Of a DNA stretch of 64,000 nucleotides, positions 1 through 64,000 are shown one piece after another. Under the pieces are notes generated by a model. That model saw nothing but the letters and a program-made list of their open reading frames with translations, was not told the DNA's origin and made no database searches. The DNA comes from a virus: IMG/VR virus record IMGVR_UViG_3300005096_000058, positions 1-64,000 of that record; one strand, 5' to 3'. The first letter of the stretch is position 1. Each line of letters begins with the position of its first letter. Both the position numbers and the translations under genes were made by a program.

Positions 1-93
1 CTTGTTGGGGCTGAAGTTGTTGCTGTTGGTAGCCTTGTTGGGGCTGAAGTTGTTGCTGTTGGTAGCCTTGTTGGGGCTGAAGTTGTTGCTGTT
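1..93. repeat. 33-bp tandem repeat (about 2.8 copies visible) encoding YQQQQLQPQQG on the minus strand
   Basis: CTTGTTGGGGCTGAAGTTGTTGCTGTTGGTAGC at 1-33 and 34-66, partial at 67-93. Confidence 0.95.
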
Positions 94-1057
94 CCGCTTG
101 TTCTTGTTGCACCAAGGGCGGCAGCTGCGGAGGCACCGGGAAACCCATATCAACGATGGCTTGGTATTGCTCAGACAGCGTTGGGGGCTTCACAAACTTC
201 GTGAGGTCGTAGAGGTTCTGGAACGCCGGGTAGAAATTCTGGTCGAGAGGGGCTGGGTCCAAGTCGTCAATCGACCATTCGATGTCGAACATCTCCTTCC
301 CTTTTTTTCGCTTCTTGAGGATGAGCGGCCGGCCGTGGTGGGGGTCGACAATACGAGCCAGAGTTCTTGTCTCAATCTTTTTCCAGATGTCGACGTGCAA
401 CCCATTCGGAGCTCGGAAAAGCCATGGTGCAAAAGTCCCATCCGGCATGAAGTGCGACTGATAATGCTCCAGGAGGAGAATTTGGTAGATCGCGCGCTTG
501 CTAAGTTTTCCAGCAGCTGAGGCCCTTTTGGCGTCCACTTCGGAACCACTTTTGAAGAGCATGTTGCGAGAGGCACAGACCCAACACCCGTTGCCAGCGC
601 AAGTGATCCCGGTGCCGCCAGGCTTCTCAGCCGAGCGGTAAAAATGCGAAGGATCTTCGGCGAAATTGAGCGTGCCTGGGGCCCAAGAGGGAAGCAACCA
701 AAGCACGTAGCTGGCTTCATAACCAATTGGTACCTGCGACCACTTGGTTTCCCCGTTAGGGCCCAGGGGAGAGAACCAATGCGTGTCGCTGCCCCCACCC
801 TGTCCCGAGCGGATGCGGGCCATGCGCGCCTGCTCCTCCGCCGCCTTAGCGAACGCACGCTGCACGAGCGCATCGTCAGGCATGTGGACAACGGGGAGTC
901 CCGCGTGCGGCTGTTGTTGAGCCTGCATTTGGGCCTGGGGCGTCTCGGGGACCCAAACGCCTGCCTGGGTCTGCTGCATAGGAACGGTCTGCCGCTGCGT
1001 TTGGGGCTGCTGCTGCGGCACTTGGGGTTGCTGCTGCTGGTAGTAAGGCTGGTTCAT
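2..1057 (-). CDS. T4 gp32-like single-stranded DNA-binding protein (3' end runs off the window)
   Basis: Not in the ORF track because no stop falls in the window. ATG at 1057 with an AGGAG SD. Translation MNQPYYQQQQPQ...HFYRS...ITCAGNGCWVCA...IVDPHHGRPLILKK...; the His/Cys zinc motif and DP..G..L.L.K pattern resemble gp32-type SSBs. Lies next to UvsY-like and polymerase genes. Confidence 0.7.
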   Translation of the reverse strand, partial: MNQPYYQQQQPQVPQQQPQTQRQTVPMQQTQAGVWVPETPQAQMQAQQQPHAGLPVVHMPDDALVQRAFAKAAEEQARMARIRSGQGGGSDTHWFSPLGPNGETKWSQVPIGYEASYVLWLLPSWAPGTLNFAEDPSHFYRSAEKPGGTGITCAGNGCWVCASRNMLFKSGSEVDAKRASAAGKLSKRAIYQILLLEHYQSHFMPDGTFAPWLFRAPNGLHVDIWKKIETRTLARIVDPHHGRPLILKKRKKGKEMFDIEWSIDDLDPAPLDQNFYPAFQNLYDLTKFVKPPTLSEQYQAIVDMGFPVPPQLPPLVQQEQAEQQQLQPQQGYQQQQLQPQQGYQQQQLQPQQ

Positions 1058-1111
1058 CGTTCGGGGCTCCTCTGCTTTATGACAACAAGGTGGTGCGGTC
1101 TTTTTCCAAAA

Positions 1112-1627
1112 CTAAATTGAAAGGCCGGTCAGGCTTTGCTCGCCAGCGCGCCACACCCATTTGTGGAGATTTTCGCGTTTGGCCCGGAAGGCACCAACCA
1201 CACCTTTGCACGAGTGCGCGGCCTCCTTGAGCTCCTCCAGCAAACTGTTGATCACGGCGTATTCGGGATCACAGCGGTAGAGATCTTCAAGCTGGGCCGC
1301 GGTCACTTTTTTGCCCGTGGTGGGGTGCTCATCAGCGGCGTGGTCCAGACGGTACCTTGATTTCCAGACGGCGTATTTGCGCTCTTGGTATTGCACGACG
1401 CGTTCGCACTGCGCTTCCAGACGCGACCAATAAGCCACCTCAGCAGTCACGCGTTCGCACTGGCCCCCGAGGTCGTAGTCCAAAATAGAGACGGCGGTCA
1501 CAAGTGCTACCCCCTCGACGACAAGGTGCACGTCGAGCCCGTCCTGTCCGATGACATAAACCGTGAACGGGCGCATTGTCTGCAAAAACTGCATGTAGCC
1601 GCTTGTCGTCGTCACTGATCTGTTCAT
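1112..1627 (-). CDS. UvsY-like recombination mediator
   Basis: ATGA-coupled to the polymerase stop. Helical protein with AEVAYWSRL...TAAQLEDLYRCDPEY...AF..K..NL, as in UvsY-family proteins. Sits between polymerase and SSB. Confidence 0.55.
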   Translation of the reverse strand: MNRSVTTTSGYMQFLQTMRPFTVYVIGQDGLDVHLVVEGVALVTAVSILDYDLGGQCERVTAEVAYWSRLEAQCERVVQYQERKYAVWKSRYRLDHAADEHPTTGKKVTAAQLEDLYRCDPEYAVINSLLEELKEAAHSCKGVVGAFRAKRENLHKWVWRAGEQSLTGLSI

Positions 1628-3597
1628 ACCGTGATGCTCCGCTTCTCCGACCAATTGGTGTCGGTGTATTCGACGTCAGTCTCAGGCACGATGGGGTGGA
1701 ACTCTTTGAAATCCTCCATCATGTGTTTGATGCTGCGTGATATTTCCAAGAAGTATTGTTGGTGCATGTCGACCTGGATTTCATCGTGGATGGTCGAGCA
1801 CATTTTCAAACCGACGCCGTGTTGGTGGTTCCACCGATGGAGGCGCACGATGCTGGCCTTAGTCAGGTGAGCGGCAGTGCCCTGCACGAGGGTGCCGATA
1901 GCTTGACGTTCGGAACGGCCCCGCTGGTAAGCGTCGAGCGGGTTGGCTATCCCTGGGACGCGGCGCGGTCGTCCAAACATATTCTGAAAGAAGCACCCGT
2001 TCTGCCTGACACCTGCCCAAAACTTTTGGCGGAAGGGGGCGATGTTTGGGTAGCGTTCAAAGAACGTGTCCATGAACCGCTCAGCGTCTTCCAACGGAAT
2101 TTTGGCTTGGCGCGCGAATCCCTTCGCTGAGAGGCAGTATGCCAGGCCGAAATTAATTACTTTAGCGGGCCTGCGTTTCTCCTCGTCACCAAAAACTTCC
2201 CACGCAGTACGGGCGTGAATATCGCCGCCCTTGAGGTAAACGTCGAGCATTGTCGGGTCTTGGCTGTAGTGGGCCAAGACACGTAATTCGATCTGTGAAT
2301 AATCGTAATAACCTCGACACCAACCCGGGCCACGACAAACAAAAGCGCGCTTCACAGACCAAGGGTCAATGCCCCCATCCTTCAACTTCTTGCCGCTGTG
2401 TGCGAGGGCGCGCTTGTCTGAGTCACCTGCGAAATTCTGAAGGTTTGGTTTTTCAGCTGATAAACGGCCGGTGTTTGTACCGGCCTGTTTGAGGTCTCCG
2501 TGCAACAAACCGTCGTAGCCGATGCTGCGTAGAATGCTGTCTGTGTACGTGGTCGAAATCTTGTTGGCTTGTCGCCACTGAAGGATCAGCCCCATAGCCG
2601 GGTGTTCGTCTTCGAAATACTCAAGAACCTCTTTATCCACCGAAAGCGCCTGAGTCTTAGTCTTCTTCCACATACGAAGGCCAAGGCGCTGGCTCATGAC
2701 GTGACGCAATTCCTCGTCGCTGCCTAAGTTGAACTGATAATTTCCCAATGCAGAATATATCTGAGGAGCCAGGCGTGCTTGGGCTTCTTCGGTGACCCGT
2801 TTCAGTTGGTGAATGTAATCGACGTCGAGGGGGAGACCGTTCTCCTCCATCTCCACAAGTGCGGCGGTCAGGTCTATTTCTAGATCGTAGGTGCTCGCGT
2901 AGTCTTGTCGGATGTTGTTGGCGTCGTAGTGCTCACCTAATTCCCAGGTGAACTCCGTGTCAAAGCAAGCGTAGATACCAGTCGTCTGGACGGGGAGGTG
3001 ACTGTACCCAAAGTTGTCGCGGTACTCATTTTTCCCAAACGGGCTGTCCTTGACCAAGCGATTGAGTTCGTTGTCGAGAATGGCCTCGTAGACCAAGGCG
3101 TCTGGGCGACCTAGATCCAGGTTGGCTCGGGACTTCAGTGCGAGGGGCATGTTCTCGTCAGAGAGCATGGCTTCGATCATCGTGTCCCTGCGGGGGCCCA
3201 GCATGTCGATGCCGTCGGCGCGAACCATGTGCCAATCGAATTTGGCGTTATGACAAATCTTCCCAATGTTGGGGTTCTGGACGACGTCACGTATGCCCCA
3301 AAGGGCTAATTCTTCGTCTAGCTGATCCTCTCCGGTTTGGTGCCTGAACGGGACGTACCAAGACTGCAGCGCGCCGTCTGGGCGACAGGTAAAGGAGGCC
3401 CCACACATGCGCGCGTGGCGATACCAAGCCGTGCCGCTGGTCTCAGTATCGAACGCCACCCAGTCTTGCCGCAGCAACACGGCCATCATCTCTTGAAACT
3501 GTTGCTGCGATGTCACCACTTGCCTGCGGGGGTCATGCGCTTTGGCGTGATAGTCAAACGCACGCGTCTGGACGTAGTGGTGCAAGTTCCCCGACAA
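1624..3597 (-). CDS. polA: DNA polymerase family A with 3'-5' exonuclease
   Basis: Exonuclease motifs FDTETSG, HNAKFD, YACFD; polymerase motifs TGRLS..PNLQN, DYSQIELR, K.INFGLAY, IHDE. Start placed at TTG 3597 behind GGAGG (track start 3723). Confidence 0.95.
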   Translation of the reverse strand: MSGNLHHYVQTRAFDYHAKAHDPRRQVVTSQQQFQEMMAVLLRQDWVAFDTETSGTAWYRHARMCGASFTCRPDGALQSWYVPFRHQTGEDQLDEELALWGIRDVVQNPNIGKICHNAKFDWHMVRADGIDMLGPRRDTMIEAMLSDENMPLALKSRANLDLGRPDALVYEAILDNELNRLVKDSPFGKNEYRDNFGYSHLPVQTTGIYACFDTEFTWELGEHYDANNIRQDYASTYDLEIDLTAALVEMEENGLPLDVDYIHQLKRVTEEAQARLAPQIYSALGNYQFNLGSDEELRHVMSQRLGLRMWKKTKTQALSVDKEVLEYFEDEHPAMGLILQWRQANKISTTYTDSILRSIGYDGLLHGDLKQAGTNTGRLSAEKPNLQNFAGDSDKRALAHSGKKLKDGGIDPWSVKRAFVCRGPGWCRGYYDYSQIELRVLAHYSQDPTMLDVYLKGGDIHARTAWEVFGDEEKRRPAKVINFGLAYCLSAKGFARQAKIPLEDAERFMDTFFERYPNIAPFRQKFWAGVRQNGCFFQNMFGRPRRVPGIANPLDAYQRGRSERQAIGTLVQGTAAHLTKASIVRLHRWNHQHGVGLKMCSTIHDEIQVDMHQQYFLEISRSIKHMMEDFKEFHPIVPETDVEYTDTNWSEKRSITV

Positions 3598-3601
3598 GGC
3601 T

Positions 3602-4654
3602 TTACAGCCTCCAGAACTTTGGGGAGCTCCAGTTGGCCATCGCGCGCTTGCCTGAGTTGTCGCCTTGACGGTCGTACTCCTGAGTGCCTGCGATGTGTAC
3701 GACGGTGCTGTAGAGCGTCTCAAACTTCTTACCGTCGAGCTTGTAGCCGTTTGTTAGGACGGTCACCTTCCACAGCTTGCCCCCAAACTCGCGCTCCAAA
3801 ACTGTGCCAGTTTCCAGTGCCGCAACCTTGGGGGAGCGGGCTCGCTCACGTTCAAACCTGGAAAGCGTTCCTTTTTTTGCAACCTTCTTTTTGGTGGCGG
3901 CCTTTTTTGTGGCGGCTTTCTTAACGGTTGGTTTTTTGGGGGCGGGTACCGGGACTGCCTTCTTTTTAGCCGCGACTTTCTTTTTCGGGGGAGCTTTCGC
4001 TCGGACCTTTGGTGGGGGCGCAGTCTTCTTGGTAGATTTCTTCTTTGCTGCTTTTTTCTTGGCGGGTTTGATCACCGCTTCGGTTGGTAGGGAAAAGCTT
4101 TGCGTTTCAGGCTCAGGACCACCCAACACCAAGGACAAACCCCCGACAGCGGCGGGGTCTACTGGCGTGTTAGTTGGTCCTTGTTTTTTTAGCGCCTCCA
4201 GAAGTTCGGCACTGGGTGACGCCTGCGGCGGTAAGAATTTCTCAATCGGGTTGCCCTCGGTTCCCGCGCGCCAACGACCCGTCGGATGGCCGCCCTTGTT
4301 TCGCTCCAAAAATCCTAAGAGCTTCCGGCCGATGGTGACGCCATCGACACACTCCGCACCCATACCCTCAGCGACATCGGCATCGCCAGCTACGGCACCA
4401 TTCTGCACCTGCGATTTACCAAGCTTTTGCTCCTCGATGTTGGTGATTTTTCGCGCAATGACCATGAGGCATCGATCGCGCACAAGACAGACGCCCATAC
4501 ACACGGAGCCGCCCTCAGCGTCACGATCGTCCTCAAACGCAATTCCAAAGCACTCGTACTCGCGAGAAATTCGCTTGTCGTTCCAGCTCCGCGGATCTCG
4601 GACCTCACCACTCACTTCTGCTGCTTCACTCATCAGTTTTTCTCTCTCAGCCAA
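3602..4654 (-). CDS. DUF2924/RAMA-like domain protein with Lys/Ala-rich histone-like linker
   Basis: C-terminus GTVLEREFGGKLWKVTVLTNGYKLDGKKFETL...WSSPKFWRL matches the DUF2924 pattern. Central KKKAAKKK repeats and an N-terminal Cys cluster. Confidence 0.7.
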   Translation of the reverse strand: MAEREKLMSEAAEVSGEVRDPRSWNDKRISREYECFGIAFEDDRDAEGGSVCMGVCLVRDRCLMVIARKITNIEEQKLGKSQVQNGAVAGDADVAEGMGAECVDGVTIGRKLLGFLERNKGGHPTGRWRAGTEGNPIEKFLPPQASPSAELLEALKKQGPTNTPVDPAAVGGLSLVLGGPEPETQSFSLPTEAVIKPAKKKAAKKKSTKKTAPPPKVRAKAPPKKKVAAKKKAVPVPAPKKPTVKKAATKKAATKKKVAKKGTLSRFERERARSPKVAALETGTVLEREFGGKLWKVTVLTNGYKLDGKKFETLYSTVVHIAGTQEYDRQGDNSGKRAMANWSSPKFWRL

Positions 4655-5162
4655 TCAAGGCTGAAGCTGCAGCGCGGGCCGCAGCCAGACGGTTGTACCA
4701 ACTCTGCCGGGTCACCCCGAGGTCGGCGGATGCTTGGCGCCAGTTTGACGACAGCGCACGCTGGATCACATCCTTGTGCTCCGGGGACAGTCCCGCGTCC
4801 AGACGCCTAAGGCAATAACAGTCTTCCAGACGATGGGATTGCTGAGATTGCTGGCCATCGGCGAAAGTTTCAATTTGCCCCGCACAGTCGACAAGCCGTC
4901 TGGATTGCACGGTGGCGGCGCGCCTAAAATTGCGGGCGTGGTTCCAGAGTGACGCGTAGACGAAGGCCGCAGGTCGAGTTCCATCAGCAGCCAACACCTC
5001 GCACGCCTTCAAATGGAGCTCCTGTTCCAAATCCTGCAACGTATTGCCGTGCGGGTCAGCCGAAGATCCCCGCATGGATCGGAACGCAAAACGGGCCACT
5101 TTTTTCACCTCGGAGGCAGAGGGGTACGCTCGCGCCGTGGATGGCGCGTGATTGGTTCTCAT
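4647..5162 (-). CDS. sigma-70/ECF-like RNA polymerase sigma factor
   Basis: Region-2-like QDLEQELHLK...FVYASLWNHARNFRR and region-4 HTH LSPEHKDVI...ASADLGVTRQSWYNRL; GGGAG SD. Confidence 0.7.
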   Translation of the reverse strand: MRTNHAPSTARAYPSASEVKKVARFAFRSMRGSSADPHGNTLQDLEQELHLKACEVLAADGTRPAAFVYASLWNHARNFRRAATVQSRRLVDCAGQIETFADGQQSQQSHRLEDCYCLRRLDAGLSPEHKDVIQRALSSNWRQASADLGVTRQSWYNRLAAARAAASALIG

Positions 5163-5183
5163 GGTTGTTTTCTCCCTTTATTT

Positions 5184-5223
5184 AGAGCCGTTCGGCTCCG
5201 TGTCGACGGGGTGACCCCGTCAA
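5184..5223. promoter_or_regulatory. two adjacent inverted repeats upstream of the sigma gene (candidate operator or RNA hairpins)
   Basis: GAGCCG-TT-CGGCTC and GACGGGGTGACCCCGTC in the RHH-sigma spacer. Confidence 0.35.
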
Positions 5224-5230
5224 CGGTTAA

Positions 5231-5482
5231 CTAGAGGCCAGCCCTGGCCTCACTCAATTCTCTGTTGAATTCTTTCTCCAGCGCATCCAGAACGCTGCGG
5301 GGCGCCTTGACCGCGCGAGCCAAAAGCACTCCTTTGGTCAAGATCGCGAGGACGAAAAACGCATTGCGTGAGACACCCGCGTCGATGAGCAGCCGATCGA
5401 GGGTGGCCTGCGCGCGGCGGCCGAATCGGATTGTGGTTTTGAGAGCCACGTCTTGGCGCAATTTGGGATTAGCTTTTGCCAC
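5231..5482 (-). CDS. small ribbon-helix-helix-like DNA-binding protein
   Basis: KTTIRFG strand, a helix, then GVSRNAFF (G.SR turn typical of RHH). Confidence 0.55.
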   Translation of the reverse strand: MAKANPKLRQDVALKTTIRFGRRAQATLDRLLIDAGVSRNAFFVLAILTKGVLLARAVKAPRSVLDALEKEFNRELSEARAGL

Positions 5483-5491
5483 TTGTTCTCC

Positions 5492-6580
5492 TCACAGAAG
5501 CAGATGTCCAGATGAATAGGGGCGGGCATGGGCGCGGTAAGCCTTGAGCTCTTCGCGCGTGTAATCTCCAGGATCTCCCTGGGGGAGGAACACAATGCGC
5601 ACCTCCATGAACGCCGCTAGCTGGGCTGAGGCGGCGATCATCGCCTCCCAGGCGCCTGCGGGCTCCTTTGCGCTTGGTCCGTCCCACATGAAGTCCACCG
5701 CCCGCACGTTGGCTCTGACCAAGCGGGCGATTTGCTGAGAGCTCAGCTGTTTGCCGAAGGTGGCCACGGCGTCTGGGCCCGTGCGTATGCACGACGTGGG
5801 GCCCTCCGTGATACATACACGAGGGTAGCGGGCGGCCTGTTCTAAATTTAGAAGCACGTCGCCTGAGCCGTAAAACCTGATCCCATTGCGTTCGGCAGCG
5901 GGGTTCAGCGTCTTGCGGAACTTGTCTTTGTCGACAGATCCATCCCGCCGCACAAAGGGCCGAGACACATGCTCGTGCTCGTCCCACATTGCTCGCGCTT
6001 GCCAGTAGATGCATTTGTCCTGCTCCCAGACCGGAAAAACTAAACGGTTCGCCAACCACCCAGACGAGCACCAGCCGAGGCCGAATTGGCGCACATCCTC
6101 GGGGGTGATGCCCCTCCGGGCAAGGTAAGGCATATTGCCCGCGATAGCAACAGTTTCTTGGGGCAAGCCTGTGGGCTGTGCTGGGGCTCGCTCGGTGCGG
6201 TTTTGGAACGCGGGTTCTGGGAGAACGTCAGGGGAGCCTAGCGCGTGGCTCACAAATTCTGCGATGCGCTGAAGGGCTTCGGGTGTGTTGAGACCCTCCA
6301 TCCACTTTACAAGCCCTAGAGAGCCCCCTGCCCCCTCGTCGGCTGTCTTCTTGCCCAGAGCATCTATTTTGTATTTCTCGCAGCGAAAACATCGCCAGCG
6401 ACCTGAGCGCACGTTCACCGTCAATTTCACCAAGCCACACTTTGGGCACGGCACCAGATATTCACTGCGCCCTTCGCGCTCTGGCCCGAAGGTGCGCACG
6501 TAGCTTTCGATGTCGAAACGCTGAAGCAGAAGTTCGATGTCAGGCCTCAATACCAGATCCCGCGGCCAGCCCACATGCAC
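5492..6580 (-). CDS. DNA primase (Zn finger + TOPRIM)
   Basis: CPKC...WRCFRC zinc finger; YLARRGI, RLVFPV, WQAR; TOPRIM ITEG...ATFGK...WD...DPGD. Confidence 0.9.
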   Translation of the reverse strand: MHVGWPRDLVLRPDIELLLQRFDIESYVRTFGPEREGRSEYLVPCPKCGLVKLTVNVRSGRWRCFRCEKYKIDALGKKTADEGAGGSLGLVKWMEGLNTPEALQRIAEFVSHALGSPDVLPEPAFQNRTERAPAQPTGLPQETVAIAGNMPYLARRGITPEDVRQFGLGWCSSGWLANRLVFPVWEQDKCIYWQARAMWDEHEHVSRPFVRRDGSVDKDKFRKTLNPAAERNGIRFYGSGDVLLNLEQAARYPRVCITEGPTSCIRTGPDAVATFGKQLSSQQIARLVRANVRAVDFMWDGPSAKEPAGAWEAMIAASAQLAAFMEVRIVFLPQGDPGDYTREELKAYRAHARPYSSGHLLL

Positions 6581-6617
6581 AACATCCAGACGCCGAGCTC
6601 ATTATAAGGATCATCGA

Positions 6618-8090
6618 TCACTGCACACCCGTTTTCTGCTGCCAGCCGCCACCCGGGGCGGCATAGCCCAAAGCAGGCGCAGCGTGAGCCGTCGTTTGGT
6701 TCATCGTCGCTGGAAGGTCGACCGCGCCGCCGATCTTCATGCGCTGGAAATCACAAGCCACCAGCATCTCGACGTCGGCGGCGTTGTCCCGCAACAATTC
6801 CAGATAGAGGCGCATCACACCTTGTCGGCGTTCTTCGCGGGTCTGGTTGATCGAGCCGACCATGTCCGCGATGCGCACTTTGGCGTAGCAGTCGGCGATG
6901 TCTTTGCTTTTGAGAATGTCCTGGACGTCGTCAAAGTTAGCGTCTTTGGGTCGCTGCACTTGACTAGCTGTCCAGACGGCGAAGCCACGGTTGGCCAAGC
7001 TTTTAAGATCTTGGAATGACGATTTCTGCGAGTCCGTGTCTGATTTGTACCCCCCGGGGCGGGGGCGCCCGTCCAGCAAATCGCAATAATCGACGATGAT
7101 GACGTCGGGGGACCAACCGTGCACTTGCTTCAATTCACGCATCTCATTCCAGATGTGCGTGATGTTGAAGTCCCAGTCGTCGGTGAAGGCACGCACGACG
7201 CATTGGCTGCGCAACATCTGCATCTCTTGGTAGGCCATCGCATACCGAGCCGCATCGATCTCACCCGCACGCACGTTCGTGTAGAGTTCGTCGGTGAAGA
7301 CGGTGTCATAGCGATCAGCGATGTAGCCGCCGCTCCCCTCCAGCGGAATGTGCAACACCTTTCGATTGTACGCGCGCAAGGCTACCGCGCCCTTGTTGAC
7401 TAAAAAAGTAGTTTTCCCAGCTTTAGGTCTGGACAACCACACGCCCAAGAACCCCGGGTGGGCGCCACCACCTAAAGCCTTGTCGAGAGCGGGAATCCCT
7501 GTGCCTGTGTGGCGGCCCTGCATCTCCAGCGATTGCCGCTTGATATGTCGATCAGCGAGTTCGTCCATGAGCCACTGCCGATCGGGAGTCTCCCACGAAA
7601 CTGAACGCAATGAATCCAGACGTTCCTGCATGAAATCATATGCGGCGTCGACCTTGCCCGCATTGAACAGGTCGCGTGAATCGATGTATGCCTCACGGAA
7701 CACCTGCCGTTTGATGAAATCTAAAGTCTTGTCGCGCAGCCAAGGTTCGTCCGTGACTGGCCGCTCGATCACACCCTGCAGCACGGCTGCGTACACGGGC
7801 TGGAGGTTGGGGTCGAGCGAACGCACTTGGTCAATAACAACGGGGAGCGTAGGGAATGCGCCGTAGCTAGAGGCGTACCACTGCGAAAACCCGAAGCTCC
7901 AAGCCATGGCTTCGTTCTGGAAAAACTTTGGTTGAAGGTATTTGGCCACCTGTCTGGAGAAGCCGCTGTCCTCTAGTAGGAGTCTGATCAACATGCCCTG
8001 GAATTCCACCCCGAAGACAGAGCCTAGATCTTGCGCCTCCGGTTGTGGGTGGGGCCTCTGTTGGTAGAGCGTGACCGGGCGCCTATCCAT
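6618..8090 (-). CDS. DnaB-like replicative helicase
   Basis: TGIPALDKALGGG, Walker A RPKAGKTT, LE, IIVDYCDLL, WTASQVQR. Confidence 0.9.
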   Translation of the reverse strand: MDRRPVTLYQQRPHPQPEAQDLGSVFGVEFQGMLIRLLLEDSGFSRQVAKYLQPKFFQNEAMAWSFGFSQWYASSYGAFPTLPVVIDQVRSLDPNLQPVYAAVLQGVIERPVTDEPWLRDKTLDFIKRQVFREAYIDSRDLFNAGKVDAAYDFMQERLDSLRSVSWETPDRQWLMDELADRHIKRQSLEMQGRHTGTGIPALDKALGGGAHPGFLGVWLSRPKAGKTTFLVNKGAVALRAYNRKVLHIPLEGSGGYIADRYDTVFTDELYTNVRAGEIDAARYAMAYQEMQMLRSQCVVRAFTDDWDFNITHIWNEMRELKQVHGWSPDVIIVDYCDLLDGRPRPGGYKSDTDSQKSSFQDLKSLANRGFAVWTASQVQRPKDANFDDVQDILKSKDIADCYAKVRIADMVGSINQTREERRQGVMRLYLELLRDNAADVEMLVACDFQRMKIGGAVDLPATMNQTTAHAAPALGYAAPGGGWQQKTGVQ

Positions 8091-8697
8091 GAGCGCGGCG
8101 GGAAATAGCCGCAGCGTCTCCCGACGACAACTCCCCTTTTCTAAGCGCGATGATGTCGAACATGACGTAACCTTGAATTTTGATTGAACACTTGGTTTTT
8201 ACGGTACAGGAGAGACAAACTGTTGATTTGGGGTGGAACCCCAGCGTGCGATCCAACACTTGGTTCAAGCACTCTTGCGGCTTGCCCACAAAACTCCGCT
8301 TCAGCGCCTCCACTGCGGGGGCCGTGTCGCGGTTGGGATCAAAGAACTCCTCTTGGGCAGCGTCCTTGGCGGTGGCCCGCATTCGCCGACCGAAGAACCC
8401 GATGCCGCTCATCCTCCGGTAACGGGGCACTTGTTTATCGCTGAGGAGGTGCCCTCTAAGCAGTTGGGGGGCGCCCTGCCAGCCTCGGTTCTTGAATAGG
8501 GAGAACAACCACAAGCGGGGTTCCAGATGTTTTTCGCGACACCAACTGATGAGCTCTTCCATGAGGGTGCGCAATTCCGTGGTCATCTTCTTGGCACCGA
8601 AGCGGGCCCCCTGGCCTTGGAGGGTGTGGTAATGCTTGGTTAATGTGCGGTAGTAGCTCCAATCAGCTAAAAGCTGCGCGGCCAGATCGCTCATCAT
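8083..8697 (-). CDS. hypothetical protein (Cys cluster near C-terminus)
   Basis: 204-aa ORF overlapping both neighbours; FHPKS..CLSC....KC. Confidence 0.6.
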   Translation of the reverse strand: MMSDLAAQLLADWSYYRTLTKHYHTLQGQGARFGAKKMTTELRTLMEELISWCREKHLEPRLWLFSLFKNRGWQGAPQLLRGHLLSDKQVPRYRRMSGIGFFGRRMRATAKDAAQEEFFDPNRDTAPAVEALKRSFVGKPQECLNQVLDRTLGFHPKSTVCLSCTVKTKCSIKIQGYVMFDIIALRKGELSSGDAAAISRRAHG

Positions 8698-8930
8698 GCC
8701 CGCTCGTACCCGGTGCCCTCGACGAGGAACAAGCCCTGTACCGCGTGTTTCGGAATTAACTTCTCCCCTGTGGGCTCCTCCACGCCGTAGCTATACTTGT
8801 CCACCCAGAGCAGCTTGCAACGCAAAAACTGCCGCGTATCCGGCTTCTGTGACGACAGAATGATTCCGATCTGTTTGCCCTTCAGCCGGTCGAGGAACTC
8901 AGATTCTGGGCCTTTGCGTTTTGCCGTCAC
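8694..8930 (-). CDS. Hfq/Sm-like RNA-binding protein
   Basis: 78 aa. FLDRLK helix, IGIIL, L..KL.WVDKY (Sm1-like) and LIPKHAV (Sm2; compare Hfq YKHAI). GTGA/ATGA coupling at both ends. Confidence 0.65.
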   Translation of the reverse strand: MTAKRKGPESEFLDRLKGKQIGIILSSQKPDTRQFLRCKLLWVDKYSYGVEEPTGEKLIPKHAVQGLFLVEGTGYERA

Positions 8931-9316
8931 GGTTTGCGGGCCTTGCGGCGAGACAAGTCTTGTTGGTGTGTGGCCTTCAGACGCTGCAGCTGGTTGATAG
9001 CTGCGTCGATCTCGTCGAGGAACGGGCGGTCGTCTTTGTAGATCGGCGATTCGGCTGTCTGGCCTCCAGCAACCTTCTCGTCGACGACGTAGCCCGTCGG
9101 TTCAACCCGGCGTTCGCTGTTGTAGGCGTGCACCACCTGCATGAGCGCGTCAACACCAGAGGGCCACGGCAGCCCGCGGACCAGCGTTGGGGCGTGGAAG
9201 ACCAACCACGTGCGATCGGATCCCTGCAGAAATTGGATCAGTTGTTGCGGGGATTTGATCGCTACTGCGTCCTGGGCAGCTACGAGCTCGCTCGCGTCGA
9301 TAGTGGGGAGATCCAT
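8927..9316 (-). CDS. hypothetical protein
   Basis: ATG 9316 behind GAAGGA SD; coupled to the Hfq-like gene. Confidence 0.6.
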   Translation of the reverse strand: MDLPTIDASELVAAQDAVAIKSPQQLIQFLQGSDRTWLVFHAPTLVRGLPWPSGVDALMQVVHAYNSERRVEPTGYVVDEKVAGGQTAESPIYKDDRPFLDEIDAAINQLQRLKATHQQDLSRRKARKP

Positions 9317-9393
9317 CGTGGGTTCCTTCGAAAAATATGCCCACCGCACCGGGAGCCAATGCGGGGGCGTTTAGGCTCCACTTGAAACAACAC

Positions 9394-10995
9394 TTAGCGC
9401 GGTCGGTTTTCCACCCACTCAGCAAAAAAAGCTGCGGTTTCCAAAACCTCGACGTTGAACGTGGCCTCCTGCCAGAGCACCCCCAACCGTGCAAGGCTAT
9501 GATCCATAAGGGTTCTATGGTGCCGATCAGCGAAATCTACGAAGATTGAGCGGGTTTTGCCCGCCATCGCTGTGCACACGCGATAGGCCGCCTGCACGAG
9601 GGGCACCTCGGCTTTCTGGCCTGGGCAGTAAACGCAGGCGTCTGTGTCGGGCAGGTCGGTCCCTTCGCCAACCATGCTCGTGCCGATCAAAATCTTAATG
9701 GAGTCCGTCTGGACAAAACAGTCGATCACGTCTTGGCACACAGCCTCCGGGCGGTCGGTGCTCACGAACTCGACAGCGCGGAATTGCCTGCCGGCGGGGG
9801 TGGGCAGTTGATGTTCGAGGGCCGCGAGGATGGCCCGCCCTTGCTCCTTCGTGCCGACGAGCACAAGCACCTTGCGCCCGTAATGGTGCAGCACCTGCGT
9901 GGCCCAGACAGCCAGAGCAGTCCGGTGCTCGTGCCGATAGATCCCATAGCGGCCACACCCCGTCTGGAACGTGGGTCCACCCTTCGCGGTGGGTCCGTTG
10001 ACGGGGAGGTAGCAAACATCGGTGGGGACCAGGAAGCCTTTTGCCACAAGGCTTTCAGCGGACACTTTGTAGATGGTCTTTGAAAGCACCGCGTGCATGG
10101 CCATGGCGTCGTCGCCAGAACGCCGGAACGTTCCCGTCATCCCAAAGCGGTAGAAGATGTTTTCGCATTTGGTGACGAGGTGCTGATATGTCTTGGCAGC
10201 GGCGTGGTGGAACTCGTCGATAAAAAGCATGTCCCTCGTCGCAAAAAACTCTGCGGACAGGTCGCGCGCCGTTGCGGCGGTGCAAACCACGACACGCATG
10301 TGGGCCACGTCGCGCCAATTCTTCGCACCGACGAGGCGAACCACATAGCCCTTGCCGAAAAAACGCTCAAAAGCGCGCACGGTCTGCTTCACGATGTTGC
10401 TCGTGGGCGCAATCCAGATCGCCGGGAGTGCAATCCGCCGTTGGATCTCAATGCCCACGCGGGTTTTCCCGGCGCGCGGGGGCATGTCGAGCACGCCGCG
10501 TCCCTCACGAATTGCGGCCTCTACGGCTCCCAGCTGGTAATCCCGATCAACGACGGGTTCAAATAAGCAGGGCAACTCATCGTCTGGAACCACCCGCGTG
10601 TCGTCGACAGTGTGCGCAAAACCGAAGCGATCGCAGACCCAGCGGCATAGGTCTAAAAGGCCCGTTGGTGTGTGCCCTGGTCCCTGAGCGGGAAACTTCG
10701 TGAGATGAATCCAACCGTCCCAAAATTCTTCGTTGACGTAGGCTTCTGGGGGCCTCCAAGAGTCTTCTGGATGGATAGCCAAAGGGCTGGGGTACCTGGT
10801 GTGGAAGCACAACAGCTGCTGGAGGGCTGGAGGGGCTCCATAGATTCTCGTGTTGGTGTTGCTTACTTCAAAAATCGTTTGCGAAAATCCATCCGCAAGG
10901 ATGGGCGCTGGAGCCCCGAGGCCGGAGGCCGAGGGTGCTCCCTGCGCTTGTTGGTTCTCTGTCCAGACAACCATGTGGTCGCTCCTATAAGACAT
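9394..10995 (-). CDS. superfamily 2 DNA helicase (UvsW/XPB-like)
   Basis: RDYQ, PPRAGKT, DEFHH, GMTGT, GEGTDLP, QAAYRV. Confidence 0.9.
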   Translation of the reverse strand: MSYRSDHMVVWTENQQAQGAPSASGLGAPAPILADGFSQTIFEVSNTNTRIYGAPPALQQLLCFHTRYPSPLAIHPEDSWRPPEAYVNEEFWDGWIHLTKFPAQGPGHTPTGLLDLCRWVCDRFGFAHTVDDTRVVPDDELPCLFEPVVDRDYQLGAVEAAIREGRGVLDMPPRAGKTRVGIEIQRRIALPAIWIAPTSNIVKQTVRAFERFFGKGYVVRLVGAKNWRDVAHMRVVVCTAATARDLSAEFFATRDMLFIDEFHHAAAKTYQHLVTKCENIFYRFGMTGTFRRSGDDAMAMHAVLSKTIYKVSAESLVAKGFLVPTDVCYLPVNGPTAKGGPTFQTGCGRYGIYRHEHRTALAVWATQVLHHYGRKVLVLVGTKEQGRAILAALEHQLPTPAGRQFRAVEFVSTDRPEAVCQDVIDCFVQTDSIKILIGTSMVGEGTDLPDTDACVYCPGQKAEVPLVQAAYRVCTAMAGKTRSIFVDFADRHHRTLMDHSLARLGVLWQEATFNVEVLETAAFFAEWVENRPR

Positions 10996-11011
10996 TTGTC
11001 TTTGGCTCTTC

Positions 11012-11131
11012 TTAGATCTGAATTAATTACTAAGAGATCATCTAATTAATTAGTGGCGCCGTATGTAATGCACCATTTGGTGCACAACCCTCCGCACCAA
11101 ATGGTGCATCACCCCCGCACCATTTGGTGCA
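11012..11131. other. candidate replication origin: three near-palindromic iterons plus an AT-rich tract
   Basis: GCACCA(T/A)(T/A)TGGTGCA at 11070, 11094 and 11117; AT-rich 11012-11053 including palindrome CTAATTAATTAG. Confidence 0.6.
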
Positions 11132-11134
11132 TCT

Positions 11135-11575
11135 TTAGTTTTCAAGGGGTTGAGGTTCGTAGGATCCTAAAGTCTGCACGTCGGTCCAGGCTGCTTGCAA
11201 CTCCGTTTCCTGCACGCAGACGTGCAAAACACTGCTACCTAGCGTGCCACTATAGGGTTTGAGTGTGCTCGTCTGGATGAGGCTAAGTCTTCTCCGCAGC
11301 CTGTTGAGCAGCCTCTGCATTGGTCGGCGCCCGATGCGCAGTTCTTGCCACCATTGGGCGTAGCTGGCCTCGACCCAGATTTGGTTTTGGTCGAGCCTCC
11401 ACGGTCGGCGACCCTCGCGGGCCTCCCGTAAATTATGCACGCAATGCTGCAACACGATCGCAGTCATGTGGTCGTCGCAGAGCATGACGTACCCACGGCT
11501 CGTGCCAATAAATTGGTGCAGCCTCTGGTCTGTCAGATGGTCCGCCATCCACGGGGAGAGGGGGAGATCGGGCAT
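11135..11575 (-). CDS. winged-helix replication-initiator-like protein
   Basis: AIVL...WV..SYAQW..EL.I......RLL..L pattern of phage initiator N-terminal wHTH domains; first gene of the replication module and adjacent to the iterons. Confidence 0.45.
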   Translation of the reverse strand: MPDLPLSPWMADHLTDQRLHQFIGTSRGYVMLCDDHMTAIVLQHCVHNLREAREGRRPWRLDQNQIWVEASYAQWWQELRIGRRPMQRLLNRLRRRLSLIQTSTLKPYSGTLGSSVLHVCVQETELQAAWTDVQTLGSYEPQPLEN

Positions 11576-11711
11576 GGGGCCTCTGTTTGTGGTGGTGCTA
11601 CGCGTTGCCCTGGGGCATACTGCCGGACACCAATGTGAGTCTGAGTCGGCGCGCCCTTACCATAAAGTCGCGTCGGCTCCTTTTTATTGGTAGGGCATAT
11701 TGCCCTCTAGG

Positions 11712-12230
11712 TCAAGGTGTCGGTTCCGCAGGAGGGAGGGCTGGCCGTAGTTGGCCCACGGCCCAAACCCCCGCGTACGCAAGAACACCAGCCACCACCA
11801 CACCAACCGCAAAGGCGCCCCAGCCCACCAACACCGGCTCTTCATAAAATGGGATCTCACGTTGCTGGCGTGCCGCTTCTAACGCGGCCTCAGTCACCTT
11901 GAGCTTGGCGGTAAGGCTGCGCACATCCACGGCAAGCGGGACGGTGGCAGCGGCGATGGCGAGCTCCTGAGCGCGAGACGCATGATCGAGTTCTAGGGCC
12001 TTGGTCTCCTCGCAGCGCTCCACCCCCACGCTGAGTTCGGCGGCGAGAGCGTGCGAAAGCAGCTGCCCCGCGAATGGGGCGGGCTCACCAGCTAGAATCT
12101 CCGTTGCGGCGAGCTCGTCGGAGTTTTTCTCCTGTGCGAACGAGGTGCTTGCTGAGAGCAGAAGGATTGTCGCGCAGACGGACCACCTTGTCGTATGCGC
12201 GCTCGTCTGCAGCGTCGATCGTGTCTTCAT
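11712..12230 (-). CDS. secreted/membrane protein, spanin-like
   Basis: Signal-like ATILLLSASTSFA, coiled coil and C-terminal TM; overlaps the upstream gene Rz/Rz1-style; start uncertain. Confidence 0.45.
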   Translation of the reverse strand: MKTRSTLQTSAHTTRWSVCATILLLSASTSFAQEKNSDELAATEILAGEPAPFAGQLLSHALAAELSVGVERCEETKALELDHASRAQELAIAAATVPLAVDVRSLTAKLKVTEAALEAARQQREIPFYEEPVLVGWGAFAVGVVVAGVLAYAGVWAVGQLRPALPPAEPTP

Positions 12231-12462
12231 GTTGGATCTCCAGTTGTCTGGACGCCGCAATGACGCCCTCCATCTGGATCAGCTTAGCGGTTTCTGCCAC
12301 GGAATCGATCGCCTTCACTTCATCACGCACGGTGTCGAGCGGGCTGTTGAACCTGCGCTGCAGGAACACGCCCGCTAGGGTGCCTAGCAGGCCGACGATC
12401 AGCGTGAGCGGGATATACCAGTATTTGCGCAGCCATCGAGCGGCGTTTTTGAGCTTTTCCAT
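12085..12462 (-). CDS. inner-membrane spanin-like protein
   Basis: N-terminal TM (WYIPLTLIVGLLGTLAGVFL) plus helical domain; follows the holin. Confidence 0.5.
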   Translation of the reverse strand: MEKLKNAARWLRKYWYIPLTLIVGLLGTLAGVFLQRRFNSPLDTVRDEVKAIDSVAETAKLIQMEGVIAASRQLEIQHEDTIDAADERAYDKVVRLRDNPSALSKHLVRTGEKLRRARRNGDSSW

Positions 12463-12839
12463 TACAGAGCCTCTCCGGCGTTCGTGGGATCTTTGAGTTT
12501 TCCCCCGAGAACAGGAACATATTTTTGGAGCCCAAAGCGCTTGAGCACGTCATGGGCGTGGGCGGTCAGAAACGCGAGCACCAGGCCGAGCACAACTTTT
12601 TCGCCTGAGGTCGAGGTTGGTTGCCACGCCACCGTTGTCCAGACGGCGATCTGACAGAGGAGCATGGGCATGAGAACGATCAGCTTTTGCCCGATCGCAT
12701 CCCGCCAAAAGTCCTTGAACATCACCTTCAGCGTCTCCAAAACGAACCACACCGCGATGACGATGAGGACGTTTTGGTAGCTGAGGAGGTGTTTGAGGTC
12801 AAAAAATGCGGCGTTGGCTGCGGCTGCTGTTGGGTCCAT
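12462..12839 (-). CDS. holin-like membrane protein
   Basis: 125 aa with three hydrophobic segments and a charged C-terminus; after the tail-fibre genes. Confidence 0.55.
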   Translation of the reverse strand: MDPTAAAANAAFFDLKHLLSYQNVLIVIAVWFVLETLKVMFKDFWRDAIGQKLIVLMPMLLCQIAVWTTVAWQPTSTSGEKVVLGLVLAFLTAHAHDVLKRFGLQKYVPVLGGKLKDPTNAGEAL

Positions 12840-12857
12840 GGTCTGCTCCCTTGTGGG

Positions 12858-13157
12858 TCAGACGTCCGTCGTCCCCGAGTTGAAAAATCCACCATTCTGC
12901 GTGGAAGCTGCCTTCAGCTTCGCGTAAAGGTCGGCCAAAATGTTCGTCCCCATACTCACAGTTTCTGGGATGAGGGTAAACCACCGTCTGGTGTAGGGTT
13001 CGTCGTCGTTACCTCGCGCAGAAGCGTCGTAATACGATGCAACGCAAACACGAAGTCCAGACGGGGCTTTGGGGTCGCCCCGCACGTCGCAAATGCGATG
13101 ATACGCATTGGCGGCGGTGAATCCGAATGTGGTGAGCTCACCTTTTTGTAGTGCCAT
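12858..13157 (-). CDS. small tail-fibre-associated protein
   Basis: MAL.K....G....AYHRI...LYAKLK....F....DV pattern common downstream of fibres; AAGGAG SD. Confidence 0.5.
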   Translation of the reverse strand: MALQKGELTTFGFTAANAYHRICDVRGDPKAPSGLRVCVASYYDASARGNDDEPYTRRWFTLIPETVSMGTNILADLYAKLKAASTQNGGFFNSGTTDV

Positions 13158-13169
13158 CTGGAACTCCTT

Positions 13170-13496
13170 TTAGCCTGTGGCTTTCTTTGCAAGGCCGACA
13201 ACTTCGGCACCGGGGATGAGATCTGTAACACTTGGGATTTGAATGTCCCCTCGATCGCTGGCTGCTTCGAACAGGAGTTCGGCGAGGAGCATCCCTTGGG
13301 CCTGCTTAGCTTGCATTTGCAAAGTTGTTTTGCGCACTTGGTCCTGGAGCGCTTTGGAGTTTTCACCCAACTGCTTTAATTCACCATCCAGGGCCACCAA
13401 ACGATCGTACAGGGGCCGATCGGCCTCGCACACCTTGTCGGGGTCGAGGGTCAACAATTCCTGCAAGTATTGTTGTGGGTTTTGTACCTCTGACAT
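13170..13496 (-). CDS. hypothetical coiled-coil protein (possible fibre chaperone)
   Basis: ATG 13496 with AAGGAG SD; heptad-rich. Confidence 0.55.
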   Translation of the reverse strand: MSEVQNPQQYLQELLTLDPDKVCEADRPLYDRLVALDGELKQLGENSKALQDQVRKTTLQMQAKQAQGMLLAELLFEAASDRGDIQIPSVTDLIPGAEVVGLAKKATG

Positions 13497-13516
13497 AACT
13501 AACTCCTTAGCGATTT

Positions 13517-15475
13517 CTAGGTACGCCACAAACGGAGGTAACGTGTTGCTCCGGGAATACGCACTGCAATGAACTCCGTTACAGCCACCAAAGTGACCGC
13601 GCCTCCTTCGGCCACGACCACGGTACCATCAACCGTAGTGAAGTTGGCCCAATAATCAGCGCCCGCTGCCGTCTGGAACTTCATAGCGGCGCCATTGCTC
13701 CACCGGGTAGTGGCAACGCCGTTATTCGTGGAGGGAGCGCTGAACCCGCCACCAGAACCGCCAAGGTCGAGGAATTCCGTGTTGACTTGCCCCCAATAAT
13801 TAGTGGCACCAAGCACTTGGCCACCATCAGTGGAGGGTTCAAACGTGCCGTCGATTTCTAAGGTCCCGGCCACGGTGTTGGTGACGCTCAATAGCGGCGT
13901 GCCTCCGGCCCCTTGGTACCAACTTAGGCGGGCGGAGGCCTCGGTGAACCGCACCTCCAACGCGGCGAACATGCCCCCCCAGGGGTCGACGTTACTTCCG
14001 ATCGTCTGGGTGTTGGTGTTTGGAAGTAACGTGTCACTTGCTCCGTTAATTCGGACGACGTGGAGCTCCCTGAAGAATCGGTTGATGCTCCCCAGGTCTA
14101 GCGAGTTGTGGACGCCGGGCACGAGGTCCGTGCGGACGCCTTGGTTGAGTCCGTTCGTGAGGTACAACGAGTCCGCATAGATGGCAGACCATCGGTTCCC
14201 TGTGAGGCCAAGCGTTGGGACACCAGCCGCAGGGTGCATGCCAGTAGAAACAATGTCGAGCACATCGGTGAATCCGGCGCGCACTCGAAACGTGTTGTTG
14301 ACCTCAAGCTGGGTGCGCCCTGCGTCTTGGAAGAGGATGATGTCTAAAAAGCCACCACCGCCACCTTGATCTATCAGGAAGATGCCGGTCAATCCGCCGG
14401 ACGCCGCCTGGTTCGCCAATGTGAGGCTTGGGCTGTTCTCGGATAGTAGGACATTGTCATTGAACGTCGAGGTCCCCCGCACCGTGAACATGCTGTCAAC
14501 CGTGAGATCGTCGAAAAACCCTGCGGCAAAACGGGAACCGCCGACGTCCAGTCCCAGCGAAGAGGCACCAATGGGCAGCACATCAGTGACCTCCAAGTTT
14601 TGGGTGTGCACCGTCCCCCAACGTTGAGCCACGTCGCCTAGATTGCGGTTCTGCCCTGTGGCATCGGGTTCAATGTCCCCGCGCATACGCGTGGGAACAC
14701 CGCTACTACCCACCAGCGGGAGCATCGCATCCAGGCTGCCGTTCACTGGGGCGTCCCACCACCGCTCGCCGATGATATTTGGGTTCCCTCCCGTCTGGAT
14801 TTCTTCCACTTTTTTCAGCAAAGCGTCGACGGCAGTGTGCAGGTCCCGCACACCATTGAGCGCACGATCTGCGTCCCGGTCTAAACCGCCGCCCCAACCG
14901 AGCGCGAAGCTGTTGTCCTCGTCGCCTTCAAAATAAAACTGACGCTGCTTTGTGATCAGGGTGATGAGCCCAGCTGCGACCGTAGCCTCGCCGATCTTAA
15001 ACCACTCGCCCCCGGGAGCACTCAAGGCAACACGTAGCCCCCAGTTGGCCGTGCGTTTGGTGGCGATATTTTGGGGAAACTCAACGTTTGCGTTGGGGTT
15101 CCAGAACACACGGTTTTGGAAGTCTCCTTGCTGAAACTGAAAGCGGATGTAGATGTTGTAAACGCCGTTGGCGAATGCGGACAAATCCTGAATGCGCTGG
15201 GTCTCGCCTTGCGTAACGACTGCACCATGCTCGATCACGCCTTTCTCACGGAACGAAAGGATGGCAGTGCCCCGAGTGACCCCGAGCTGACCTGACGGAC
15301 CAGCTACCACCGCCATGTCGAACCCGTCGACGATCCATGCTCGCTGGCCTGCTGGGTTCGTCAGAAAGTTGGCGGGGAGGTCTTGCGCATGTGTCGTAGG
15401 AGATTCTTGCGCGAGGAATTCAAAGTCCTCACGATCAACGCGTTCAAGATTATCAACACGTAGCTGGTCACGCAT
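13517..15475 (-). CDS. tail fibre protein
   Basis: Follows the baseplate genes; repeated P.......LG....RW units; Gly-rich. Confidence 0.7.
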   Translation of the reverse strand: MRDQLRVDNLERVDREDFEFLAQESPTTHAQDLPANFLTNPAGQRAWIVDGFDMAVVAGPSGQLGVTRGTAILSFREKGVIEHGAVVTQGETQRIQDLSAFANGVYNIYIRFQFQQGDFQNRVFWNPNANVEFPQNIATKRTANWGLRVALSAPGGEWFKIGEATVAAGLITLITKQRQFYFEGDEDNSFALGWGGGLDRDADRALNGVRDLHTAVDALLKKVEEIQTGGNPNIIGERWWDAPVNGSLDAMLPLVGSSGVPTRMRGDIEPDATGQNRNLGDVAQRWGTVHTQNLEVTDVLPIGASSLGLDVGGSRFAAGFFDDLTVDSMFTVRGTSTFNDNVLLSENSPSLTLANQAASGGLTGIFLIDQGGGGGFLDIILFQDAGRTQLEVNNTFRVRAGFTDVLDIVSTGMHPAAGVPTLGLTGNRWSAIYADSLYLTNGLNQGVRTDLVPGVHNSLDLGSINRFFRELHVVRINGASDTLLPNTNTQTIGSNVDPWGGMFAALEVRFTEASARLSWYQGAGGTPLLSVTNTVAGTLEIDGTFEPSTDGGQVLGATNYWGQVNTEFLDLGGSGGGFSAPSTNNGVATTRWSNGAAMKFQTAAGADYWANFTTVDGTVVVAEGGAVTLVAVTEFIAVRIPGATRYLRLWRT

Positions 15476-15484
15476 GGGACACCT

Positions 15485-17890
15485 CTATGAAAGCAATTCA
15501 GGAATGACGCCAGCTACGGTGAGCTCGTCGAGGAAAGATTCAAAAGCGCCCAACAAGCTTGCGGGCATGAAGAACGGGTAGTTCGTGTACTCCACGGGCA
15601 TCGTTGCCGGTATCGCCGCTGTGGCGATAGTTTCATTGGGAACGAGTTGCGCGCTGAGCACCTGCGTGTACCGCACACGCAGGATGAGTTCTATGTTGGC
15701 ATAGTCGAACGGCGGATTGTTTCGCAGGGTCCCGACCACGCCAACAACGCTGCCTGCATCGCTTAGCTCCCAGCTGAGGGTACCCACTTCAGTCACAAAG
15801 TTTGGCTTTAGACGATAATCCAGCCCAGTTTCGGTGACGTAGCCCGTCGTCTCACGAAGTTCCCAAACAAGGCTTCCTTCGGTCGTAAATGTCTGGCCGA
15901 TGCTCACGCTGTTGGTTACGACCTCTGAAGGGGAAACGAAGGCGGTGATCTGAAACACACCGACGTTGCCGGGGTTGCCGGCTGCGCGGATCAAAATGAG
16001 CCTGCCCACGTCACCGATCGCAAAGCTGTTGTATGTGGCGTCTACAAACCTATCGCTGGCAGCCGTGTTGACGGCCCCATTGGCTCCGCTGCTGCCCGTT
16101 GCCGGGCCCACCACCAACACTTGATCACTTTCATCTTCGACGTCGCCTGCAATCGGGAAGCCGGTAACCCTATCCACAATGTGGGTCACCAGCACGTCAC
16201 CAGCATTCGCGCTCGCTCCGAGAATCTCAAGCGTTTTGCCTTGGTCATCTGGGTACCGAAACGCATTGGTTGTCGCGGCAGCGCTCACTCGCCCTGGGTG
16301 CACGGTTTCGACGAACGCTAGCTGCCTGTCTAGTCCCACCAGAGTGACGTTGTCTGCGTCGATGAATGTGTCAATGATCCAGTCACCGTTGTTGCTCCCA
16401 CCTTCTGCGTTCAACACTTGGGAGTTGAACACGCGCAGCGGCTTACCAACATCTGCTACCAACAACGAGGCACTATTAGTATCCAGCGTCGTCGGAGATA
16501 CGGTGTTGACATCGGCCACCGTCCCCCGTTCGTTCCAATAATCGGTGGCGGTCTGTGCGTTAAAGTTGACATCCCGCAAGTGAACATCAACCCCGCCAAG
16601 GCGCACCCCAAAGACGAACGAGGTCTCTGCTGTGGCGGCAAATAGTGAGGCGTCCAATACGGTTTGAAATACCAAACCGTTGCGCGATAGCTCCACAACA
16701 CCATCTAGCCTTTTGCGGATGGCATACGTGGCTTGTTCCACGTAGGGAAAGAAATTAACCTCCAATGGCGCAATGTAGGAGTTGCCGTTGGACGCCCCCA
16801 CACGGAAAACCCCGGACCCTAGATGGTTAAAGCCCATGTTGATTACGCGGGAACCATCGTTGATTTGCAAGGCAAGGTTGGTAGGTGCGACGCTACCCCC
16901 GAGATCAACGATGTGCATCGTGGAGTCAATGTAAGCCTCACTCTGAGGCTGCACACGAGCGTAGTGCCTATATAGCGCGACGTCCGCCCCGGCAGTATTA
17001 ATGCGGAGCGTACCGCCGTCTAGAGCTTCACCGGCAGTCACCTCGACACCCTCAGACGTACCGGATCCATCTGGATCAAATTCCCAGACCGGGATACCAG
17101 CATCACCTGCATACCGAATCTCTGTGAGGGCCGTGGGAAACACTGCGGATAAAGCACCTTCGTGCACTTCATCCTCCAGCGTGGCGCCGGCAATGATTCC
17201 GTAGAGGGCGGCTTCCTGCAACGTGACTTCACTCGCAGCGTCGTCAAGCGGCTCGGGGCGGTCCAAACCCACGTAAGTCTTACCGATGCTGGACGTCGAC
17301 AAGGAAAGCCCCGCACCCGTGAGCCGTATAAAAACTGTGTTGGGGTTGTTGACGAGGTTCTCGTAGATGACGAAGTTCCCCGCACCAAAAAAAGCTGTGA
17401 GGGCGAGTTCCAACGCCCAGATAGTCCCCTTGGGCACATAGGCTGTAGCTTTGATGATCTCCCTAAAAATGGCGTCGTCAGTGAGCGTCGGGGGCCGGTC
17501 CACACCAAGCCCTCGACCAAGCGTTGAGAGGTCGGAGCCAGCTGCCGTATTTACAAAAAATCCAGAGCGCAATTTTTCAAGGTCGTTAAAGACTCGTGAA
17601 AAATCCAACACCTCATCGGTGGGGTTGACGTCGTTCCTCAGACCGAAAATTTCAGTAGTGCCTTCAAAATAACTCAACCCTGTGAGGGCTGTTGGGGTCT
17701 TGCCTGACCACAAATAGGATTGACCGTTGATGTACGCGACGCCTGCGGCGGGCCATTCGTGCGTGGTTTCCACAAACACTGAACTACTGCCCGCAGGTGA
17801 CAGGCTAACCGCTCGGGTAAAGCGCTGTCCGCCAAGTTCGTTGAGGACGCCACCCATTGCCCGGGTGATTGCTTCAAGCACGCCGGACAT
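15485..17890 (-). CDS. baseplate wedge/tail protein (gpI/DUF2612-like) with inserted beta domains
   Basis: TA.GSDL..LG...GV.RP....DD..FR..I......KGT motif and a C-terminal AGV motif. Confidence 0.6.
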   Translation of the reverse strand: MSGVLEAITRAMGGVLNELGGQRFTRAVSLSPAGSSSVFVETTHEWPAAGVAYINGQSYLWSGKTPTALTGLSYFEGTTEIFGLRNDVNPTDEVLDFSRVFNDLEKLRSGFFVNTAAGSDLSTLGRGLGVDRPPTLTDDAIFREIIKATAYVPKGTIWALELALTAFFGAGNFVIYENLVNNPNTVFIRLTGAGLSLSTSSIGKTYVGLDRPEPLDDAASEVTLQEAALYGIIAGATLEDEVHEGALSAVFPTALTEIRYAGDAGIPVWEFDPDGSGTSEGVEVTAGEALDGGTLRINTAGADVALYRHYARVQPQSEAYIDSTMHIVDLGGSVAPTNLALQINDGSRVINMGFNHLGSGVFRVGASNGNSYIAPLEVNFFPYVEQATYAIRKRLDGVVELSRNGLVFQTVLDASLFAATAETSFVFGVRLGGVDVHLRDVNFNAQTATDYWNERGTVADVNTVSPTTLDTNSASLLVADVGKPLRVFNSQVLNAEGGSNNGDWIIDTFIDADNVTLVGLDRQLAFVETVHPGRVSAAATTNAFRYPDDQGKTLEILGASANAGDVLVTHIVDRVTGFPIAGDVEDESDQVLVVGPATGSSGANGAVNTAASDRFVDATYNSFAIGDVGRLILIRAAGNPGNVGVFQITAFVSPSEVVTNSVSIGQTFTTEGSLVWELRETTGYVTETGLDYRLKPNFVTEVGTLSWELSDAGSVVGVVGTLRNNPPFDYANIELILRVRYTQVLSAQLVPNETIATAAIPATMPVEYTNYPFFMPASLLGAFESFLDELTVAGVIPELLS

Positions 17891-17891
17891 T

Positions 17892-18614
17892 TTAGGTCAC
17901 CACTAAATCGAAAAGATTCGATTGGGTAGGAGTGAGCCCGTCCGTGACTCCTAAACGGATGCCCACGGTGGTGCCCACATCAGGCGCAGCTGGTGTGCCC
18001 GTGAGAACGCCCGTCGGGGGATCAAGCGTGAGCCAACCAGGTAAAGCTGTGCCCACGCTCGACCACGTAAGCGGGGCCGCAGTGGGATTAAATGCCTGGG
18101 CTTGCAGCTGGAAAAGGACGGCTTGCACAGCGGCTTGGTTCGCTATGAACCCTGCAGTTAGCGCGCTCAGAATCAGAGCCCTTGTGCCGAGGTTGCGCCG
18201 GCCTGTTCGCCAGCTTCGCGGCCACAAACGACGTGCGTCAAATACTTTAGAGCGCCAGTTGCGCGCGACAATGGACAACGCTTGGCCAAGCAAACCAGAC
18301 GTCGCCCCTTGCGTCACCCGCACCCCGTATGGGCCGCCAATCGGCAGCGGGGGGGTCACCACCCGTAAGATGTTCCCGGCTAAAGGGATCGGACGGTTAC
18401 CTTGCCCCCGAGCACCGGCATAGCATTCAACTTCGGTGGTGGCGTCGATGACGATCGCCACCGTGGCGGGGTCTTCTTTGAAAACACCGACGATGAAAAG
18501 TTCATAGCCACCATCGTCCTCGACAACTGCTGGTTGCGTCGAGGCTGGCGCTGTCACTGTTGCCGAAAATGGGATCGGAACCGGTGCCTCAAAATCAGTA
18601 AACACGTCAGGCAT
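17892..18614 (-). CDS. Ig-like domain structural protein
   Basis: LPGWLTLDPPTGVLTGTP (putative Ig/He_PIG) and an IPT-like N-terminal domain. Confidence 0.65.
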   Translation of the reverse strand: MPDVFTDFEAPVPIPFSATVTAPASTQPAVVEDDGGYELFIVGVFKEDPATVAIVIDATTEVECYAGARGQGNRPIPLAGNILRVVTPPLPIGGPYGVRVTQGATSGLLGQALSIVARNWRSKVFDARRLWPRSWRTGRRNLGTRALILSALTAGFIANQAAVQAVLFQLQAQAFNPTAAPLTWSSVGTALPGWLTLDPPTGVLTGTPAAPDVGTTVGIRLGVTDGLTPTQSNLFDLVVT

Positions 18615-18618
18615 GGCG

Positions 18619-20004
18619 TCAGGTCAGCGTGAGGTTTGAGGTGGTTGTGCGTGGGAGTTGATCGTCTAGCATGACAATGTCCGAAACCGGGTCAGTCATA
18701 GTCAGGTTGTCCACACCGTCGACAGACATAGCCACCTCGATCAAACGGTTGCGGATGACGTCCCCAGAAATACCCAAATTGTTGATGTACTCAAGCAAAG
18801 CGTTCTGGACATTCGTCGCGACATCCACCGTAGAGAACCCATCACGGATGACAAGGTTTGAGGTCACCTGCACGATCAACACTTGAGGAACAGCGATCAA
18901 CACACGCACGCCCGCGGCACGCCAACCAGGAAAATTGAGTCGGTCAGCCGGGTCGCCGTCGATCACCTTCTGAACGGCAGCCATGAGACCATCGAAAGCT
19001 GTGTACGCGGCGGTGATCACCTCCCCCACAACTAGCGGCGGTGTAAAAAACAGTTCCGCATTTGCGTCGTTCAGCACAAATTCCACTGTGTCCGTCAGCA
19101 CGCCTCGCACCGACGATGTCAGCGCAAACGCGGTGGGGCCAGCGCGGCGCACGGGCTTATTGTTGAGGGTCAAGATTTCCTCACCCCCGACAGCCGAATC
19201 AGGAGGTGGGCCCGCCAGACCTTCAGTCACATTTTCTGCGGGAATCTCAATGAAGCTTTCAGCTGTGCCTTGTCCGTCGTCAATGTAGAGCGTGACCTCG
19301 CCACGATTGATGGTGTCCTCAACCGCGTGGGAGTAAATGACCCGCTGTCCAGACGAAAGCACCACGGCCTTAGCCACAAACTCCAACGCCTCGGGTGTGC
19401 AGCGCGCCAACGAAGAAATGAACTCACGAATGCGTGCGCGGAAGGAATCGTCTGTTTCCTCGTCCAGACCAAAATTGGTGTCCGAATTGTTGATGACGGT
19501 TTCGACACCTGTCGGCTTATTATCGAATTTTAGAATGGTCGACGGCACGACGTTACCGTCGATGCCTGCGATCTTGGCGATGATCGGCACGTCTGCGGAC
19601 GTTGAGAAACCGTTCATGATCTGACCAACCGCAGTAGTCTCAAACTCCTTACCGTCGGCCGTTTTAACGACGGTGCCCGCAGGAATATTGACCGTGCCCG
19701 ACGTGCCGGTGCGGCCGAAAGTGACGAATCCTGTGGCCTTTGTAGCTGAGCCCCTGGTGAGTAGGGCGGGCTGAATTTCTTGAGCGCGCGCGTCCAGATC
19801 ATCGCCGACCGCAGCATCGAGCGAAAACAAATCCCGCATCGTCCCCATCTGGAAATAGATCTCATCCATCTCGCGGGCGGGTGCGGAAAGAAGGTGCTTG
19901 AACTGGCTGGCGTCCGTCACGTCCGAAAAATCAGACTGTGCAACGACGTGGTTGATCATCGCCTGGAGGAGCTGCTCATAGCTTTTAAGGATCAAGGCGG
20001 GCAT
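18619..20004 (-). CDS. baseplate J-like protein
   Basis: A.GDDLD, A..ATG.VTF, IPAGTVV, G.DEETDDSFRAR, RAAGV. Confidence 0.9.
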   Translation of the reverse strand: MPALILKSYEQLLQAMINHVVAQSDFSDVTDASQFKHLLSAPAREMDEIYFQMGTMRDLFSLDAAVGDDLDARAQEIQPALLTRGSATKATGFVTFGRTGTSGTVNIPAGTVVKTADGKEFETTAVGQIMNGFSTSADVPIIAKIAGIDGNVVPSTILKFDNKPTGVETVINNSDTNFGLDEETDDSFRARIREFISSLARCTPEALEFVAKAVVLSSGQRVIYSHAVEDTINRGEVTLYIDDGQGTAESFIEIPAENVTEGLAGPPPDSAVGGEEILTLNNKPVRRAGPTAFALTSSVRGVLTDTVEFVLNDANAELFFTPPLVVGEVITAAYTAFDGLMAAVQKVIDGDPADRLNFPGWRAAGVRVLIAVPQVLIVQVTSNLVIRDGFSTVDVATNVQNALLEYINNLGISGDVIRNRLIEVAMSVDGVDNLTMTDPVSDIVMLDDQLPRTTTSNLTLT

Positions 20005-20017
20005 TTAGAACTCCTCT

Positions 20018-21931
20018 CTACGCTACTGGCGTGCGTATCTTCACCGGTCTGGTGAATCCGCGGACGACGGCCTCCAAGTCGACTTCCAGAACGTCTGGAG
20101 CCTCGGCCGTATTTTCAAATTGTATCCGGCGCACGTTCGCAATGCGCGGATCGGCCTGCACTGTCTCTACCACGGAAAACTGTGCCTGCTCCAGGTCCAC
20201 AATGCTGACCCCGACGCCAACCACGCGCCGCATCCCCAAGTTGCGGTAGAGAATGTCAGAGCCGCGTTCGGTCCTGATGCGCGTACGGATGCCTTGCTGC
20301 AAGTTCAGCCTTCCTACGACGCGGCGCAGGTCCACCGACCCGCCTTCCGTGTCGATCACAAAGTCAGCAAGGCCATTTGGGGCGGTATCTTCCAGCAGCA
20401 GATCGGTGCCTAGGAAATGCTCTTCTGCGGGAGCGTCTGGACTCACGCCGAGCGTGGCGGGTGATGCTCGGCGGCGTTGGCTCTTACCAAAGTTGGGCAC
20501 GAGGATGTTGTCGCCCACGTCGAGCGTGAAGGGCAGCCCTTGAGTCGAAATGTAGGGAGGCTGCAGCCCGTTAAATATGGCCAAGATCTTCCACTCGCGC
20601 GCGTTTCCCAGATACCGCGCAGCCAGATTGGCGATCGTGTCCCCCTGACCGATCACGCGCTCAACGGCGCTCGTGTAGCGCCGCACTGCACGGCCCAAAC
20701 CGAGATCATCGCGTGCGCGACGGCGATCGCCTGGGAGAAGCGCTGTGCCGAGCGTTCCGAAACCGCGGACGGTTTGCGGTGGGCCTGCCGCCTCAGCCGC
20801 TTCGAGCTCCTCAGCGCTCTTAGAGAGGGACAGGGACTGCAGCCGGTTGAAGTCCTCCACAATCGCTTCGATCGAATTTTGGAACTGCTCCGGGTAGGAG
20901 TTGATGACGTAGAGCCCGTCTTGCAACTTACGCAACGTATTGACGAGGGCCGCGGGGACCCCCCCTCCAGACGCGGCGAGGTTGAGCACGGTGGCGTCCT
21001 GGTCGATGGCAGCGAGCCCGGCACCTAAGGCGATGTTGGTGCGTGTGAGCGTGTTGGCAGGGACCCGCACCAACCGTTCTGTGCCCTCCAAAAAACGGGT
21101 GGTCGCGTCGGCCACGTCGGCCACGGTGTCGATCAGGCTGGGCCCATTGTTCAGCACCGTGGTGAGGTCGTTCTGGATTTCAGACAGATCAGCGATCCCC
21201 GCTTCCAGAAGTGACACCCCGAATTTGGACATGGCGAAGGCGTCTTTGATCGCGTCCAGAACGGTGGCGTCCTCGCTGGGAGCCTGGGACACATCAGCGG
21301 CCCCCTCAACGCAAAGTAATTTGAACTCATGCGGGTAGGTGAGCGGGCTGGCCCCGTCGCGGTTGAGGTCAAAGTTCAGAGGGACGACGCGCCAATGCTC
21401 GTCGTCTTTGGTGTTGTGAAAATAGAGCTCGGTGCCGAGGCTGGTTGCTGGATCGCGCTTGAGATCTGCGTAAATGCGAAAGACGCTGTCTTGCAGATAT
21501 TGAAAATGCTTTTGTCCAGACAGGGCTTCGATCAAGGCGTCCTGCCCCCGCTTGATCGTGCGCGTGAAGCTCTTCTGCTCAGACGGAAGAATCAGGTCAA
21601 AATCGCTTTGCTGTTTGTTCTTGCGAGGACGGAAACCAGTTGTGGCGCTGATCGTCAACTCACGCGCCAGGATGCCGTTCTCCTCAACAAACAGACCGCC
21701 GTCGAGCGTGAAACTCTTCTCGACCGCGAACGGTTCGCTCATCCTTAGCGAGGTCGGAGGCAACACCAAAGGGTAGAGGTACCCCCCGGGTACGGGGGCC
21801 TCAGTGGCTCCCTCAGGAACACGAAGCTCGAAGAAATAAACAAAGCGTTTACCGCCACGGCCACCGACATATTTGTCGTCTCCGGTGCGGTCGCGCCGTT
21901 GGGCTTCACGTGCAATTTCTAAGATGCCCAC
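20018..21931 (-). CDS. tail tube initiator/LysM + gp25-like baseplate fusion
   Basis: LysM-like GQGDTIANLAARYLG....W..LA.FNGL; C-terminal gp25-like NL.Q....RIRTERG...DPRI. Confidence 0.7.
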   Translation of the reverse strand: MGILEIAREAQRRDRTGDDKYVGGRGGKRFVYFFELRVPEGATEAPVPGGYLYPLVLPPTSLRMSEPFAVEKSFTLDGGLFVEENGILARELTISATTGFRPRKNKQQSDFDLILPSEQKSFTRTIKRGQDALIEALSGQKHFQYLQDSVFRIYADLKRDPATSLGTELYFHNTKDDEHWRVVPLNFDLNRDGASPLTYPHEFKLLCVEGAADVSQAPSEDATVLDAIKDAFAMSKFGVSLLEAGIADLSEIQNDLTTVLNNGPSLIDTVADVADATTRFLEGTERLVRVPANTLTRTNIALGAGLAAIDQDATVLNLAASGGGVPAALVNTLRKLQDGLYVINSYPEQFQNSIEAIVEDFNRLQSLSLSKSAEELEAAEAAGPPQTVRGFGTLGTALLPGDRRRARDDLGLGRAVRRYTSAVERVIGQGDTIANLAARYLGNAREWKILAIFNGLQPPYISTQGLPFTLDVGDNILVPNFGKSQRRRASPATLGVSPDAPAEEHFLGTDLLLEDTAPNGLADFVIDTEGGSVDLRRVVGRLNLQQGIRTRIRTERGSDILYRNLGMRRVVGVGVSIVDLEQAQFSVVETVQADPRIANVRRIQFENTAEAPDVLEVDLEAVVRGFTRPVKIRTPVA

Positions 21932-21939
21932 GGCGGTCC

Positions 21940-23190
21940 TCAGTTATCTGGAATAAGGAGCTTAGCTGATTCGATCGATGCGTCGTATGGGTCCATGGGG
22001 GCCGCGGGCGCGGAGGCGGTCGCTGGGGATTTCACACCAACTGCTGGGGCGCCGCTACCCCCAGACACGTCAGTCACACCGTCTGGAACGGTGTGCGTGT
22101 GGGAATTGAACGTGCTGATAATATTTTCAAGTTGGGCCTTCAGGTAGGGGTCAGCAATCGCCACCGGCACGGCGCCATCACCAAGCGTTAAGGATGCATC
22201 GCCATCTTTGTCCTGGAGCAAGAGGGTGCTGCCATCGTTGAGTTTGAGGGTCAACGTCTGGGCTGCGCCATCGAAAACCAGCTGCGACGTAGGTGTGCCC
22301 GCGTTGGCGGTCTCCAACTTGATGCTCGGGGTGGCAGTGTCTAGCTCCACGGTGATGTCCGGTTGATCGTCAGCGTCTGGATCGAGTTTGATGGTGAACT
22401 TGTCCGCTGGCCCGTCCCACTCCATCTGGAAGGAGCGCGTGGCGGGTTCGTCGGTGGGGTCTCGGTCGGAGGTGAACCCCTCAACCTTGAATTTCTGCTG
22501 ATCATTGACCCTGAACACGACGTCCCCGTGGGCGGCGTCGTCCGCTGGGGCTTCGGTACCGTCGTCCGCATAATCGCCCCCATGTGCGCGCGTGGTGTCG
22601 ACAATGAAATTACCGGAATCGTCGACCCCGTGGAAAGTTCCTCGATGCTTCCAGAAGTCCGGCTCCCCATCCGCCAGTTTAAGCTTCCCCCGGTGACCCG
22701 CTTCGGCGCGTTCTTCGTTGGCCAACCCCCAGCGCGGATGGGGCACAGCGCGCAAGATGACCGGCGCCGTGTAAATGTCATCCATAAACCCGACGAGGAC
22801 GTGGTCGCCGTCTAAGTCGCGCGGCTCCACGGTGGTGGGCTCAATTTCCCCATTTGCAACGTCGATACGGGCGGCCCTGGGTTTCCAGACGTGCCCCTCG
22901 TGCATACCGCCACTTGGTTGGGAAACCAGGCAGCGGCGCAGCAAGGCTTCCCGCATACCTTCTAGCGAGGAATAAATGAGCACATCACAGTAAACCCCGA
23001 CGACCGATTCAAATTCGTTGTTTGGGAACGGGTTGTCCCCATCGAGCTGCACGTAAGTGGCGACGACGACTCCGCGCACGAGAAGGCCGTTTGCCGACAG
23101 AGAGCTACCCCCATCTCGATCAGGGTTTGGTGTCGCTGAACTCTTGCGGTGGCGCCCAGGGACGGTTCGGTGCCGGGTATTGTCCTTCAT
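21940..23190 (-). CDS. baseplate central spike (gpV-like)
   Basis: OB-fold-like GD.VLVGF...PVI and C-terminal FNSHTH (HxH metal tip); ATGA-coupled start at 23190. Confidence 0.7.
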   Translation of the reverse strand: MKDNTRHRTVPGRHRKSSATPNPDRDGGSSLSANGLLVRGVVVATYVQLDGDNPFPNNEFESVVGVYCDVLIYSSLEGMREALLRRCLVSQPSGGMHEGHVWKPRAARIDVANGEIEPTTVEPRDLDGDHVLVGFMDDIYTAPVILRAVPHPRWGLANEERAEAGHRGKLKLADGEPDFWKHRGTFHGVDDSGNFIVDTTRAHGGDYADDGTEAPADDAAHGDVVFRVNDQQKFKVEGFTSDRDPTDEPATRSFQMEWDGPADKFTIKLDPDADDQPDITVELDTATPSIKLETANAGTPTSQLVFDGAAQTLTLKLNDGSTLLLQDKDGDASLTLGDGAVPVAIADPYLKAQLENIISTFNSHTHTVPDGVTDVSGGSGAPAVGVKSPATASAPAAPMDPYDASIESAKLLIPDN

Positions 23191-24629
23191 AGGGCCACCG
23201 TAGCGTACCGGGCTACGATGTCGCTGAGCGCCCTCAAATACGCGTTGTCGCCGCCAACCCATCCGCGCGTGACCCCGAGCGTAGTTTTCGCGCCTTGCTG
23301 CTGGGTCCAGCTTTGGCCTACGGATTCGATGTAATAGTCCTCTTGCTCGCCCTCACTGGCCCCGTTGATGCGTAGTCGGTGGCCGATCCTTGCGTCTGGA
23401 TAACAGCGAGCCAAACCCACATCCCCCGCTAGAAAATAAGGGCCTAGGCAGTGCCAATCGCGCACACGCTCCCGTTGCCCCGCAATTAAATTGAAGAGGT
23501 TCGACTCTGTGGCGGTGTACCGGCTCTGCACATTGAATGGTCGAAACCCATGCAGCCTGATGTCTTCTTCGTCCCACAATGGGCCCAACAAGTCTTTCGT
23601 GAACCCACCTTCTTGGTACGTCTGCGGCGCCACAAAATACGCGTTGAATCGGTCCTTGGTGCTCCGGGTAACCTTTTTTCTCGAAACGTGCGTGCGTGGC
23701 ACCTCCAACACGGGGAGGTTGAACCACGGCGAATCTTTGCCTTGGTCTAGTCGGGGAAAAGGTCGGTCGCGCATCCTCAGAACCATCGAAGTGTCGTTGG
23801 GCGTTGACGTAAGGCCCGGGAAGAGCTCACCGCCATCCCCGCGGCCCAGGTCACAGTAAAGCTCGCAGAACATCGGGTCGCTGTATTCCTGAGCGAGCTG
23901 CCAGATCCCCTGGCCGTTTGGGTCCATGAGTTGAGCACTCACCCCGTTGCGGGGCGGGTCGTTAGTAAAGCTTTGTTTGTCGAACAGAAAAGTCTCAGCG
24001 AAAGTAGGTGCGGCGCCCGGCATACCTTGGGGAAGCAACCAGTTTGCACGCCCCTTGTCCTCCAGCGCGCCCATAAACCCGTAGACGATTCGCTCCACAA
24101 GATCAGCCGGGTTTCCGATGGCTTTAGGCCCGTCAAACACCTTCAACGCCGCATAGCGCCCAAGTTCGGCCGCCACCCGGTTGAACCACACCTTCGTTTT
24201 GTCGAACACCGCACCAAAATCGCGACCTGAGAGGGTGTAAGTCTTGTCCGTGGCGCCCGTGCTAGCGACTCCCTCAGTTAGCGTGACGTCCTCAATCAAG
24301 CCCCGCATCACGTGGGTAGGCACTCCGTTGCGGGAGAACGAAATATCAATCCAGTCGTCGTCAACAAGGTATTCGCGAAAGTCAGGGAGCGTGCGGCCCA
24401 TAAGCTCCGAGGGCTTTAACGTCACCGAAAAACTTCCAGACGAAGAGCCCATAGCTTTATTGGTCTGGACAGCGGTGATGCTTGCGTCTGGGTCTTGGTT
24501 GCGTCTGCCTCTGAACGTGCGGGCCCCTGGGTCTGAGAACAAGATGATTGGATCGTCGCCACGGTGGTACGCCGTGACCTCGACAGAAGTGGTTTCAGAT
24601 CCCTGGAATCCGGGGGTGTTGTGCTCCAT
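23187..24629 (-). CDS. baseplate hub protein (gp27/gpD-like)
   Basis: After the tape measure; LSGRDFG..F, ELY.D, R.RPF, RIG.RL, YYIESV, TTLGVTRG. Confidence 0.7.
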   Translation of the reverse strand: MEHNTPGFQGSETTSVEVTAYHRGDDPIILFSDPGARTFRGRRNQDPDASITAVQTNKAMGSSSGSFSVTLKPSELMGRTLPDFREYLVDDDWIDISFSRNGVPTHVMRGLIEDVTLTEGVASTGATDKTYTLSGRDFGAVFDKTKVWFNRVAAELGRYAALKVFDGPKAIGNPADLVERIVYGFMGALEDKGRANWLLPQGMPGAAPTFAETFLFDKQSFTNDPPRNGVSAQLMDPNGQGIWQLAQEYSDPMFCELYCDLGRGDGGELFPGLTSTPNDTSMVLRMRDRPFPRLDQGKDSPWFNLPVLEVPRTHVSRKKVTRSTKDRFNAYFVAPQTYQEGGFTKDLLGPLWDEEDIRLHGFRPFNVQSRYTATESNLFNLIAGQRERVRDWHCLGPYFLAGDVGLARCYPDARIGHRLRINGASEGEQEDYYIESVGQSWTQQQGAKTTLGVTRGWVGGDNAYLRALSDIVARYATVAL

Positions 24630-26800
24630 TACTTAGACACGCCTTCAGATTTCTCCACCAGGCCCTCGATCACTTTGATGAGGTCGACGATGGTTTTAGA
24701 TCCCTTTTCTGCGGCGCCCCCGAGCGTTTTGGTGATCGTCTGGACCTCTTTGGCTAGCCGGGCAAATTGTCTAGTCACTTTGAGTTGCTCGTCTTCAAAG
24801 GTGAGCGCGGCGCCTGCAACACCGCGGCCAACAGCATTCTTCTCACGTGCATGCTGTGCGACTTTTGTTCTAATGGCGTCAACGTTCTGCTCAGCAAAAC
24901 CTGCTGGGCCGCCGCCGCGTTGGTAGGCCGCCGCCTGCGTGGCCGATTTGGCGAGATCTTTTCGAATCTTCTTCGTCGTAGCTGGGTCACCACCTGACAA
25001 CCTAAACGCCTCAACAGAGCTGATGTTCACCCCGAGCGAATTAAACGCGTCTTTAAGGCGTAGCTGCCCTTCGTCGTCGCTACCTGATCCTTTGAGTAAC
25101 GCTTGGATAAAGCTCTGGAAGCCTCCTTCGGAGATCTTCCCGCCTTCAGCACGGCGCTGTGCCCCCGCAAAGCCTTTGATGCCGCTTCCGCTTTTGAATC
25201 CGTACATCTTCTGAAACATAAGGAGTTGCACTGCGGAGCTGGGCCCAGACGCGCCCAGCTGCTGTCCGGCACCCAACAAGGCTTGACCTACGTTGCCGCC
25301 TCGGACACCACCAAGGCCAGCGCGTGCGAGAGTCAACCCGACGCCCCCAATTGCGGCGGGATCGAGGGGCATGCCTGTCTGCTCAAAGTTCGACAAAGAT
25401 TGGGCGCTCATCTGCATGAAATGTGTGAGTTCGCTGCCGTTTAGTCCCAGCCTCATGGCATCGCCGATTGCCTTGGTGAACGACGCCTCAGCCCCTCCGA
25501 GCCCGCCACCCAGTACGCCTTGCCGGGAGCCCTTTGCGAACGCCCCTGAAATTCCCTGGTCCAGCCCCAAATTTTGCTGGGCACCCAATGCCTGCCTAAA
25601 GAATGACCGACCAGCCCCCGCACCGGACAAGGTCTTTAGTCCCACCCCGGACGTGTTCGCTAAGCCTCCTGCGAACGAATAAAGCTCAGCGGGACCGACT
25701 CCCATACCGCTTTGGCCTCCGCCTCCAGACGCAATATCCAGAAGGGGGTTGAACAAGGCATCGCGCACTTTGCGTTCTGCGGCGCCCACGGCAGAGTTTC
25801 TGCGGCCTTCGGACCTTCTGACCGCCCGTCGCTGCCGCCGAGCTTCATCCTGAGATCCTTGTTTACGCACCCCTTCCAGGGCAGCCTCACGGGCACGGTC
25901 CTCCGCCTCCGCCAGCCCAGGTGTGTTCTGGATCTGGCTTCGAGCCGCACGCGCGGCCAATTTCGCCTGTATGCGATCACCGGCACCCCAAGCGTCTCCC
26001 AGATCCTGCCCCCCTCCAGCCCCAACCACTGTGCTCTGCAACCTTGCTGAAGCTGAGTTAGCCGCTCCGCCGACATCCATCCAAGCGGCGAGATCTCCAG
26101 CTGCGCGGATGCCCCGCTTATCCATGCGCGCGAGCGGGTTCGCCTCACGGGCGCCAGAACGTGCCCGCTCCAGATCCATCGCCATCTCCGCAGCATTCAT
26201 ACTGGGCATCAAGGCTTGCCGTTGTTGAATTGACTGAATGCCGGCCCCAGACGTCGCCATCACGTTCTGAAGCTGCCCTGCCATAAACCCGCCGACGACA
26301 GGGATGCCTTGGAGCGCTGTCGCCATACCACCCATCCCCGAGAAGCCGGCTGCAGCAAAGCCACCAGCCATGCGGGCACCGCGACGTGCTCCGCGGCCTG
26401 CGACACGTCCCGCGACATTAGAGCCGAAGCCTTGTTGGGGGAAGATGTCACCCATACCCATACCTGACATGAGCCCGCTACCAAAACCACCACGCACACC
26501 ACCACCGCCACGACCTCCACCACTCGTCATCCGGCGCATGTCTTGGTCAAGCGCTTTGAGTTCGCGCCGTAGTTCAGCTAATGCGCGCTTGCCCTCTGTG
26601 CCCCCACCCTTGAAAGCCTTGTTCAGCACGTCCAGATGCTTGGTTAGGGTTTCGACGGTTTTGTCGAGGCCCTTCATCTCACGCTCGGTATCCTTTGCCC
26701 CCCGCTTGGCAGGATCAAAGGTGCCCTTGACCGCACGCTTGGCCTGCTCAAAGCCCTTAGCCTGGGCCTCGATTACAACTCGGGTGCGGCGCTCAACCAT
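24629..26800 (-). CDS. tape measure protein
   Basis: Position after the chaperones; Gly/Ala-rich helical 723 aa. Confidence 0.65.
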   Translation of the reverse strand: MVERRTRVVIEAQAKGFEQAKRAVKGTFDPAKRGAKDTEREMKGLDKTVETLTKHLDVLNKAFKGGGTEGKRALAELRRELKALDQDMRRMTSGGGRGGGGVRGGFGSGLMSGMGMGDIFPQQGFGSNVAGRVAGRGARRGARMAGGFAAAGFSGMGGMATALQGIPVVGGFMAGQLQNVMATSGAGIQSIQQRQALMPSMNAAEMAMDLERARSGAREANPLARMDKRGIRAAGDLAAWMDVGGAANSASARLQSTVVGAGGGQDLGDAWGAGDRIQAKLAARAARSQIQNTPGLAEAEDRAREAALEGVRKQGSQDEARRQRRAVRRSEGRRNSAVGAAERKVRDALFNPLLDIASGGGGQSGMGVGPAELYSFAGGLANTSGVGLKTLSGAGAGRSFFRQALGAQQNLGLDQGISGAFAKGSRQGVLGGGLGGAEASFTKAIGDAMRLGLNGSELTHFMQMSAQSLSNFEQTGMPLDPAAIGGVGLTLARAGLGGVRGGNVGQALLGAGQQLGASGPSSAVQLLMFQKMYGFKSGSGIKGFAGAQRRAEGGKISEGGFQSFIQALLKGSGSDDEGQLRLKDAFNSLGVNISSVEAFRLSGGDPATTKKIRKDLAKSATQAAAYQRGGGPAGFAEQNVDAIRTKVAQHAREKNAVGRGVAGAALTFEDEQLKVTRQFARLAKEVQTITKTLGGAAEKGSKTIVDLIKVIEGLVEKSEGVSK

Positions 26801-27155
26801 GCGGGATGTCCTCCAAGGTCATGTCCAGATCTGGCTCGCGACCAGCGGCAATCTCAGCTTCCCAGTAGTCTACGAGGGGATCACCGGTGACGATACGGAC
26901 GGGCATGTCGAGCGCTTTCTGGAGCGATTCCAGACGTTGGTTCATGCGTCCAAGTTCACCAGCATCGACGATAAATTCAGCTTTGATGCTGGCCTGAATG
27001 TCGTCCATCTCCTCGTAAAGATCTTCGTACCATTCGAGCACAAGCTCTGAACTTGATTGCGTCTGGAAAAGGTCGTGATTTGTGGGGAGCTTGTACTTCT
27101 GAGTCCACCAACGGCGCAACTGCCCTAGGCTTGAATCAACGTTCCGCCTAGCCAA
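26793..27155 (-). CDS. tail assembly chaperone, downstream segment (probably reached by frameshift)
   Basis: RWW..KY.LP...DLF...TGDP..D.WE; lies in the +1 frame overlapping the end of the upstream chaperone. Confidence 0.65.
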   Translation of the reverse strand: MARRNVDSSLGQLRRWWTQKYKLPTNHDLFQTQSSSELVLEWYEDLYEEMDDIQASIKAEFIVDAGELGRMNQRLESLQKALDMPVRIVTGDPLVDYWEAEIAAGREPDLDMTLEDIPHG

Positions 27156-27684
27156 CGACCTTAGGCGCGTTTCGTCCGAGAAACGTGGCCTCGTGCTCGA
27201 TCACCTCCTCGTACAAGCGATAAAGGAGGTTGTTGTCGTAGAGGCCCTCAAGGTCGCGGGACCAATGACCTTCCGGGTTGGCGCTGACGTCGAGCGTGCA
27301 GGCCAGATGCGCAAGGATGAGGTTGAGCTCGGACGTGACCCCGTCGAGCGTGGCCACGGGAAGATTGAGGTTGAGCTCGACCCGGTGCGCTCCGATCGCG
27401 CGTTGGGTGCGCACGCTGGCCACCGTGTTCTTGAACGACGCCTCCCAAACTTTGTCGTGGCCGTCTTTGTAGGAGAACGCGAACGTGTACTCCTTGGTCA
27501 TCATGGACGCGCGCTTTTCTTCCAGACGCGCCTTCTCTGCTGAGGCTTTAGCAGCGGCGCCGTCGGCGGGTGGCGACACATCATCCAGACGCTTCTGGAT
27601 GTCGCCAGCGGAAGGGGTCTCTGCGATCGCAGCCGCAAGCGCGGGCGAAACAGGATTAGGCATTTGGACGGGTCGGTTGGCCAT
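27148..27684 (-). CDS. tail assembly chaperone
   Basis: Between tube and tape measure; AAGGAG SD; ends ...EATF-LG at a TTTC site. Confidence 0.65.
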   Translation of the reverse strand: MANRPVQMPNPVSPALAAAIAETPSAGDIQKRLDDVSPPADGAAAKASAEKARLEEKRASMMTKEYTFAFSYKDGHDKVWEASFKNTVASVRTQRAIGAHRVELNLNLPVATLDGVTSELNLILAHLACTLDVSANPEGHWSRDLEGLYDNNLLYRLYEEVIEHEATFLGRNAPKVVG

Positions 27685-27744
27685 GTGAGCTCCTTGGGTT
27701 CAGAGCTCCCTAGCGTAGTCCAGACGGCATGACAAAGGGGGCCT

Positions 27745-28293
27745 TTAGCCGTGGTGCACATCTGCGTGACACCCGGAACAGAGCCAAGTTACTTCCAAAG
27801 GTTTGGAGTAGTCCTCATGATGGGCCTGGATGCGCCGGTCGTCGCAGCCACATTTGGGGCAGACTTCTGGACGTATCAACTTCCCAGTTTTCACAGCGTG
27901 GTAGACTGCGTTGTACGCCCGCTTCTCTTCGGCGTAGCGGCCTTCCTGGAGATACTGCCGTTTGAGATTAGCGTTTGTAGCTCTGCCCTTGTCACTCTTT
28001 CGGTACCGCTCTTGTGATTCACGGCCAGCATCGCTCTGTTGGTAACGCTTCTTTGCGGCCTTCGCCGCAGGAGTGTGGTTAGCGCGCCGCCGAGCTTCCT
28101 TATATTTCTCCTGCGCGTCGTAGGCTTTCTGAGAGAGCTTGCCCGCTGGGGTGTTCCGGTAAGACCGTTGATAGGCGGCGAGGCAAACCTTGCACCGGCC
28201 GCTGAACCCGTCTCGGTTCGCCTTCACACGCTTAAAAGAAACGGGGAGGTCTTTGACCTCCCCGCACGAAACGCACTTCTTTTTGGTTGTCAT
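27745..28293 (-). CDS. HNH homing-type endonuclease
   Basis: N-terminal C..C...K....F......DG....CK.C and C-terminal CPKCG...AHHEDYSKPLEVTWLCSGCHADVH. Confidence 0.85.
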   Translation of the reverse strand: MTTKKKCVSCGEVKDLPVSFKRVKANRDGFSGRCKVCLAAYQRSYRNTPAGKLSQKAYDAQEKYKEARRRANHTPAAKAAKKRYQQSDAGRESQERYRKSDKGRATNANLKRQYLQEGRYAEEKRAYNAVYHAVKTGKLIRPEVCPKCGCDDRRIQAHHEDYSKPLEVTWLCSGCHADVHHG

Positions 28294-28299
28294 GAGCTG

Positions 28300-28328
28300 A
28301 CGCTACCGTGGGGGCGCCATCCTGTCAA
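28300..28328 (-). promoter_or_regulatory. sigma70-type promoter for the HNH gene (probably leaderless)
   Basis: TTGACA-N17-TAGCGT, then 6 nt to the ATG with no SD. Confidence 0.55.
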
Positions 28329-28342
28329 CCTTCGTACTCGTA

Positions 28343-28789
28343 CTATACCTCACTCTCATCTCTCATCCGAATACCTACGAAATCAGCGTCGATGGCCACG
28401 ATGCCGGTGGCGTCGACGGTGAAGTTGCGGCTCGTGATCTGCGACTGTTCCAACGTCATGATCACGGCACCCGTCTGGTTGTCCTCAATCGTCACCGTGA
28501 GCAGCCCTTGGGTGATCACGTTCGTGAGGTGCTCCTCAGGGCTGGAACCGAGCGCAGGGAACCAACCCAGGCTCTTGAGGCTCGTGCGCACGACACGGAC
28601 GAAGCCCATCGAGAATGAGACGCGGTACCGGGTAGGCACGTTCTCCTCGACCTGGATGTTGTCGAGGGCCTCAACCGGTTCCATCTGGATCTGCTCGTTG
28701 CCGTTGCAGTTCCGCGCGTAGCCGACCTTCACACCGTTCACGAGCAAGCGTGCACGTGCTCCGGTGAAGACCAATCCTTTTTCAGCCAT
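28343..28789 (-). CDS. tail tube protein
   Basis: Directly after the sheath; VFTGARARL.VNG.KVG; AGGAG SD. Confidence 0.85.
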   Translation of the reverse strand: MAEKGLVFTGARARLLVNGVKVGYARNCNGNEQIQMEPVEALDNIQVEENVPTRYRVSFSMGFVRVVRTSLKSLGWFPALGSSPEEHLTNVITQGLLTVTIEDNQTGAVIMTLEQSQITSRNFTVDATGIVAIDADFVGIRMRDESEV

Positions 28790-28801
28790 AACTCACTCCT
28801 G

Positions 28802-28823
28802 CGTCTGGACGCTGCTCCAGACG
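28802..28823. promoter_or_regulatory. inverted pair of the dispersed 8-mer between sheath and tube
   Basis: CGTCTGGA-CGCTGC-TCCAGACG. Confidence 0.5.
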
Positions 28824-28824
28824 T

Positions 28825-31143
28825 TTAGCCGTCTTGCAGCTGCGCCAGCGTCACGAGGTGGACGACAATACGCACAAAGTTGATGGGGATGACGGGCGCC
28901 ATCTCGACGCTGACATCCATGACGTCGAGGATGAGTTCGATGTCGAGGTTGCGGAAGCCGACGAGCACGAGCGCGTCAACGAGAAGGCCAAGCGTTGCGG
29001 TGGCGTTGGACCGAGTCGAGGCCACCGTCCCGCTGAACCCCTTTTTGCCGACGATGAATTCAAGGTTTGTGCGGAAGTTGAAGACCGCAAAGTTCACCGC
29101 CTCGTTCACCGACGCTTCAACGAACGCAATGTTGTTGTCGACGAGGTAGGTGGTGACGTTCCGCTTGATCCTGCGGCCAACGCCCTCGACGTCCTCAAGG
29201 AAACAAGCACCCGCGTTGATCAACTCCTCAGCGTCGTCAGTGGGGTTCCAGGTGCTGTGCTGACGGAAACCTAAGACGTTCATGAACTTGTGGGTGAGGC
29301 TGATGCCGATGTCGCTGCCCGCTTGTGCTCCCGCAGCCACCGCACCCAAGAACGGTGGAAGATATTCCGTGCGTTCGCCAACCGTGTTGAAGCGCTCGAT
29401 CGCCTGGCCGAAACAGCGCAGGTGCCTCGTGTTGAGGTCGACAATCTGCTCTTTGTACTCATCCTTTGTGGGCACGTCTGTGAGCGCAGCGTTAAGAGCA
29501 CCTACGAACCCGTCACGCTCAGATCGCCCGATGCCGCCCATAAGCGCGCAGTGTGCGTCGACGGCCGCGGCGATGGCTGGGCTACCGGACAGGTCTACAA
29601 TGGAATTGACACGCAGCTTCTTGAGCAGGTTGAGCGCGGACTGGTAGTCCGCGAAAGTAGCAATACCCTCGATGCCGCCTGTAAGCGCGATCGGGGACGA
29701 GGTGTTGTCTGGCACGCCGGTGGCGCCCACGCTTTTCACAGCGGAAATCAGCTGCGAATTCTGGTTGACCCACGCGATGATCGCGTAGAGGTCAGCGGTG
29801 TAATTGAAGTCGGCCGGGTTGAGGATTGACTGCCCCGTGAGGTCTTGGTCAAAATTGGCCGGGTCGAAAAGGTGCTGACCAGTCTCCAACGTGAAAATGA
29901 ACCCCTCCGTCGTGGGGCCCGCTGTGATCTGCTGCTTCGAATTGAAGTAATCGTTGACCTTGAGGATCGTGTCCTGGACCGAAGCCAACGCAACCGCGGC
30001 CACGGCCGTGAGGGTCAGGGTCTGCGCCGCCTCCATGGCACCCAGCACGATGACGTCGATGAACGCGTTGGAACTCGCCACGGAAGTCACGGTGGTCGTA
30101 CCGGTGAGGGGCACCGCCTCGTTCACAGCAGCCCCCGCCGCATCGCGACCAAAGAGCAGCACCGTGGCCACCGAGGCGCCACTCGACACCAGATCCACCG
30201 TGGTGTTGTTGACGTAGCAGTTGTCGCAGCTGATCAAGCCTTGTTCCACATCAGTGCCGGGAGCAAGCGAGAGCACCGTGGCACCGCCGCCTACGATCCG
30301 CACCAAAATGGTGCCCGCGGTGACGCCAGTAACGCGTGCGCCAAGCAGACCGCCAGCGTCCCAAACCACTGAGCCAGCGACGACCCCAACACCGTTGCTC
30401 GACAAGAGTTCAACGGTGGGGACGCCAGCGACAAGGCCGAAGAGCTCCACGGGGAGGCCCACATCGCCCGCGTCAGAGGAGACAATCTCCGCTGCAGCAT
30501 TTGTGACGGGATTGACGACCTGGCCGTCCAGGCCCACGGAGGACCGCGTGGCCGTAACTGTGGTGTTACCCGCGGCGGACACGGTGGCGACGGCAGTTTG
30601 ATAACCGTCTGGACCTGACACGTAGCTCAGCGTGGCGAGAGTTTCGCCACCGAGATCGTCGACGCTTTCGACGATGTCCTCGAAGGTGATCGTGAGAAGT
30701 TTGCCCTTAGTGGTGCCCGTCTGGACATCGACGGTGATCTGCTCGGTGAACGCGCCATAATCGCGCGAGGTGAGATCGATCGCGGGCCCGTCAATGTTGG
30801 TGAGGGCCCCCGTCGATTGCGTGGCCGGATTGGTCTTCATCGCCACAAATTCAACCGCACCCGCTGGGATGTCTGGATCTTTGGCGGGAGAAAACAACAT
30901 TCCAGCCACTTCGCGCAGCTGACCGCTTTTGAAGGCACGACGTGCTTTCTCTGCGTTGCCGAAACGGGGGATGTCCTTGGTTTCAACGATCGAAGAAACA
31001 GGGCGCCCGCCGACGGCGGTACCAAGCACCGCAACGATACCCGCCGCCCCGAGGGACACGGTGTCGAGGCCTGAAGCGTCGACCTCGGAATAGGCACCGG
31101 GGATGCTGATCACCCGGCCATTGAAGAAAATCGAGGTGGCGAT
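28825..31143 (-). CDS. tail sheath protein (apparent ATC start at 31143)
   Basis: ATSIFFNGR..S.PGAYSEVDASGL N-terminus, LTGG..G, SLTHK, and C-terminal PVIPINFV; AGGAGG 5 nt upstream of an in-frame ATC. Confidence 0.9.
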   Translation of the reverse strand: MATSIFFNGRVISIPGAYSEVDASGLDTVSLGAAGIVAVLGTAVGGRPVSSIVETKDIPRFGNAEKARRAFKSGQLREVAGMLFSPAKDPDIPAGAVEFVAMKTNPATQSTGALTNIDGPAIDLTSRDYGAFTEQITVDVQTGTTKGKLLTITFEDIVESVDDLGGETLATLSYVSGPDGYQTAVATVSAAGNTTVTATRSSVGLDGQVVNPVTNAAAEIVSSDAGDVGLPVELFGLVAGVPTVELLSSNGVGVVAGSVVWDAGGLLGARVTGVTAGTILVRIVGGGATVLSLAPGTDVEQGLISCDNCYVNNTTVDLVSSGASVATVLLFGRDAAGAAVNEAVPLTGTTTVTSVASSNAFIDVIVLGAMEAAQTLTLTAVAAVALASVQDTILKVNDYFNSKQQITAGPTTEGFIFTLETGQHLFDPANFDQDLTGQSILNPADFNYTADLYAIIAWVNQNSQLISAVKSVGATGVPDNTSSPIALTGGIEGIATFADYQSALNLLKKLRVNSIVDLSGSPAIAAAVDAHCALMGGIGRSERDGFVGALNAALTDVPTKDEYKEQIVDLNTRHLRCFGQAIERFNTVGERTEYLPPFLGAVAAGAQAGSDIGISLTHKFMNVLGFRQHSTWNPTDDAEELINAGACFLEDVEGVGRRIKRNVTTYLVDNNIAFVEASVNEAVNFAVFNFRTNLEFIVGKKGFSGTVASTRSNATATLGLLVDALVLVGFRNLDIELILDVMDVSVEMAPVIPINFVRIVVHLVTLAQLQDG

Positions 31144-31162
31144 AGCGTCCTCCTAGGTGGCG

Positions 31163-31480
31163 TCAGCCTACTGGTAGCGTCTGGAACTCAGCGAGAAGCT
31201 CGCGCCAGCGCGACATGGTGTGCTTGGTGTGATTGGTTTTGGAGATCCACGCTTTGAACCCGACCAATTGGTCGTCTTTTTCGGCAGCGGCGCGAATGAA
31301 GGTGCGGAGAGGAACCTCGCCCGTAGCGCACCCTCGACGGCGTGGTCGTGCACCCGCCTGCACAACGCCAGTACCAGTGATCGTGGCTGGGACGGCTGGT
31401 GAATTGGCGATCGCCAATTCACCTTTGGGCTCACGATCTAGCGCGCGATCGGAGGTCGACGAGGTTGTGCGTTTAGCCAT
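31163..31480 (-). CDS. hypothetical protein
   Basis: 105-aa ORF overlapping the upstream gene, in the tail-completion cluster. Confidence 0.6.
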   Translation of the reverse strand: MAKRTTSSTSDRALDREPKGELAIANSPAVPATITGTGVVQAGARPRRRGCATGEVPLRTFIRAAAEKDDQLVGFKAWISKTNHTKHTMSRWRELLAEFQTLPVG

Positions 31481-32192
31481 CTACTGTCTCCGCTGGGTCG
31501 AGTATGGTGACCAGCGTTTTCACGCCGCCCACATCCTCTCCTGGTGCCCCGGTCGCGTCCACATGGATGCCCGCAACCTGAAATGCTCTGCCGGTCCCAT
31601 CCGGTGCCACTTGGTTGTACTCCGTGGAGCAGTCGACTGTGAAGCGGCGCACAAAGAAGCCTGACGGGACCCAGTTTTTGTCTGGAGCCAGATCGCCGCC
31701 TGAATAGCTCAGGTGCAGCAGCCCGCAGCTTTTCAAGAATTGATCTTGGGCAATGAAGAAGCTTTTCAGCATCTGGTAATAGTAGAGCGTGAAATCGATG
31801 TGCTGCGTGATGACGAGGACCGTGTACTGGTGTTTCCAGATGGACCCCAAGATGGGAGAGCCATAATCGGGGTCGCTGGTGTCATCCAGAAACTGACCCA
31901 CCTCACGGCCCATGAACTGGGTGTCCTCATTCTCGCTCGTCAGCGTGATGAAGAAACCAGGGAATTCAGAGTCAGCGTGGGGGTACCCGTGTTGAACCAC
32001 GGCCGGGCCCTGGTTAGCGAGGTCTGCGGTGTTTTCCCAATAGGCGCGGATGCGGGCAGCTTCTGCGGCCTCGACGTCAAACGTCGGATTATTGATTGCA
32101 GCATTGGTGAACAAATCTTCAATGCGTGACGGTTGGGCCGTGAACAGATCGATGCCATTCTGGATGGCTTGGTAAATAATACGCTCAATCAC
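31473..32192 (-). CDS. tail terminator/completion protein
   Basis: Position before the sheath; GYP....FP...I.L..E.E...F.G pattern. Confidence 0.55.
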   Translation of the reverse strand: MIERIIYQAIQNGIDLFTAQPSRIEDLFTNAAINNPTFDVEAAEAARIRAYWENTADLANQGPAVVQHGYPHADSEFPGFFITLTSENEDTQFMGREVGQFLDDTSDPDYGSPILGSIWKHQYTVLVITQHIDFTLYYYQMLKSFFIAQDQFLKSCGLLHLSYSGGDLAPDKNWVPSGFFVRRFTVDCSTEYNQVAPDGTGRAFQVAGIHVDATGAPGEDVGGVKTLVTILDPAETVDG

Positions 32193-32976
32193 CTAGGAGT
32201 GCCCCAAACGCGGCCGGCGCAATTTTGTCCACAAACTTCTCGACGTCCGCCGCGAGTTCTGCGGCTTCGATGCCCGGGTGCTGCCACTTTGTGGGAACCG
32301 CATCAGAGATCATGCGAAACGTCGTAAACGTGCTTTGGGCGGCCTTTGCGTACGTCTTTTCTTGGCGCACCATACCCGCGTAAATGTCGGTCGAATGCGC
32401 AGGCTTCAGCTTCGGAGCCAAGCCAGCTTGTAGCCGGCCGCCGTAGTTGACCTTGCCTCCAGATTGTCCAGACGTGGGTTTGAGTTGCTTGGCTTTCGCG
32501 TAAACAGCTTTGCCAAGCTTTGCTGCATTTTTGACGAGGGGGTGGCCCTCGTACGCGCGACCCATGGGCGGACCACCACCTTGCCCCGCAGTGCCAGGAG
32601 TTTGGTGCCGGAAAGGGATCGCCCGATAGAAATGGCCATCAGCGGCTTGCCGTTTGCCTGACTGACCTGGGGAGGCGATCGGCACGTTTGGGCCCAGGAG
32701 GGTCTCATGCATGTCGTACGGGCTTGCTCCGAGTTCGACCATGTTGGGGAACACCCCGACAAGTTCAATACTGGCTGTGAGCCCATCCACATCAATTTGC
32801 TGGATGCCGTTGATGTAATCCCGTCTGGACGACGTCAACCGCTTACCCGCGAGCTGAATCCAATACGCGCGGGCGCCCGCCGCGATGTCTAACAGCACCG
32901 TCTCCAACTGCCCCTCGTTGAATGAGGCCAACAAGGCTTCGTCAACGACGTCAGAAATGATGGTTACGTTGAGCAT
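32185..32976 (-). CDS. neck/tail-completion protein
   Basis: E.GASPYDM...LL, IPFRH.TP, TFR..S.....W.HPG, as in SPO1/Twort-type neck genes. Confidence 0.6.
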   Translation of the reverse strand: MLNVTIISDVVDEALLASFNEGQLETVLLDIAAGARAYWIQLAGKRLTSSRRDYINGIQQIDVDGLTASIELVGVFPNMVELGASPYDMHETLLGPNVPIASPGQSGKRQAADGHFYRAIPFRHQTPGTAGQGGGPPMGRAYEGHPLVKNAAKLGKAVYAKAKQLKPTSGQSGGKVNYGGRLQAGLAPKLKPAHSTDIYAGMVRQEKTYAKAAQSTFTTFRMISDAVPTKWQHPGIEAAELAADVEKFVDKIAPAAFGALLGD

Positions 32977-32979
32977 GAT

Positions 32980-33825
32980 TCAGCCGGGGTCTAGCGGGAG
33001 GTGTTCCAGACGGACCATGACCTGCTGAGGCAAGTGCACGATGTCGCCCTGCGGGGTTTTGGTTACAGCTTTCTTCTGCTTCACGAGGGTGGTGCGGTTG
33101 AGCTTTGAGTGCTCCATTACAACCCAAGCGGGACGGCAAAGATAGTGCAGCGAAATCTTGGTGCCGAGCGCAGGCTCCTGCCCCGTCGTCCAGACGATCT
33201 CCCCGCCGACAATGGTGAGGTCGGTGTCCGAGAAAACCGTGGTGAGGGTACGCACTAAATTGATGGAAAAGATGGGGTAGCGCGTTTTCAGAATTGAAGT
33301 GCCGTCAGCTTCGAGCACCTCGCTGTAAACCATGGTGTCGTCAAGAGCGATCAGCCGATCGTAATAGCCGAGCTTGTTCCCTTGGCGCACCGTGCACGAA
33401 GCAGAACCAAACGCCCACTGGCCCAGCACGGTATAGATGTCAGGTTGGCTCAAGGCGTTGACCATCAGCGTCTTGATCACCACCGCATTGGCCTTGTCGA
33501 TGATCGCGCACTGCGCGTCGTCGAGGGTACCAATGAGCGCGCTGTCTGCGGTGTATTCGTGTGGCTTGAAGTACAACCAGCCGAGGCCGTTGCAAAGGGT
33601 GCATTGCGGATCGGGTTGTCTGGACTGCGGGTTAGGTCCGGTGCAGGGGCAGAGGGCGGCCCGAGCCCAGGCAAACCTAGGACACTTGGTTTCTATGAGC
33701 AGATCGAAAGCTGTGTCGTTGACGCTGTTTAACGTCTTGAAGTCGACACGTTGTCCCCCCTCTTTCACGTTGGAGGGCAGGCCGATCACGCCCGAGCCTA
33801 GGAAGCCACCACCGACGTCACTCAT
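32980..33825 (-). CDS. head-tail connector (stopper-like) with Cys motif
   Basis: W.RA..CPC......PD..C.LC.G.GW. Confidence 0.6.
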   Translation of the reverse strand: MSDVGGGFLGSGVIGLPSNVKEGGQRVDFKTLNSVNDTAFDLLIETKCPRFAWARAALCPCTGPNPQSRQPDPQCTLCNGLGWLYFKPHEYTADSALIGTLDDAQCAIIDKANAVVIKTLMVNALSQPDIYTVLGQWAFGSASCTVRQGNKLGYYDRLIALDDTMVYSEVLEADGTSILKTRYPIFSINLVRTLTTVFSDTDLTIVGGEIVWTTGQEPALGTKISLHYLCRPAWVVMEHSKLNRTTLVKQKKAVTKTPQGDIVHLPQQVMVRLEHLPLDPG

Positions 33826-34886
33826 GCGACACGGAACCTCAACCCCTTGTAGTACCGGATGAGTTCAGGGTACTGGTCTTTCAATTCCTTCGTGTATTGG
33901 ATGATCCGCGCGCCGAAACCTGCGTTTGTCGCGGAGCTCGTCGTGTTGAATGACTGGGAGAGGCCGTCTAACGAAATCGACTGGCTCGCGATGCCCGCGC
34001 CTCCGAGCAGGTCGCCACCAATGTTGAGCGGACCAAAGCTCGCCTCTTTGCCGATGACGTCTTTGATGTTTTGGGGCAGCGGGTTGTTGGCCCCGAAGCC
34101 CGCAAAATACGTGATCCTGAACGCATTGGGGATGAACTTTGACGATCGAAACCCGCGGAGCATCCCGGCCGCACGTGAGCCGCTGAAGACAATCCCCGAA
34201 GAGGTGTCTGGAAGTAAATGCAGCTGACCAAAGTCCTCCTGCACCTGCAGCCACGACGTAGGGAACGCTTGTGGATCCTGCCCAGGCACCACCAACTCCA
34301 CCACGGGAAGCGTGGCGGGGTCCGACTCGTCGTTGATGATCGGAAATTCATCCGTGAGGAAGAACATGAACGTCTCAGCGTCTTCTCTGATCCAATCATG
34401 CTTCTCGACAAAGCGCTGTGGGCAAACTCGGAGGCTCACCTTCTGCTCAAACTTTGCGATCGCGCTCTGGATGTAGTGCGCGTACACCCTGTCTGGAAGA
34501 GGTACGCCCTGATCGTTGGAGAGGGCGTCCCCGAGGCCGTACAAATAAATGTCCTTGAGTTCGTTCACCGTCATTATTTTTTCAAAGGTGGCGTCAACAG
34601 CCGGCGTGATCCCAAAGCGCACATCGACGGGTGTGCCGGGAGTCGCGCTGTTCTGGAGGACAGGCTCATACTCCCAACTTTTCTCAGCGAGTTCGTCGAG
34701 GAAGAAGTAGTTGTAAACTCCAAGCTGAATCGTGATCGGCGTGGGCTTGGTGACCGGCGCAAAGCTGAGTGTGGTCTTCTTGCGGCGCTCCAGACGCACG
34801 GTGTCGTAGCCGGCGTCGATCAAACTCTTCGGGTCGGGGATGAATATGAAGATCTTTGCGGGGTATGTCTGGACGTGTGCGGACAT
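33822..34886 (-). CDS. head-tail adaptor
   Basis: YL.GL, ITY.AGF, GAGIASQSISLDGLSQS..TTSSATNAGFGARI; start ATG 34886 (TGATG overlap). Confidence 0.75.
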   Translation of the reverse strand: MSAHVQTYPAKIFIFIPDPKSLIDAGYDTVRLERRKKTTLSFAPVTKPTPITIQLGVYNYFFLDELAEKSWEYEPVLQNSATPGTPVDVRFGITPAVDATFEKIMTVNELKDIYLYGLGDALSNDQGVPLPDRVYAHYIQSAIAKFEQKVSLRVCPQRFVEKHDWIREDAETFMFFLTDEFPIINDESDPATLPVVELVVPGQDPQAFPTSWLQVQEDFGQLHLLPDTSSGIVFSGSRAAGMLRGFRSSKFIPNAFRITYFAGFGANNPLPQNIKDVIGKEASFGPLNIGGDLLGGAGIASQSISLDGLSQSFNTTSSATNAGFGARIIQYTKELKDQYPELIRYYKGLRFRVA

Positions 34887-35587
34887 CAGTTCAACACCTG
34901 CCCATGCACGAGACAAATGTCGCCGCGCGCACCCGTGAAGCTGCGTCCACGGCGGATTTCAAAGGCGATGTTAGCCTCATTCACCCAATTGGCGTGGTGT
35001 ACGGTGACGTTGTTGTCGTCGGTGACGGACTGGATCACAGCCGGTTTGGCGTCGTTGATCCCTCCGAGAGGCTGCAAGACGTCCCCTACGCGAGCCTGGG
35101 CAAATGTGGTGCCCGCACCAACAACGGTCTTGGCGCCGGCCACCAAGGACAGCGTGCCGCCTTGTGCACCTGACCGAATAAAGTCTTGGCGGGTCACCTC
35201 AAGGTCGTGCGGGTAGCGAACTGGATCAGTGTGTGTGCCCGCATCGAAATCGGTGGTGTCACCTTTGTCGATGTAGATCACGCCCTGACCTTCTGTGGTA
35301 GGCGCCGTCTGGTCGAGGAAAACGACATCCTCGGGGTCGGACGAATCTTTGTAGATTAACGCGGCGGCGGGGGGGTCGTCTGGATCTTCTTTTGCTGCGA
35401 ATCTGACAATGGCGTTGCGGTTGGGGGTGCCATCAACAGCTTGGTCCAGACGCACCGTCTGAAGAGCAGGGGGGGCCGTGACTGACAGCGGGTCCGGTTC
35501 TCTGACCGTGAACAAAATCTCGTCGGAGTCCTCACGCACGAGGGTGATGTCTGTGACCGTGGGGGTCGTTGTCGTGGTCGCAGCCAT
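34886..35587 (-). CDS. BppU-like virion protein
   Basis: ITLVR.DS..I.FTV...YPHDLEVT pattern; GGAGG SD. Confidence 0.45.
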   Translation of the reverse strand: MAATTTTTPTVTDITLVREDSDEILFTVREPDPLSVTAPPALQTVRLDQAVDGTPNRNAIVRFAAKEDPDDPPAAALIYKDSSDPEDVVFLDQTAPTTEGQGVIYIDKGDTTDFDAGTHTDPVRYPHDLEVTRQDFIRSGAQGGTLSLVAGAKTVVGAGTTFAQARVGDVLQPLGGINDAKPAVIQSVTDDNNVTVHHANWVNEANIAFEIRRGRSFTGARGDICLVHGQVLN

Positions 35588-35600
35588 CTCTAAAACCTCC

Positions 35601-36416
35601 TCAGCGCAGGAACGCTGCGATCTTCGCTAGGCCTTTCGCCATCCCGCGCTCACCTTCGGCCACCATGTCATCCACGTCTTCTGCCGTCATCCCAAACTCA
35701 AGACCGCTGTGTTTGGTCTTGAGGTACACCACGCGTGCGAAAGCGGCGTCCTCGATGTGCTCCCGGTCAGCGGCGTTGATCATGTCCTCCATCGTGCCCG
35801 ACACACGCACGAGCTTGTTCTTGGGCTTGGGACGCGGATCGCCCTCGCCTGGTGAAAGGAGGCTCAACCCGATCACGGGCGTCTGTTTAGAGCTACGCAT
35901 GATCCAACCTTCATAATCCAGAAGAAAGTTTCCAGACACGCCCCCATCTTCGTAATAGTCCCCGTTGATCTGCACCATGTCGAAAATGGGAAGCGACATG
36001 GATGCGCGAACATGCAGCGGTAGGTCCCCTGAAATCCAGACGCGGTTTTCACCTCGGGTCCAATTGTGTGTGCTGATGTGCAGAGGAAGGGACGCGTCCT
36101 GGTAGCTCTTGGGTAAATTGTCCCGGGCGAATTTGAGCAACAAATCACCCTTGATCACCCCTGAGGTGCCATCAACAAACGGCCAGAATGGGAAGGCCCG
36201 TGGGTCGAGCATTGTGCTGGGTAACGCCGTCCTAGTCAGCTCGTGCAGCCGGTCCAGCGGTTGACCACTTGCGAGCATCCCGGCCGCGATCGCGCCAGCC
36301 GAAGTGCCTAACGCCTCTTCGATCTTGAAGCCGCTCTTTGCGAGTTCCTTGAACGCACCGATATAGACGGGGTAGCGGGTACCCCCACCACGGAGGACGA
36401 TCTTGATGCTTGGCAT
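35601..36416 (-). CDS. patatin-like phospholipase
   Basis: GGG oxyanion loop (LRGGGTR), GTSAG nucleophile, RASMSLP, DGG catalytic Asp. Confidence 0.9.
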   Translation of the reverse strand: MPSIKIVLRGGGTRYPVYIGAFKELAKSGFKIEEALGTSAGAIAAGMLASGQPLDRLHELTRTALPSTMLDPRAFPFWPFVDGTSGVIKGDLLLKFARDNLPKSYQDASLPLHISTHNWTRGENRVWISGDLPLHVRASMSLPIFDMVQINGDYYEDGGVSGNFLLDYEGWIMRSSKQTPVIGLSLLSPGEGDPRPKPKNKLVRVSGTMEDMINAADREHIEDAAFARVVYLKTKHSGLEFGMTAEDVDDMVAEGERGMAKGLAKIAAFLR

Positions 36417-36641
36417 TTAGGCCGCCTGTGCGCGGATAAAGTCAACAAGTTGGCGCGCGTGAGGAAGGCTGACGCCCTCAATAGGAAAGTCGTCGTCCGG
36501 TCGTGCCTCGACCGCGTCGGCGAGCGCGATAAGATCCACCGCGTCACTCTCAGCAGCCACGTCCATACCCGCAATTGGGTTGAGGCGACGGCAGGCCGCG
36601 TTGATCAATTTCGTGAGCGTAGGATCGAAAACATTTTTCAT
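36417..36641 (-). CDS. acyl-carrier-protein-like small acidic protein lacking the phosphopantetheine Ser
   Basis: 74 aa; SDAVDLIALADAVE...DFPIE...ARQLVDFI aligns by eye with ACP ADSLDTVELVMALE...EIPDE...TVQAAIDYI. Confidence 0.5.
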   Translation of the reverse strand: MKNVFDPTLTKLINAACRRLNPIAGMDVAAESDAVDLIALADAVEARPDDDFPIEGVSLPHARQLVDFIRAQAA

Positions 36642-37894
36642 GACGAGAAACATCCTTGCGGCGTGGCCGCTCCGAGATCGTTCGTGCCGGCTGCCGCGAG
36701 GAGCATGGTTGTGCCTGGGTTTGCGCCAACGACGATTTCAGATCCGGCCGGCGTGACCAATGCCCAGCGCGCCGACAGAATTTCACTCATCCTCCCGCCG
36801 TCCACAAGTTCGACAAGGTTTCCCGTGACTGAACCAAGCATGCCGACCGTAGGGCTCAAGCTGTCAACGACGTGGCCCTTGGTTCGGATCATGCGCACGC
36901 CATTTGCAGAAATGCCATTCCCGCCGATACCAACTGTTGTATTTGGTCCGCAATCAAGGCCCACACCAATGTCAATATCGACTTGGTTGAAGAATCGGAT
37001 ATTGGTGTTTGGCTGAATGATGACTGTGTTGTCGAGCAACGATCGGGCGATGTTCGGATAGTTTGATCCGCCGACCAAGAAATTATTTGAAAACGAGGCA
37101 CCAAGGTGAAAGCCGAAGATGTCGCAGTCGACTGTTGTGAAAGAGCCATTTAGCGGTCCATCGTAGTAACCGCCTAACGAGCACTTTTCAAAGCGCCAAT
37201 TGCCCGTAGAATAAACACCGCCATCGAATGCAAGCCCACTAATCCTCGACGACGCGTCAACTGTTTTGATGAAGCCGAAATAATTTGGACCGCCGAGAAT
37301 GCCAGGATTCGTTTCTATCGATCCCCCTATGTAATCTGCGGGAATGCTCAATTGCGTCACATGGGCGTAGACGGCCGTAGGAACCGACACAGTCGTGCCC
37401 GCGACGAGAGTCAAAGACGGCCCGATTGAGCCCTTGCAGATAGCTGGGAACGACTGGACGGTGAACCCGAATGCGGAAAGATCGATGTCGGCCCAATGCG
37501 TCCCATCAATAAAATCAGGATGCGCACCAAAGTTTGGATCGGTGTGTTGGGCATGTCGGTCAGGCTCAACCGTGAAGGATGGCACCGCGTTAGTGACCAC
37601 TGGCGTCGATCGATCTGCGTAGACGGCGAGCACGCCTCCGACACCAGACTTGGGGTGGTGCACGGGAAGCGTGTACGGACCGGCGCCAACGCATTGAATT
37701 TCATAGAGCCCAACGTAGTTTTCAGGCACGCGGTCGACGGCTTCTTTCAGAGTCACGAGCGGCGTTGCAATGTCGCCGACTGCGGCGTCGCTGCCCGTCG
37801 CCGCATCGACGTACTGCCGTGTGGTGGTCGCGCGGTAGAGCGGGCGCAGTTGCGCCGGGTCTCTGATCGATCCGTTTGCAATTAGCATCGCCAC
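36638..37894 (-). CDS. fibre/spike-like beta-rich protein
   Basis: YVDA.TGSD...G....P..TL.EA..R.P motif of beta-helix proteins; paralogous to the C-terminal half of the upstream gene. Confidence 0.6.
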   Translation of the reverse strand: MAMLIANGSIRDPAQLRPLYRATTTRQYVDAATGSDAAVGDIATPLVTLKEAVDRVPENYVGLYEIQCVGAGPYTLPVHHPKSGVGGVLAVYADRSTPVVTNAVPSFTVEPDRHAQHTDPNFGAHPDFIDGTHWADIDLSAFGFTVQSFPAICKGSIGPSLTLVAGTTVSVPTAVYAHVTQLSIPADYIGGSIETNPGILGGPNYFGFIKTVDASSRISGLAFDGGVYSTGNWRFEKCSLGGYYDGPLNGSFTTVDCDIFGFHLGASFSNNFLVGGSNYPNIARSLLDNTVIIQPNTNIRFFNQVDIDIGVGLDCGPNTTVGIGGNGISANGVRMIRTKGHVVDSLSPTVGMLGSVTGNLVELVDGGRMSEILSARWALVTPAGSEIVVGANPGTTMLLAAAGTNDLGAATPQGCFSS

Positions 37895-37895
37895 G

Positions 37896-40184
37896 TTAAG
37901 ACCCCATGAACGAGCCGGTGTCGAGGCTGAAGACGCCTGCAACCGAATCAAGGTAGGTGAGGGGGGCACCGTCCAACAAGACTTCATCGCCCGTTGCGGC
38001 CAAAGTCCCCTCGCAAGCGTCGTCGGCGTTGATCAAGCTGCTGCCGTTCTGAAGAACGAAGGCGTCGACGACGGTGCCGGTGACGGTTGCGCCCGGATCG
38101 AAGAATACGGCGATGCCTGGTAGGTAATCGAGCCCAACCGAAGGTGCCACGAAGGCTGTGGCTTGAGTTCCCAGGGTGTAGTCCGAGTTCGCCAGGTTGA
38201 TAGAGTTTTCCCCGGCGTATCTAAAACACGCACCCCCGACGACACGGAAATCCATATCACCAACAAATCCGAGCAGGCATCCGTAATCCAATGTAACGGG
38301 TACCTCACAAAAATTATTGCCTATGCGACCAGGACCGCGAACTTGTACCGTTCCCCCCGCGGCGTGAAGACCCTCGATCCGCGCCACCTCGCCAGAAATC
38401 TTGGCCGATGAAAACGTAGCGACGATCTGGTTTGCGCCTGTGGCCCCCACGTGCCCGTGAAGCAGACAATCCTCGAAACGGCCAAACCCACGATAATCAC
38501 AGGCCAAGAATGTGACCCCGACCATTCTAGCAGTGCCAACCCCAAAGTTCGCCTCGAAACCGATGATGCGGACACCTAGCCCCCAACGGTTGGTCCTGTT
38601 TCCTCCGTCCAAATACGGGGAGTTTGGGACCGGTGGACCAACAAAGTTTAGAATTATCGTCCTTGGGTACACCGACGCAGTCCCGCCAAAAAGCGCAAAG
38701 CGGTCCGCAATGCGTATAGCTGGTGAGACGCTTGGGATAATGTTGGGATAGTACGTCGTGTATGGCGCGCCAAAAGCAGAGACGTCCTCCTCAAGCCAAA
38801 AATCGCCGGCCGTTATACCCGCGTGCAGCCCGAAGTTCGGGTCTTCAAATTGCGTGGCGAAGTTTGGGTCAGCAACAAAAGCAGGAACCGCGTTGGTGAC
38901 CACGGGTGCGCTACGGTCGGCGATGATGTCAAGATGGCCGATACTGCCAAATTGTGGTTGAGGGAAGTTCGATCGATTGATTGCGAGCCCACTCGTGCGC
39001 ACCTCTATCACGTGGTGCCCGACAAACTGGTTAGGAATCGCGTTGATGGCGTCGTCAAGCTCTTGCTGCGTGGTGACGATTGTTAGCGAGGGCGACGCGG
39101 GCTCCGGTTGGGCCGCCAGTTGGTCAAGCGCCTCTTGCACGTTCACCGGGTCGGGGTCCGTCCAGGCGCCTGGCGTTGTAGGCGTAAAGCCCACGCGCGC
39201 AGCCAGCCCGCCGTAAAACACGTTGACCGTCCCAGCGAACAGCTGCGCTGGATCGTCGGGATTAAAACTGGCGCTTGATTCTTGCGGGAAAATGAGCAGC
39301 GTCCCGAGCCCTATTGCCGTTCTGTTCCCAAAGACCGCACCGCTGGCAATCAAGACAGTCCCCGAGGCACCGGCAGCGATCTCCCATAACGCTTGCAGTG
39401 CGTTAGCGAAATTCGTGCTGACGCCTTTCAGGAAAATTGTTTGGAACCCTGCGGTGACCTCAATAAACGGCGCGCCGCCCTCTGCCCGAACCAGACAATT
39501 GCTGAGGAAAAGTTCGTCAAAAACCGGCGAGGTCATCACTGGTGCTGTGGAAAGGCTTGTCAAGGTGAACTGCTGTCCGCTAACTCCGCTGATCCTTGGC
39601 TTATTGGAGATGGTGGCGCCATCAGCAAAATTAAGAGTCTGTGACTGTGGTGCGACCTCAATGTTGATCAACCCACCGTCAAAATCATAAGCACCCGCAG
39701 GGATCGTTGCAGCATTTCCCGTCAGCGATCCGTCGACAACGATGGTCCTTTTCCCTTCTACGTTTTGCACCGCCGCCCACAGCAACGTGAAATCCGCGTA
39801 GACGTTCGCCGCTGTCGCTCCTCCTGGGCGGAAGACGAAAGACTGGGGCTCAGGGCGGGAGGCGAGCTGATCAAGAGCCCCCTGCACATTCGTTGGGTCT
39901 GGGTCAACCCAATTCCCGGGCATCGTTGGTACATATGCAACGTCAACAGCAGCGGGGGTGGAGTCTTCGCTGTCAGGAGTCCAAACCGCTGGTCCGAGGC
40001 TGACCAACCGATAGCGGGTCAGCGTCTCGTCCACGAACACCTTCCCGCCGACGCGCACCACTTCGCCCTGTGTAGCAGGGGCCACCAGCCGGTCGCGATC
40101 TGTGAGCAGGGGGACGTGGATCACAAACGGGATTCCCGCTGAGGGGGATGTCCAACCAAACTCTTCGGGGACGGTGATAGCCAC
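37896..40184 (-). CDS. fibre/spike-like protein with internal repeat
   Basis: Two copies of PT.PG.W.DPDP.NVQ.ALDQLA..PEP separated by beta-rich domains. Confidence 0.6.
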   Translation of the reverse strand: MAITVPEEFGWTSPSAGIPFVIHVPLLTDRDRLVAPATQGEVVRVGGKVFVDETLTRYRLVSLGPAVWTPDSEDSTPAAVDVAYVPTMPGNWVDPDPTNVQGALDQLASRPEPQSFVFRPGGATAANVYADFTLLWAAVQNVEGKRTIVVDGSLTGNAATIPAGAYDFDGGLINIEVAPQSQTLNFADGATISNKPRISGVSGQQFTLTSLSTAPVMTSPVFDELFLSNCLVRAEGGAPFIEVTAGFQTIFLKGVSTNFANALQALWEIAAGASGTVLIASGAVFGNRTAIGLGTLLIFPQESSASFNPDDPAQLFAGTVNVFYGGLAARVGFTPTTPGAWTDPDPVNVQEALDQLAAQPEPASPSLTIVTTQQELDDAINAIPNQFVGHHVIEVRTSGLAINRSNFPQPQFGSIGHLDIIADRSAPVVTNAVPAFVADPNFATQFEDPNFGLHAGITAGDFWLEEDVSAFGAPYTTYYPNIIPSVSPAIRIADRFALFGGTASVYPRTIILNFVGPPVPNSPYLDGGNRTNRWGLGVRIIGFEANFGVGTARMVGVTFLACDYRGFGRFEDCLLHGHVGATGANQIVATFSSAKISGEVARIEGLHAAGGTVQVRGPGRIGNNFCEVPVTLDYGCLLGFVGDMDFRVVGGACFRYAGENSINLANSDYTLGTQATAFVAPSVGLDYLPGIAVFFDPGATVTGTVVDAFVLQNGSSLINADDACEGTLAATGDEVLLDGAPLTYLDSVAGVFSLDTGSFMGS

Positions 40185-40185
40185 G

Positions 40186-41004
40186 TTAAGCCAAGCCTTG
40201 GAAGGGTACGCCGCCCGGCGCTTCCTGTAAGAGGTTCGATCGCATCACACGGCAAAGCATAGTGCCGTTGGGGATGGACATCACCAAGCCCGTCTGGACT
40301 TCGGACATGCCCCCGGGAAATCCAGACGTTCCGATGATATACTGGGTTGGGACGCGGGGACCCAACGAATCGATGAACACGTGCACGAGATAGGCCCCAC
40401 CGGGCGGATTGGTGGGGTTGATGGTGAGGCTGAACGCAGCGTTGCCTGTCAATGCTGCCGTGAGTTGGTTGCCCGCGAGGACGTTGGCTTCCGTGTAAGG
40501 GCCTGGGTTGATCGTCCAGAAGACAAAATGGCGGCTTTGAAAAACCAGCGTTCTATTTGTGGAATCAGGATCGACTCCGTCCGTGGCGTCGCCTTGGAAC
40601 ACCACCTGATCAGGTGCCATCTTCTGGAAATTGTAAGGGTGGACCACCGAAAGGAACGGGGACACCATCGGGGTGGAGGGGTTACCGTCGTTGTCGCTGA
40701 TTGAGGCTGAGGTGGGAGGGCCGTTGTTGTAGCTCATACCGATCGTCGGGCTGGCGACAATGGTGCCAATCTCCACCGGGGTTGTGGGGCCCGTGATCCC
40801 CGCGATGCTGAACACACCCGGGTCAGGGCCGCAGGCGATTGCCGGCACCACCACGTCCAGATTGGACCGGGCTTGCAGCTCCACTTCCAGCACGCCTTGT
40901 GGATCGAGCTCCACTTCTAGGTTTCCCGTGACGATGATCTGCTGCGTGATCGCCCCGGATGGGGGGCAGATGGCCGCATGAGTAGATCGCGCAAGGAGGC
41001 CCAT
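40186..41004 (-). CDS. hypothetical structural protein
   Basis: 272-aa beta-rich ORF tightly packed in the operon. Confidence 0.55.
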   Translation of the reverse strand: MGLLARSTHAAICPPSGAITQQIIVTGNLEVELDPQGVLEVELQARSNLDVVVPAIACGPDPGVFSIAGITGPTTPVEIGTIVASPTIGMSYNNGPPTSASISDNDGNPSTPMVSPFLSVVHPYNFQKMAPDQVVFQGDATDGVDPDSTNRTLVFQSRHFVFWTINPGPYTEANVLAGNQLTAALTGNAAFSLTINPTNPPGGAYLVHVFIDSLGPRVPTQYIIGTSGFPGGMSEVQTGLVMSIPNGTMLCRVMRSNLLQEAPGGVPFQGLA

Positions 41005-41009
41005 GGGAT

Positions 41010-42767
41010 TTAGAGCTCCTCGACGAAGTGCATAGCGATCAGCGTGTCCGTTGCGGTGACCCCCGTGTAATCAGCTTGGGCTCGCCAGCGTTTGATTTCC
41101 CCGTCAGCATCGTCAGCAGCATTGGGCGCTGCACGCGCTGCAATGGCCGCAGCAGCGGTAGCAAACTGACGGCGGCGGAAGGTGCGTGGCTGGCCTGGAG
41201 GAGCGCCCACGAACACATAAAGGTCGTCCACCACATCTTTACCCGCGAAAGCAGCCGCGGCTGCTAGAGAGCCTCCTACGGAGCCGGTGGTATTGTTGCT
41301 GTTTTGGTCTGTGCCCAAGATTTCCGAAGCAATGGCCTGCCGTTCTGCGAGCGTGAGGGTCTTGGCTGCGCTCACGAGTTCGTCGAGGTTGTCCAAAAGG
41401 AGCGCGCGGGCGGAGGTGTACCCTTGGGCTGTGAGGGCCGCTTGAGCAGCCGTCTGGACATCCCCTGTGCTGACATCGTTGAGGAGCACTGCCGTTGCTG
41501 CCGGCACTCCAGACACGGGCGCGTTGAGGTTGTCGAGGTTGGGTGCCCGTGCCGCCGTGTATCCTTGGGCTGTGAGAGCGCTTTGTATGTCAGCCGAAGA
41601 CAAGTTTTCTAAAGACGTGACCAGTGCTTGGGTAGCGGTATGGGCAGCTTGCTGCAGCGCTTCGTCCGCAGGGCCAACCGGTAATCTCCCGTCCACGGCC
41701 GCCGTCTCTAGTGCGACTTGGTTGTCCCTAGACCGATCAGCCGCAAGATACCCCACTTCGTTGCTGTCCACGACGTGCGTGCTCTTGTCGACGTTGTTGG
41801 TATTGCCCCCTTCAGCCCACGATAGGAAAAAATGCAGCCCTTCGAGGACGTCGCTGGCAGCCACGCTGAACGTGACGAGGTACCGGCCTGGGCCCAAATT
41901 GATCATTGAGGTGGCACTCAAGCGCCCATCCCGGTCACCAGCAGCCCCTCCGAAAGATGTGGCCTGCACCGTGACGCCCGCGTCTGCGTTAACGGGCAAA
42001 CCCTGATCATCCTTCAGATTGAAGTAGATCTCGTGCAGCGTCGTGCCAACTTCAGGGCGCTCCAGGATGGGGATCGACACCTTGAACCGGGTGATGTTTT
42101 CGAAATTGTCGATGTCCGTCTGGATGAGATCGCGAGCCACACGGGCGGCCTGCAAGCCATCTGTGCCGCTCACAAAGCCCCCGCCGGCCAGTGCTACCAA
42201 AGTTGGTCCACCGACGCCTTGTAGCGCTGTAGTCTGCGCGACAAGATCAGCTTGGGTCTGATCATGCTCCGCGACCAAGACAGCCTGCCGCGCAATGGCC
42301 TCCGCCGCAGTTTCGATCAGCGCCACCTGTGCGTTGAGGTTGGCCGACACTAAAGGCTGCATGCTCGCCGTATCTGCGAGAATGGCGGAGACGTCGCCGG
42401 CCGGGGCAGGGTCGAACGCATTTTCCGAAATCAAAATCGTCTCGGCCGTGGTTCCCGCCTTCCCACCTGAATACGTGTATTTGACGACGACAAACTCTTC
42501 GTTGGCTGCGAAATCAGTAGACGCTAGGTCGAAGCCGCTGGCGCTCCGATAGAGGCCCGGTGCGTTCGTAGCGTCAAGCTCTGCAATCGGCGTTGTGGGG
42601 GTTGCTGGCACGCCGGGCGCCTTGAAGAGGTTGTCGGAGAAATCAAGCTGGTCGCCGCTAATAGCCTCGTAAATCTCCGCGACCACGACCAGCCCCGTCA
42701 CACCGCCGTTTTTATTGACGGCCAAGACAAGGGGGATGTCAGTTTGGTTTCGGTCGGCGCTCAGCAT
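41010..42767 (-). CDS. hypothetical structural protein (fibre-like, repeated ALTAQGYT.ARA..LDNL)
   Basis: 585 aa; two Ig-like segments (PG.Y) and an internal helical repeat. Confidence 0.6.
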   Translation of the reverse strand: MLSADRNQTDIPLVLAVNKNGGVTGLVVVAEIYEAISGDQLDFSDNLFKAPGVPATPTTPIAELDATNAPGLYRSASGFDLASTDFAANEEFVVVKYTYSGGKAGTTAETILISENAFDPAPAGDVSAILADTASMQPLVSANLNAQVALIETAAEAIARQAVLVAEHDQTQADLVAQTTALQGVGGPTLVALAGGGFVSGTDGLQAARVARDLIQTDIDNFENITRFKVSIPILERPEVGTTLHEIYFNLKDDQGLPVNADAGVTVQATSFGGAAGDRDGRLSATSMINLGPGRYLVTFSVAASDVLEGLHFFLSWAEGGNTNNVDKSTHVVDSNEVGYLAADRSRDNQVALETAAVDGRLPVGPADEALQQAAHTATQALVTSLENLSSADIQSALTAQGYTAARAPNLDNLNAPVSGVPAATAVLLNDVSTGDVQTAAQAALTAQGYTSARALLLDNLDELVSAAKTLTLAERQAIASEILGTDQNSNNTTGSVGGSLAAAAAFAGKDVVDDLYVFVGAPPGQPRTFRRRQFATAAAAIAARAAPNAADDADGEIKRWRAQADYTGVTATDTLIAMHFVEEL

Positions 42768-42771
42768 TTTG

Positions 42772-43974
42772 TCAGCTTACCCCAACGCGGCGGCGTCGAT
42801 AAGTCACGTCAAGGCGGGGCGGGGTGTTGCTCGCGTGCACAGCAGAGCGCCAGACGCGATTGGGCGTCCCGCCACCGTTGAGGATCGTGGTAATCGCGAT
42901 GCCGAGGTCTTCGCCATAATTTGGATCGTTGACTTGATCCTGCACGAGCTGCGACACGTCAGGGGTGACGTGGTTTTGCCCGGCAAAATTGAAAGCGGCG
43001 GGTACCCACGGCACGCTGACTGATGACGGAGAATTGTTGAATGCAACGAACGCGTCAACATTCCCGGGGAAGTTCTGCCAATCAAGCCCGATGCCTTCGC
43101 CGAAGTGCATCAGGCGGCCGGCTGACAGGAACGTGTTTTGATGCCGCATCGCAATCCAGGCGGTGTTGTTGATCGCATAAGCATCTGGGACGATGACGAG
43201 AAAATAATCTGCGGACGGGGTGAGGACGATCTGATCAGCGCCCGTGAATTGAAAGGTTTCATTTGCGCCCGCCGCAGCCGTTGTTAACCCGTCCATTGAA
43301 AGATCGTTTGACGTCGCCAACGGTCCGCTGATGTCGTCGGGAACAAGAGTCACGCCGTCAGAATCTAAGATTGCGGCGTAGATGTGGACGCGGACATTCC
43401 CGATCGGTAAGCCTTGTCGGTAGAGTAAAAGCGTTGCGTTTAGGATCTGCGTGTTGCCAGCCGCCGGCACTGTAAAGCCTTGTGCCATCCGTTCACGGTG
43501 TCCGCGGTTTGGTGTCGCGACGACGGCGTATGGTGATGTTGACGCTTGGATCTGACGCATAATCCAAAACGCGTTATCGGCTGCGCCCGTCGTGGCGATG
43601 GTGCCAAAAGTCGTGTTGAGGAGGACCATACTCGCGTTTGACCATTGGTCGGGACGCCATCCGACAAAGTGGGTTAGCGGCGAAAGTAGCGGGCGGCGAA
43701 TCAGCGACGCGTCGCGGGCCACCGTGTTGAGGTTCGTGGTGAACACGCTCCCGCTTGGTTGGTACGCCGTCACACGCATAACGGCAGACTCGATGATTGC
43801 GCCACGCGGAATTCCAGCGTCGAAGATGTTGACCGTCGAGCCCTGTAAACCCAGAAAGAAATTGCCGGCGATTTGACGCTGGTCAAAGAGCCAGGTGGTG
43901 TTGGCCCCTTGAAAGGCGTGGCTCCAAATCCCCCAATTGCTGCCTGGGATCGGTACCGAAGCCGACGTGATCAC
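42772..43974 (-). CDS. DNRLRE/CBM-like domain protein with an inserted beta-sandwich
   Basis: IP.GA.I.SA.M...DVS.LVQ.......GI.I....W.S......PRL.VTY. Confidence 0.5.
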   Translation of the reverse strand: MITSASVPIPGSNWGIWSHAFQGANTTWLFDQRQIAGNFFLGLQGSTVNIFDAGIPRGAIIESAVMRVTAYQPSGSVFTTNLNTVARDASLIRRPLLSPLTHFVGWRPDQWSNASMVLLNTTFGTIATTGAADNAFWIMRQIQASTSPYAVVATPNRGHRERMAQGFTVPAAGNTQILNATLLLYRQGLPIGNVRVHIYAAILDSDGVTLVPDDISGPLATSNDLSMDGLTTAAAGANETFQFTGADQIVLTPSADYFLVIVPDAYAINNTAWIAMRHQNTFLSAGRLMHFGEGIGLDWQNFPGNVDAFVAFNNSPSSVSVPWVPAAFNFAGQNHVTPDVSQLVQDQVNDPNYGEDLGIAITTILNGGGTPNRVWRSAVHASNTPPRLDVTYRRRRVGVS

Positions 43975-44399
43975 GACGACACCAGGACGACACGGACGGT
44001 TTGCACCGGGTCATCTGGATCTTGGGCGGCGGTCTCGAACCCAACGACGCCGGCAAGAACAGCCGACACAACCTCCGGCGTACTCGCAACCAAAAGCTCG
44101 CCCTGAACGTCGACGACATTGCCGACCTGTGCGGTGACGACGACGTTGTAGAGCGCGGCAGCGCCCATAACCACCGCACCACCTGTTGAGGTGATAAGCG
44201 CTTGCATGCTCGGTGCACCATCGCCGACGAGGACAAAACCGTCGCCGGTACCGTCAGGAAAACCAAACTTAACAATACCCGCTTCGAGCAAAGCGGCCTG
44301 ACACGCAGCAAGTTGATCTGGGTGGAGAATTCTAAAGTCGTGCAACTCCGCCAGTTGTGGGTTGCCTAGCGCGGTCGTCTGGAAGATCGGGAATTCCAT
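43971..44399 (-). CDS. hypothetical protein
   Basis: Coupled ORF (TGATG and GTGA overlaps). Confidence 0.55.
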   Translation of the reverse strand: MEFPIFQTTALGNPQLAELHDFRILHPDQLAACQAALLEAGIVKFGFPDGTGDGFVLVGDGAPSMQALITSTGGAVVMGAAALYNVVVTAQVGNVVDVQGELLVASTPEVVSAVLAGVVGFETAAQDPDDPVQTVRVVLVSS

Positions 44400-44800
44400 C
44401 AGCTTTCATCGCCATCGATCGTCACAGAAAAAGAAAGCGGTCGATTGAGTAGCGTCGTCACCGCGGTCAGCTCCAACCAAACCCAAGAGTTAGCCGGAAT
44501 CGAGGCATTGTCAAACGTGGTGATCACGTGGCCCGTGGTGGTGTGCGCCGGGGTCGCGGCCGTGGTGGTACTTCCTGCGTTTACGATCGCCGTCCCCGTC
44601 GCATCGCGGTTTGGACCAAAACGCAGTCTCCAGGTGACCAACGGCGTGCCCGGTGGTGCGGACGGAAGCCGCAGGATCGACGTCAGCTGCCTGACCGTGA
44701 TCGGCTCGCGCGTGTAGAAGCTTGGATCGTCGTCGTTGACAATAGGGTTCTCAACGAACAACGCCTTGCTAAAAGCTAATGGTAGGTCAACGGAGGCCAT
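44399..44800 (-). CDS. hypothetical beta-sandwich protein
   Basis: Coupled ORF; IPANSWVWLE. Confidence 0.55.
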   Translation of the reverse strand: MASVDLPLAFSKALFVENPIVNDDDPSFYTREPITVRQLTSILRLPSAPPGTPLVTWRLRFGPNRDATGTAIVNAGSTTTAATPAHTTTGHVITTFDNASIPANSWVWLELTAVTTLLNRPLSFSVTIDGDES

Positions 44801-44809
44801 GTCGGAGTT

Positions 44810-45094
44810 TTAACCCTTCCGGTGGGTCACCAATAACGTCGACGTGGACGTACCGCCAACGCCCTTCACCCAGACACCGCGGTCCTCTAGGGGGCAGTTG
44901 AACGTCTCGCCAACCGCTACCTCCCAGAAGTTGACGTCGTTGGTGAAGTCGTCTTCAGTGAAGAACAAGCGGACAGGGAAGGCGGCCACGCGTTGTAGTT
45001 TGACGACAATGGAGAGAGCCTCAAACGGGACGAAACGCCCGGTGGCGTCGATGCTGAGGTCGCGTATGCGTGGGATGCCACTTCGTAACTGCAC
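44810..45094 (-). CDS. hypothetical protein
   Basis: GTG start with AAGGA SD; 94 aa. Confidence 0.5.
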   Translation of the reverse strand: MQLRSGIPRIRDLSIDATGRFVPFEALSIVVKLQRVAAFPVRLFFTEDDFTNDVNFWEVAVGETFNCPLEDRGVWVKGVGGTSTSTLLVTHRKG

Positions 45095-45187
45095 GGGTTT
45101 CGTCCTTCTGGTGCTTTGCTCGCAAAGAAACCGTGAAGCTACAGGCTCACGCCCATAGCTTCAAAGCCCCCGCCATCAGCCCAAAGC

Positions 45188-45532
45188 TTATTCGCCAGCT
45201 TGGTCGCTGAAACGACCCACCACCAAAAGGTGATGCACCTCAGCCGCGGCTCCCCCGAGTACACTGAACCCGGTAGGAGTGATCGTGCTTTCATCAACTG
45301 TGGTACGGGCTGCCGTCTCACCCGCTGTGATGACGACGTAATCCGTGTCGAACATGGTCTTGAGCCCTAAAGCCACCAAGTCGACCACAAGCGGTGCGGC
45401 GCCGACCTGCGTGACCTTCACCGCCTGCATGCTCACACCAGATTTGTGGGCGGCGACCAAGTAGTCCATCCCCTGTTCTTTGAGGGGAGGGAGGAAGTTG
45501 CTCAGCTTCTTCGGGGTGGCGGTTGCGGACAT
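45188..45532 (-). CDS. putative capsid decoration protein
   Basis: AGGAG SD; small beta protein (YVVI...T.TGFSV) two genes after the MCP. Confidence 0.45.
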   Translation of the reverse strand: MSATATPKKLSNFLPPLKEQGMDYLVAAHKSGVSMQAVKVTQVGAAPLVVDLVALGLKTMFDTDYVVITAGETAARTTVDESTITPTGFSVLGGAAAEVHHLLVVGRFSDQAGE

Positions 45533-45584
45533 GGTGATCTCCTAAGAACGTCTGGACGTTGAGTAAAGCTTTGGCGTCTTCACC

Positions 45585-46550
45585 TCACTCGTCGGGGAAC
45601 ATCTTTTTGACGATGCGCCCGACGAGAGTTTCAACGCCGATGTTGGGAGCGTACTTCACCTCGTAGGCATCGGCCATTTTCTTGAGAAACGCGATCGGCA
45701 TATCCGCAGTAGGCTTCGGCCAGTTGCCAGACTCCTCGTACACGGACGCGTCATATCCAGACGCCGCAGCTTCTTCGGCAGCAAGGGCCTCGGCCTCCTG
45801 GGAGGCTTGTGCCTCCTCAGCTGCAAGCTGCTCAGCCTTCGCGGCTGCCTCAGCGCGCTGAGCATTCTCGGCCTCTGGGATGGCGCTGGCGCCCTCAGGC
45901 AGGAGCGTCAACGCGGCGGCGCGTAGGTCGTCCTCAGAATGGTAACCGCTTTGCGCTTCGGCCTGGTCAAGCTCGAAAGCGGCGGCGAGAATTGCGGGCT
46001 CAGTGATCCCCATCTCTTTCGCCAATGCTTTGAGCACAGCTTTTGAGTAGCTGCCGAAGGGGGTACTGATCTCGTCGTCAGTCTTGGCCACCACGGGCAC
46101 AGTGGCTGCTACCGCGGCGGCTTGGCGCGCGAGCTTGCTGTGCTGCGGAGCGCCCCCACCAGGTTTGATGTCGGCGTTGCGTGCGACATGGGCAGCTCGC
46201 GCCTGGTTGAGTTGATCGACATTGAAATTGTAGCCGTTCGCGTTCGCGACGGTCTTCAGGAGCTCGGAGAAGGTTTGGCACACCTCGCACTGCGCTTGCA
46301 GGGCTGGCTGGGCTGCCACCAACTGCACAAACGCTTTGGCGCTTGAGATCGAGGGTTTGGGGACGGTGGGGGTGCCCCGACGCGTGGCCTTCGTCTGGAT
46401 GACATCTTCGGTCCAGCCACAAGCTAAAGCCTTGTTGGCATTGACCTCGTCCTCAACGTCGATACACAAGTCAGCTCCGACTGCGTACGACGTGCCGTTG
46501 ATGTCGATGGATTTACCCTTCAAGTGCGCGGAGCGTGTCTGGAGCAGCAT
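45585..46550 (-). CDS. hypothetical protein with Nif11-like and C-terminal Rho-N/HeH-like domains
   Basis: SAKAFVQLVAAQPALQAQ...ANANGYNFNVDQL; C-terminal LKKMADAYEVK......TLV.RI; start ATG 46550. Confidence 0.55.
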   Translation of the reverse strand: MLLQTRSAHLKGKSIDINGTSYAVGADLCIDVEDEVNANKALACGWTEDVIQTKATRRGTPTVPKPSISSAKAFVQLVAAQPALQAQCEVCQTFSELLKTVANANGYNFNVDQLNQARAAHVARNADIKPGGGAPQHSKLARQAAAVAATVPVVAKTDDEISTPFGSYSKAVLKALAKEMGITEPAILAAAFELDQAEAQSGYHSEDDLRAAALTLLPEGASAIPEAENAQRAEAAAKAEQLAAEEAQASQEAEALAAEEAAASGYDASVYEESGNWPKPTADMPIAFLKKMADAYEVKYAPNIGVETLVGRIVKKMFPDE

Positions 46551-46588
46551 CTGATTTCTTCCTTGTTTCGGGGGAAACGATCGGCCCC

Positions 46589-46634
46589 AAAAGAAGAAGG
46601 GGCGCGCGACCATCATAAGTCGTACACCCCTTCT
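46589..46634 (-). terminator. intrinsic terminator after the major capsid gene
   Basis: GAAGGGGTGTACGAC-loop-GTCGCGCGCCCCTTC followed by TTCTTTT on the minus strand. Confidence 0.65.
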
Positions 46635-46669
46635 ATTCCAGACACCCGGTCCCCGCTAGGGGTTAGGCG

Positions 46670-48106
46670 TTAGGGCTGCCCTTTGAAGTTGGGAGCGCGG
46701 CCGATGTTTTTGATCAGCACGGCTTTCCCGGGGGCGTAGAGCACCGGCACGCCGTAGACCAACTGCATCCAACGGATGGACGTGTTGATCGTGGCCAACG
46801 GTACTTTGAGGAATGGCGCCAGCTGTTTCCAGCTGAGACATTCCAAGTTTTGCTGCCAGAGGATCGCGATCGACGTGAACGGCAGACGATCGTTGAGATC
46901 CGTGACGGTGTGTTCACCGGCACCAGACGTGTTGGGGATGCGCGCGATGAGCCGTTGTTTGCCAACGGGGCCATCTTTGCGCGTGCGGTAGAGCTCGTAC
47001 CACTTCACACCGATGGCAGACCCGGGGGTCACACCAAACGTCATGGAGTCACCAGCGGCAACCGCGATGGCACCACCGCTGACCGCGACTGCGACACTGC
47101 GACCGGAATCGTTGTGCGCAGAAACGCTGTAGAAGTAGCTGCCCGCATCGTCCGCTCCGAAGAGTGATCCGACGTCGACAGGGGTCGTGGCACCCGTGGA
47201 GATCGTCGGGGTGGCTGGCCGTAGCGCAGCATCACCCGCGGCGGTGGTCTTGGGGGCACCACCGTCGTTGACGAACACGTTGGGTTCGAATTTGACGTCA
47301 CCAGCGGGGCTGGTGAAGCCAGACACGTCGAGGCCCACCATCCCATCTTTGCGCTTGTCCAGAAGGTCATAACGGCCTTTCGGGAAGAAGCTTTTGATGA
47401 GGTCGGCTTTGATCTTCGGATTCAGATGCAGATGCGTCGGAATGCCGTAGTTGGGCTCATCGGAAATGGTCAGTGCGGCGTCGATGAGAATGTCCTCGTC
47501 GAGCGGCTGACCACGTTGGTCGATGATGTTGTCAGCCGGCGCATTGTCGGTGATCAACTTTTCATAGCCATCGAACTGGATGTTCGACAGCGAAGAGTCC
47601 GCATAGAACATCGCGCGCTCGACGATGCGGAGAAGCCACATCGTTCCGGCCACGGTTTCGTTCGCGATGACATTGCCGTGAGCCGGGCGAATCAAGCTCA
47701 TGACATGGGACACGCTGCGTGTCGTTCCGAGGAACTTCACGGCGGCGTAGCGTCGGGCGTAGGTGGAGTCGTCTTCGGTCGGCAACGCCCCTTCCGAAAT
47801 GAACCCTTCAAGACCCTCGCCGTAGCTCGAAATCTCATTGTGCTCTTCTACTGTGTTGTACGCAGCCAATTTTGGGATCGCTTTGAACAGCCGAATGTGC
47901 TCCATGCGGTAGGTGACGTTTTTCAACGTCTGCTCCAAGGACTCCACGCGGAGCGGGAAGCCTTGCCCGGGCGCAGCACCGGGGTTGTTGATGTCGCCGC
48001 CCGCAGTGAGCGCCTTGTTGAGGTGGTCGAGGTCGGTCGAGGAGAATTGCCCGTCGCCGAATCCGTCCACCCCGTCGTAATCTTTCCAGGAAACTTGGTT
48101 CATCAT
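46670..48106 (-). CDS. major capsid protein (SPO1/Twort-like)
   Basis: KALTAG...LRVESLEQTLK, F..EG.LP...DS.Y.R, E..MFYAD.S....FDG..K; follows protease and scaffold. Confidence 0.9.
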   Translation of the reverse strand: MMNQVSWKDYDGVDGFGDGQFSSTDLDHLNKALTAGGDINNPGAAPGQGFPLRVESLEQTLKNVTYRMEHIRLFKAIPKLAAYNTVEEHNEISSYGEGLEGFISEGALPTEDDSTYARRYAAVKFLGTTRSVSHVMSLIRPAHGNVIANETVAGTMWLLRIVERAMFYADSSLSNIQFDGYEKLITDNAPADNIIDQRGQPLDEDILIDAALTISDEPNYGIPTHLHLNPKIKADLIKSFFPKGRYDLLDKRKDGMVGLDVSGFTSPAGDVKFEPNVFVNDGGAPKTTAAGDAALRPATPTISTGATTPVDVGSLFGADDAGSYFYSVSAHNDSGRSVAVAVSGGAIAVAAGDSMTFGVTPGSAIGVKWYELYRTRKDGPVGKQRLIARIPNTSGAGEHTVTDLNDRLPFTSIAILWQQNLECLSWKQLAPFLKVPLATINTSIRWMQLVYGVPVLYAPGKAVLIKNIGRAPNFKGQP

Positions 48107-48182
48107 TTTGATGTCCCTCCTTCAGGTTTTTTGTCTGGACAAAGGTTTTGAGCCCGTTAGGCCCGTGGGTGAAGCAGTTGGC

Positions 48183-48869
48183 TCAGGCCCGCTGCGGAGA
48201 AGCGCGTTGCACCTTGGCGACGTCCAGAACCTCTTTGGCGAGGCCCTTGGAAATCTCGTTGGTGATCTCGTACTTCGCGATGGCGGTGCTCATGTTCTCG
48301 CCGCTCTTCGCGAAGCCACTATTGTCTTCGGAGATCGTCTGCATGATCTCCATGACCTGCGACTTCGAAAGCTTGTTGCCCTCAGCCGGTTGGCCCGCGA
48401 GACTTTTCTCAATCGGGGTAGCGGCGGGAGCGTTCACGCCGGCACTGCGAACAGGGCCAGCCGGTTGTCCAGACAGCGCGGCCACTTGGTCAGAAAGGCT
48501 CTTCACGAGCTCACCCATCTGAACCACGGAGGTGGCGAGCGCGACCCGGAACTGGTGCTCCGATCCTTCGCTTTTCTCGATGCGATTGGCGAGGGTGGCA
48601 AGCCCTGCGACGACCGCGCCGTGTTGCTCTTTGATGTACGGGCTGACGTCGATGGATTTCACCATCGCGTCAGACTGCAGCGGGGCGGTGACATCAGCGG
48701 CGAGGCCGCCACCTCCGCCCAAGCTTTTCACGAGCTCGTCGCGTTCTTCGCCGGTGATGGTGCCTTCGTTGGCTTTGGCGAAAAGCAACTTCGATCGCGC
48801 AGCGGGATTGCTGGCTTCTGCTGCAGCCGTGAGGGCATCCAAGCCCGTCTGGAGTTGATTCTGGTCCAT
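48183..48869 (-). CDS. scaffold-like protein
   Basis: Between protease and MCP; helical, with many xxKS motifs. Confidence 0.6.
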   Translation of the reverse strand: MDQNQLQTGLDALTAAAEASNPAARSKLLFAKANEGTITGEERDELVKSLGGGGGLAADVTAPLQSDAMVKSIDVSPYIKEQHGAVVAGLATLANRIEKSEGSEHQFRVALATSVVQMGELVKSLSDQVAALSGQPAGPVRSAGVNAPAATPIEKSLAGQPAEGNKLSKSQVMEIMQTISEDNSGFAKSGENMSTAIAKYEITNEISKGLAKEVLDVAKVQRASPQRA

Positions 48870-48880
48870 GGTGGTTCTCC

Positions 48881-49723
48881 TTAGAGCATTCCCTGCTCTG
48901 CCAAGGTGGTGAGCACGCCGTAAGCGTGCTCGACGAAAGACGCGTCGGCTCCGGGGAACCGCGCGCGAATGGTGGTGATCGCTACGCTTTTGCTCAGCTG
49001 CTCATCCTGTGTGGCAGCGAGATCTTTCTTGTCGCGTTCCAATGACTGCGGGGACAGGATGCGACCTGCGCCCTCCCCCGTTGTGGGGCCCTGTGAGCTC
49101 GGATGCGTGCCTGCGGGTGCGGCGGCCCCGGTGGTAGCCGTCATGGCCTTGCTTGCCTCTTCAGCAGCTTCCTCGTCGCCCTCTTCCACGGCTACCAGGC
49201 TCTTGGCTAGACATTCCAGACGAGTGCCATAGCCGACCGGGCAATTGGTGATCGCGGTGTGCTTCACGACTGCTTCAGCGATCGTCTTGTTGTTAGGGCC
49301 GGTGCGGCGGACCACGTCGCCCTCAATTGAGAAGCCCAAGCGGCGCTCATTGCCGGCTTTGGCGAAAGCCAGTCCCAGGTCCCAGATGCGATTTGCGCGT
49401 GGGGTGTCGAGCATCCAGCCTTCAGCCCAGGTGCCGTTCGTGGAGGCGGTCGCGCCATCTGGGAGGCGATCGCCCTTCTGGAACCTCCGCACCTCTGTGG
49501 GGTAACCAAGCGGGCTGTCTGTATCTTTGCTGTGGTTGTCGTTGAAGAACCCAGTCTCCAAGAACGGCTTGAAATTGAGTCCCCTCTGGATCACCACCTC
49601 GCCTTGCTTGTCGAGAATGTTTGTGGAGATCACGCCCGCAATCCTCCTCCGTTGCCCACGCGCGCCGTCCGCCTTCTCAAAAAAGGACAGAGGGGCGAAG
49701 AACTTGAAGGGGTTGCTGCCCAC
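48881..49723 (-). CDS. prohead protease (HK97/U35-like)
   Basis: I.G..ST...D.QGE, N.NH, LG.P, LGFSIEG, AIT.CPV. Confidence 0.85.
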   Translation of the reverse strand: MGSNPFKFFAPLSFFEKADGARGQRRRIAGVISTNILDKQGEVVIQRGLNFKPFLETGFFNDNHSKDTDSPLGYPTEVRRFQKGDRLPDGATASTNGTWAEGWMLDTPRANRIWDLGLAFAKAGNERRLGFSIEGDVVRRTGPNNKTIAEAVVKHTAITNCPVGYGTRLECLAKSLVAVEEGDEEAAEEASKAMTATTGAAAPAGTHPSSQGPTTGEGAGRILSPQSLERDKKDLAATQDEQLSKSVAITTIRARFPGADASFVEHAYGVLTTLAEQGML

Positions 49724-49856
49724 GTTTCGTCTCCAGAAATAGAAAAAGGCGAAGTCCAGACGAAGCAGACTGCTTCCTCCGTGACCTCGCCCCTACTCGA
49801 ACCCTAAAAGCGGTTCCTAATCGGGCCTCACGCTGACGCGCTCGGTTGTGCTTCAG

Positions 49857-49884
49857 ATTTATAGGTCCGTCTGGACTGAGTCAA
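49857..49884 (-). promoter_or_regulatory. candidate promoter for the protease-capsid operon, with a TCCAGACG motif in its spacer
   Basis: Minus strand reads TTGACT-cagtccagacggacc-TATAAAT; the 15-nt spacing is suboptimal. Confidence 0.4.
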
Positions 49885-49889
49885 GGAGC

Positions 49890-50090
49890 CTACTCGCGCA
49901 CAACGTAGCGCTCGGGAGCCAATTCCACGCCCTCATCCAAGCTGATCGGGAGGGTGACCGTCTTCTTGCACCAATGGCAGGAGGCTTCCGCCTTGCCGTC
50001 TGGATCGAAACGCACGACGCCAGTGATGCGTAGGCGCGTTTCGTCGCCGCTCTTCTGCAGAAGGCGGCCTTTGCAATGCGGGCATCTCAA
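49890..50090 (-). CDS. Com-like zinc-ribbon protein
   Basis: MRCPHCKGRLL...C..CK; TTG start overlaps the upstream TGA. Confidence 0.6.
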   Translation of the reverse strand: MRCPHCKGRLLQKSGDETRLRITGVVRFDPDGKAEASCHWCKKTVTLPISLDEGVELAPERYVVRE

Positions 50091-50440
50091 AGGATGTCCT
50101 GGAAGAGCTTGCCCAGATTCGTCTGGATGTCCGCTTCGTTCTCGGGCTTTGGAAAGATGGAGGGACGCCACGCGGGCGACAAGATCTTGTAGTAGCGATC
50201 CATCGTCGGCCAAAGAAGCGTCACCAAGCCACCCGCCGCAGGGAGTCGCACAATGCCCTCCTCTTCGTCGTCGAGGAAGTCAGGATGCTCGTCGAGGATA
50301 GGTAGCGTGACCGCCCCGTTACCTGGGATGTTCCTCAGATAGATGTCGCCCTGAGAGAAAAAAGGACGGACGACGTCAGTTAAGCGTCGATGAGGATTTG
50401 GGCGGCCGTCGAGGGCTAAATAGAAATGGTCGTATTTCAT
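50087..50440 (-). CDS. hypothetical protein coupled to the giant polyvalent protein
   Basis: ATGA overlap with the stop of the 2226-aa gene. Confidence 0.6.
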   Translation of the reverse strand: MKYDHFYLALDGRPNPHRRLTDVVRPFFSQGDIYLRNIPGNGAVTLPILDEHPDFLDDEEEGIVRLPAAGGLVTLLWPTMDRYYKILSPAWRPSIFPKPENEADIQTNLGKLFQDIL

Positions 50441-53400
50441 GGGGCAGGCACCTTCAAGCCTTTGCAGGCCTTGTTGATGGAGGCGTTATTCTGCGTTGGG
50501 CTGGTGAAGAAGAAATCAGCGACGGGGATGTTGTTGATCTCAGTCTTCCCCGCTGACGTCAGCGTCTCAATCAATCCAGATCTGACTTGGTCGGAAGCAC
50601 ACCACACACCTGCAATGTCCTCGTGTGCGACACCATGCTCAAACAAGACTTCATGGCTACTAGAATTCAAATTGAGTGTGTCAGGTTTTGACTTAGCCGG
50701 TGCTTGCGATCCGTAACCGTCGTGGTTGTGGGCCCAATAATCAGCCCGCTTCAGAATGCGAGGTCGATAGATATAGCGCACGGTAGAACCCGTATTGTAG
50801 CCATGCACACCGCTCGCCTGAGGACCACCTTTGCGTGCGATCCTCGTGAACACGCCTGCTGCGCCACCGGTATTCACGTCGGAGCCCGCCTGTGACGAGT
50901 AGGGTGCGGTGCCGGTTGTGTACCCCTGCTTCCGAGAGGGGACGCCAGTTTCTTGGAGCAGAAAGGCTGTGGCCGCACCGGGTGAATCGGCACCCGTGTG
51001 CACAAATTGCACGTCTTTGAGATCAGCATCGGTGATTTGATCAAATTCAACGGTGTGGGCGCCGCCCGCGCCCACCTTGATGCGGGCTGTGTCGACGTAC
51101 TTGTCGAATCCAGATTTCTTGAGTTGGGAGTCGAGCCAAACTTCGTTGTCGTAGTTTTTCCGAGAAGCGCCCCAGTAACCCTTAGCCCCTAACGAGTTTC
51201 GCACAAGCTGCGATTTGATGAATAGCCGCTCAGCTTGTCCATCATGCGCGCTGGCAGCTAGCGCGGGCGCGATTCCCGCCAGCTGCAAGCCTTGTTGAAG
51301 TTCCGTTTGCACATCTTTTGACGCGGGGATACGCGCAACGAAGCGGTTCCGCATCGCCAACCCCCCATGGGCTTCAGGGGCTAGATCGCCGTTGTGCGCC
51401 ACGCCTACGTAGGACCCCCCGTCCGTGAGCCCATCAAAACCAAACCAGCCCCCCTCAATGACGTTGTCTCCTTTTTTGTGGAGCCCAGTGTCCTCGTCAT
51501 ATACGTCGTACACCGCCCCACCAGCTTCATCCGTGGTGGAGGTGTATTTGATCTTCCCTTTAGAAAGCTTGGATTTCTGCGGGTTGAAATTAAGCAGGTC
51601 GCCCGTGACCTCAAAGAAATCCTCGCCGTCTGGATTCGCAACACGGCGGACGCTGATCTGGCTGTTGATCCAGAGTCCCGCGCCGCCATGCCTAATCGTG
51701 TGACCCCAATGCCCCATCTTGATCGCATCGAGAGCACCGAGGTCAGCCTCGTTGTTGATGGCAAGCTCGCCTTGCTTCTGCGGCCCAAGAGCAAACGGGG
51801 GGGCCGACTGCGCAAAAGCAGGAGGCAGATCGGGAAGCTTGGGCGTAGTCACCGTCGTGGTTTCCACCGCGACGTCAAGGTCCGCTTTTGTCACGGTGAA
51901 CACCGTGTTGGTGGCCACCATGGGCTCGCCGTGAACAGTGATGCTCTTGTCTGCAAGATATTGTTTGGCGGCTGCTTGCGCCTCGTTGGTAATCCCGCCG
52001 AATTTGATGACAATTTTATCACTGTCCGTGTCGTGCGGCTTGATCTTTTTAGGCTTCCCGAGGCCCTCTTCCGAAAACCCAGACACGAAATCAGCGACCA
52101 CCTCATGTTTGACTGTTTTGGTGGTCACTTCCGTCTGCTCAAACGTGGTGCCCGCAGGGTAGTCAACGTTGTCTGGACCCTTGATCGTTTGCGTGCCTGG
52201 GAAGCGGTTGGCGAGTTCGTCCTTGCTCACGCCGAGCATGTCCCCAAGAGGAGAGGTTACGTCCGTCGACGGGGGCATACTTTGCCAGTTGGCCACCGCC
52301 TCTTTGAACTTCGCTGAATCCTTGCCGGCAATCAGGAAGTTACCTTCCCCATCGTCGTGCACGTGCAGCCCACCCTCGTAGCCCAGGCCAGCTAGCTTCT
52401 CCTGCAAGAAGGACAGGGTGAGGAGGTCCGAAGCCTTGTTGGATTGGGGGTGGGACTTCACCCAAGCTGCCCACGCCTTGGCCTTCTTCACTTTTTCAGA
52501 GTCAACACTTGGTTTTTTTACCGTCGGCGCGAGAGGTTTAGGTTTCTTCTTCTTTTTGACCGGGTCACCAGGCCACTGCACAGAAGCACCACCGGCCTCC
52601 TGAATCATCGAGGCCGCTTTTTTGGCGGTGAACCCCTCGCTGAGGGTGACGCCCTGTTTGTTCGTGACGCTGAACATGGGGTTCAACGCATTGGCTCCTG
52701 GACCGAGTGAGCTAAGCGTTTCCCCCCACTTGGTGTGTAGCTTCACGCCTGCCGGGAGGGCGTAAATCTTATCTATGACCGTCGTCAGTTTCAAATTGGA
52801 AGGAAGTGACTTCAGTTTCTTCTTGCCAGCGTCTGGACCCGGGGAATCGAGGTCGGCATGGTCTACATACGGAGGCTGTGCAGCCGACTCAGCCACTGTG
52901 GTTTCGGCGGCGTACAGTTTGGAGGAAACGTCGGCGTCTGTGGGTACGTCGGCCCACGCACCGCTGCTAGGCCCGGGCCCAAAGAATTCGACTTCCCAAT
53001 CGAGCGCGTGGTCAGCTAGAAACGACGCTAGGGCCTCTGTAGGGGCCGCGCTCAAACCTTGTTTCGCATAACAATACAGTGAGTCATCTTCTAAATTAAA
53101 TTCAGCCGCATATTTCTCTTGCACAGACGCGAGCGCGACGTACTCGGCTAGCGGTAGTTTGTCGACGACGACTTTGTTCTTCTGCTCCGGTGGGATGTCC
53201 TGCGGGTGAACGCCGATCGCTTCACCTGCGGTGGGCAAAGCCTTGTACGTAGCAAACGAAACGTCTTGAGGGAAAGACGCATCAACGAGTTTGAATGCCG
53301 CCTTCACCTCGGCAATTGTCAGATTATAGATACCCATGAGATCTGCGAGCGCGTAATCCAATGCGAGAGCGGACGACGACGACTCAGCCCCATGGACAAT

Positions 53401-56400
53401 CTTTCCATCCTCGTCGATCGCCACAAACTTCAGTGTCGGCGAAGCGTCTCCGTCCTCGCCGTACCCGGTCGCCGATGGGGTGATCCAGATCTTCTCACCG
53501 TGCAGCACCCCTTCGAGCCAAACACCCATCGGAGGCACCCACGACGCCCAATGCGGGGATTTCATCCCGAAAGTCTTGTTGGGCTTGCCCGGGACAGGTA
53601 ATCCAGACAGCTTGGTGGCATTGCTCCAGACAACATCTTTGTCGGGGAAATCTGGCAGCGCTTCCTTTGTCGTGACCACGGTGGGTCCGATGTCCCCTGT
53701 GATGCTCGGGGTGGCTGGCTCCGGGTCAAGGTTGGGCGGACCTCCTGCGAGGAGCAGCTCCAAGGTGGTTGGATCTTTGGCCTCGACGGGTTGGCCGCCC
53801 TTGAGGTCGACGGACCACTCAACCGACTCAGAAGAGAGCCATTCCGCCGTGTAAACCATGTCCAGCTTGGGGTTCAGCCACTTACCTTGCGGGAAGTCTT
53901 TGTGGCTTATTTTCGTGAAGGTGTCTATTCCGTCGTTGATCTCAGCGTCAACGGGGAGCGCGTCTAGCTCAGCCACCGTGAGGGGCTTGGTCCCCGACGT
54001 GTCTGGAGATCCGGGCTGGTCCTCGATACTCAGCGCATGTTCGATCATGTCGCTGACTGTGTAGCTGGCACCGCTGATGGTCTGGAAAGCTCCAGACAGC
54101 TGCTTCTTGTATTGGTAGCCCGCCACGTCCTTCAGCACCGTGCCAAAAACCAAAGCTTTAAGCTGTGCTGCGGTGGGCACCTTCGATCCCTGCCACGCGA
54201 GAGAACTCGGGGGTGGTGGCGGCTCACCGATTGAATTCACCTTCAGACCACCAAAGCCCGAAGCGGCGTCCTCAGCAACGTCCGCACTCAACTCTGTGGC
54301 AGTGAGTGCTGTAGTCATCGACCCACCCATAGGCTTCCACCCGTCAGGGTGTTTGACCCAGCCCTCACCCTCAGGGTCAGAGTTGGGGAAGGGCTTAGCG
54401 ACCGGGTCGCCATAACCCAGCACAGAGCCTATGGGGAGCTCGTCGAGCTCATCCGCGGTGGGACTCTTCCAACCATCCCAGCCAGGTTCTCCGGGTGGCT
54501 GTAGGGCTGCTTCCGCCGTGGTCGCGATGACGTTGGCGAACTCCATGAACTCGCCCGTCTTGGGCTTCACACCGAAGAACTTCCAGCCGCCTCCTGAAGC
54601 GATCTTCGTTTTGCCCGTCTTGGCTTTGTAATCGGCTTTGCCGAGATAGCCCTTCTGGACGAGCCAAACGTGATCACTGGCCGCGCTCAGGCTTTTGTGT
54701 TTGGTGACGTCGTCGCCCTTTGGGGCCTTGATCGTGACCTCAAATCCCTCCTCCAAAACTTCCAGCTGCACCTTGAGTTCCCCGAGGTGATCAAAAGGCT
54801 TGGTGAGCTCGTGCTTATGACCAATAGGGAGGGGACCACCCTTCTTCGGGTATTTCACCTCTTTGGGCGTCTGGACTTTCTTAGCTGCGGGGGTCACTTC
54901 AGCTTGAGGCGCTGGACCTGCCGGGAGCGGCTTTGGCTTTGGTTGCTTGGCGGTTTGCGTCGCCTTGGCGGCAGCAACTACCGACGGGAGAGCGAGGACG
55001 GACTTCAAACTTTGGGATGCAGGGTGCGTTGACCCGAAGACCACGGGGACACCAGTTGAGGGCACTGTGACGTTTTTGAGCAGCGGGGCACCGCCTTCGG
55101 CGGCCTGATGGACGACCCAGATGTCGAACGTTCCATCCGCGCTGAGAATTTTGATGACGCTGCCAGGCAGAGGGAGCGTTTTTGGCCAATCATGCGGGAC
55201 GGATATTGCAGCATGCTCCATCGCGAACGTCAGGGCCGCTGGGGGAATGAGCGTGGAGTCGGTGACGATCCCATCTTCAACCGCGGCCAGCATCTCGTGC
55301 AGCGTGATCTCTTTCTTCTCGGGGGCTAGGCCCAGCTCAGCCATGAGTTCGTCAGCGCTCATGCTCCCGATCGTTGGCTCCGATGTGGTGCCTGCGGCCT
55401 GGAACTCCCCTTCAAATTGCTTCAGCGCGAAAAGCTTGGTGGCCGGGTAGGCGATGCCTTTGGCTTTCTTTTCCGTCGAACCCATGTCTAGAGGCAAACC
55501 CTTGTTGAACAGCTGCGTGCTGTCCGCAGCCGCTGCGGGGGAGGGGTAGATCTTTGTGGTCCCGTTGGGGAAAAGCACTGCGATCGCAGGCTTCCCATCG
55601 ACGGAATCAAAGCCAAACTCAAAAACGTTGCCCGCCATCTTAACCGCGGCCTGGTATCCGGGGCCGGGGTATTTGGTGGGCCAGCCGGGGGGATGCTCAC
55701 CACCAGGGGCGTGCACAGTCACGTTCCCCTTGGTGACGGGCCAGCCGGGTGTCTGGACGAAGTCGACGATCTTCTCGGTCTTATCCTCGACGGGGGTGAT
55801 CGCAGGCTCATCTGCGGCTGACGGGATCGTGACTTTGTCCCCCGTCATCTCAGAGAGGAATGTCTCCCAGTTGCTGCGGAGATCTTTGAACCGCTTCTCA
55901 ATCAGCGCCCATTTTTTCTTCGGCTCAAAGTCTTCCAGACCCTGCGCGGCGTCTTCCAGATAGGGGGCCACGATGCTGTGGTACTGCTCCACGGACAGGT
56001 TCTTCTCGATACTGAGCAACACCTCCGTGACAGCTTTGATGGGGTCGCCTTTGATTTCCCCGTTTTGGAAGAGCTTCCACATTGCATTGTACGCGGGAGA
56101 ACTCGCGTTCAATTTATAGCTGGTGCTGAGCTTGTCTGCGCCGATCGCTTTGAACGCTTGGCCTTTATCAATAGCGGCGAGGTCACCACCGAGCGTCTCG
56201 ACGAAGTTGGCCCCGTGGCTATCGTGGTTGGACATCATCCAATCCAGCACTTGGTGCTGCACTAGCCGCTCAAAATGTTTTTGAAGCTTGGCTTTAGTGG
56301 TCCCGTGATCACCACTGACCTCGTTGCCGATGGTACCTTTATTGTCGACCCACGACAGGAGCACCCCTTGGTCGCCAGCGTGCTCAATCATCTCCGCGTC

Positions 56401-57117
56401 TGGATATAGACCCTCCTTGGGGAAGACGAGAGAAGCCACTCGGTTGAACGCCTCTTCAGCACGGCTCACCCAAGTTTGACCTCCGTTGGTTTTCCAGGCG
56501 TACTGGTTCCCATTTTTGTCCTCGACGATCTTACCGCCGTGGCTGCCCCCCAGGTTTCCCTTGAGTTTGAGCGTCGCAAGCAAGCTGTCTGGAAACGGAG
56601 GATCAGCGTCAGCCCCCGAGGCCCCTTTGGCCGACCACGCGGTGATCTCGTGCGGAGGGGGCACCAACGGTTCCCCAACGTGCTGCCAAAGTTCAGACGC
56701 TTTGAACTTGACCAAGCCGCCGATGCCAGCGGACTTGAGCCCGGGGAAAGAAGCCAGCAACAGCTGGGCGTCGCTGGCGCTGACGACGAAGATGCCTGCA
56801 AAACCCCCACCTTTCGATTGGATGCCCACGTCCTCTAACCACTCCCAAATTTGAGAGGCATGATCGGAGTCTTTTGGGTGGAGAGGTGGCGCGCCCTTGG
56901 TGGCCTTGGCCGCGTCTTTTTTGGCTTTGAGCTTCTTGGCGGCAGAGGACCCACCGTAGACCGGTTTGCCGTGCACCCAACCGACGATCTTGCCCCCTTT
57001 GGGGCCGATCGCCAGCACGACCATGCCGTTCGCAAACCCGAGCTTGGGCTTGGGCGTCTTAGCTTTTACGGCCTTGGAAAGGGCCGCAGGTTGGATTGCT
57101 AGCGCCGTCTGGAACAT
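50437..57117 (-). CDS. 2226-aa polyvalent protein: HipA/PI3K-like kinase, two DUF2924/RAMA-like domains, C-terminal ART-like domain
   Basis: Kinase motifs LGGSHG...YAWK...AE...DW..SNHDSHGANF...AIDKG; KHKSLSAAS...GWKFFGV; C-terminal VHTG...GVFTR...HEVLF. Confidence 0.65.
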   Translation of the reverse strand: MFQTALAIQPAALSKAVKAKTPKPKLGFANGMVVLAIGPKGGKIVGWVHGKPVYGGSSAAKKLKAKKDAAKATKGAPPLHPKDSDHASQIWEWLEDVGIQSKGGGFAGIFVVSASDAQLLLASFPGLKSAGIGGLVKFKASELWQHVGEPLVPPPHEITAWSAKGASGADADPPFPDSLLATLKLKGNLGGSHGGKIVEDKNGNQYAWKTNGGQTWVSRAEEAFNRVASLVFPKEGLYPDAEMIEHAGDQGVLLSWVDNKGTIGNEVSGDHGTTKAKLQKHFERLVQHQVLDWMMSNHDSHGANFVETLGGDLAAIDKGQAFKAIGADKLSTSYKLNASSPAYNAMWKLFQNGEIKGDPIKAVTEVLLSIEKNLSVEQYHSIVAPYLEDAAQGLEDFEPKKKWALIEKRFKDLRSNWETFLSEMTGDKVTIPSAADEPAITPVEDKTEKIVDFVQTPGWPVTKGNVTVHAPGGEHPPGWPTKYPGPGYQAAVKMAGNVFEFGFDSVDGKPAIAVLFPNGTTKIYPSPAAAADSTQLFNKGLPLDMGSTEKKAKGIAYPATKLFALKQFEGEFQAAGTTSEPTIGSMSADELMAELGLAPEKKEITLHEMLAAVEDGIVTDSTLIPPAALTFAMEHAAISVPHDWPKTLPLPGSVIKILSADGTFDIWVVHQAAEGGAPLLKNVTVPSTGVPVVFGSTHPASQSLKSVLALPSVVAAAKATQTAKQPKPKPLPAGPAPQAEVTPAAKKVQTPKEVKYPKKGGPLPIGHKHELTKPFDHLGELKVQLEVLEEGFEVTIKAPKGDDVTKHKSLSAASDHVWLVQKGYLGKADYKAKTGKTKIASGGGWKFFGVKPKTGEFMEFANVIATTAEAALQPPGEPGWDGWKSPTADELDELPIGSVLGYGDPVAKPFPNSDPEGEGWVKHPDGWKPMGGSMTTALTATELSADVAEDAASGFGGLKVNSIGEPPPPPSSLAWQGSKVPTAAQLKALVFGTVLKDVAGYQYKKQLSGAFQTISGASYTVSDMIEHALSIEDQPGSPDTSGTKPLTVAELDALPVDAEINDGIDTFTKISHKDFPQGKWLNPKLDMVYTAEWLSSESVEWSVDLKGGQPVEAKDPTTLELLLAGGPPNLDPEPATPSITGDIGPTVVTTKEALPDFPDKDVVWSNATKLSGLPVPGKPNKTFGMKSPHWASWVPPMGVWLEGVLHGEKIWITPSATGYGEDGDASPTLKFVAIDEDGKIVHGAESSSSALALDYALADLMGIYNLTIAEVKAAFKLVDASFPQDVSFATYKALPTAGEAIGVHPQDIPPEQKNKVVVDKLPLAEYVALASVQEKYAAEFNLEDDSLYCYAKQGLSAAPTEALASFLADHALDWEVEFFGPGPSSGAWADVPTDADVSSKLYAAETTVAESAAQPPYVDHADLDSPGPDAGKKKLKSLPSNLKLTTVIDKIYALPAGVKLHTKWGETLSSLGPGANALNPMFSVTNKQGVTLSEGFTAKKAASMIQEAGGASVQWPGDPVKKKKKPKPLAPTVKKPSVDSEKVKKAKAWAAWVKSHPQSNKASDLLTLSFLQEKLAGLGYEGGLHVHDDGEGNFLIAGKDSAKFKEAVANWQSMPPSTDVTSPLGDMLGVSKDELANRFPGTQTIKGPDNVDYPAGTTFEQTEVTTKTVKHEVVADFVSGFSEEGLGKPKKIKPHDTDSDKIVIKFGGITNEAQAAAKQYLADKSITVHGEPMVATNTVFTVTKADLDVAVETTTVTTPKLPDLPPAFAQSAPPFALGPQKQGELAINNEADLGALDAIKMGHWGHTIRHGGAGLWINSQISVRRVANPDGEDFFEVTGDLLNFNPQKSKLSKGKIKYTSTTDEAGGAVYDVYDEDTGLHKKGDNVIEGGWFGFDGLTDGGSYVGVAHNGDLAPEAHGGLAMRNRFVARIPASKDVQTELQQGLQLAGIAPALAASAHDGQAERLFIKSQLVRNSLGAKGYWGASRKNYDNEVWLDSQLKKSGFDKYVDTARIKVGAGGAHTVEFDQITDADLKDVQFVHTGADSPGAATAFLLQETGVPSRKQGYTTGTAPYSSQAGSDVNTGGAAGVFTRIARKGGPQASGVHGYNTGSTVRYIYRPRILKRADYWAHNHDGYGSQAPAKSKPDTLNLNSSSHEVLFEHGVAHEDIAGVWCASDQVRSGLIETLTSAGKTEINNIPVADFFFTSPTQNNASINKACKGLKVPAP

Positions 57118-57149
57118 GCTCCCACCCTACTCGGGAAGCTGCGACCGGG

Positions 57150-57428
57150 CTACTGGACAACGTAGAGCTCAACCGCTTTTTTCTGTGGAGCGCCGAAGCT
57201 TTTAGCCAAGGCGGATTCAAGGTCGGCAGCGTCAGGGAGCGCGTGCCTGGCCGCGAGCTCGCCGTCTGCACGGATGTCGTAGAACGTCCCCGTGAGCTCG
57301 GGGCTGTTACGCTCGATCTCCAGGTTGCGCTTTCCAGACACCCAAGCCCGCGCGTACGCGCCAAGCACTTGCATACCAAAGTCCGTGAACGATCCGTCTG
57401 CGTTTTCAGTTGGTAAGGTCATAGCCAA
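57150..57428 (-). CDS. hypothetical protein
   Basis: Small ORF between the polyvalent genes; contains LAKS. Confidence 0.5.
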   Translation of the reverse strand: MAMTLPTENADGSFTDFGMQVLGAYARAWVSGKRNLEIERNSPELTGTFYDIRADGELAARHALPDAADLESALAKSFGAPQKKAVELYVVQ

Positions 57429-59914
57429 CTCTTTTCATCTTCCAGTTCGAGTAGGTGGGTGACGGGGCTGTCTTCACCTAAAAATTTCACAGCCACCGCT
57501 AAACGTTCCTCGTCGTCGGTAGCATTTCCCCAGGCGGACCATCCTTCCTCACCCATCTGCTCATCAGGAATGACTACAATAGGGACAGACACACCGGCCG
57601 CCTTGGCCGCAGCAACTCTATGCGAACCGGTCCAAGCGTCTGGGCGGACAGGATCGCCAGAAACCACGACGGGGGCGCCCACAAATTCACCTTGGGCGCG
57701 GAAGCGGCGCTCAATCGATTTTAATTTGTCCTGGTCGCGTACCTCGTGGAGGGGGTTGATCCGACTAGCTTGTATACTGCGCTGGCGCCTAATTGCGTGG
57801 CCTTTTAGATTCGAAAAATCAGCTGTATCTTTCGTATAGGGGATCGTGTGCTGTGGGTCGGCCCACTTGCCCCCTCGCGGTCCCAAGAACAAAGCCTTGT
57901 CTAGTAGATCGTCGCCACTCTTAGTGCCGAGGTCAATCGGTTTGCGTTCCTCGTCGTTCTCAATGATCCGCGCTGAATCATCTTCGATGGGCCAACGGGG
58001 CCTGCCCTCTTGCTGCGTCGGGTGCCACTGGCCTTCGGGCTGACGGACAGCGCCGCGGTTGGTAGGTACGTCGCGCATCTGGAAACTGATCCGCGCCACC
58101 TCACGCTTGTGCTCTTCCGCGCGGTTCTCCGTCTCGTCGGGTGTGATGATGTTCTTGGTGTTCTTGTAGGCATCGGCGATCGCGTAAATCTGCGTGTCGA
58201 CACCCGCCCCAAAAACATAGATGCTGGGGTCGCGGCGGACGATGACATCGCCATGATGTTGCGCCCCTTGGAGGTATTCGCGGACACCTGCGACGTCATG
58301 AGGGTTGTGCGGCTTGGCCGGTAGCTCGGCCTGAATGTTGACCCCGCCGCCGCTGCCTTCTTTGAGGATGAACTGCCCGCCGCCAACGGCGAAAGCTGTA
58401 CCGCTCACACCCTCGACGTAGGGGACACCCTTCCGCATGAGGGTCACCGCTCGTCTGCGGATCTTAGGCCGAATTGTGAACCGCGCGTCTGGACGGAGAG
58501 GAGGAGGCACCGGCTCCACGTAGTTGGGGTTGGGCACCACGAACTCAGGGGTGGCTTTTGACAACTTGCGCGGGTTGGCCAACGTGGTGGTGAGCTTGTC
58601 TTTGAGCTTGCCCACGCTCATCGTCGTCATGCTTCCGAAAAAACCTTCGTCATCGTAGTTGGCGAGATAGGCCGCTTTGGCCTCCCCTGCCGACGAAAAA
58701 CCAAGCATAACCTTGTCCTCGTCGTAGCCCTCAAACTTCCCCTCTAAGGTGCGCTTGCGTTGGTGCACGACGTACGCCTTCGATGCAAGGGGGTTGGGTC
58801 CGACGAAGCAATCGACGTGATCACCGTCGACACCAAGCGTGCGCCGGATGTAGCCGTAGGGCCAAAGCATCACGCTGGCCCCTGAAGTCTTGTTCTTGTG
58901 GTCCTTCCAAAAGCGCAGTCCACCCGCGCCGTTCTCGATGGCGATGTCCATGCCTTGGAATTGCAGCTCCCCGTCCAGACGGTACGCCTTCACCAGCGCG
59001 TCCATATGCTGGTCTTCTGCTCGCAGCGCTTTCTCCACGTCGTCAGCAGCACCCTCGTACTCAACACCAAACTCGCCGCCTGGCACCATCGTACCATCTT
59101 CGTCGTAGCCCCATCCTGCGGGGACGCGAACAGCCTGGCACTGGCAATTGGGATGAATTGAGCCAATGCTTGGTACCCAGTCCGCTGCTTTCTTCCCCAC
59201 GTTGGACCCGGGGGCGCCCAACTGAGACAGCTTGAAGATGATCGGGGCACCGTCGGGGCCTAAACTCAATCTGAGGCAGTGTTTGCAGGCGTCGGGCATG
59301 GCGATCAGAGAGACCCGGGCGTCCTCACCATATTGTTTGCGGAAACCGTCGGCGACGCCTTCCTGCATGACGTTGTGCTTCTCCGTGACGGCAATGCGGT
59401 CGAGGTTGCGGGTCCAGTCCTGCATGGCGTGCCCGAGCTTGCTCTTGAGCGTACCCACCGTGCTGCGGCTAGCCACATTCTCAGAGGTGCTCGTCTGGAT
59501 GTCAGCTTGAAGTTTTTTGCGCTGGGCCTGGTCAGCTTCGATCAGGAGCTTGCCCGTCTGGATGTCGATCGTGTTCCCCAGCCCCTGCACGTACTGGGCG
59601 GCATTGATCTTAGCCGTCTGGATGGCCTGCTCCTCGACGGCAGACAATGGGATGGGGTTTTTGGCGAGTTCAGCCTTGACCTTGTCGAGGTCCCAGGTAG
59701 GCATATTTGGATCTTGAAGCTTGGCCACCAGCTGGCCGTAGGTGTACGCGGTTTCAAATAGATCTTCGTGGCCCTCTAGCAGCCCCGCGCTCTTCAGATC
59801 AGCCACAACTCCAGCCGGAATAGCAGTCGGACCAAAGACGTCGACGACAAAAGCAGCGTTGTGCTTCTGGATGACCTCCTTCACCAACTGCATGAGTTCC
59901 GGGGTGAGCTTCAT
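57419..59914 (-). CDS. MuF-like minor head protein fused to InPase-like and ParB-like domains
   Basis: RIA.TE...AC..C...HPNCQC (MuF); IEN..G..R...YGYI..T.G.DGD.VD.F.G...DE.KVMLGF (InPase); P.VV....GSHR.AAA...G (ParB/Srx); ATGA-coupled start. Confidence 0.8.
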   Translation of the reverse strand: MKLTPELMQLVKEVIQKHNAAFVVDVFGPTAIPAGVVADLKSAGLLEGHEDLFETAYTYGQLVAKLQDPNMPTWDLDKVKAELAKNPIPLSAVEEQAIQTAKINAAQYVQGLGNTIDIQTGKLLIEADQAQRKKLQADIQTSTSENVASRSTVGTLKSKLGHAMQDWTRNLDRIAVTEKHNVMQEGVADGFRKQYGEDARVSLIAMPDACKHCLRLSLGPDGAPIIFKLSQLGAPGSNVGKKAADWVPSIGSIHPNCQCQAVRVPAGWGYDEDGTMVPGGEFGVEYEGAADDVEKALRAEDQHMDALVKAYRLDGELQFQGMDIAIENGAGGLRFWKDHKNKTSGASVMLWPYGYIRRTLGVDGDHVDCFVGPNPLASKAYVVHQRKRTLEGKFEGYDEDKVMLGFSSAGEAKAAYLANYDDEGFFGSMTTMSVGKLKDKLTTTLANPRKLSKATPEFVVPNPNYVEPVPPPLRPDARFTIRPKIRRRAVTLMRKGVPYVEGVSGTAFAVGGGQFILKEGSGGGVNIQAELPAKPHNPHDVAGVREYLQGAQHHGDVIVRRDPSIYVFGAGVDTQIYAIADAYKNTKNIITPDETENRAEEHKREVARISFQMRDVPTNRGAVRQPEGQWHPTQQEGRPRWPIEDDSARIIENDEERKPIDLGTKSGDDLLDKALFLGPRGGKWADPQHTIPYTKDTADFSNLKGHAIRRQRSIQASRINPLHEVRDQDKLKSIERRFRAQGEFVGAPVVVSGDPVRPDAWTGSHRVAAAKAAGVSVPIVVIPDEQMGEEGWSAWGNATDDEERLAVAVKFLGEDSPVTHLLELEDEKSWL

Positions 59915-60339
59915 CCCAGGCGGCCACGCGGCGTTGGGCACGTGATGGCCCGGTCGTGGTCAAGCGGGAACGCCTTGAGCACGATCTTCGGCTTACTAAA
60001 AAAGAACTCACGGATGCGCTGCTTGAGAGGTGGTCGGTACGCGGGCAGACCGGAAGCGATGCGGTGGTGCTCATCAAGGGTGTTAAACATGGGCGCCTGC
60101 TTAATGTCACGCCAGAACTCCACGTGCTCCATCTTAAAACTGACGCTGCGTAGCGTCAGCTCCAACGGCTCCGCGCGCCAGCCCACGCCTTGGGGGGGTA
60201 ACGTGAGCGCCTCAAGTACCTCACCATGTGTCAACCGCGTGACCGGCTTGTACCCGAGGTCCAGGTTAGCTGCGAGCATGGCACCAGCAATACCAATACC
60301 AAGCTTCTTAAAGAATCCGCGACGTGTATCTGACATCAT
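59911..60339 (-). CDS. hypothetical protein with twin-arginine (Tat) signal-like N-terminus
   Basis: TRRGFFKKLGIGIAGAMLAA; ATGA overlaps at both ends. Confidence 0.55.
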   Translation of the reverse strand: MMSDTRRGFFKKLGIGIAGAMLAANLDLGYKPVTRLTHGEVLEALTLPPQGVGWRAEPLELTLRSVSFKMEHVEFWRDIKQAPMFNTLDEHHRIASGLPAYRPPLKQRIREFFFSKPKIVLKAFPLDHDRAITCPTPRGRLG

Positions 60340-60797
60340 TTTGAGTCTGCTTTCTTTGTCGACTCCGTGAACAGATCGCGGAGCTCGTTGACGCTCATGC
60401 CGTAAAGCGGGCCGCCTTCTTCGAAGTCTTCCGGGGTGTAACCCTGACCAATGAGCGCAGCCTGCATCTTGTCATAGGCAGCTTGCTCCTCGTCGACCAT
60501 TTTGGCCGTGTAATCTGGGCTCGCTGTTGCGCTCTTGACCATGTGGCCGTCCACCGTCTGGACAATCTCTGTGATCATGCGATCGAAACCGCGTTGGGCT
60601 CGGGCGCGCATTTTCGTGTGGAGGTCGCGAAGCGCCTGGTGCTTGAGGACGGGTTCGTGCGCGGGGGCCGTGGCCGCCTTCTGCAGCCGGTCAGCGAGCG
60701 CAGGAGCATCCTCCCCGAGCGCTTTGGCCATCGCGTCGAGCAACTCCGACCCACGCTCACGCAGCTCCTCAGGCGTAGCTTCCAGACGCAATTTCAC
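60336..60797 (-). CDS. hypothetical head-associated protein
   Basis: GTGA-coupled start; LQKA and MVKS motifs. Confidence 0.55.
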   Translation of the reverse strand: MKLRLEATPEELRERGSELLDAMAKALGEDAPALADRLQKAATAPAHEPVLKHQALRDLHTKMRARAQRGFDRMITEIVQTVDGHMVKSATASPDYTAKMVDEEQAAYDKMQAALIGQGYTPEDFEEGGPLYGMSVNELRDLFTESTKKADSK

Positions 60798-61195
60798 GGC
60801 AGCGCGTCTCCCCACACAGCCCAGATGAGACGGAGGTCTGCGATCGGGGTGACGATCAAAGCGGAGACGTCGCATTCCATAAAAACTTTAGACTCAGCAA
60901 ACACGGCAGCGCTGGCCCCTGTTGCCCCGCGCCGCACCTGGAACGGGCCGGCGCCGTTGATCAACAGATCGAAGTCCCCTGTGGCGCGAAGGAAGAAACC
61001 TTTACCCACCGTCACCACTGCGCCAAACGGGACGGTGAACGCACCATCTGACGAGAGCAGATTTTTGGCGTCGCTGGTCTGTGAGGTGAACCCATCGAGG
61101 ATCGCCTCAGAGAGGGCATCGTCCAGACCCAGCAACACGTTCTTGCCGTCCGCGTCTTCGGTGATCTTGGGATTAACTGTGTGCCTGATACGCAT
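60794..61195 (-). CDS. hypothetical protein
   Basis: GGAGG SD; directly downstream of the portal. Confidence 0.6.
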   Translation of the reverse strand: MRIRHTVNPKITEDADGKNVLLGLDDALSEAILDGFTSQTSDAKNLLSSDGAFTVPFGAVVTVGKGFFLRATGDFDLLINGAGPFQVRRGATGASAAVFAESKVFMECDVSALIVTPIADLRLIWAVWGDALP

Positions 61196-61204
61196 GACGC
61201 CCTC

Positions 61205-63994
61205 CTATAGGTCGAGGTCGATGCTCACAATACCCGGCACCGCCGCTGGTGTCCCCTGCCCCCCCAAAGCCTGTGAGGACCAGCTGCCTTTGCCGAATGG
61301 ATTTCCTCCCCCAGACGAGCCCTTCTTGGCTTCCTCATCGGAGGTGGCAGCTGCGCCGTCCTCAGCATCTGCTGCGTTCTCGTTTTGGATGCCATCGAGT
61401 TCACCACCGAATGCGGCGTCCGTGCCGTCGTCCTCCGCAAAGTCTCCGGTGCCCATCTCCTGCTGCGCCGCCATCGTCTTGTTTTGCATCCAGACAGCGT
61501 GGAGAATGACTTGCCCCTCTCCGTCTGGAAGCGGCGGGAGATCTTCCTCGGCACGCACCTCGTCGACCATCTTGTACGATGTCACCTGCTTTGTATTGAG
61601 GTCAGCGAGCTCGTCTGGGGTTTGCGCGTCCAGACCGACAAAAGCGAATTCGAAATCTTCGTCGATGCGGTGAACGAGGAAGGAGGACAACCGGTGCTGG
61701 ATAAATCGGAGAAGGGGCTGCAGCCCTTTGTCTTTGGACTGCGCCAGCTTTTGCTTGTTGCTCGACTCAAACATCGAGCCGCCGCTGCCCCCGCTGTCCC
61801 CATATTTGAAGTTGATCTCCATCGGATCCATGCCGTAGATCGCGCACGCCACCTTGATCAGGAAATCAAACCACGCGCTGAATTCCATGTCGCGGTTGGA
61901 TTGCTGCAGGTTGATGTATTGGAGCTCCTCCGCATTTGTGATCGGAGTTTTGAATGCGTTCTCGACGCCAGCGACCATCGAATACCAATGACGGCGAAAA
62001 GCGCGCAGCTGTTTCTCAGGCACGGCACCTTTGAAGTTGATGATGCCTTTGGTCGACGTGCCTTGGCTGTTGTGCACGGCCATGTGGTTGAGCACGAACA
62101 GGTGCTCGTCGTTGAAAACCTCGACATCGAACATCTCACGATCTTCGTCGGCGTGACCAACAACCTCAACCGGCACCTGTAGGTAGCGCAGCCACGCGGG
62201 CTCCTCAGCACCGAGGCGTTGCAGAAGGTGGATTGCGTAGGCGCGGCTCATCGTCACGCGTCCCCCCGACGCTTTGCGGGCCATGTCGCGCTCCGCAACA
62301 GAGAGGGACTTGTAGTTGTCGTGCTTCCAGACGTGCGTACCAAGGTTGCGGCTCAAGTGCGGGTGCAACCGGTCCCAGCGATCGCGCTGAGCAGGACTGC
62401 GTTCAATCCCCTCGTTTTTGTACGCCTGCAAATAACCCACGGACGACGTGAAAGAGGCGATGTCCTGCACGGTGATGGTACCGTGTCGGCTCGCAGCTGT
62501 GCCTCCACCCACAAGGTTTGAAGCCACGCCCACCGACCACAAACACTTGAGGATGTCCTGCGCCAGAGCCGGATCGGAGGAATGCACGCTTGGGGTACGG
62601 TAACCTGTGGCGTGTGTGGCGGTGCAGCCATCAGCACTGAAGATGCCGCGGAGCAAAGCGGCACGGATGTGCGCTGGCTGGCGGTAGACACTTTCAGGGA
62701 TGCGCTTACCCTCACGAGACGGGCGGAAACCAATGTCACGCAGCCAGCGGTGGAACGCTGTGTGGCATATTTGCAACGCTGGGTAACCAAACTCGCCATC
62801 GCTACGCTCGATGGTTTTGTTGATCACACGGTCGGTGCAATGAATACCATGCCTCACGCAAACAGCCTTAAACCGTTCGAAGAGATCAGCATCACGAGAA
62901 TAGTGCGGGAAGACTTGCAACCAGCTGGGGGTGTCTCGCCCTTCATCGGGGAAGTACCCATCACCTAGCGCGAAGCCCATGAACTCCCAAAATTCAGGGT
63001 CCTCAATGAGCGCTTTCGTGGGGCGGAAGTCGCGTCCTGTTTTTCGATCGGTGTCGTAAACGCGGTCGACGAGGAGGGTCTCATAATCGAATTCAGGGTC
63101 GGAGCGCTCATAGCTGACCAAGGCGAAATCGCCGGCCTGCAAGTCTTCTTGGCGGACCCATTCGGGATCACCATCACGGGAGCTCGCTGGGATCACGCGG
63201 TACCTATGGTCGGGACTGGTGGTGAGCTCCAGCCCATTCCACAATGTGGTGACCGCGGTGACCTTCTTGCCTGTGGGGAAAGCGCGCGCCTCCCCCCAAG
63301 TGCCTGGGCCAGTGCTGGCCACGAAGTTTTTTCCAGACAGATCCCTCAAAGGGATCAACCCTTCTGATGTGGTCACCAGCCCGTCGCCATCCGCACAAAA
63401 GAATTTCTGATTATAGTCCCATGACCAAAGTAACGACGTCACCGTCGAGATCAACATCTCTGTTTCGGCAATCCCGTACCCTTGGTTTCGGATGTCCGTG
63501 ACCGGATTGCGAACACCAAAACACATCTGATCAGCGCCATATTCGGCTGTGACCAGGCCGTCGTAGATCTGGACGTAGCGGGTCTCTTCGGGTGTGCCTT
63601 GGTAGTAAAGCTTGGTTGTGTCCGCGATGCGCAGCGTGGCGCCGTCAACGGCGTAGAAGTCGTAAGGCTTGTCACCACGATCTTCCCGCACCTCGAAACC
63701 CAGTTGGTCATAGGTCAATGCGTCGCGCACGATCTTGCGCAAGAACGTCTCAAAATTGTCGCGAGCATTGGGTGTGCCGCGGTCGTTGACCTTGCCCGTT
63801 GTCATCACCCAGTTGGTGATCTCTTTGCTCTTCTTTTCGCTGGCCTTAGAGGGGGAAGCCTTGCGATCACGCAACTGGATGCGAAAGCCTGTCTGGAACT
63901 TGTCCTCCTGCGGCAGACTGAAATTGGCCATCTGGTCGGTGCGCGTCTTGATGATCGCCTGGATGATCGGCATGCGGAAGACCATCGCCGACAA
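61205..63994 (-). CDS. portal protein (probably 5'-truncated by the window) containing an intein
   Basis: FLRKIVRD.LTYDQ..FE, AVDGATLR, RNP.TD....GYG..E.E, YNQKFF/SQG...KGI, DMEF..W, SKDKGL.PLL; frame is open to the window edge. Confidence 0.9.
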   Translation of the reverse strand: MSAMVFRMPIIQAIIKTRTDQMANFSLPQEDKFQTGFRIQLRDRKASPSKASEKKSKEITNWVMTTGKVNDRGTPNARDNFETFLRKIVRDALTYDQLGFEVREDRGDKPYDFYAVDGATLRIADTTKLYYQGTPEETRYVQIYDGLVTAEYGADQMCFGVRNPVTDIRNQGYGIAETEMLISTVTSLLWSWDYNQKFFCADGDGLVTTSEGLIPLRDLSGKNFVASTGPGTWGEARAFPTGKKVTAVTTLWNGLELTTSPDHRYRVIPASSRDGDPEWVRQEDLQAGDFALVSYERSDPEFDYETLLVDRVYDTDRKTGRDFRPTKALIEDPEFWEFMGFALGDGYFPDEGRDTPSWLQVFPHYSRDADLFERFKAVCVRHGIHCTDRVINKTIERSDGEFGYPALQICHTAFHRWLRDIGFRPSREGKRIPESVYRQPAHIRAALLRGIFSADGCTATHATGYRTPSVHSSDPALAQDILKCLWSVGVASNLVGGGTAASRHGTITVQDIASFTSSVGYLQAYKNEGIERSPAQRDRWDRLHPHLSRNLGTHVWKHDNYKSLSVAERDMARKASGGRVTMSRAYAIHLLQRLGAEEPAWLRYLQVPVEVVGHADEDREMFDVEVFNDEHLFVLNHMAVHNSQGTSTKGIINFKGAVPEKQLRAFRRHWYSMVAGVENAFKTPITNAEELQYINLQQSNRDMEFSAWFDFLIKVACAIYGMDPMEINFKYGDSGGSGGSMFESSNKQKLAQSKDKGLQPLLRFIQHRLSSFLVHRIDEDFEFAFVGLDAQTPDELADLNTKQVTSYKMVDEVRAEEDLPPLPDGEGQVILHAVWMQNKTMAAQQEMGTGDFAEDDGTDAAFGGELDGIQNENAADAEDGAAATSDEEAKKGSSGGGNPFGKGSWSSQALGGQGTPAAVPGIVSIDLDL
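62069..63397 (-). mobile_element. intein with LAGLIDADG homing endonuclease (443 aa) in the portal
   Basis: Starts at Cys (CADGDGLV), block B TTSPDH, endonuclease motifs GFALGDG and LRGIFSADG, ends MFDVEV...VHN followed by Ser; removal restores YNQKFF-SQGTSTKG. Confidence 0.92.
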
Positions 63995-64000
63995 CGTCGA

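Follow-up and report, generated by a model that had tools for sequence, protein, structure and literature searches.

YGTCTGGA holds as a DNA-level signal, written into a phage genome at a cost to the choice of codons and even of amino acids, and is the local dialect of a TCYGGA word that occurs lineage-wide. The word is probably read by a phage factor: with lineage-specific dialects built on one core, something phage-encoded appears to read its own genome. The best current candidate is a putative DNA-binding domain of about 110 aa in a giant protein encoded in the head module.

Copy number, orientation and spacing of the word

The window, meaning the whole stretch of DNA analysed (64,000 nucleotides), is the first 64 kb of a single-contig phage genome of 110,147 bp, hereafter G000. 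An exact count gave 103 copies of YGTCTGGA in the window, compared with 4.8 ± 2.0 (maximum 10) in dinucleotide shuffles; 76 were of the C-form and 27 of the T-form, in close agreement with a preliminary description that had estimated by hand about 100 copies, about 75 and 28 by form. The array and its two largest interruptions are as follows.

1344-63897, no strand: YGTCTGGA/TCCAGACR site array, 103 in the window and 183 genome-wide; local dialect of the TCYGGA core
14800-19347, no strand: motif-free gap of 4.5 kb within conserved tail/baseplate genes
36043-40290, no strand: motif-free gap of 4.3 kb inside a block (35.6-44.8 kb) missing from the relative G001

The 183 genomic copies (91 plus, 92 minus) amount to 1.66/kb, or about one per 600 bases with both strands counted. 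As the same description had claimed, the word occupies both strands despite genes that lie almost all on the minus strand, its orientation being 50:50, and it appears in every reading frame, with 11-41 sites in each of the six frame/orientation classes. Genes contain 170 of the 183 sites and non-coding DNA, which makes up 7.6%, the other 13. Orientations were mixed in every tenth of eight genomes, which excludes polarity of a Chi-, KOPS- or origin-related kind. Even spacing was likewise rejected: inter-site distances over the whole genome were Poisson-like (CV 1.06), which together with the two gaps of about 4.5 kb gives no sign of selection for even coverage. The homologous region of G001 has sites where the first gap lies, so that gap is not conserved, and the block surrounding the second holds 8 sites compared with 15.3 expected.

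Exactly eight positions of the word are informative; the flanks are at background, with no extended 10-12-nt consensus. Position 1 is C more often than T and position 8 is A. Position 2 is G, with A and T each enriched about 7-fold and C excluded. The central TCTGG is strict, its one-off variants being depleted while the exact word is enriched about 25-fold.

Codon-aware null models and conservation in a relative

Shuffling synonymous codons within each gene, which preserves the protein and its codon usage, left 22.0 ± 4.3 copies in coding sequences compared with the 172 observed, bearing out the earlier view that codon or amino-acid bias is insufficient; whole-codon shuffling left 8.3 ± 2.8. 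The word was present at 171 of 354 peptide-compatible positions (48%), compared with 19 expected from codon usage (5%), and the tripeptides VQT, IQT and FQT were 3-4 times above expectation. Of the null models that had been proposed for the count, the codon-preserving shuffle thus leaves a clear excess, whereas Markov models of order 5-6 reproduce it only because their sub-words derive from the motif itself.

The synonymous-site comparison that had been suggested was made with G001, a relative of about 71% nucleotide identity that uses the same YGTCTGGA dialect and carries 191 copies, compared with 9 for the reversed control. Among aligned word sites, 47 of 87 were retained in G001, compared with 10% for any 8-mer; where the peptide was unchanged, retention rose to 30 of 39 (77%), compared with 21% for other 8-mers (P ~ 1e-13). 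The enrichment survives codon-aware nulls and the word is conserved at synonymous sites, and a codon or peptide artefact is rejected. At conserved sites C and T swap at position 1, and roughly half of those aligned occur in one genome but not in the other. Another word with strand symmetry, AAGCCTTGT, occurs 29 times in G000 and is missing from G001, which suggests that words can appear or disappear fast.

Dialects across the clade

G000 belongs to a clade of uncultured, SPO1-distant myoviruses whose loci span 35-68% GC. The clade-wide core is TCYGGA, and its dialects include TTTCTGGAA, TTCTGGA, the palindromic TTCCGGAA and others. In the dialects characterized over whole genomes (phages of 52-67% GC), core density was 2-6 per kb with strands close to 50:50; palindromic dialects occur in G003, the TTCCGGAA phage, and G005 only. 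The palindrome TCCGGA is missing from G000 (0 compared with 42 expected) and other palindromes are at 0 in relatives, as in classical restriction-site avoidance. A near-DNA search of cultured phages gave no match to G000; the nearest cultured head proteins are SPO1-like, at about 38% identity. Relatives by head protein number more than 580. The preliminary description knew of no described phage system with this motif, and a literature search gave the same picture: queries with the literal motif returned nothing but primer noise and conceptual queries only papers on HIP1.

An excess of CTGGA in G007 was rejected as a word of the same kind: it is strand-biased (312/488) and lies in GAG-CTG-GA codon strings, and so is probably codon-driven. 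Secondary 9-mers of G003, G005, G006 and G007 are strongly strand-biased and therefore a different kind of word.

Confinement to phage DNA

Bins that held relatives included Gemmatimonadota and Campylobacterota MAGs. Two MAGs had the word concentrated in phage DNA rather than the co-binned bacterial genome, at about 1.5-1.9/kb in phage contigs compared with 0.04-0.17/kb elsewhere. Among 301 sampled Pseudomonadota the maximum was 0.17/kb, compared with 1.66/kb in G000; phage density is thus about ten times that of the densest bacterial genome in this sample.

A giant protein and its domain track the word

Profile searches with every G000 protein of at least 60 aa identified a single family present in all seven complete motif-rich genomes and in none of six motif-poor ones. 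This is a 2226-aa protein encoded among head genes.

50437-57117, minus: gene of the 2226-aa protein, between MuF-like/portal genes and prohead protease/major head genes
55393-55800, minus: candidate reader domain (aa 440-575, about 110 aa), alpha+beta, clade-restricted, shared with G003
54490-54930, minus: second, diverged copy of the domain (32% identity over 88 aa, pairwise E 0.008)
57419-59941, minus: MuF-like minor head protein with an InPase domain, virion-module context
48881-49723, minus: head maturation protease, which could process the giant protein
46670-48106, minus: major head protein, phylogenetic marker for the clade

The protein had no Pfam (E<=0.01), PHROG or PDB sequence match, and no described domain was detected in it. 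An otherwise unrelated 1978-aa protein of G003 shares with it only the domain of about 110 aa (E 1e-36), placed there between a PAPS-reductase-like (DndC/IbrA-type) domain and a DdrB-ParB domain, both DNA-associated. The domain has a conserved basic T-E-K-K-K-K-G loop, and the subtype represented by the second copy is present in motif-poor relatives too.

The domain was found at 12 enriched loci and no unenriched one; the overall two-by-two table of domain against enrichment was 13/0/7/45. On the head-protein tree the trait is scattered, with domain-bearing, enriched phages next to domain-free, unenriched sisters. Phylogenetic correction leaves just 3 independent contrasts on well-supported branches, or 6 on all, none of them contrary (sign test P = 0.25), and the domain is for this reason a candidate reader rather than an established one. 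Two contigs picked solely by the domain were enriched in the word 4-fold and 5.7-fold, and a metagenome scan for the domain yielded at least one new contig. Out of 1.84 billion cluster representatives the domain is present in 62, nearly all of which are giant proteins. Seven enriched rows had no detected domain, among them G017 (59% complete), where the TTTCTGGA word is present and the domain is missing from its 63 kb; the complete G007, with TCTGGA at about 3-fold; and the TCCGGA-rich L178 contig.

Other correlates were rejected. A 140-aa replication-module protein (8927-9349) had been linked to the word by tblastn; profile search undid the link, finding it in motif-poor G007 and G009 and missing it in G006. 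The DdrB-ParB domain, carried by the giant-protein counterparts of G003, G005 and G006, was considered as a TCCGGA reader given its presence in G003 and G005, but it also occurs in G006, which is unenriched, and is missing from the TCCGGA-rich L178 MAG. A ParB-like domain claimed for the window was not recovered: two ParB models (PF02195, PF18763) found none in G000, and ParB_N (PF02195) was also absent from G001, G002, G003 and G005. Ten further small window proteins matched no Pfam family, so neither an RHH nor a ParB protein was located; the profiling covered proteins of at least 60 aa.

Fold of the candidate domain

The structural model of the domain was confident (pLDDT 84) and matched the FYR fold (2wzo) with Z 12.2, rmsd 3.0 Å and 112 aa aligned, the next match having Z 5.4; Foldseek gave probability 1.00, TM 0.60/0.57 and E 0.01 for the same pair. 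This whole-length match is well above background and is one of fold only, with no FYRN/FYRC profile match. We know of no DNA-binding role for FYR.

Two RAMA structures also ranked high among 48,161 chains, 7ydt second (Z 5.4, 74 aa aligned) and 6pbd sixth (Z 4.6, 69 aa aligned), both within the aligner's noise range. They are the RAMA domain of MPND and the C-terminal RAMA domain of CcrM, respectively, and RAMA domains bind double-stranded DNA without sequence specificity (PMC9963953). Neither RAMA (PF18755) nor DUF2924 (PF11149) was listed by Pfam for 12 domain sequences, even at E<=10. Three DUF2924/RAMA-like domains had been proposed as readers; one such segment (aa ~453-565) is alone among the parts of G000 proteins in tracking strong enrichment, whereas its assignment to DUF2924/RAMA did not stand, the fold being FYR-like and the resemblance to RAMA weak.

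A proposed reader of the phage's own genome

We tentatively favour a dense, orientation-free array of TCYGGA-core sites serving a phage-encoded reader, for which the FYR/RAMA-like domain of the virion protein is the best candidate. The word would be kept as a set of recognition sites in the DNA itself, overriding preferences for codons and amino acids. The 2226-aa protein would be packaged into heads and possibly processed by the head protease, as the position of its gene suggests, and would enter the cell along with the phage DNA. There the domain may anchor the giant protein, or enzymatic parts injected with it, to the phage's own DNA and so act as escort, tether or self-mark, to the presumed benefit of the phage; reader and word would co-evolve, giving rise to dialects such as TCCGGA, TCTGGA and variants in the flanks. 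A few dozen packaged copies would not obviously need 180-500 sites, which speaks against a reader of this kind. A narrower form, in which the phage marks itself by sequence rather than base modification and the co-injected virion domain reads the word as a cis-acting label, to tether injected effectors to the incoming DNA or shield it, is possible and rather doubtful.

Alternative explanations

Molecular drive without benefit is an unlikely alternative that several features would suit. Here a phage-encoded, motif-biased repair or recombination process turns near-matches into the word, by VSP- or HIP1-type mismatch correction or by biased gene conversion in the heavy, T4-like recombination of co-infecting genomes; the word would be a mutational sink and its dialects would follow shifts in enzyme specificity. 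Depletion of one-off TCTGG variants beside the enriched exact word is consistent with such a process, as are the Poisson-like spacing without coding or non-coding preference, the fast turnover seen in private sites and in AAGCCTTGT, the motif-poor block missing from G001, and the RecA/UvsX-, Rad50- and Mre11-like proteins that the phage encodes. These recombination genes, however, are common to motif-poor relatives, and no candidate enzyme emerged from the families searched, C5, D12 and N6/N4 methyltransferases, none of which follows the distribution of the word. Strong synonymous-site retention fits selection, though continuing drive would look alike, and drive leaves the co-occurrence with the virion protein unaccounted for.

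A core DNA transaction common to all relatives, its sequence demand tight in certain lineages and looser in others, appears improbable. Primase start sites, hot spots of recombination or replication restart and packaging pauses would all belong here. Were forks to travel in both directions, as they do in recombination-dependent replication, sites would be needed on both strands, and one site per about 1.2 kb per strand approximates the size of an Okazaki fragment. The interval 5492-8090 codes for a DnaG-like primase and a DnaB-like helicase, and the word includes GTC and CTG, the trinucleotides of T7 and E. coli DnaG-type primases. Against this, GTC is not kept among dialects, the palindrome of the TTCCGGAA dialect points to a symmetric binder more than to a primase, spacing is uneven without an orientation switch along any genome, and genes for primase, helicase, polymerase and recombination occur in motif-poor genomes just as in motif-rich ones.

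More improbable still is a host-dependent signal, whether an uptake sequence, a Chi-like RecBCD/AddAB signal or a site for a host nucleoid protein, with dialects that track hosts. A change of host could account for the second word peculiar to G000, and CGTCTGGA and TGTCTGGA are a single base away from the eight 3'-terminal bases of Neisseria DUS dialects. One core nevertheless spans phages of 35-68% GC binned with differing MAGs, those MAGs have the word chiefly in their phage contigs, none of the 301 Pseudomonadota comes near phage density, and neither Chi/KOPS-type polarity nor an extended 10-12-nt consensus is found.

Least probable of all is a target of phage DNA modification (by a C5-cytosine or Dam-like methyltransferase, or of another kind) whose sites are selected as useful: G000 and G001 each encode a C5- and a D12 adenine methyltransferase, HIP1 is tied to orphan methyltransferases in cyanobacteria (PMC4390886) and the shared domain of G003 is fused to a PAPS-reductase-like (DndC/IbrA-type) domain, but searches for C5, D12 and N6/N4 families (PF00145, PF02086, PF01555) detected none in the complete motif-rich G002-G006 and G012, so that these families do not track the word and the methyltransferase target once proposed fails as a general cause, avoidance of TCCGGA in G000 speaks against a general protective modification, and a larger number of targets brings no obvious advantage.

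Significance

A private word in hundreds of copies, if kept by a phage lineage, would imply an unrecognised genome-wide, sequence-specific reading of phage DNA. Identifying the process behind it would add a principle to phage biology, be it self-marking, genome escort or selfish sequence drive, and a domain of the puzzling giant virion proteins that are injected would receive its first function. A further gain would be an explanation for a strong compositional signal able to mislead codon-usage, host-prediction and binning methods. The dialects are a natural experiment, since relatives allow an exchange of reader and word.

Comparison with known systems

In predicted fold the G000 domain matches FYR over its whole length and has both solved RAMA structures, at scores within the noise range, among its top six matches; it differs from both in lacking family membership at the sequence level. 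Chi and the KOPS/FtsK-orienting sequences are, like the phage word, over-represented 8-mers, read by a DNA-translocating machine, and phages can be enriched in Chi. They are strongly orientation-skewed and few-fold enriched, whereas the word in the G000 clade is 50:50 and about 25-40-fold enriched. The stoperators of L5-type mycobacteriophages are also many asymmetric sites for a phage DNA-binding protein, spread genome-wide in cluster-specific variants. Stoperators are repressor sites of 13 bp that number about 20-30, lie mainly between genes and point in the direction of transcription; the sites of the G000 clade number 180-500, mostly in genes and under no orientation rule.

Polyvalent virion proteins, which are giant and multi-domain, and the P1 Dar proteins resemble the 2226-aa protein of G000, whose very large gene sits in the head module alongside those for MuF and portal proteins, as is typical of the polyvalent kind (Iyer et al. 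2017). Polyvalent proteins have been proposed to be packaged, processed and injected, and to protect or jump-start incoming DNA in cis (PMC5512222). DdrB-ParB, listed as specific to phage polyvalent proteins, and InPase both occur in this clade. No polyvalent protein is known that recognises an array of one dedicated word across its own genome, and by sequence the 2226-aa protein matches none of the domains described for the class.

The uptake sequences (DUS/USS) of Neisseriaceae and Pasteurellaceae fill the chromosomes of competent bacteria, whereas the G000 word is a trait of phages, its density about tenfold above that of the densest bacterium sampled, with 8 informative positions instead of 10-12 and no link to terminator pairs. 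They share with it a short non-palindromic form, a frequency of about 1/kb, occurrence on both strands and inside genes, and lineage dialects round a conserved core, whose upkeep is attributed to sequence-specific reading by a protein together with recombination. HIP1 (GCGATCGC) of cyanobacteria, an 8-mer over-represented 15-300-fold, has had no known function after decades (PMC5861425, PMC4390886). It is a palindrome of cellular genomes tied to orphan methyltransferases, whereas the G000 word is asymmetric, viral and untracked by methyltransferases; both are 8-mers written into genes at synonymous sites, with selection deduced from conservation. With the process behind it identified, the phage word would offer a tractable viral counterpart to the unsolved problems of HIP1 and the uptake sequences.

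Abundance and distribution of the word

The window contained 103 copies of YGTCTGGA, spanning 1344-63897, against 4.8 ± 2.0 (maximum 10) in dinucleotide-preserving shuffles, and the exact tally of 76 C-forms and 27 T-forms agreed with the approximately 75 and 28 counted by hand in the preliminary description. The complete phage genome (G000, 110,147 bp) carried 183 copies (1.66 per kb), 91 on the plus and 92 on the minus strand, while nearly all of its genes lay on the minus strand; the coding sites were spread over all six frame/orientation classes, bearing out the earlier statements that the word occupies both strands with genes on one and falls in every reading frame. Thirteen sites were non-coding, matching the expectation from 7.6% non-coding DNA. 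The inter-site distance averaged 589 bp with a CV of 1.06, near a Poisson process, and two gaps reached ~4.5 kb. Exactly eight positions were informative, with the flanks at background.

Consensus of the word in G000
Position 1: C, T less frequent
Position 2: G; A and T enriched about seven-fold apiece; C excluded
Positions 3-7: TCTGG, strict; one-off variants depleted
Position 8: A

The record, whose first 64 kb form the window, is a single contig of 58.5% GC with ends that share a 91-bp overlap, as expected of a circular assembly, and its source is a phage.

Genes of G000 (L166 and L167 are parts of the genome)
Family A polymerase, DnaB-like helicase, DnaG-like primase, baseplate J protein
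Major head protein, head protease
MuF-like protein with InPase domain; portal with intein
RecA/UvsX-, Rad50- and Mre11-like proteins
76192-77238 (L166:12192-13238), C5-cytosine methyltransferase
97547-98383 (L167:13547-14383), Dam-like (D12) methyltransferase

No cultured phage matched G000 at the DNA level; its polymerase was ~28% identical to known polymerases, and the closest head proteins were those of SPO1-like Herelleviridae (~38%). The intein of the portal gene (window 61205-64000, gene end 64246) bears a LAGLIDADG homing-endonuclease domain. Inside the terminal overlap, two copies of a ~15-nt repeat, CAGCCCCAACAAGGC (minus strand), lay 33 bp apart (window 32-79 and genome 110088-110135). 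An intergenic 12-bp palindrome containing AGACATATGTC, possibly an operator or promoter element, occurred four times in the early-gene region (genome 74322, 76165, 78870 and 96392; L166:10322, 12165 and 14870; L167:12392).

Codon and peptide controls

Coding sequences of G000 held 172 copies, compared to 22.0 ± 4.3 when synonymous codons were shuffled within genes, with protein and codon usage kept, and 8.3 ± 2.8 when whole codons were shuffled within each gene. The enrichment thus persisted under the codon-preserving null proposed earlier, and the lower count under the whole-codon shuffle reveals a bias of the proteins themselves to motif-compatible peptides. The tripeptides VQT, IQT and FQT reached 3-4 times expectation, and the word filled 171 of 354 peptide-compatible positions (19 expected from codon usage). 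High-order Markov models, the other control proposed, did absorb the signal, but only because their sub-words originate from the motif. These results demonstrated that the enrichment is neither a codon nor a peptide effect.

Retention and turnover of sites

The nearest relative, the 106.8-kb IMG/VR contig G001 (polymerase 78%, head protein 90% identical), was collinear with G000 but permuted, at ~71% nucleotide identity across 53 kb, and carried 191 copies of YGTCTGGA (93/98) versus 9 of the reversed control. In aligned blocks, 47 of 87 G000 sites remained motif in G001, whereas 10% of aligned 8-mers in general were identical; C and T were exchanged at position 1 between aligned sites. Where the peptide was unchanged, 30 of 39 motif 8-mers were retained compared to 21% of other 8-mers (p ~1e-13), the synonymous-site conservation for which the preliminary description had proposed a check. 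About half of the sites were private to one genome or the other, so that sites are both kept and turned over. A ~9-kb block of the window (35601-44800), including a 4.3-kb motif-free gap (36035-40291), lacked a counterpart in G001; it held 8 sites where 15.3 were expected (P 0.03) and has the appearance of newly gained DNA not yet "written" with the word.

A less likely rival, a molecular drive that generates the word without benefit, agrees with the depletion of near misses, the Poisson spacing and the fast site turnover; it comes without any candidate enzyme.

Dialects across the clade

More than 580 relatives of the G000 head protein were present in metagenomes, many on 95-110-kb contigs. 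Of these, 80 loci were surveyed, followed by 15 contigs, whole or large, in addition to G000. Many of these relatives owned a distinct hyper-abundant word built on a shared core, at 2-6 core copies per kb and with balanced strands in every case.

Dialects of the TCYGGA core
G000, G001: Y-G-TCTGGA
G002, G004: TT-TCTGGA-A
G006: TT-TCTGGA-T
G012, G023: T-TCTGGA
G022: TCTGGA-AAA
G003: T-TCCGGA-A, palindromic, 364 sites
G005: TCCGGA (319 sites) and TCTGGA (128 sites)

No TCYGGA-type hyper-abundant word was found in G008, G009, G013, G014 or G015. L178, a 35% GC contig with a head protein just 34% identical, was TCCGGA-enriched. None of the genomes examined showed orientation polarity along its length. 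YGTCTGGA is one dialect of a clade-wide core.

A second strand-symmetric word of G000, AAGCCTTGT, numbered 29 copies (18 plus, 11 minus) versus ~1 expected, 16 of them in the window (3594-57892; e.g. 3594, 7475, 10046, 26427, 43409 and 51287), within unrelated genes, in several frames and without common flanks. G001 had no copy, its aligned positions differing at 2-8 of 9 bases, often synonymously. AAGCCTTGT appears to be a young counterpart of YGTCTGGA specific to G000, and its presence in only one of the two genomes suggests that such words can arise fast. Other repeats occurred in relatives free of a TCYGGA word: GGATAATG-type repeats with 15 copies of AGGATAATG (10/5) in G015 (L141-L146), and 28 copies of AATTGTCG in L089.

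Strand symmetry and density would also suit sites used in core replication or recombination, for example by the primase; this rival explanation fits only in part, as the phyletic pattern, the palindromic dialect and the irregular spacing do not agree with it.

Phage and bacterial DNA

Relatives of G000 were binned with MAGs from many phyla. In a Gemmatimonadaceae MAG the word reached ~1.5 per kb in two phage contigs compared to ~0.04 per kb elsewhere, and in a Sulfuricurvum MAG ~1.9 per kb in the phage contig compared to 0.17 per kb overall. Among 301 evenly sampled Pseudomonadota the top density was 0.17 per kb, about a tenth of that in G000, and no genome exceeded ~five times its own control. 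The word belongs to phages rather than to the bacteria sampled. This concentration in phage contigs, with low densities in Pseudomonadota, weakens a host-derived signal as the source of the word rather than closing it.

Methylation and restriction avoidance

C5 methyltransferases were found only in G000 and G001, D12 enzymes in G000, G001, G022 and, weakly, G009, and N6/N4 enzymes only in the motif-poor G008, G013 and G014. G002-G006 and G012, all complete and rich in the motif, lacked every one of these families; the enzymes do not follow the word across genomes, and the DNA-modification target suggested earlier is disfavoured.

TCCGGA was absent from G000 (0 versus 42, two-strand count) and from G007, G008, G015 and G022; it is one transition from the TCTGGA core, yet is the hyper-abundant word of G003 and G005. 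TTCGAA, ACCGGT, CCCGGG, TCGCGA and CTGGAG were likewise at zero in individual relatives. The zero palindromes are classical restriction-site avoidance.

A candidate reader

Every G000 protein of at least 60 aa was searched by jackhmmer against all ORFs of 16 genomes. The sole family present in 7/7 complete motif-rich genomes and two partial ones, and in 0/6 motif-poor genomes, was that of a giant protein.

Candidate reader
50437-57117 (-), 2226-aa protein, flanked by the MuF-like and portal genes and by the protease and head genes; candidate domain at aa ~440-575

The otherwise different 1978-aa giant protein of G003 had just ~110 aa in common with it (G000 ~453-565, E 1e-36), lying between a PAPS-reductase-like and a DdrB-ParB domain; phages of the TTTCTGGAA and TTCCGGAA dialects have counterparts of the domain. 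DdrB-type ParB domains were located in the giant proteins of G003 (82849-88785; L103:2849-8785), G005 (~94280-94684) and G006 (~69131-69538). A diverged second copy of the candidate domain (residues ~745-860) represents a subtype found also in motif-poor relatives. An ADP-ribosylglycohydrolase (genome 98492-99529; L167:14492-15529; E 9e-63) was shared with only some motif-rich relatives (G001, G002, G006, G012 and G022).

The domain HMM gave hits in 12 enriched loci and in none of the unenriched, and two more contigs chosen solely by the domain showed 4- and 5.7-fold enrichment of the word. Just 62 of 1.84 billion cluster representatives contained the domain, nearly all of them proteins of 2000-3100 aa in which its relative location was the same. 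The domain model was confident (pLDDT 84) and matched the FYR domain along its whole length, with Z 12.2, rmsd 3.0 Å and a Foldseek probability of 1.0. The only two solved RAMA domains, those of MPND and the CcrM C-terminus, both bind dsDNA (PMC9963953); they ranked 2 and 6, with Z of 5.4 and 4.6, in the noise range. One of the DUF2924/RAMA-like segments proposed earlier as readers lies in the protein family that tracks the word; Pfam and PDB sequence profiles did not recognise the domain, and its RAMA likeness stayed at noise level.

Strength of the association

The raw domain/enrichment table read 13/0/7/45, seven enriched rows being without a detected domain. The domain was also missing from 30 further contigs and MAGs, among them the complete G007 (~3-fold TCTGGA, partly codon-like), the 59%-complete G017, which carries the TTTCTGGA word, and the L178 MAG. 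In the head-protein tree, enriched domain-positive rows were scattered and adjoined unenriched domain-negative sisters, and supported branches forced at least 7 changes of the enrichment trait. Phylogenetically independent contrasts numbered only 3 on well-supported branches and 6 on all branches, all in the same direction (sign test p 0.25).

We tentatively read the YGTCTGGA sites as a protein-binding array that the candidate domain of the 2226-aa protein would read; the DNA binding, packaging and processing of this protein are putative, and the chances of this full reading are somewhat below even. We place much more confidence in a narrower statement: some process encoded by the phage acts sequence-specifically on the DNA itself.

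Comparison with known systems

The gene position of the 2226-aa protein matches that occupied by injected polyvalent virion proteins (Iyer et al., PMC5512222). The G003 protein, which joins PAPS-reductase-like, DdrB-ParB and FYR/RAMA-like domains in one chain, has a typical phage polyvalent-protein architecture.
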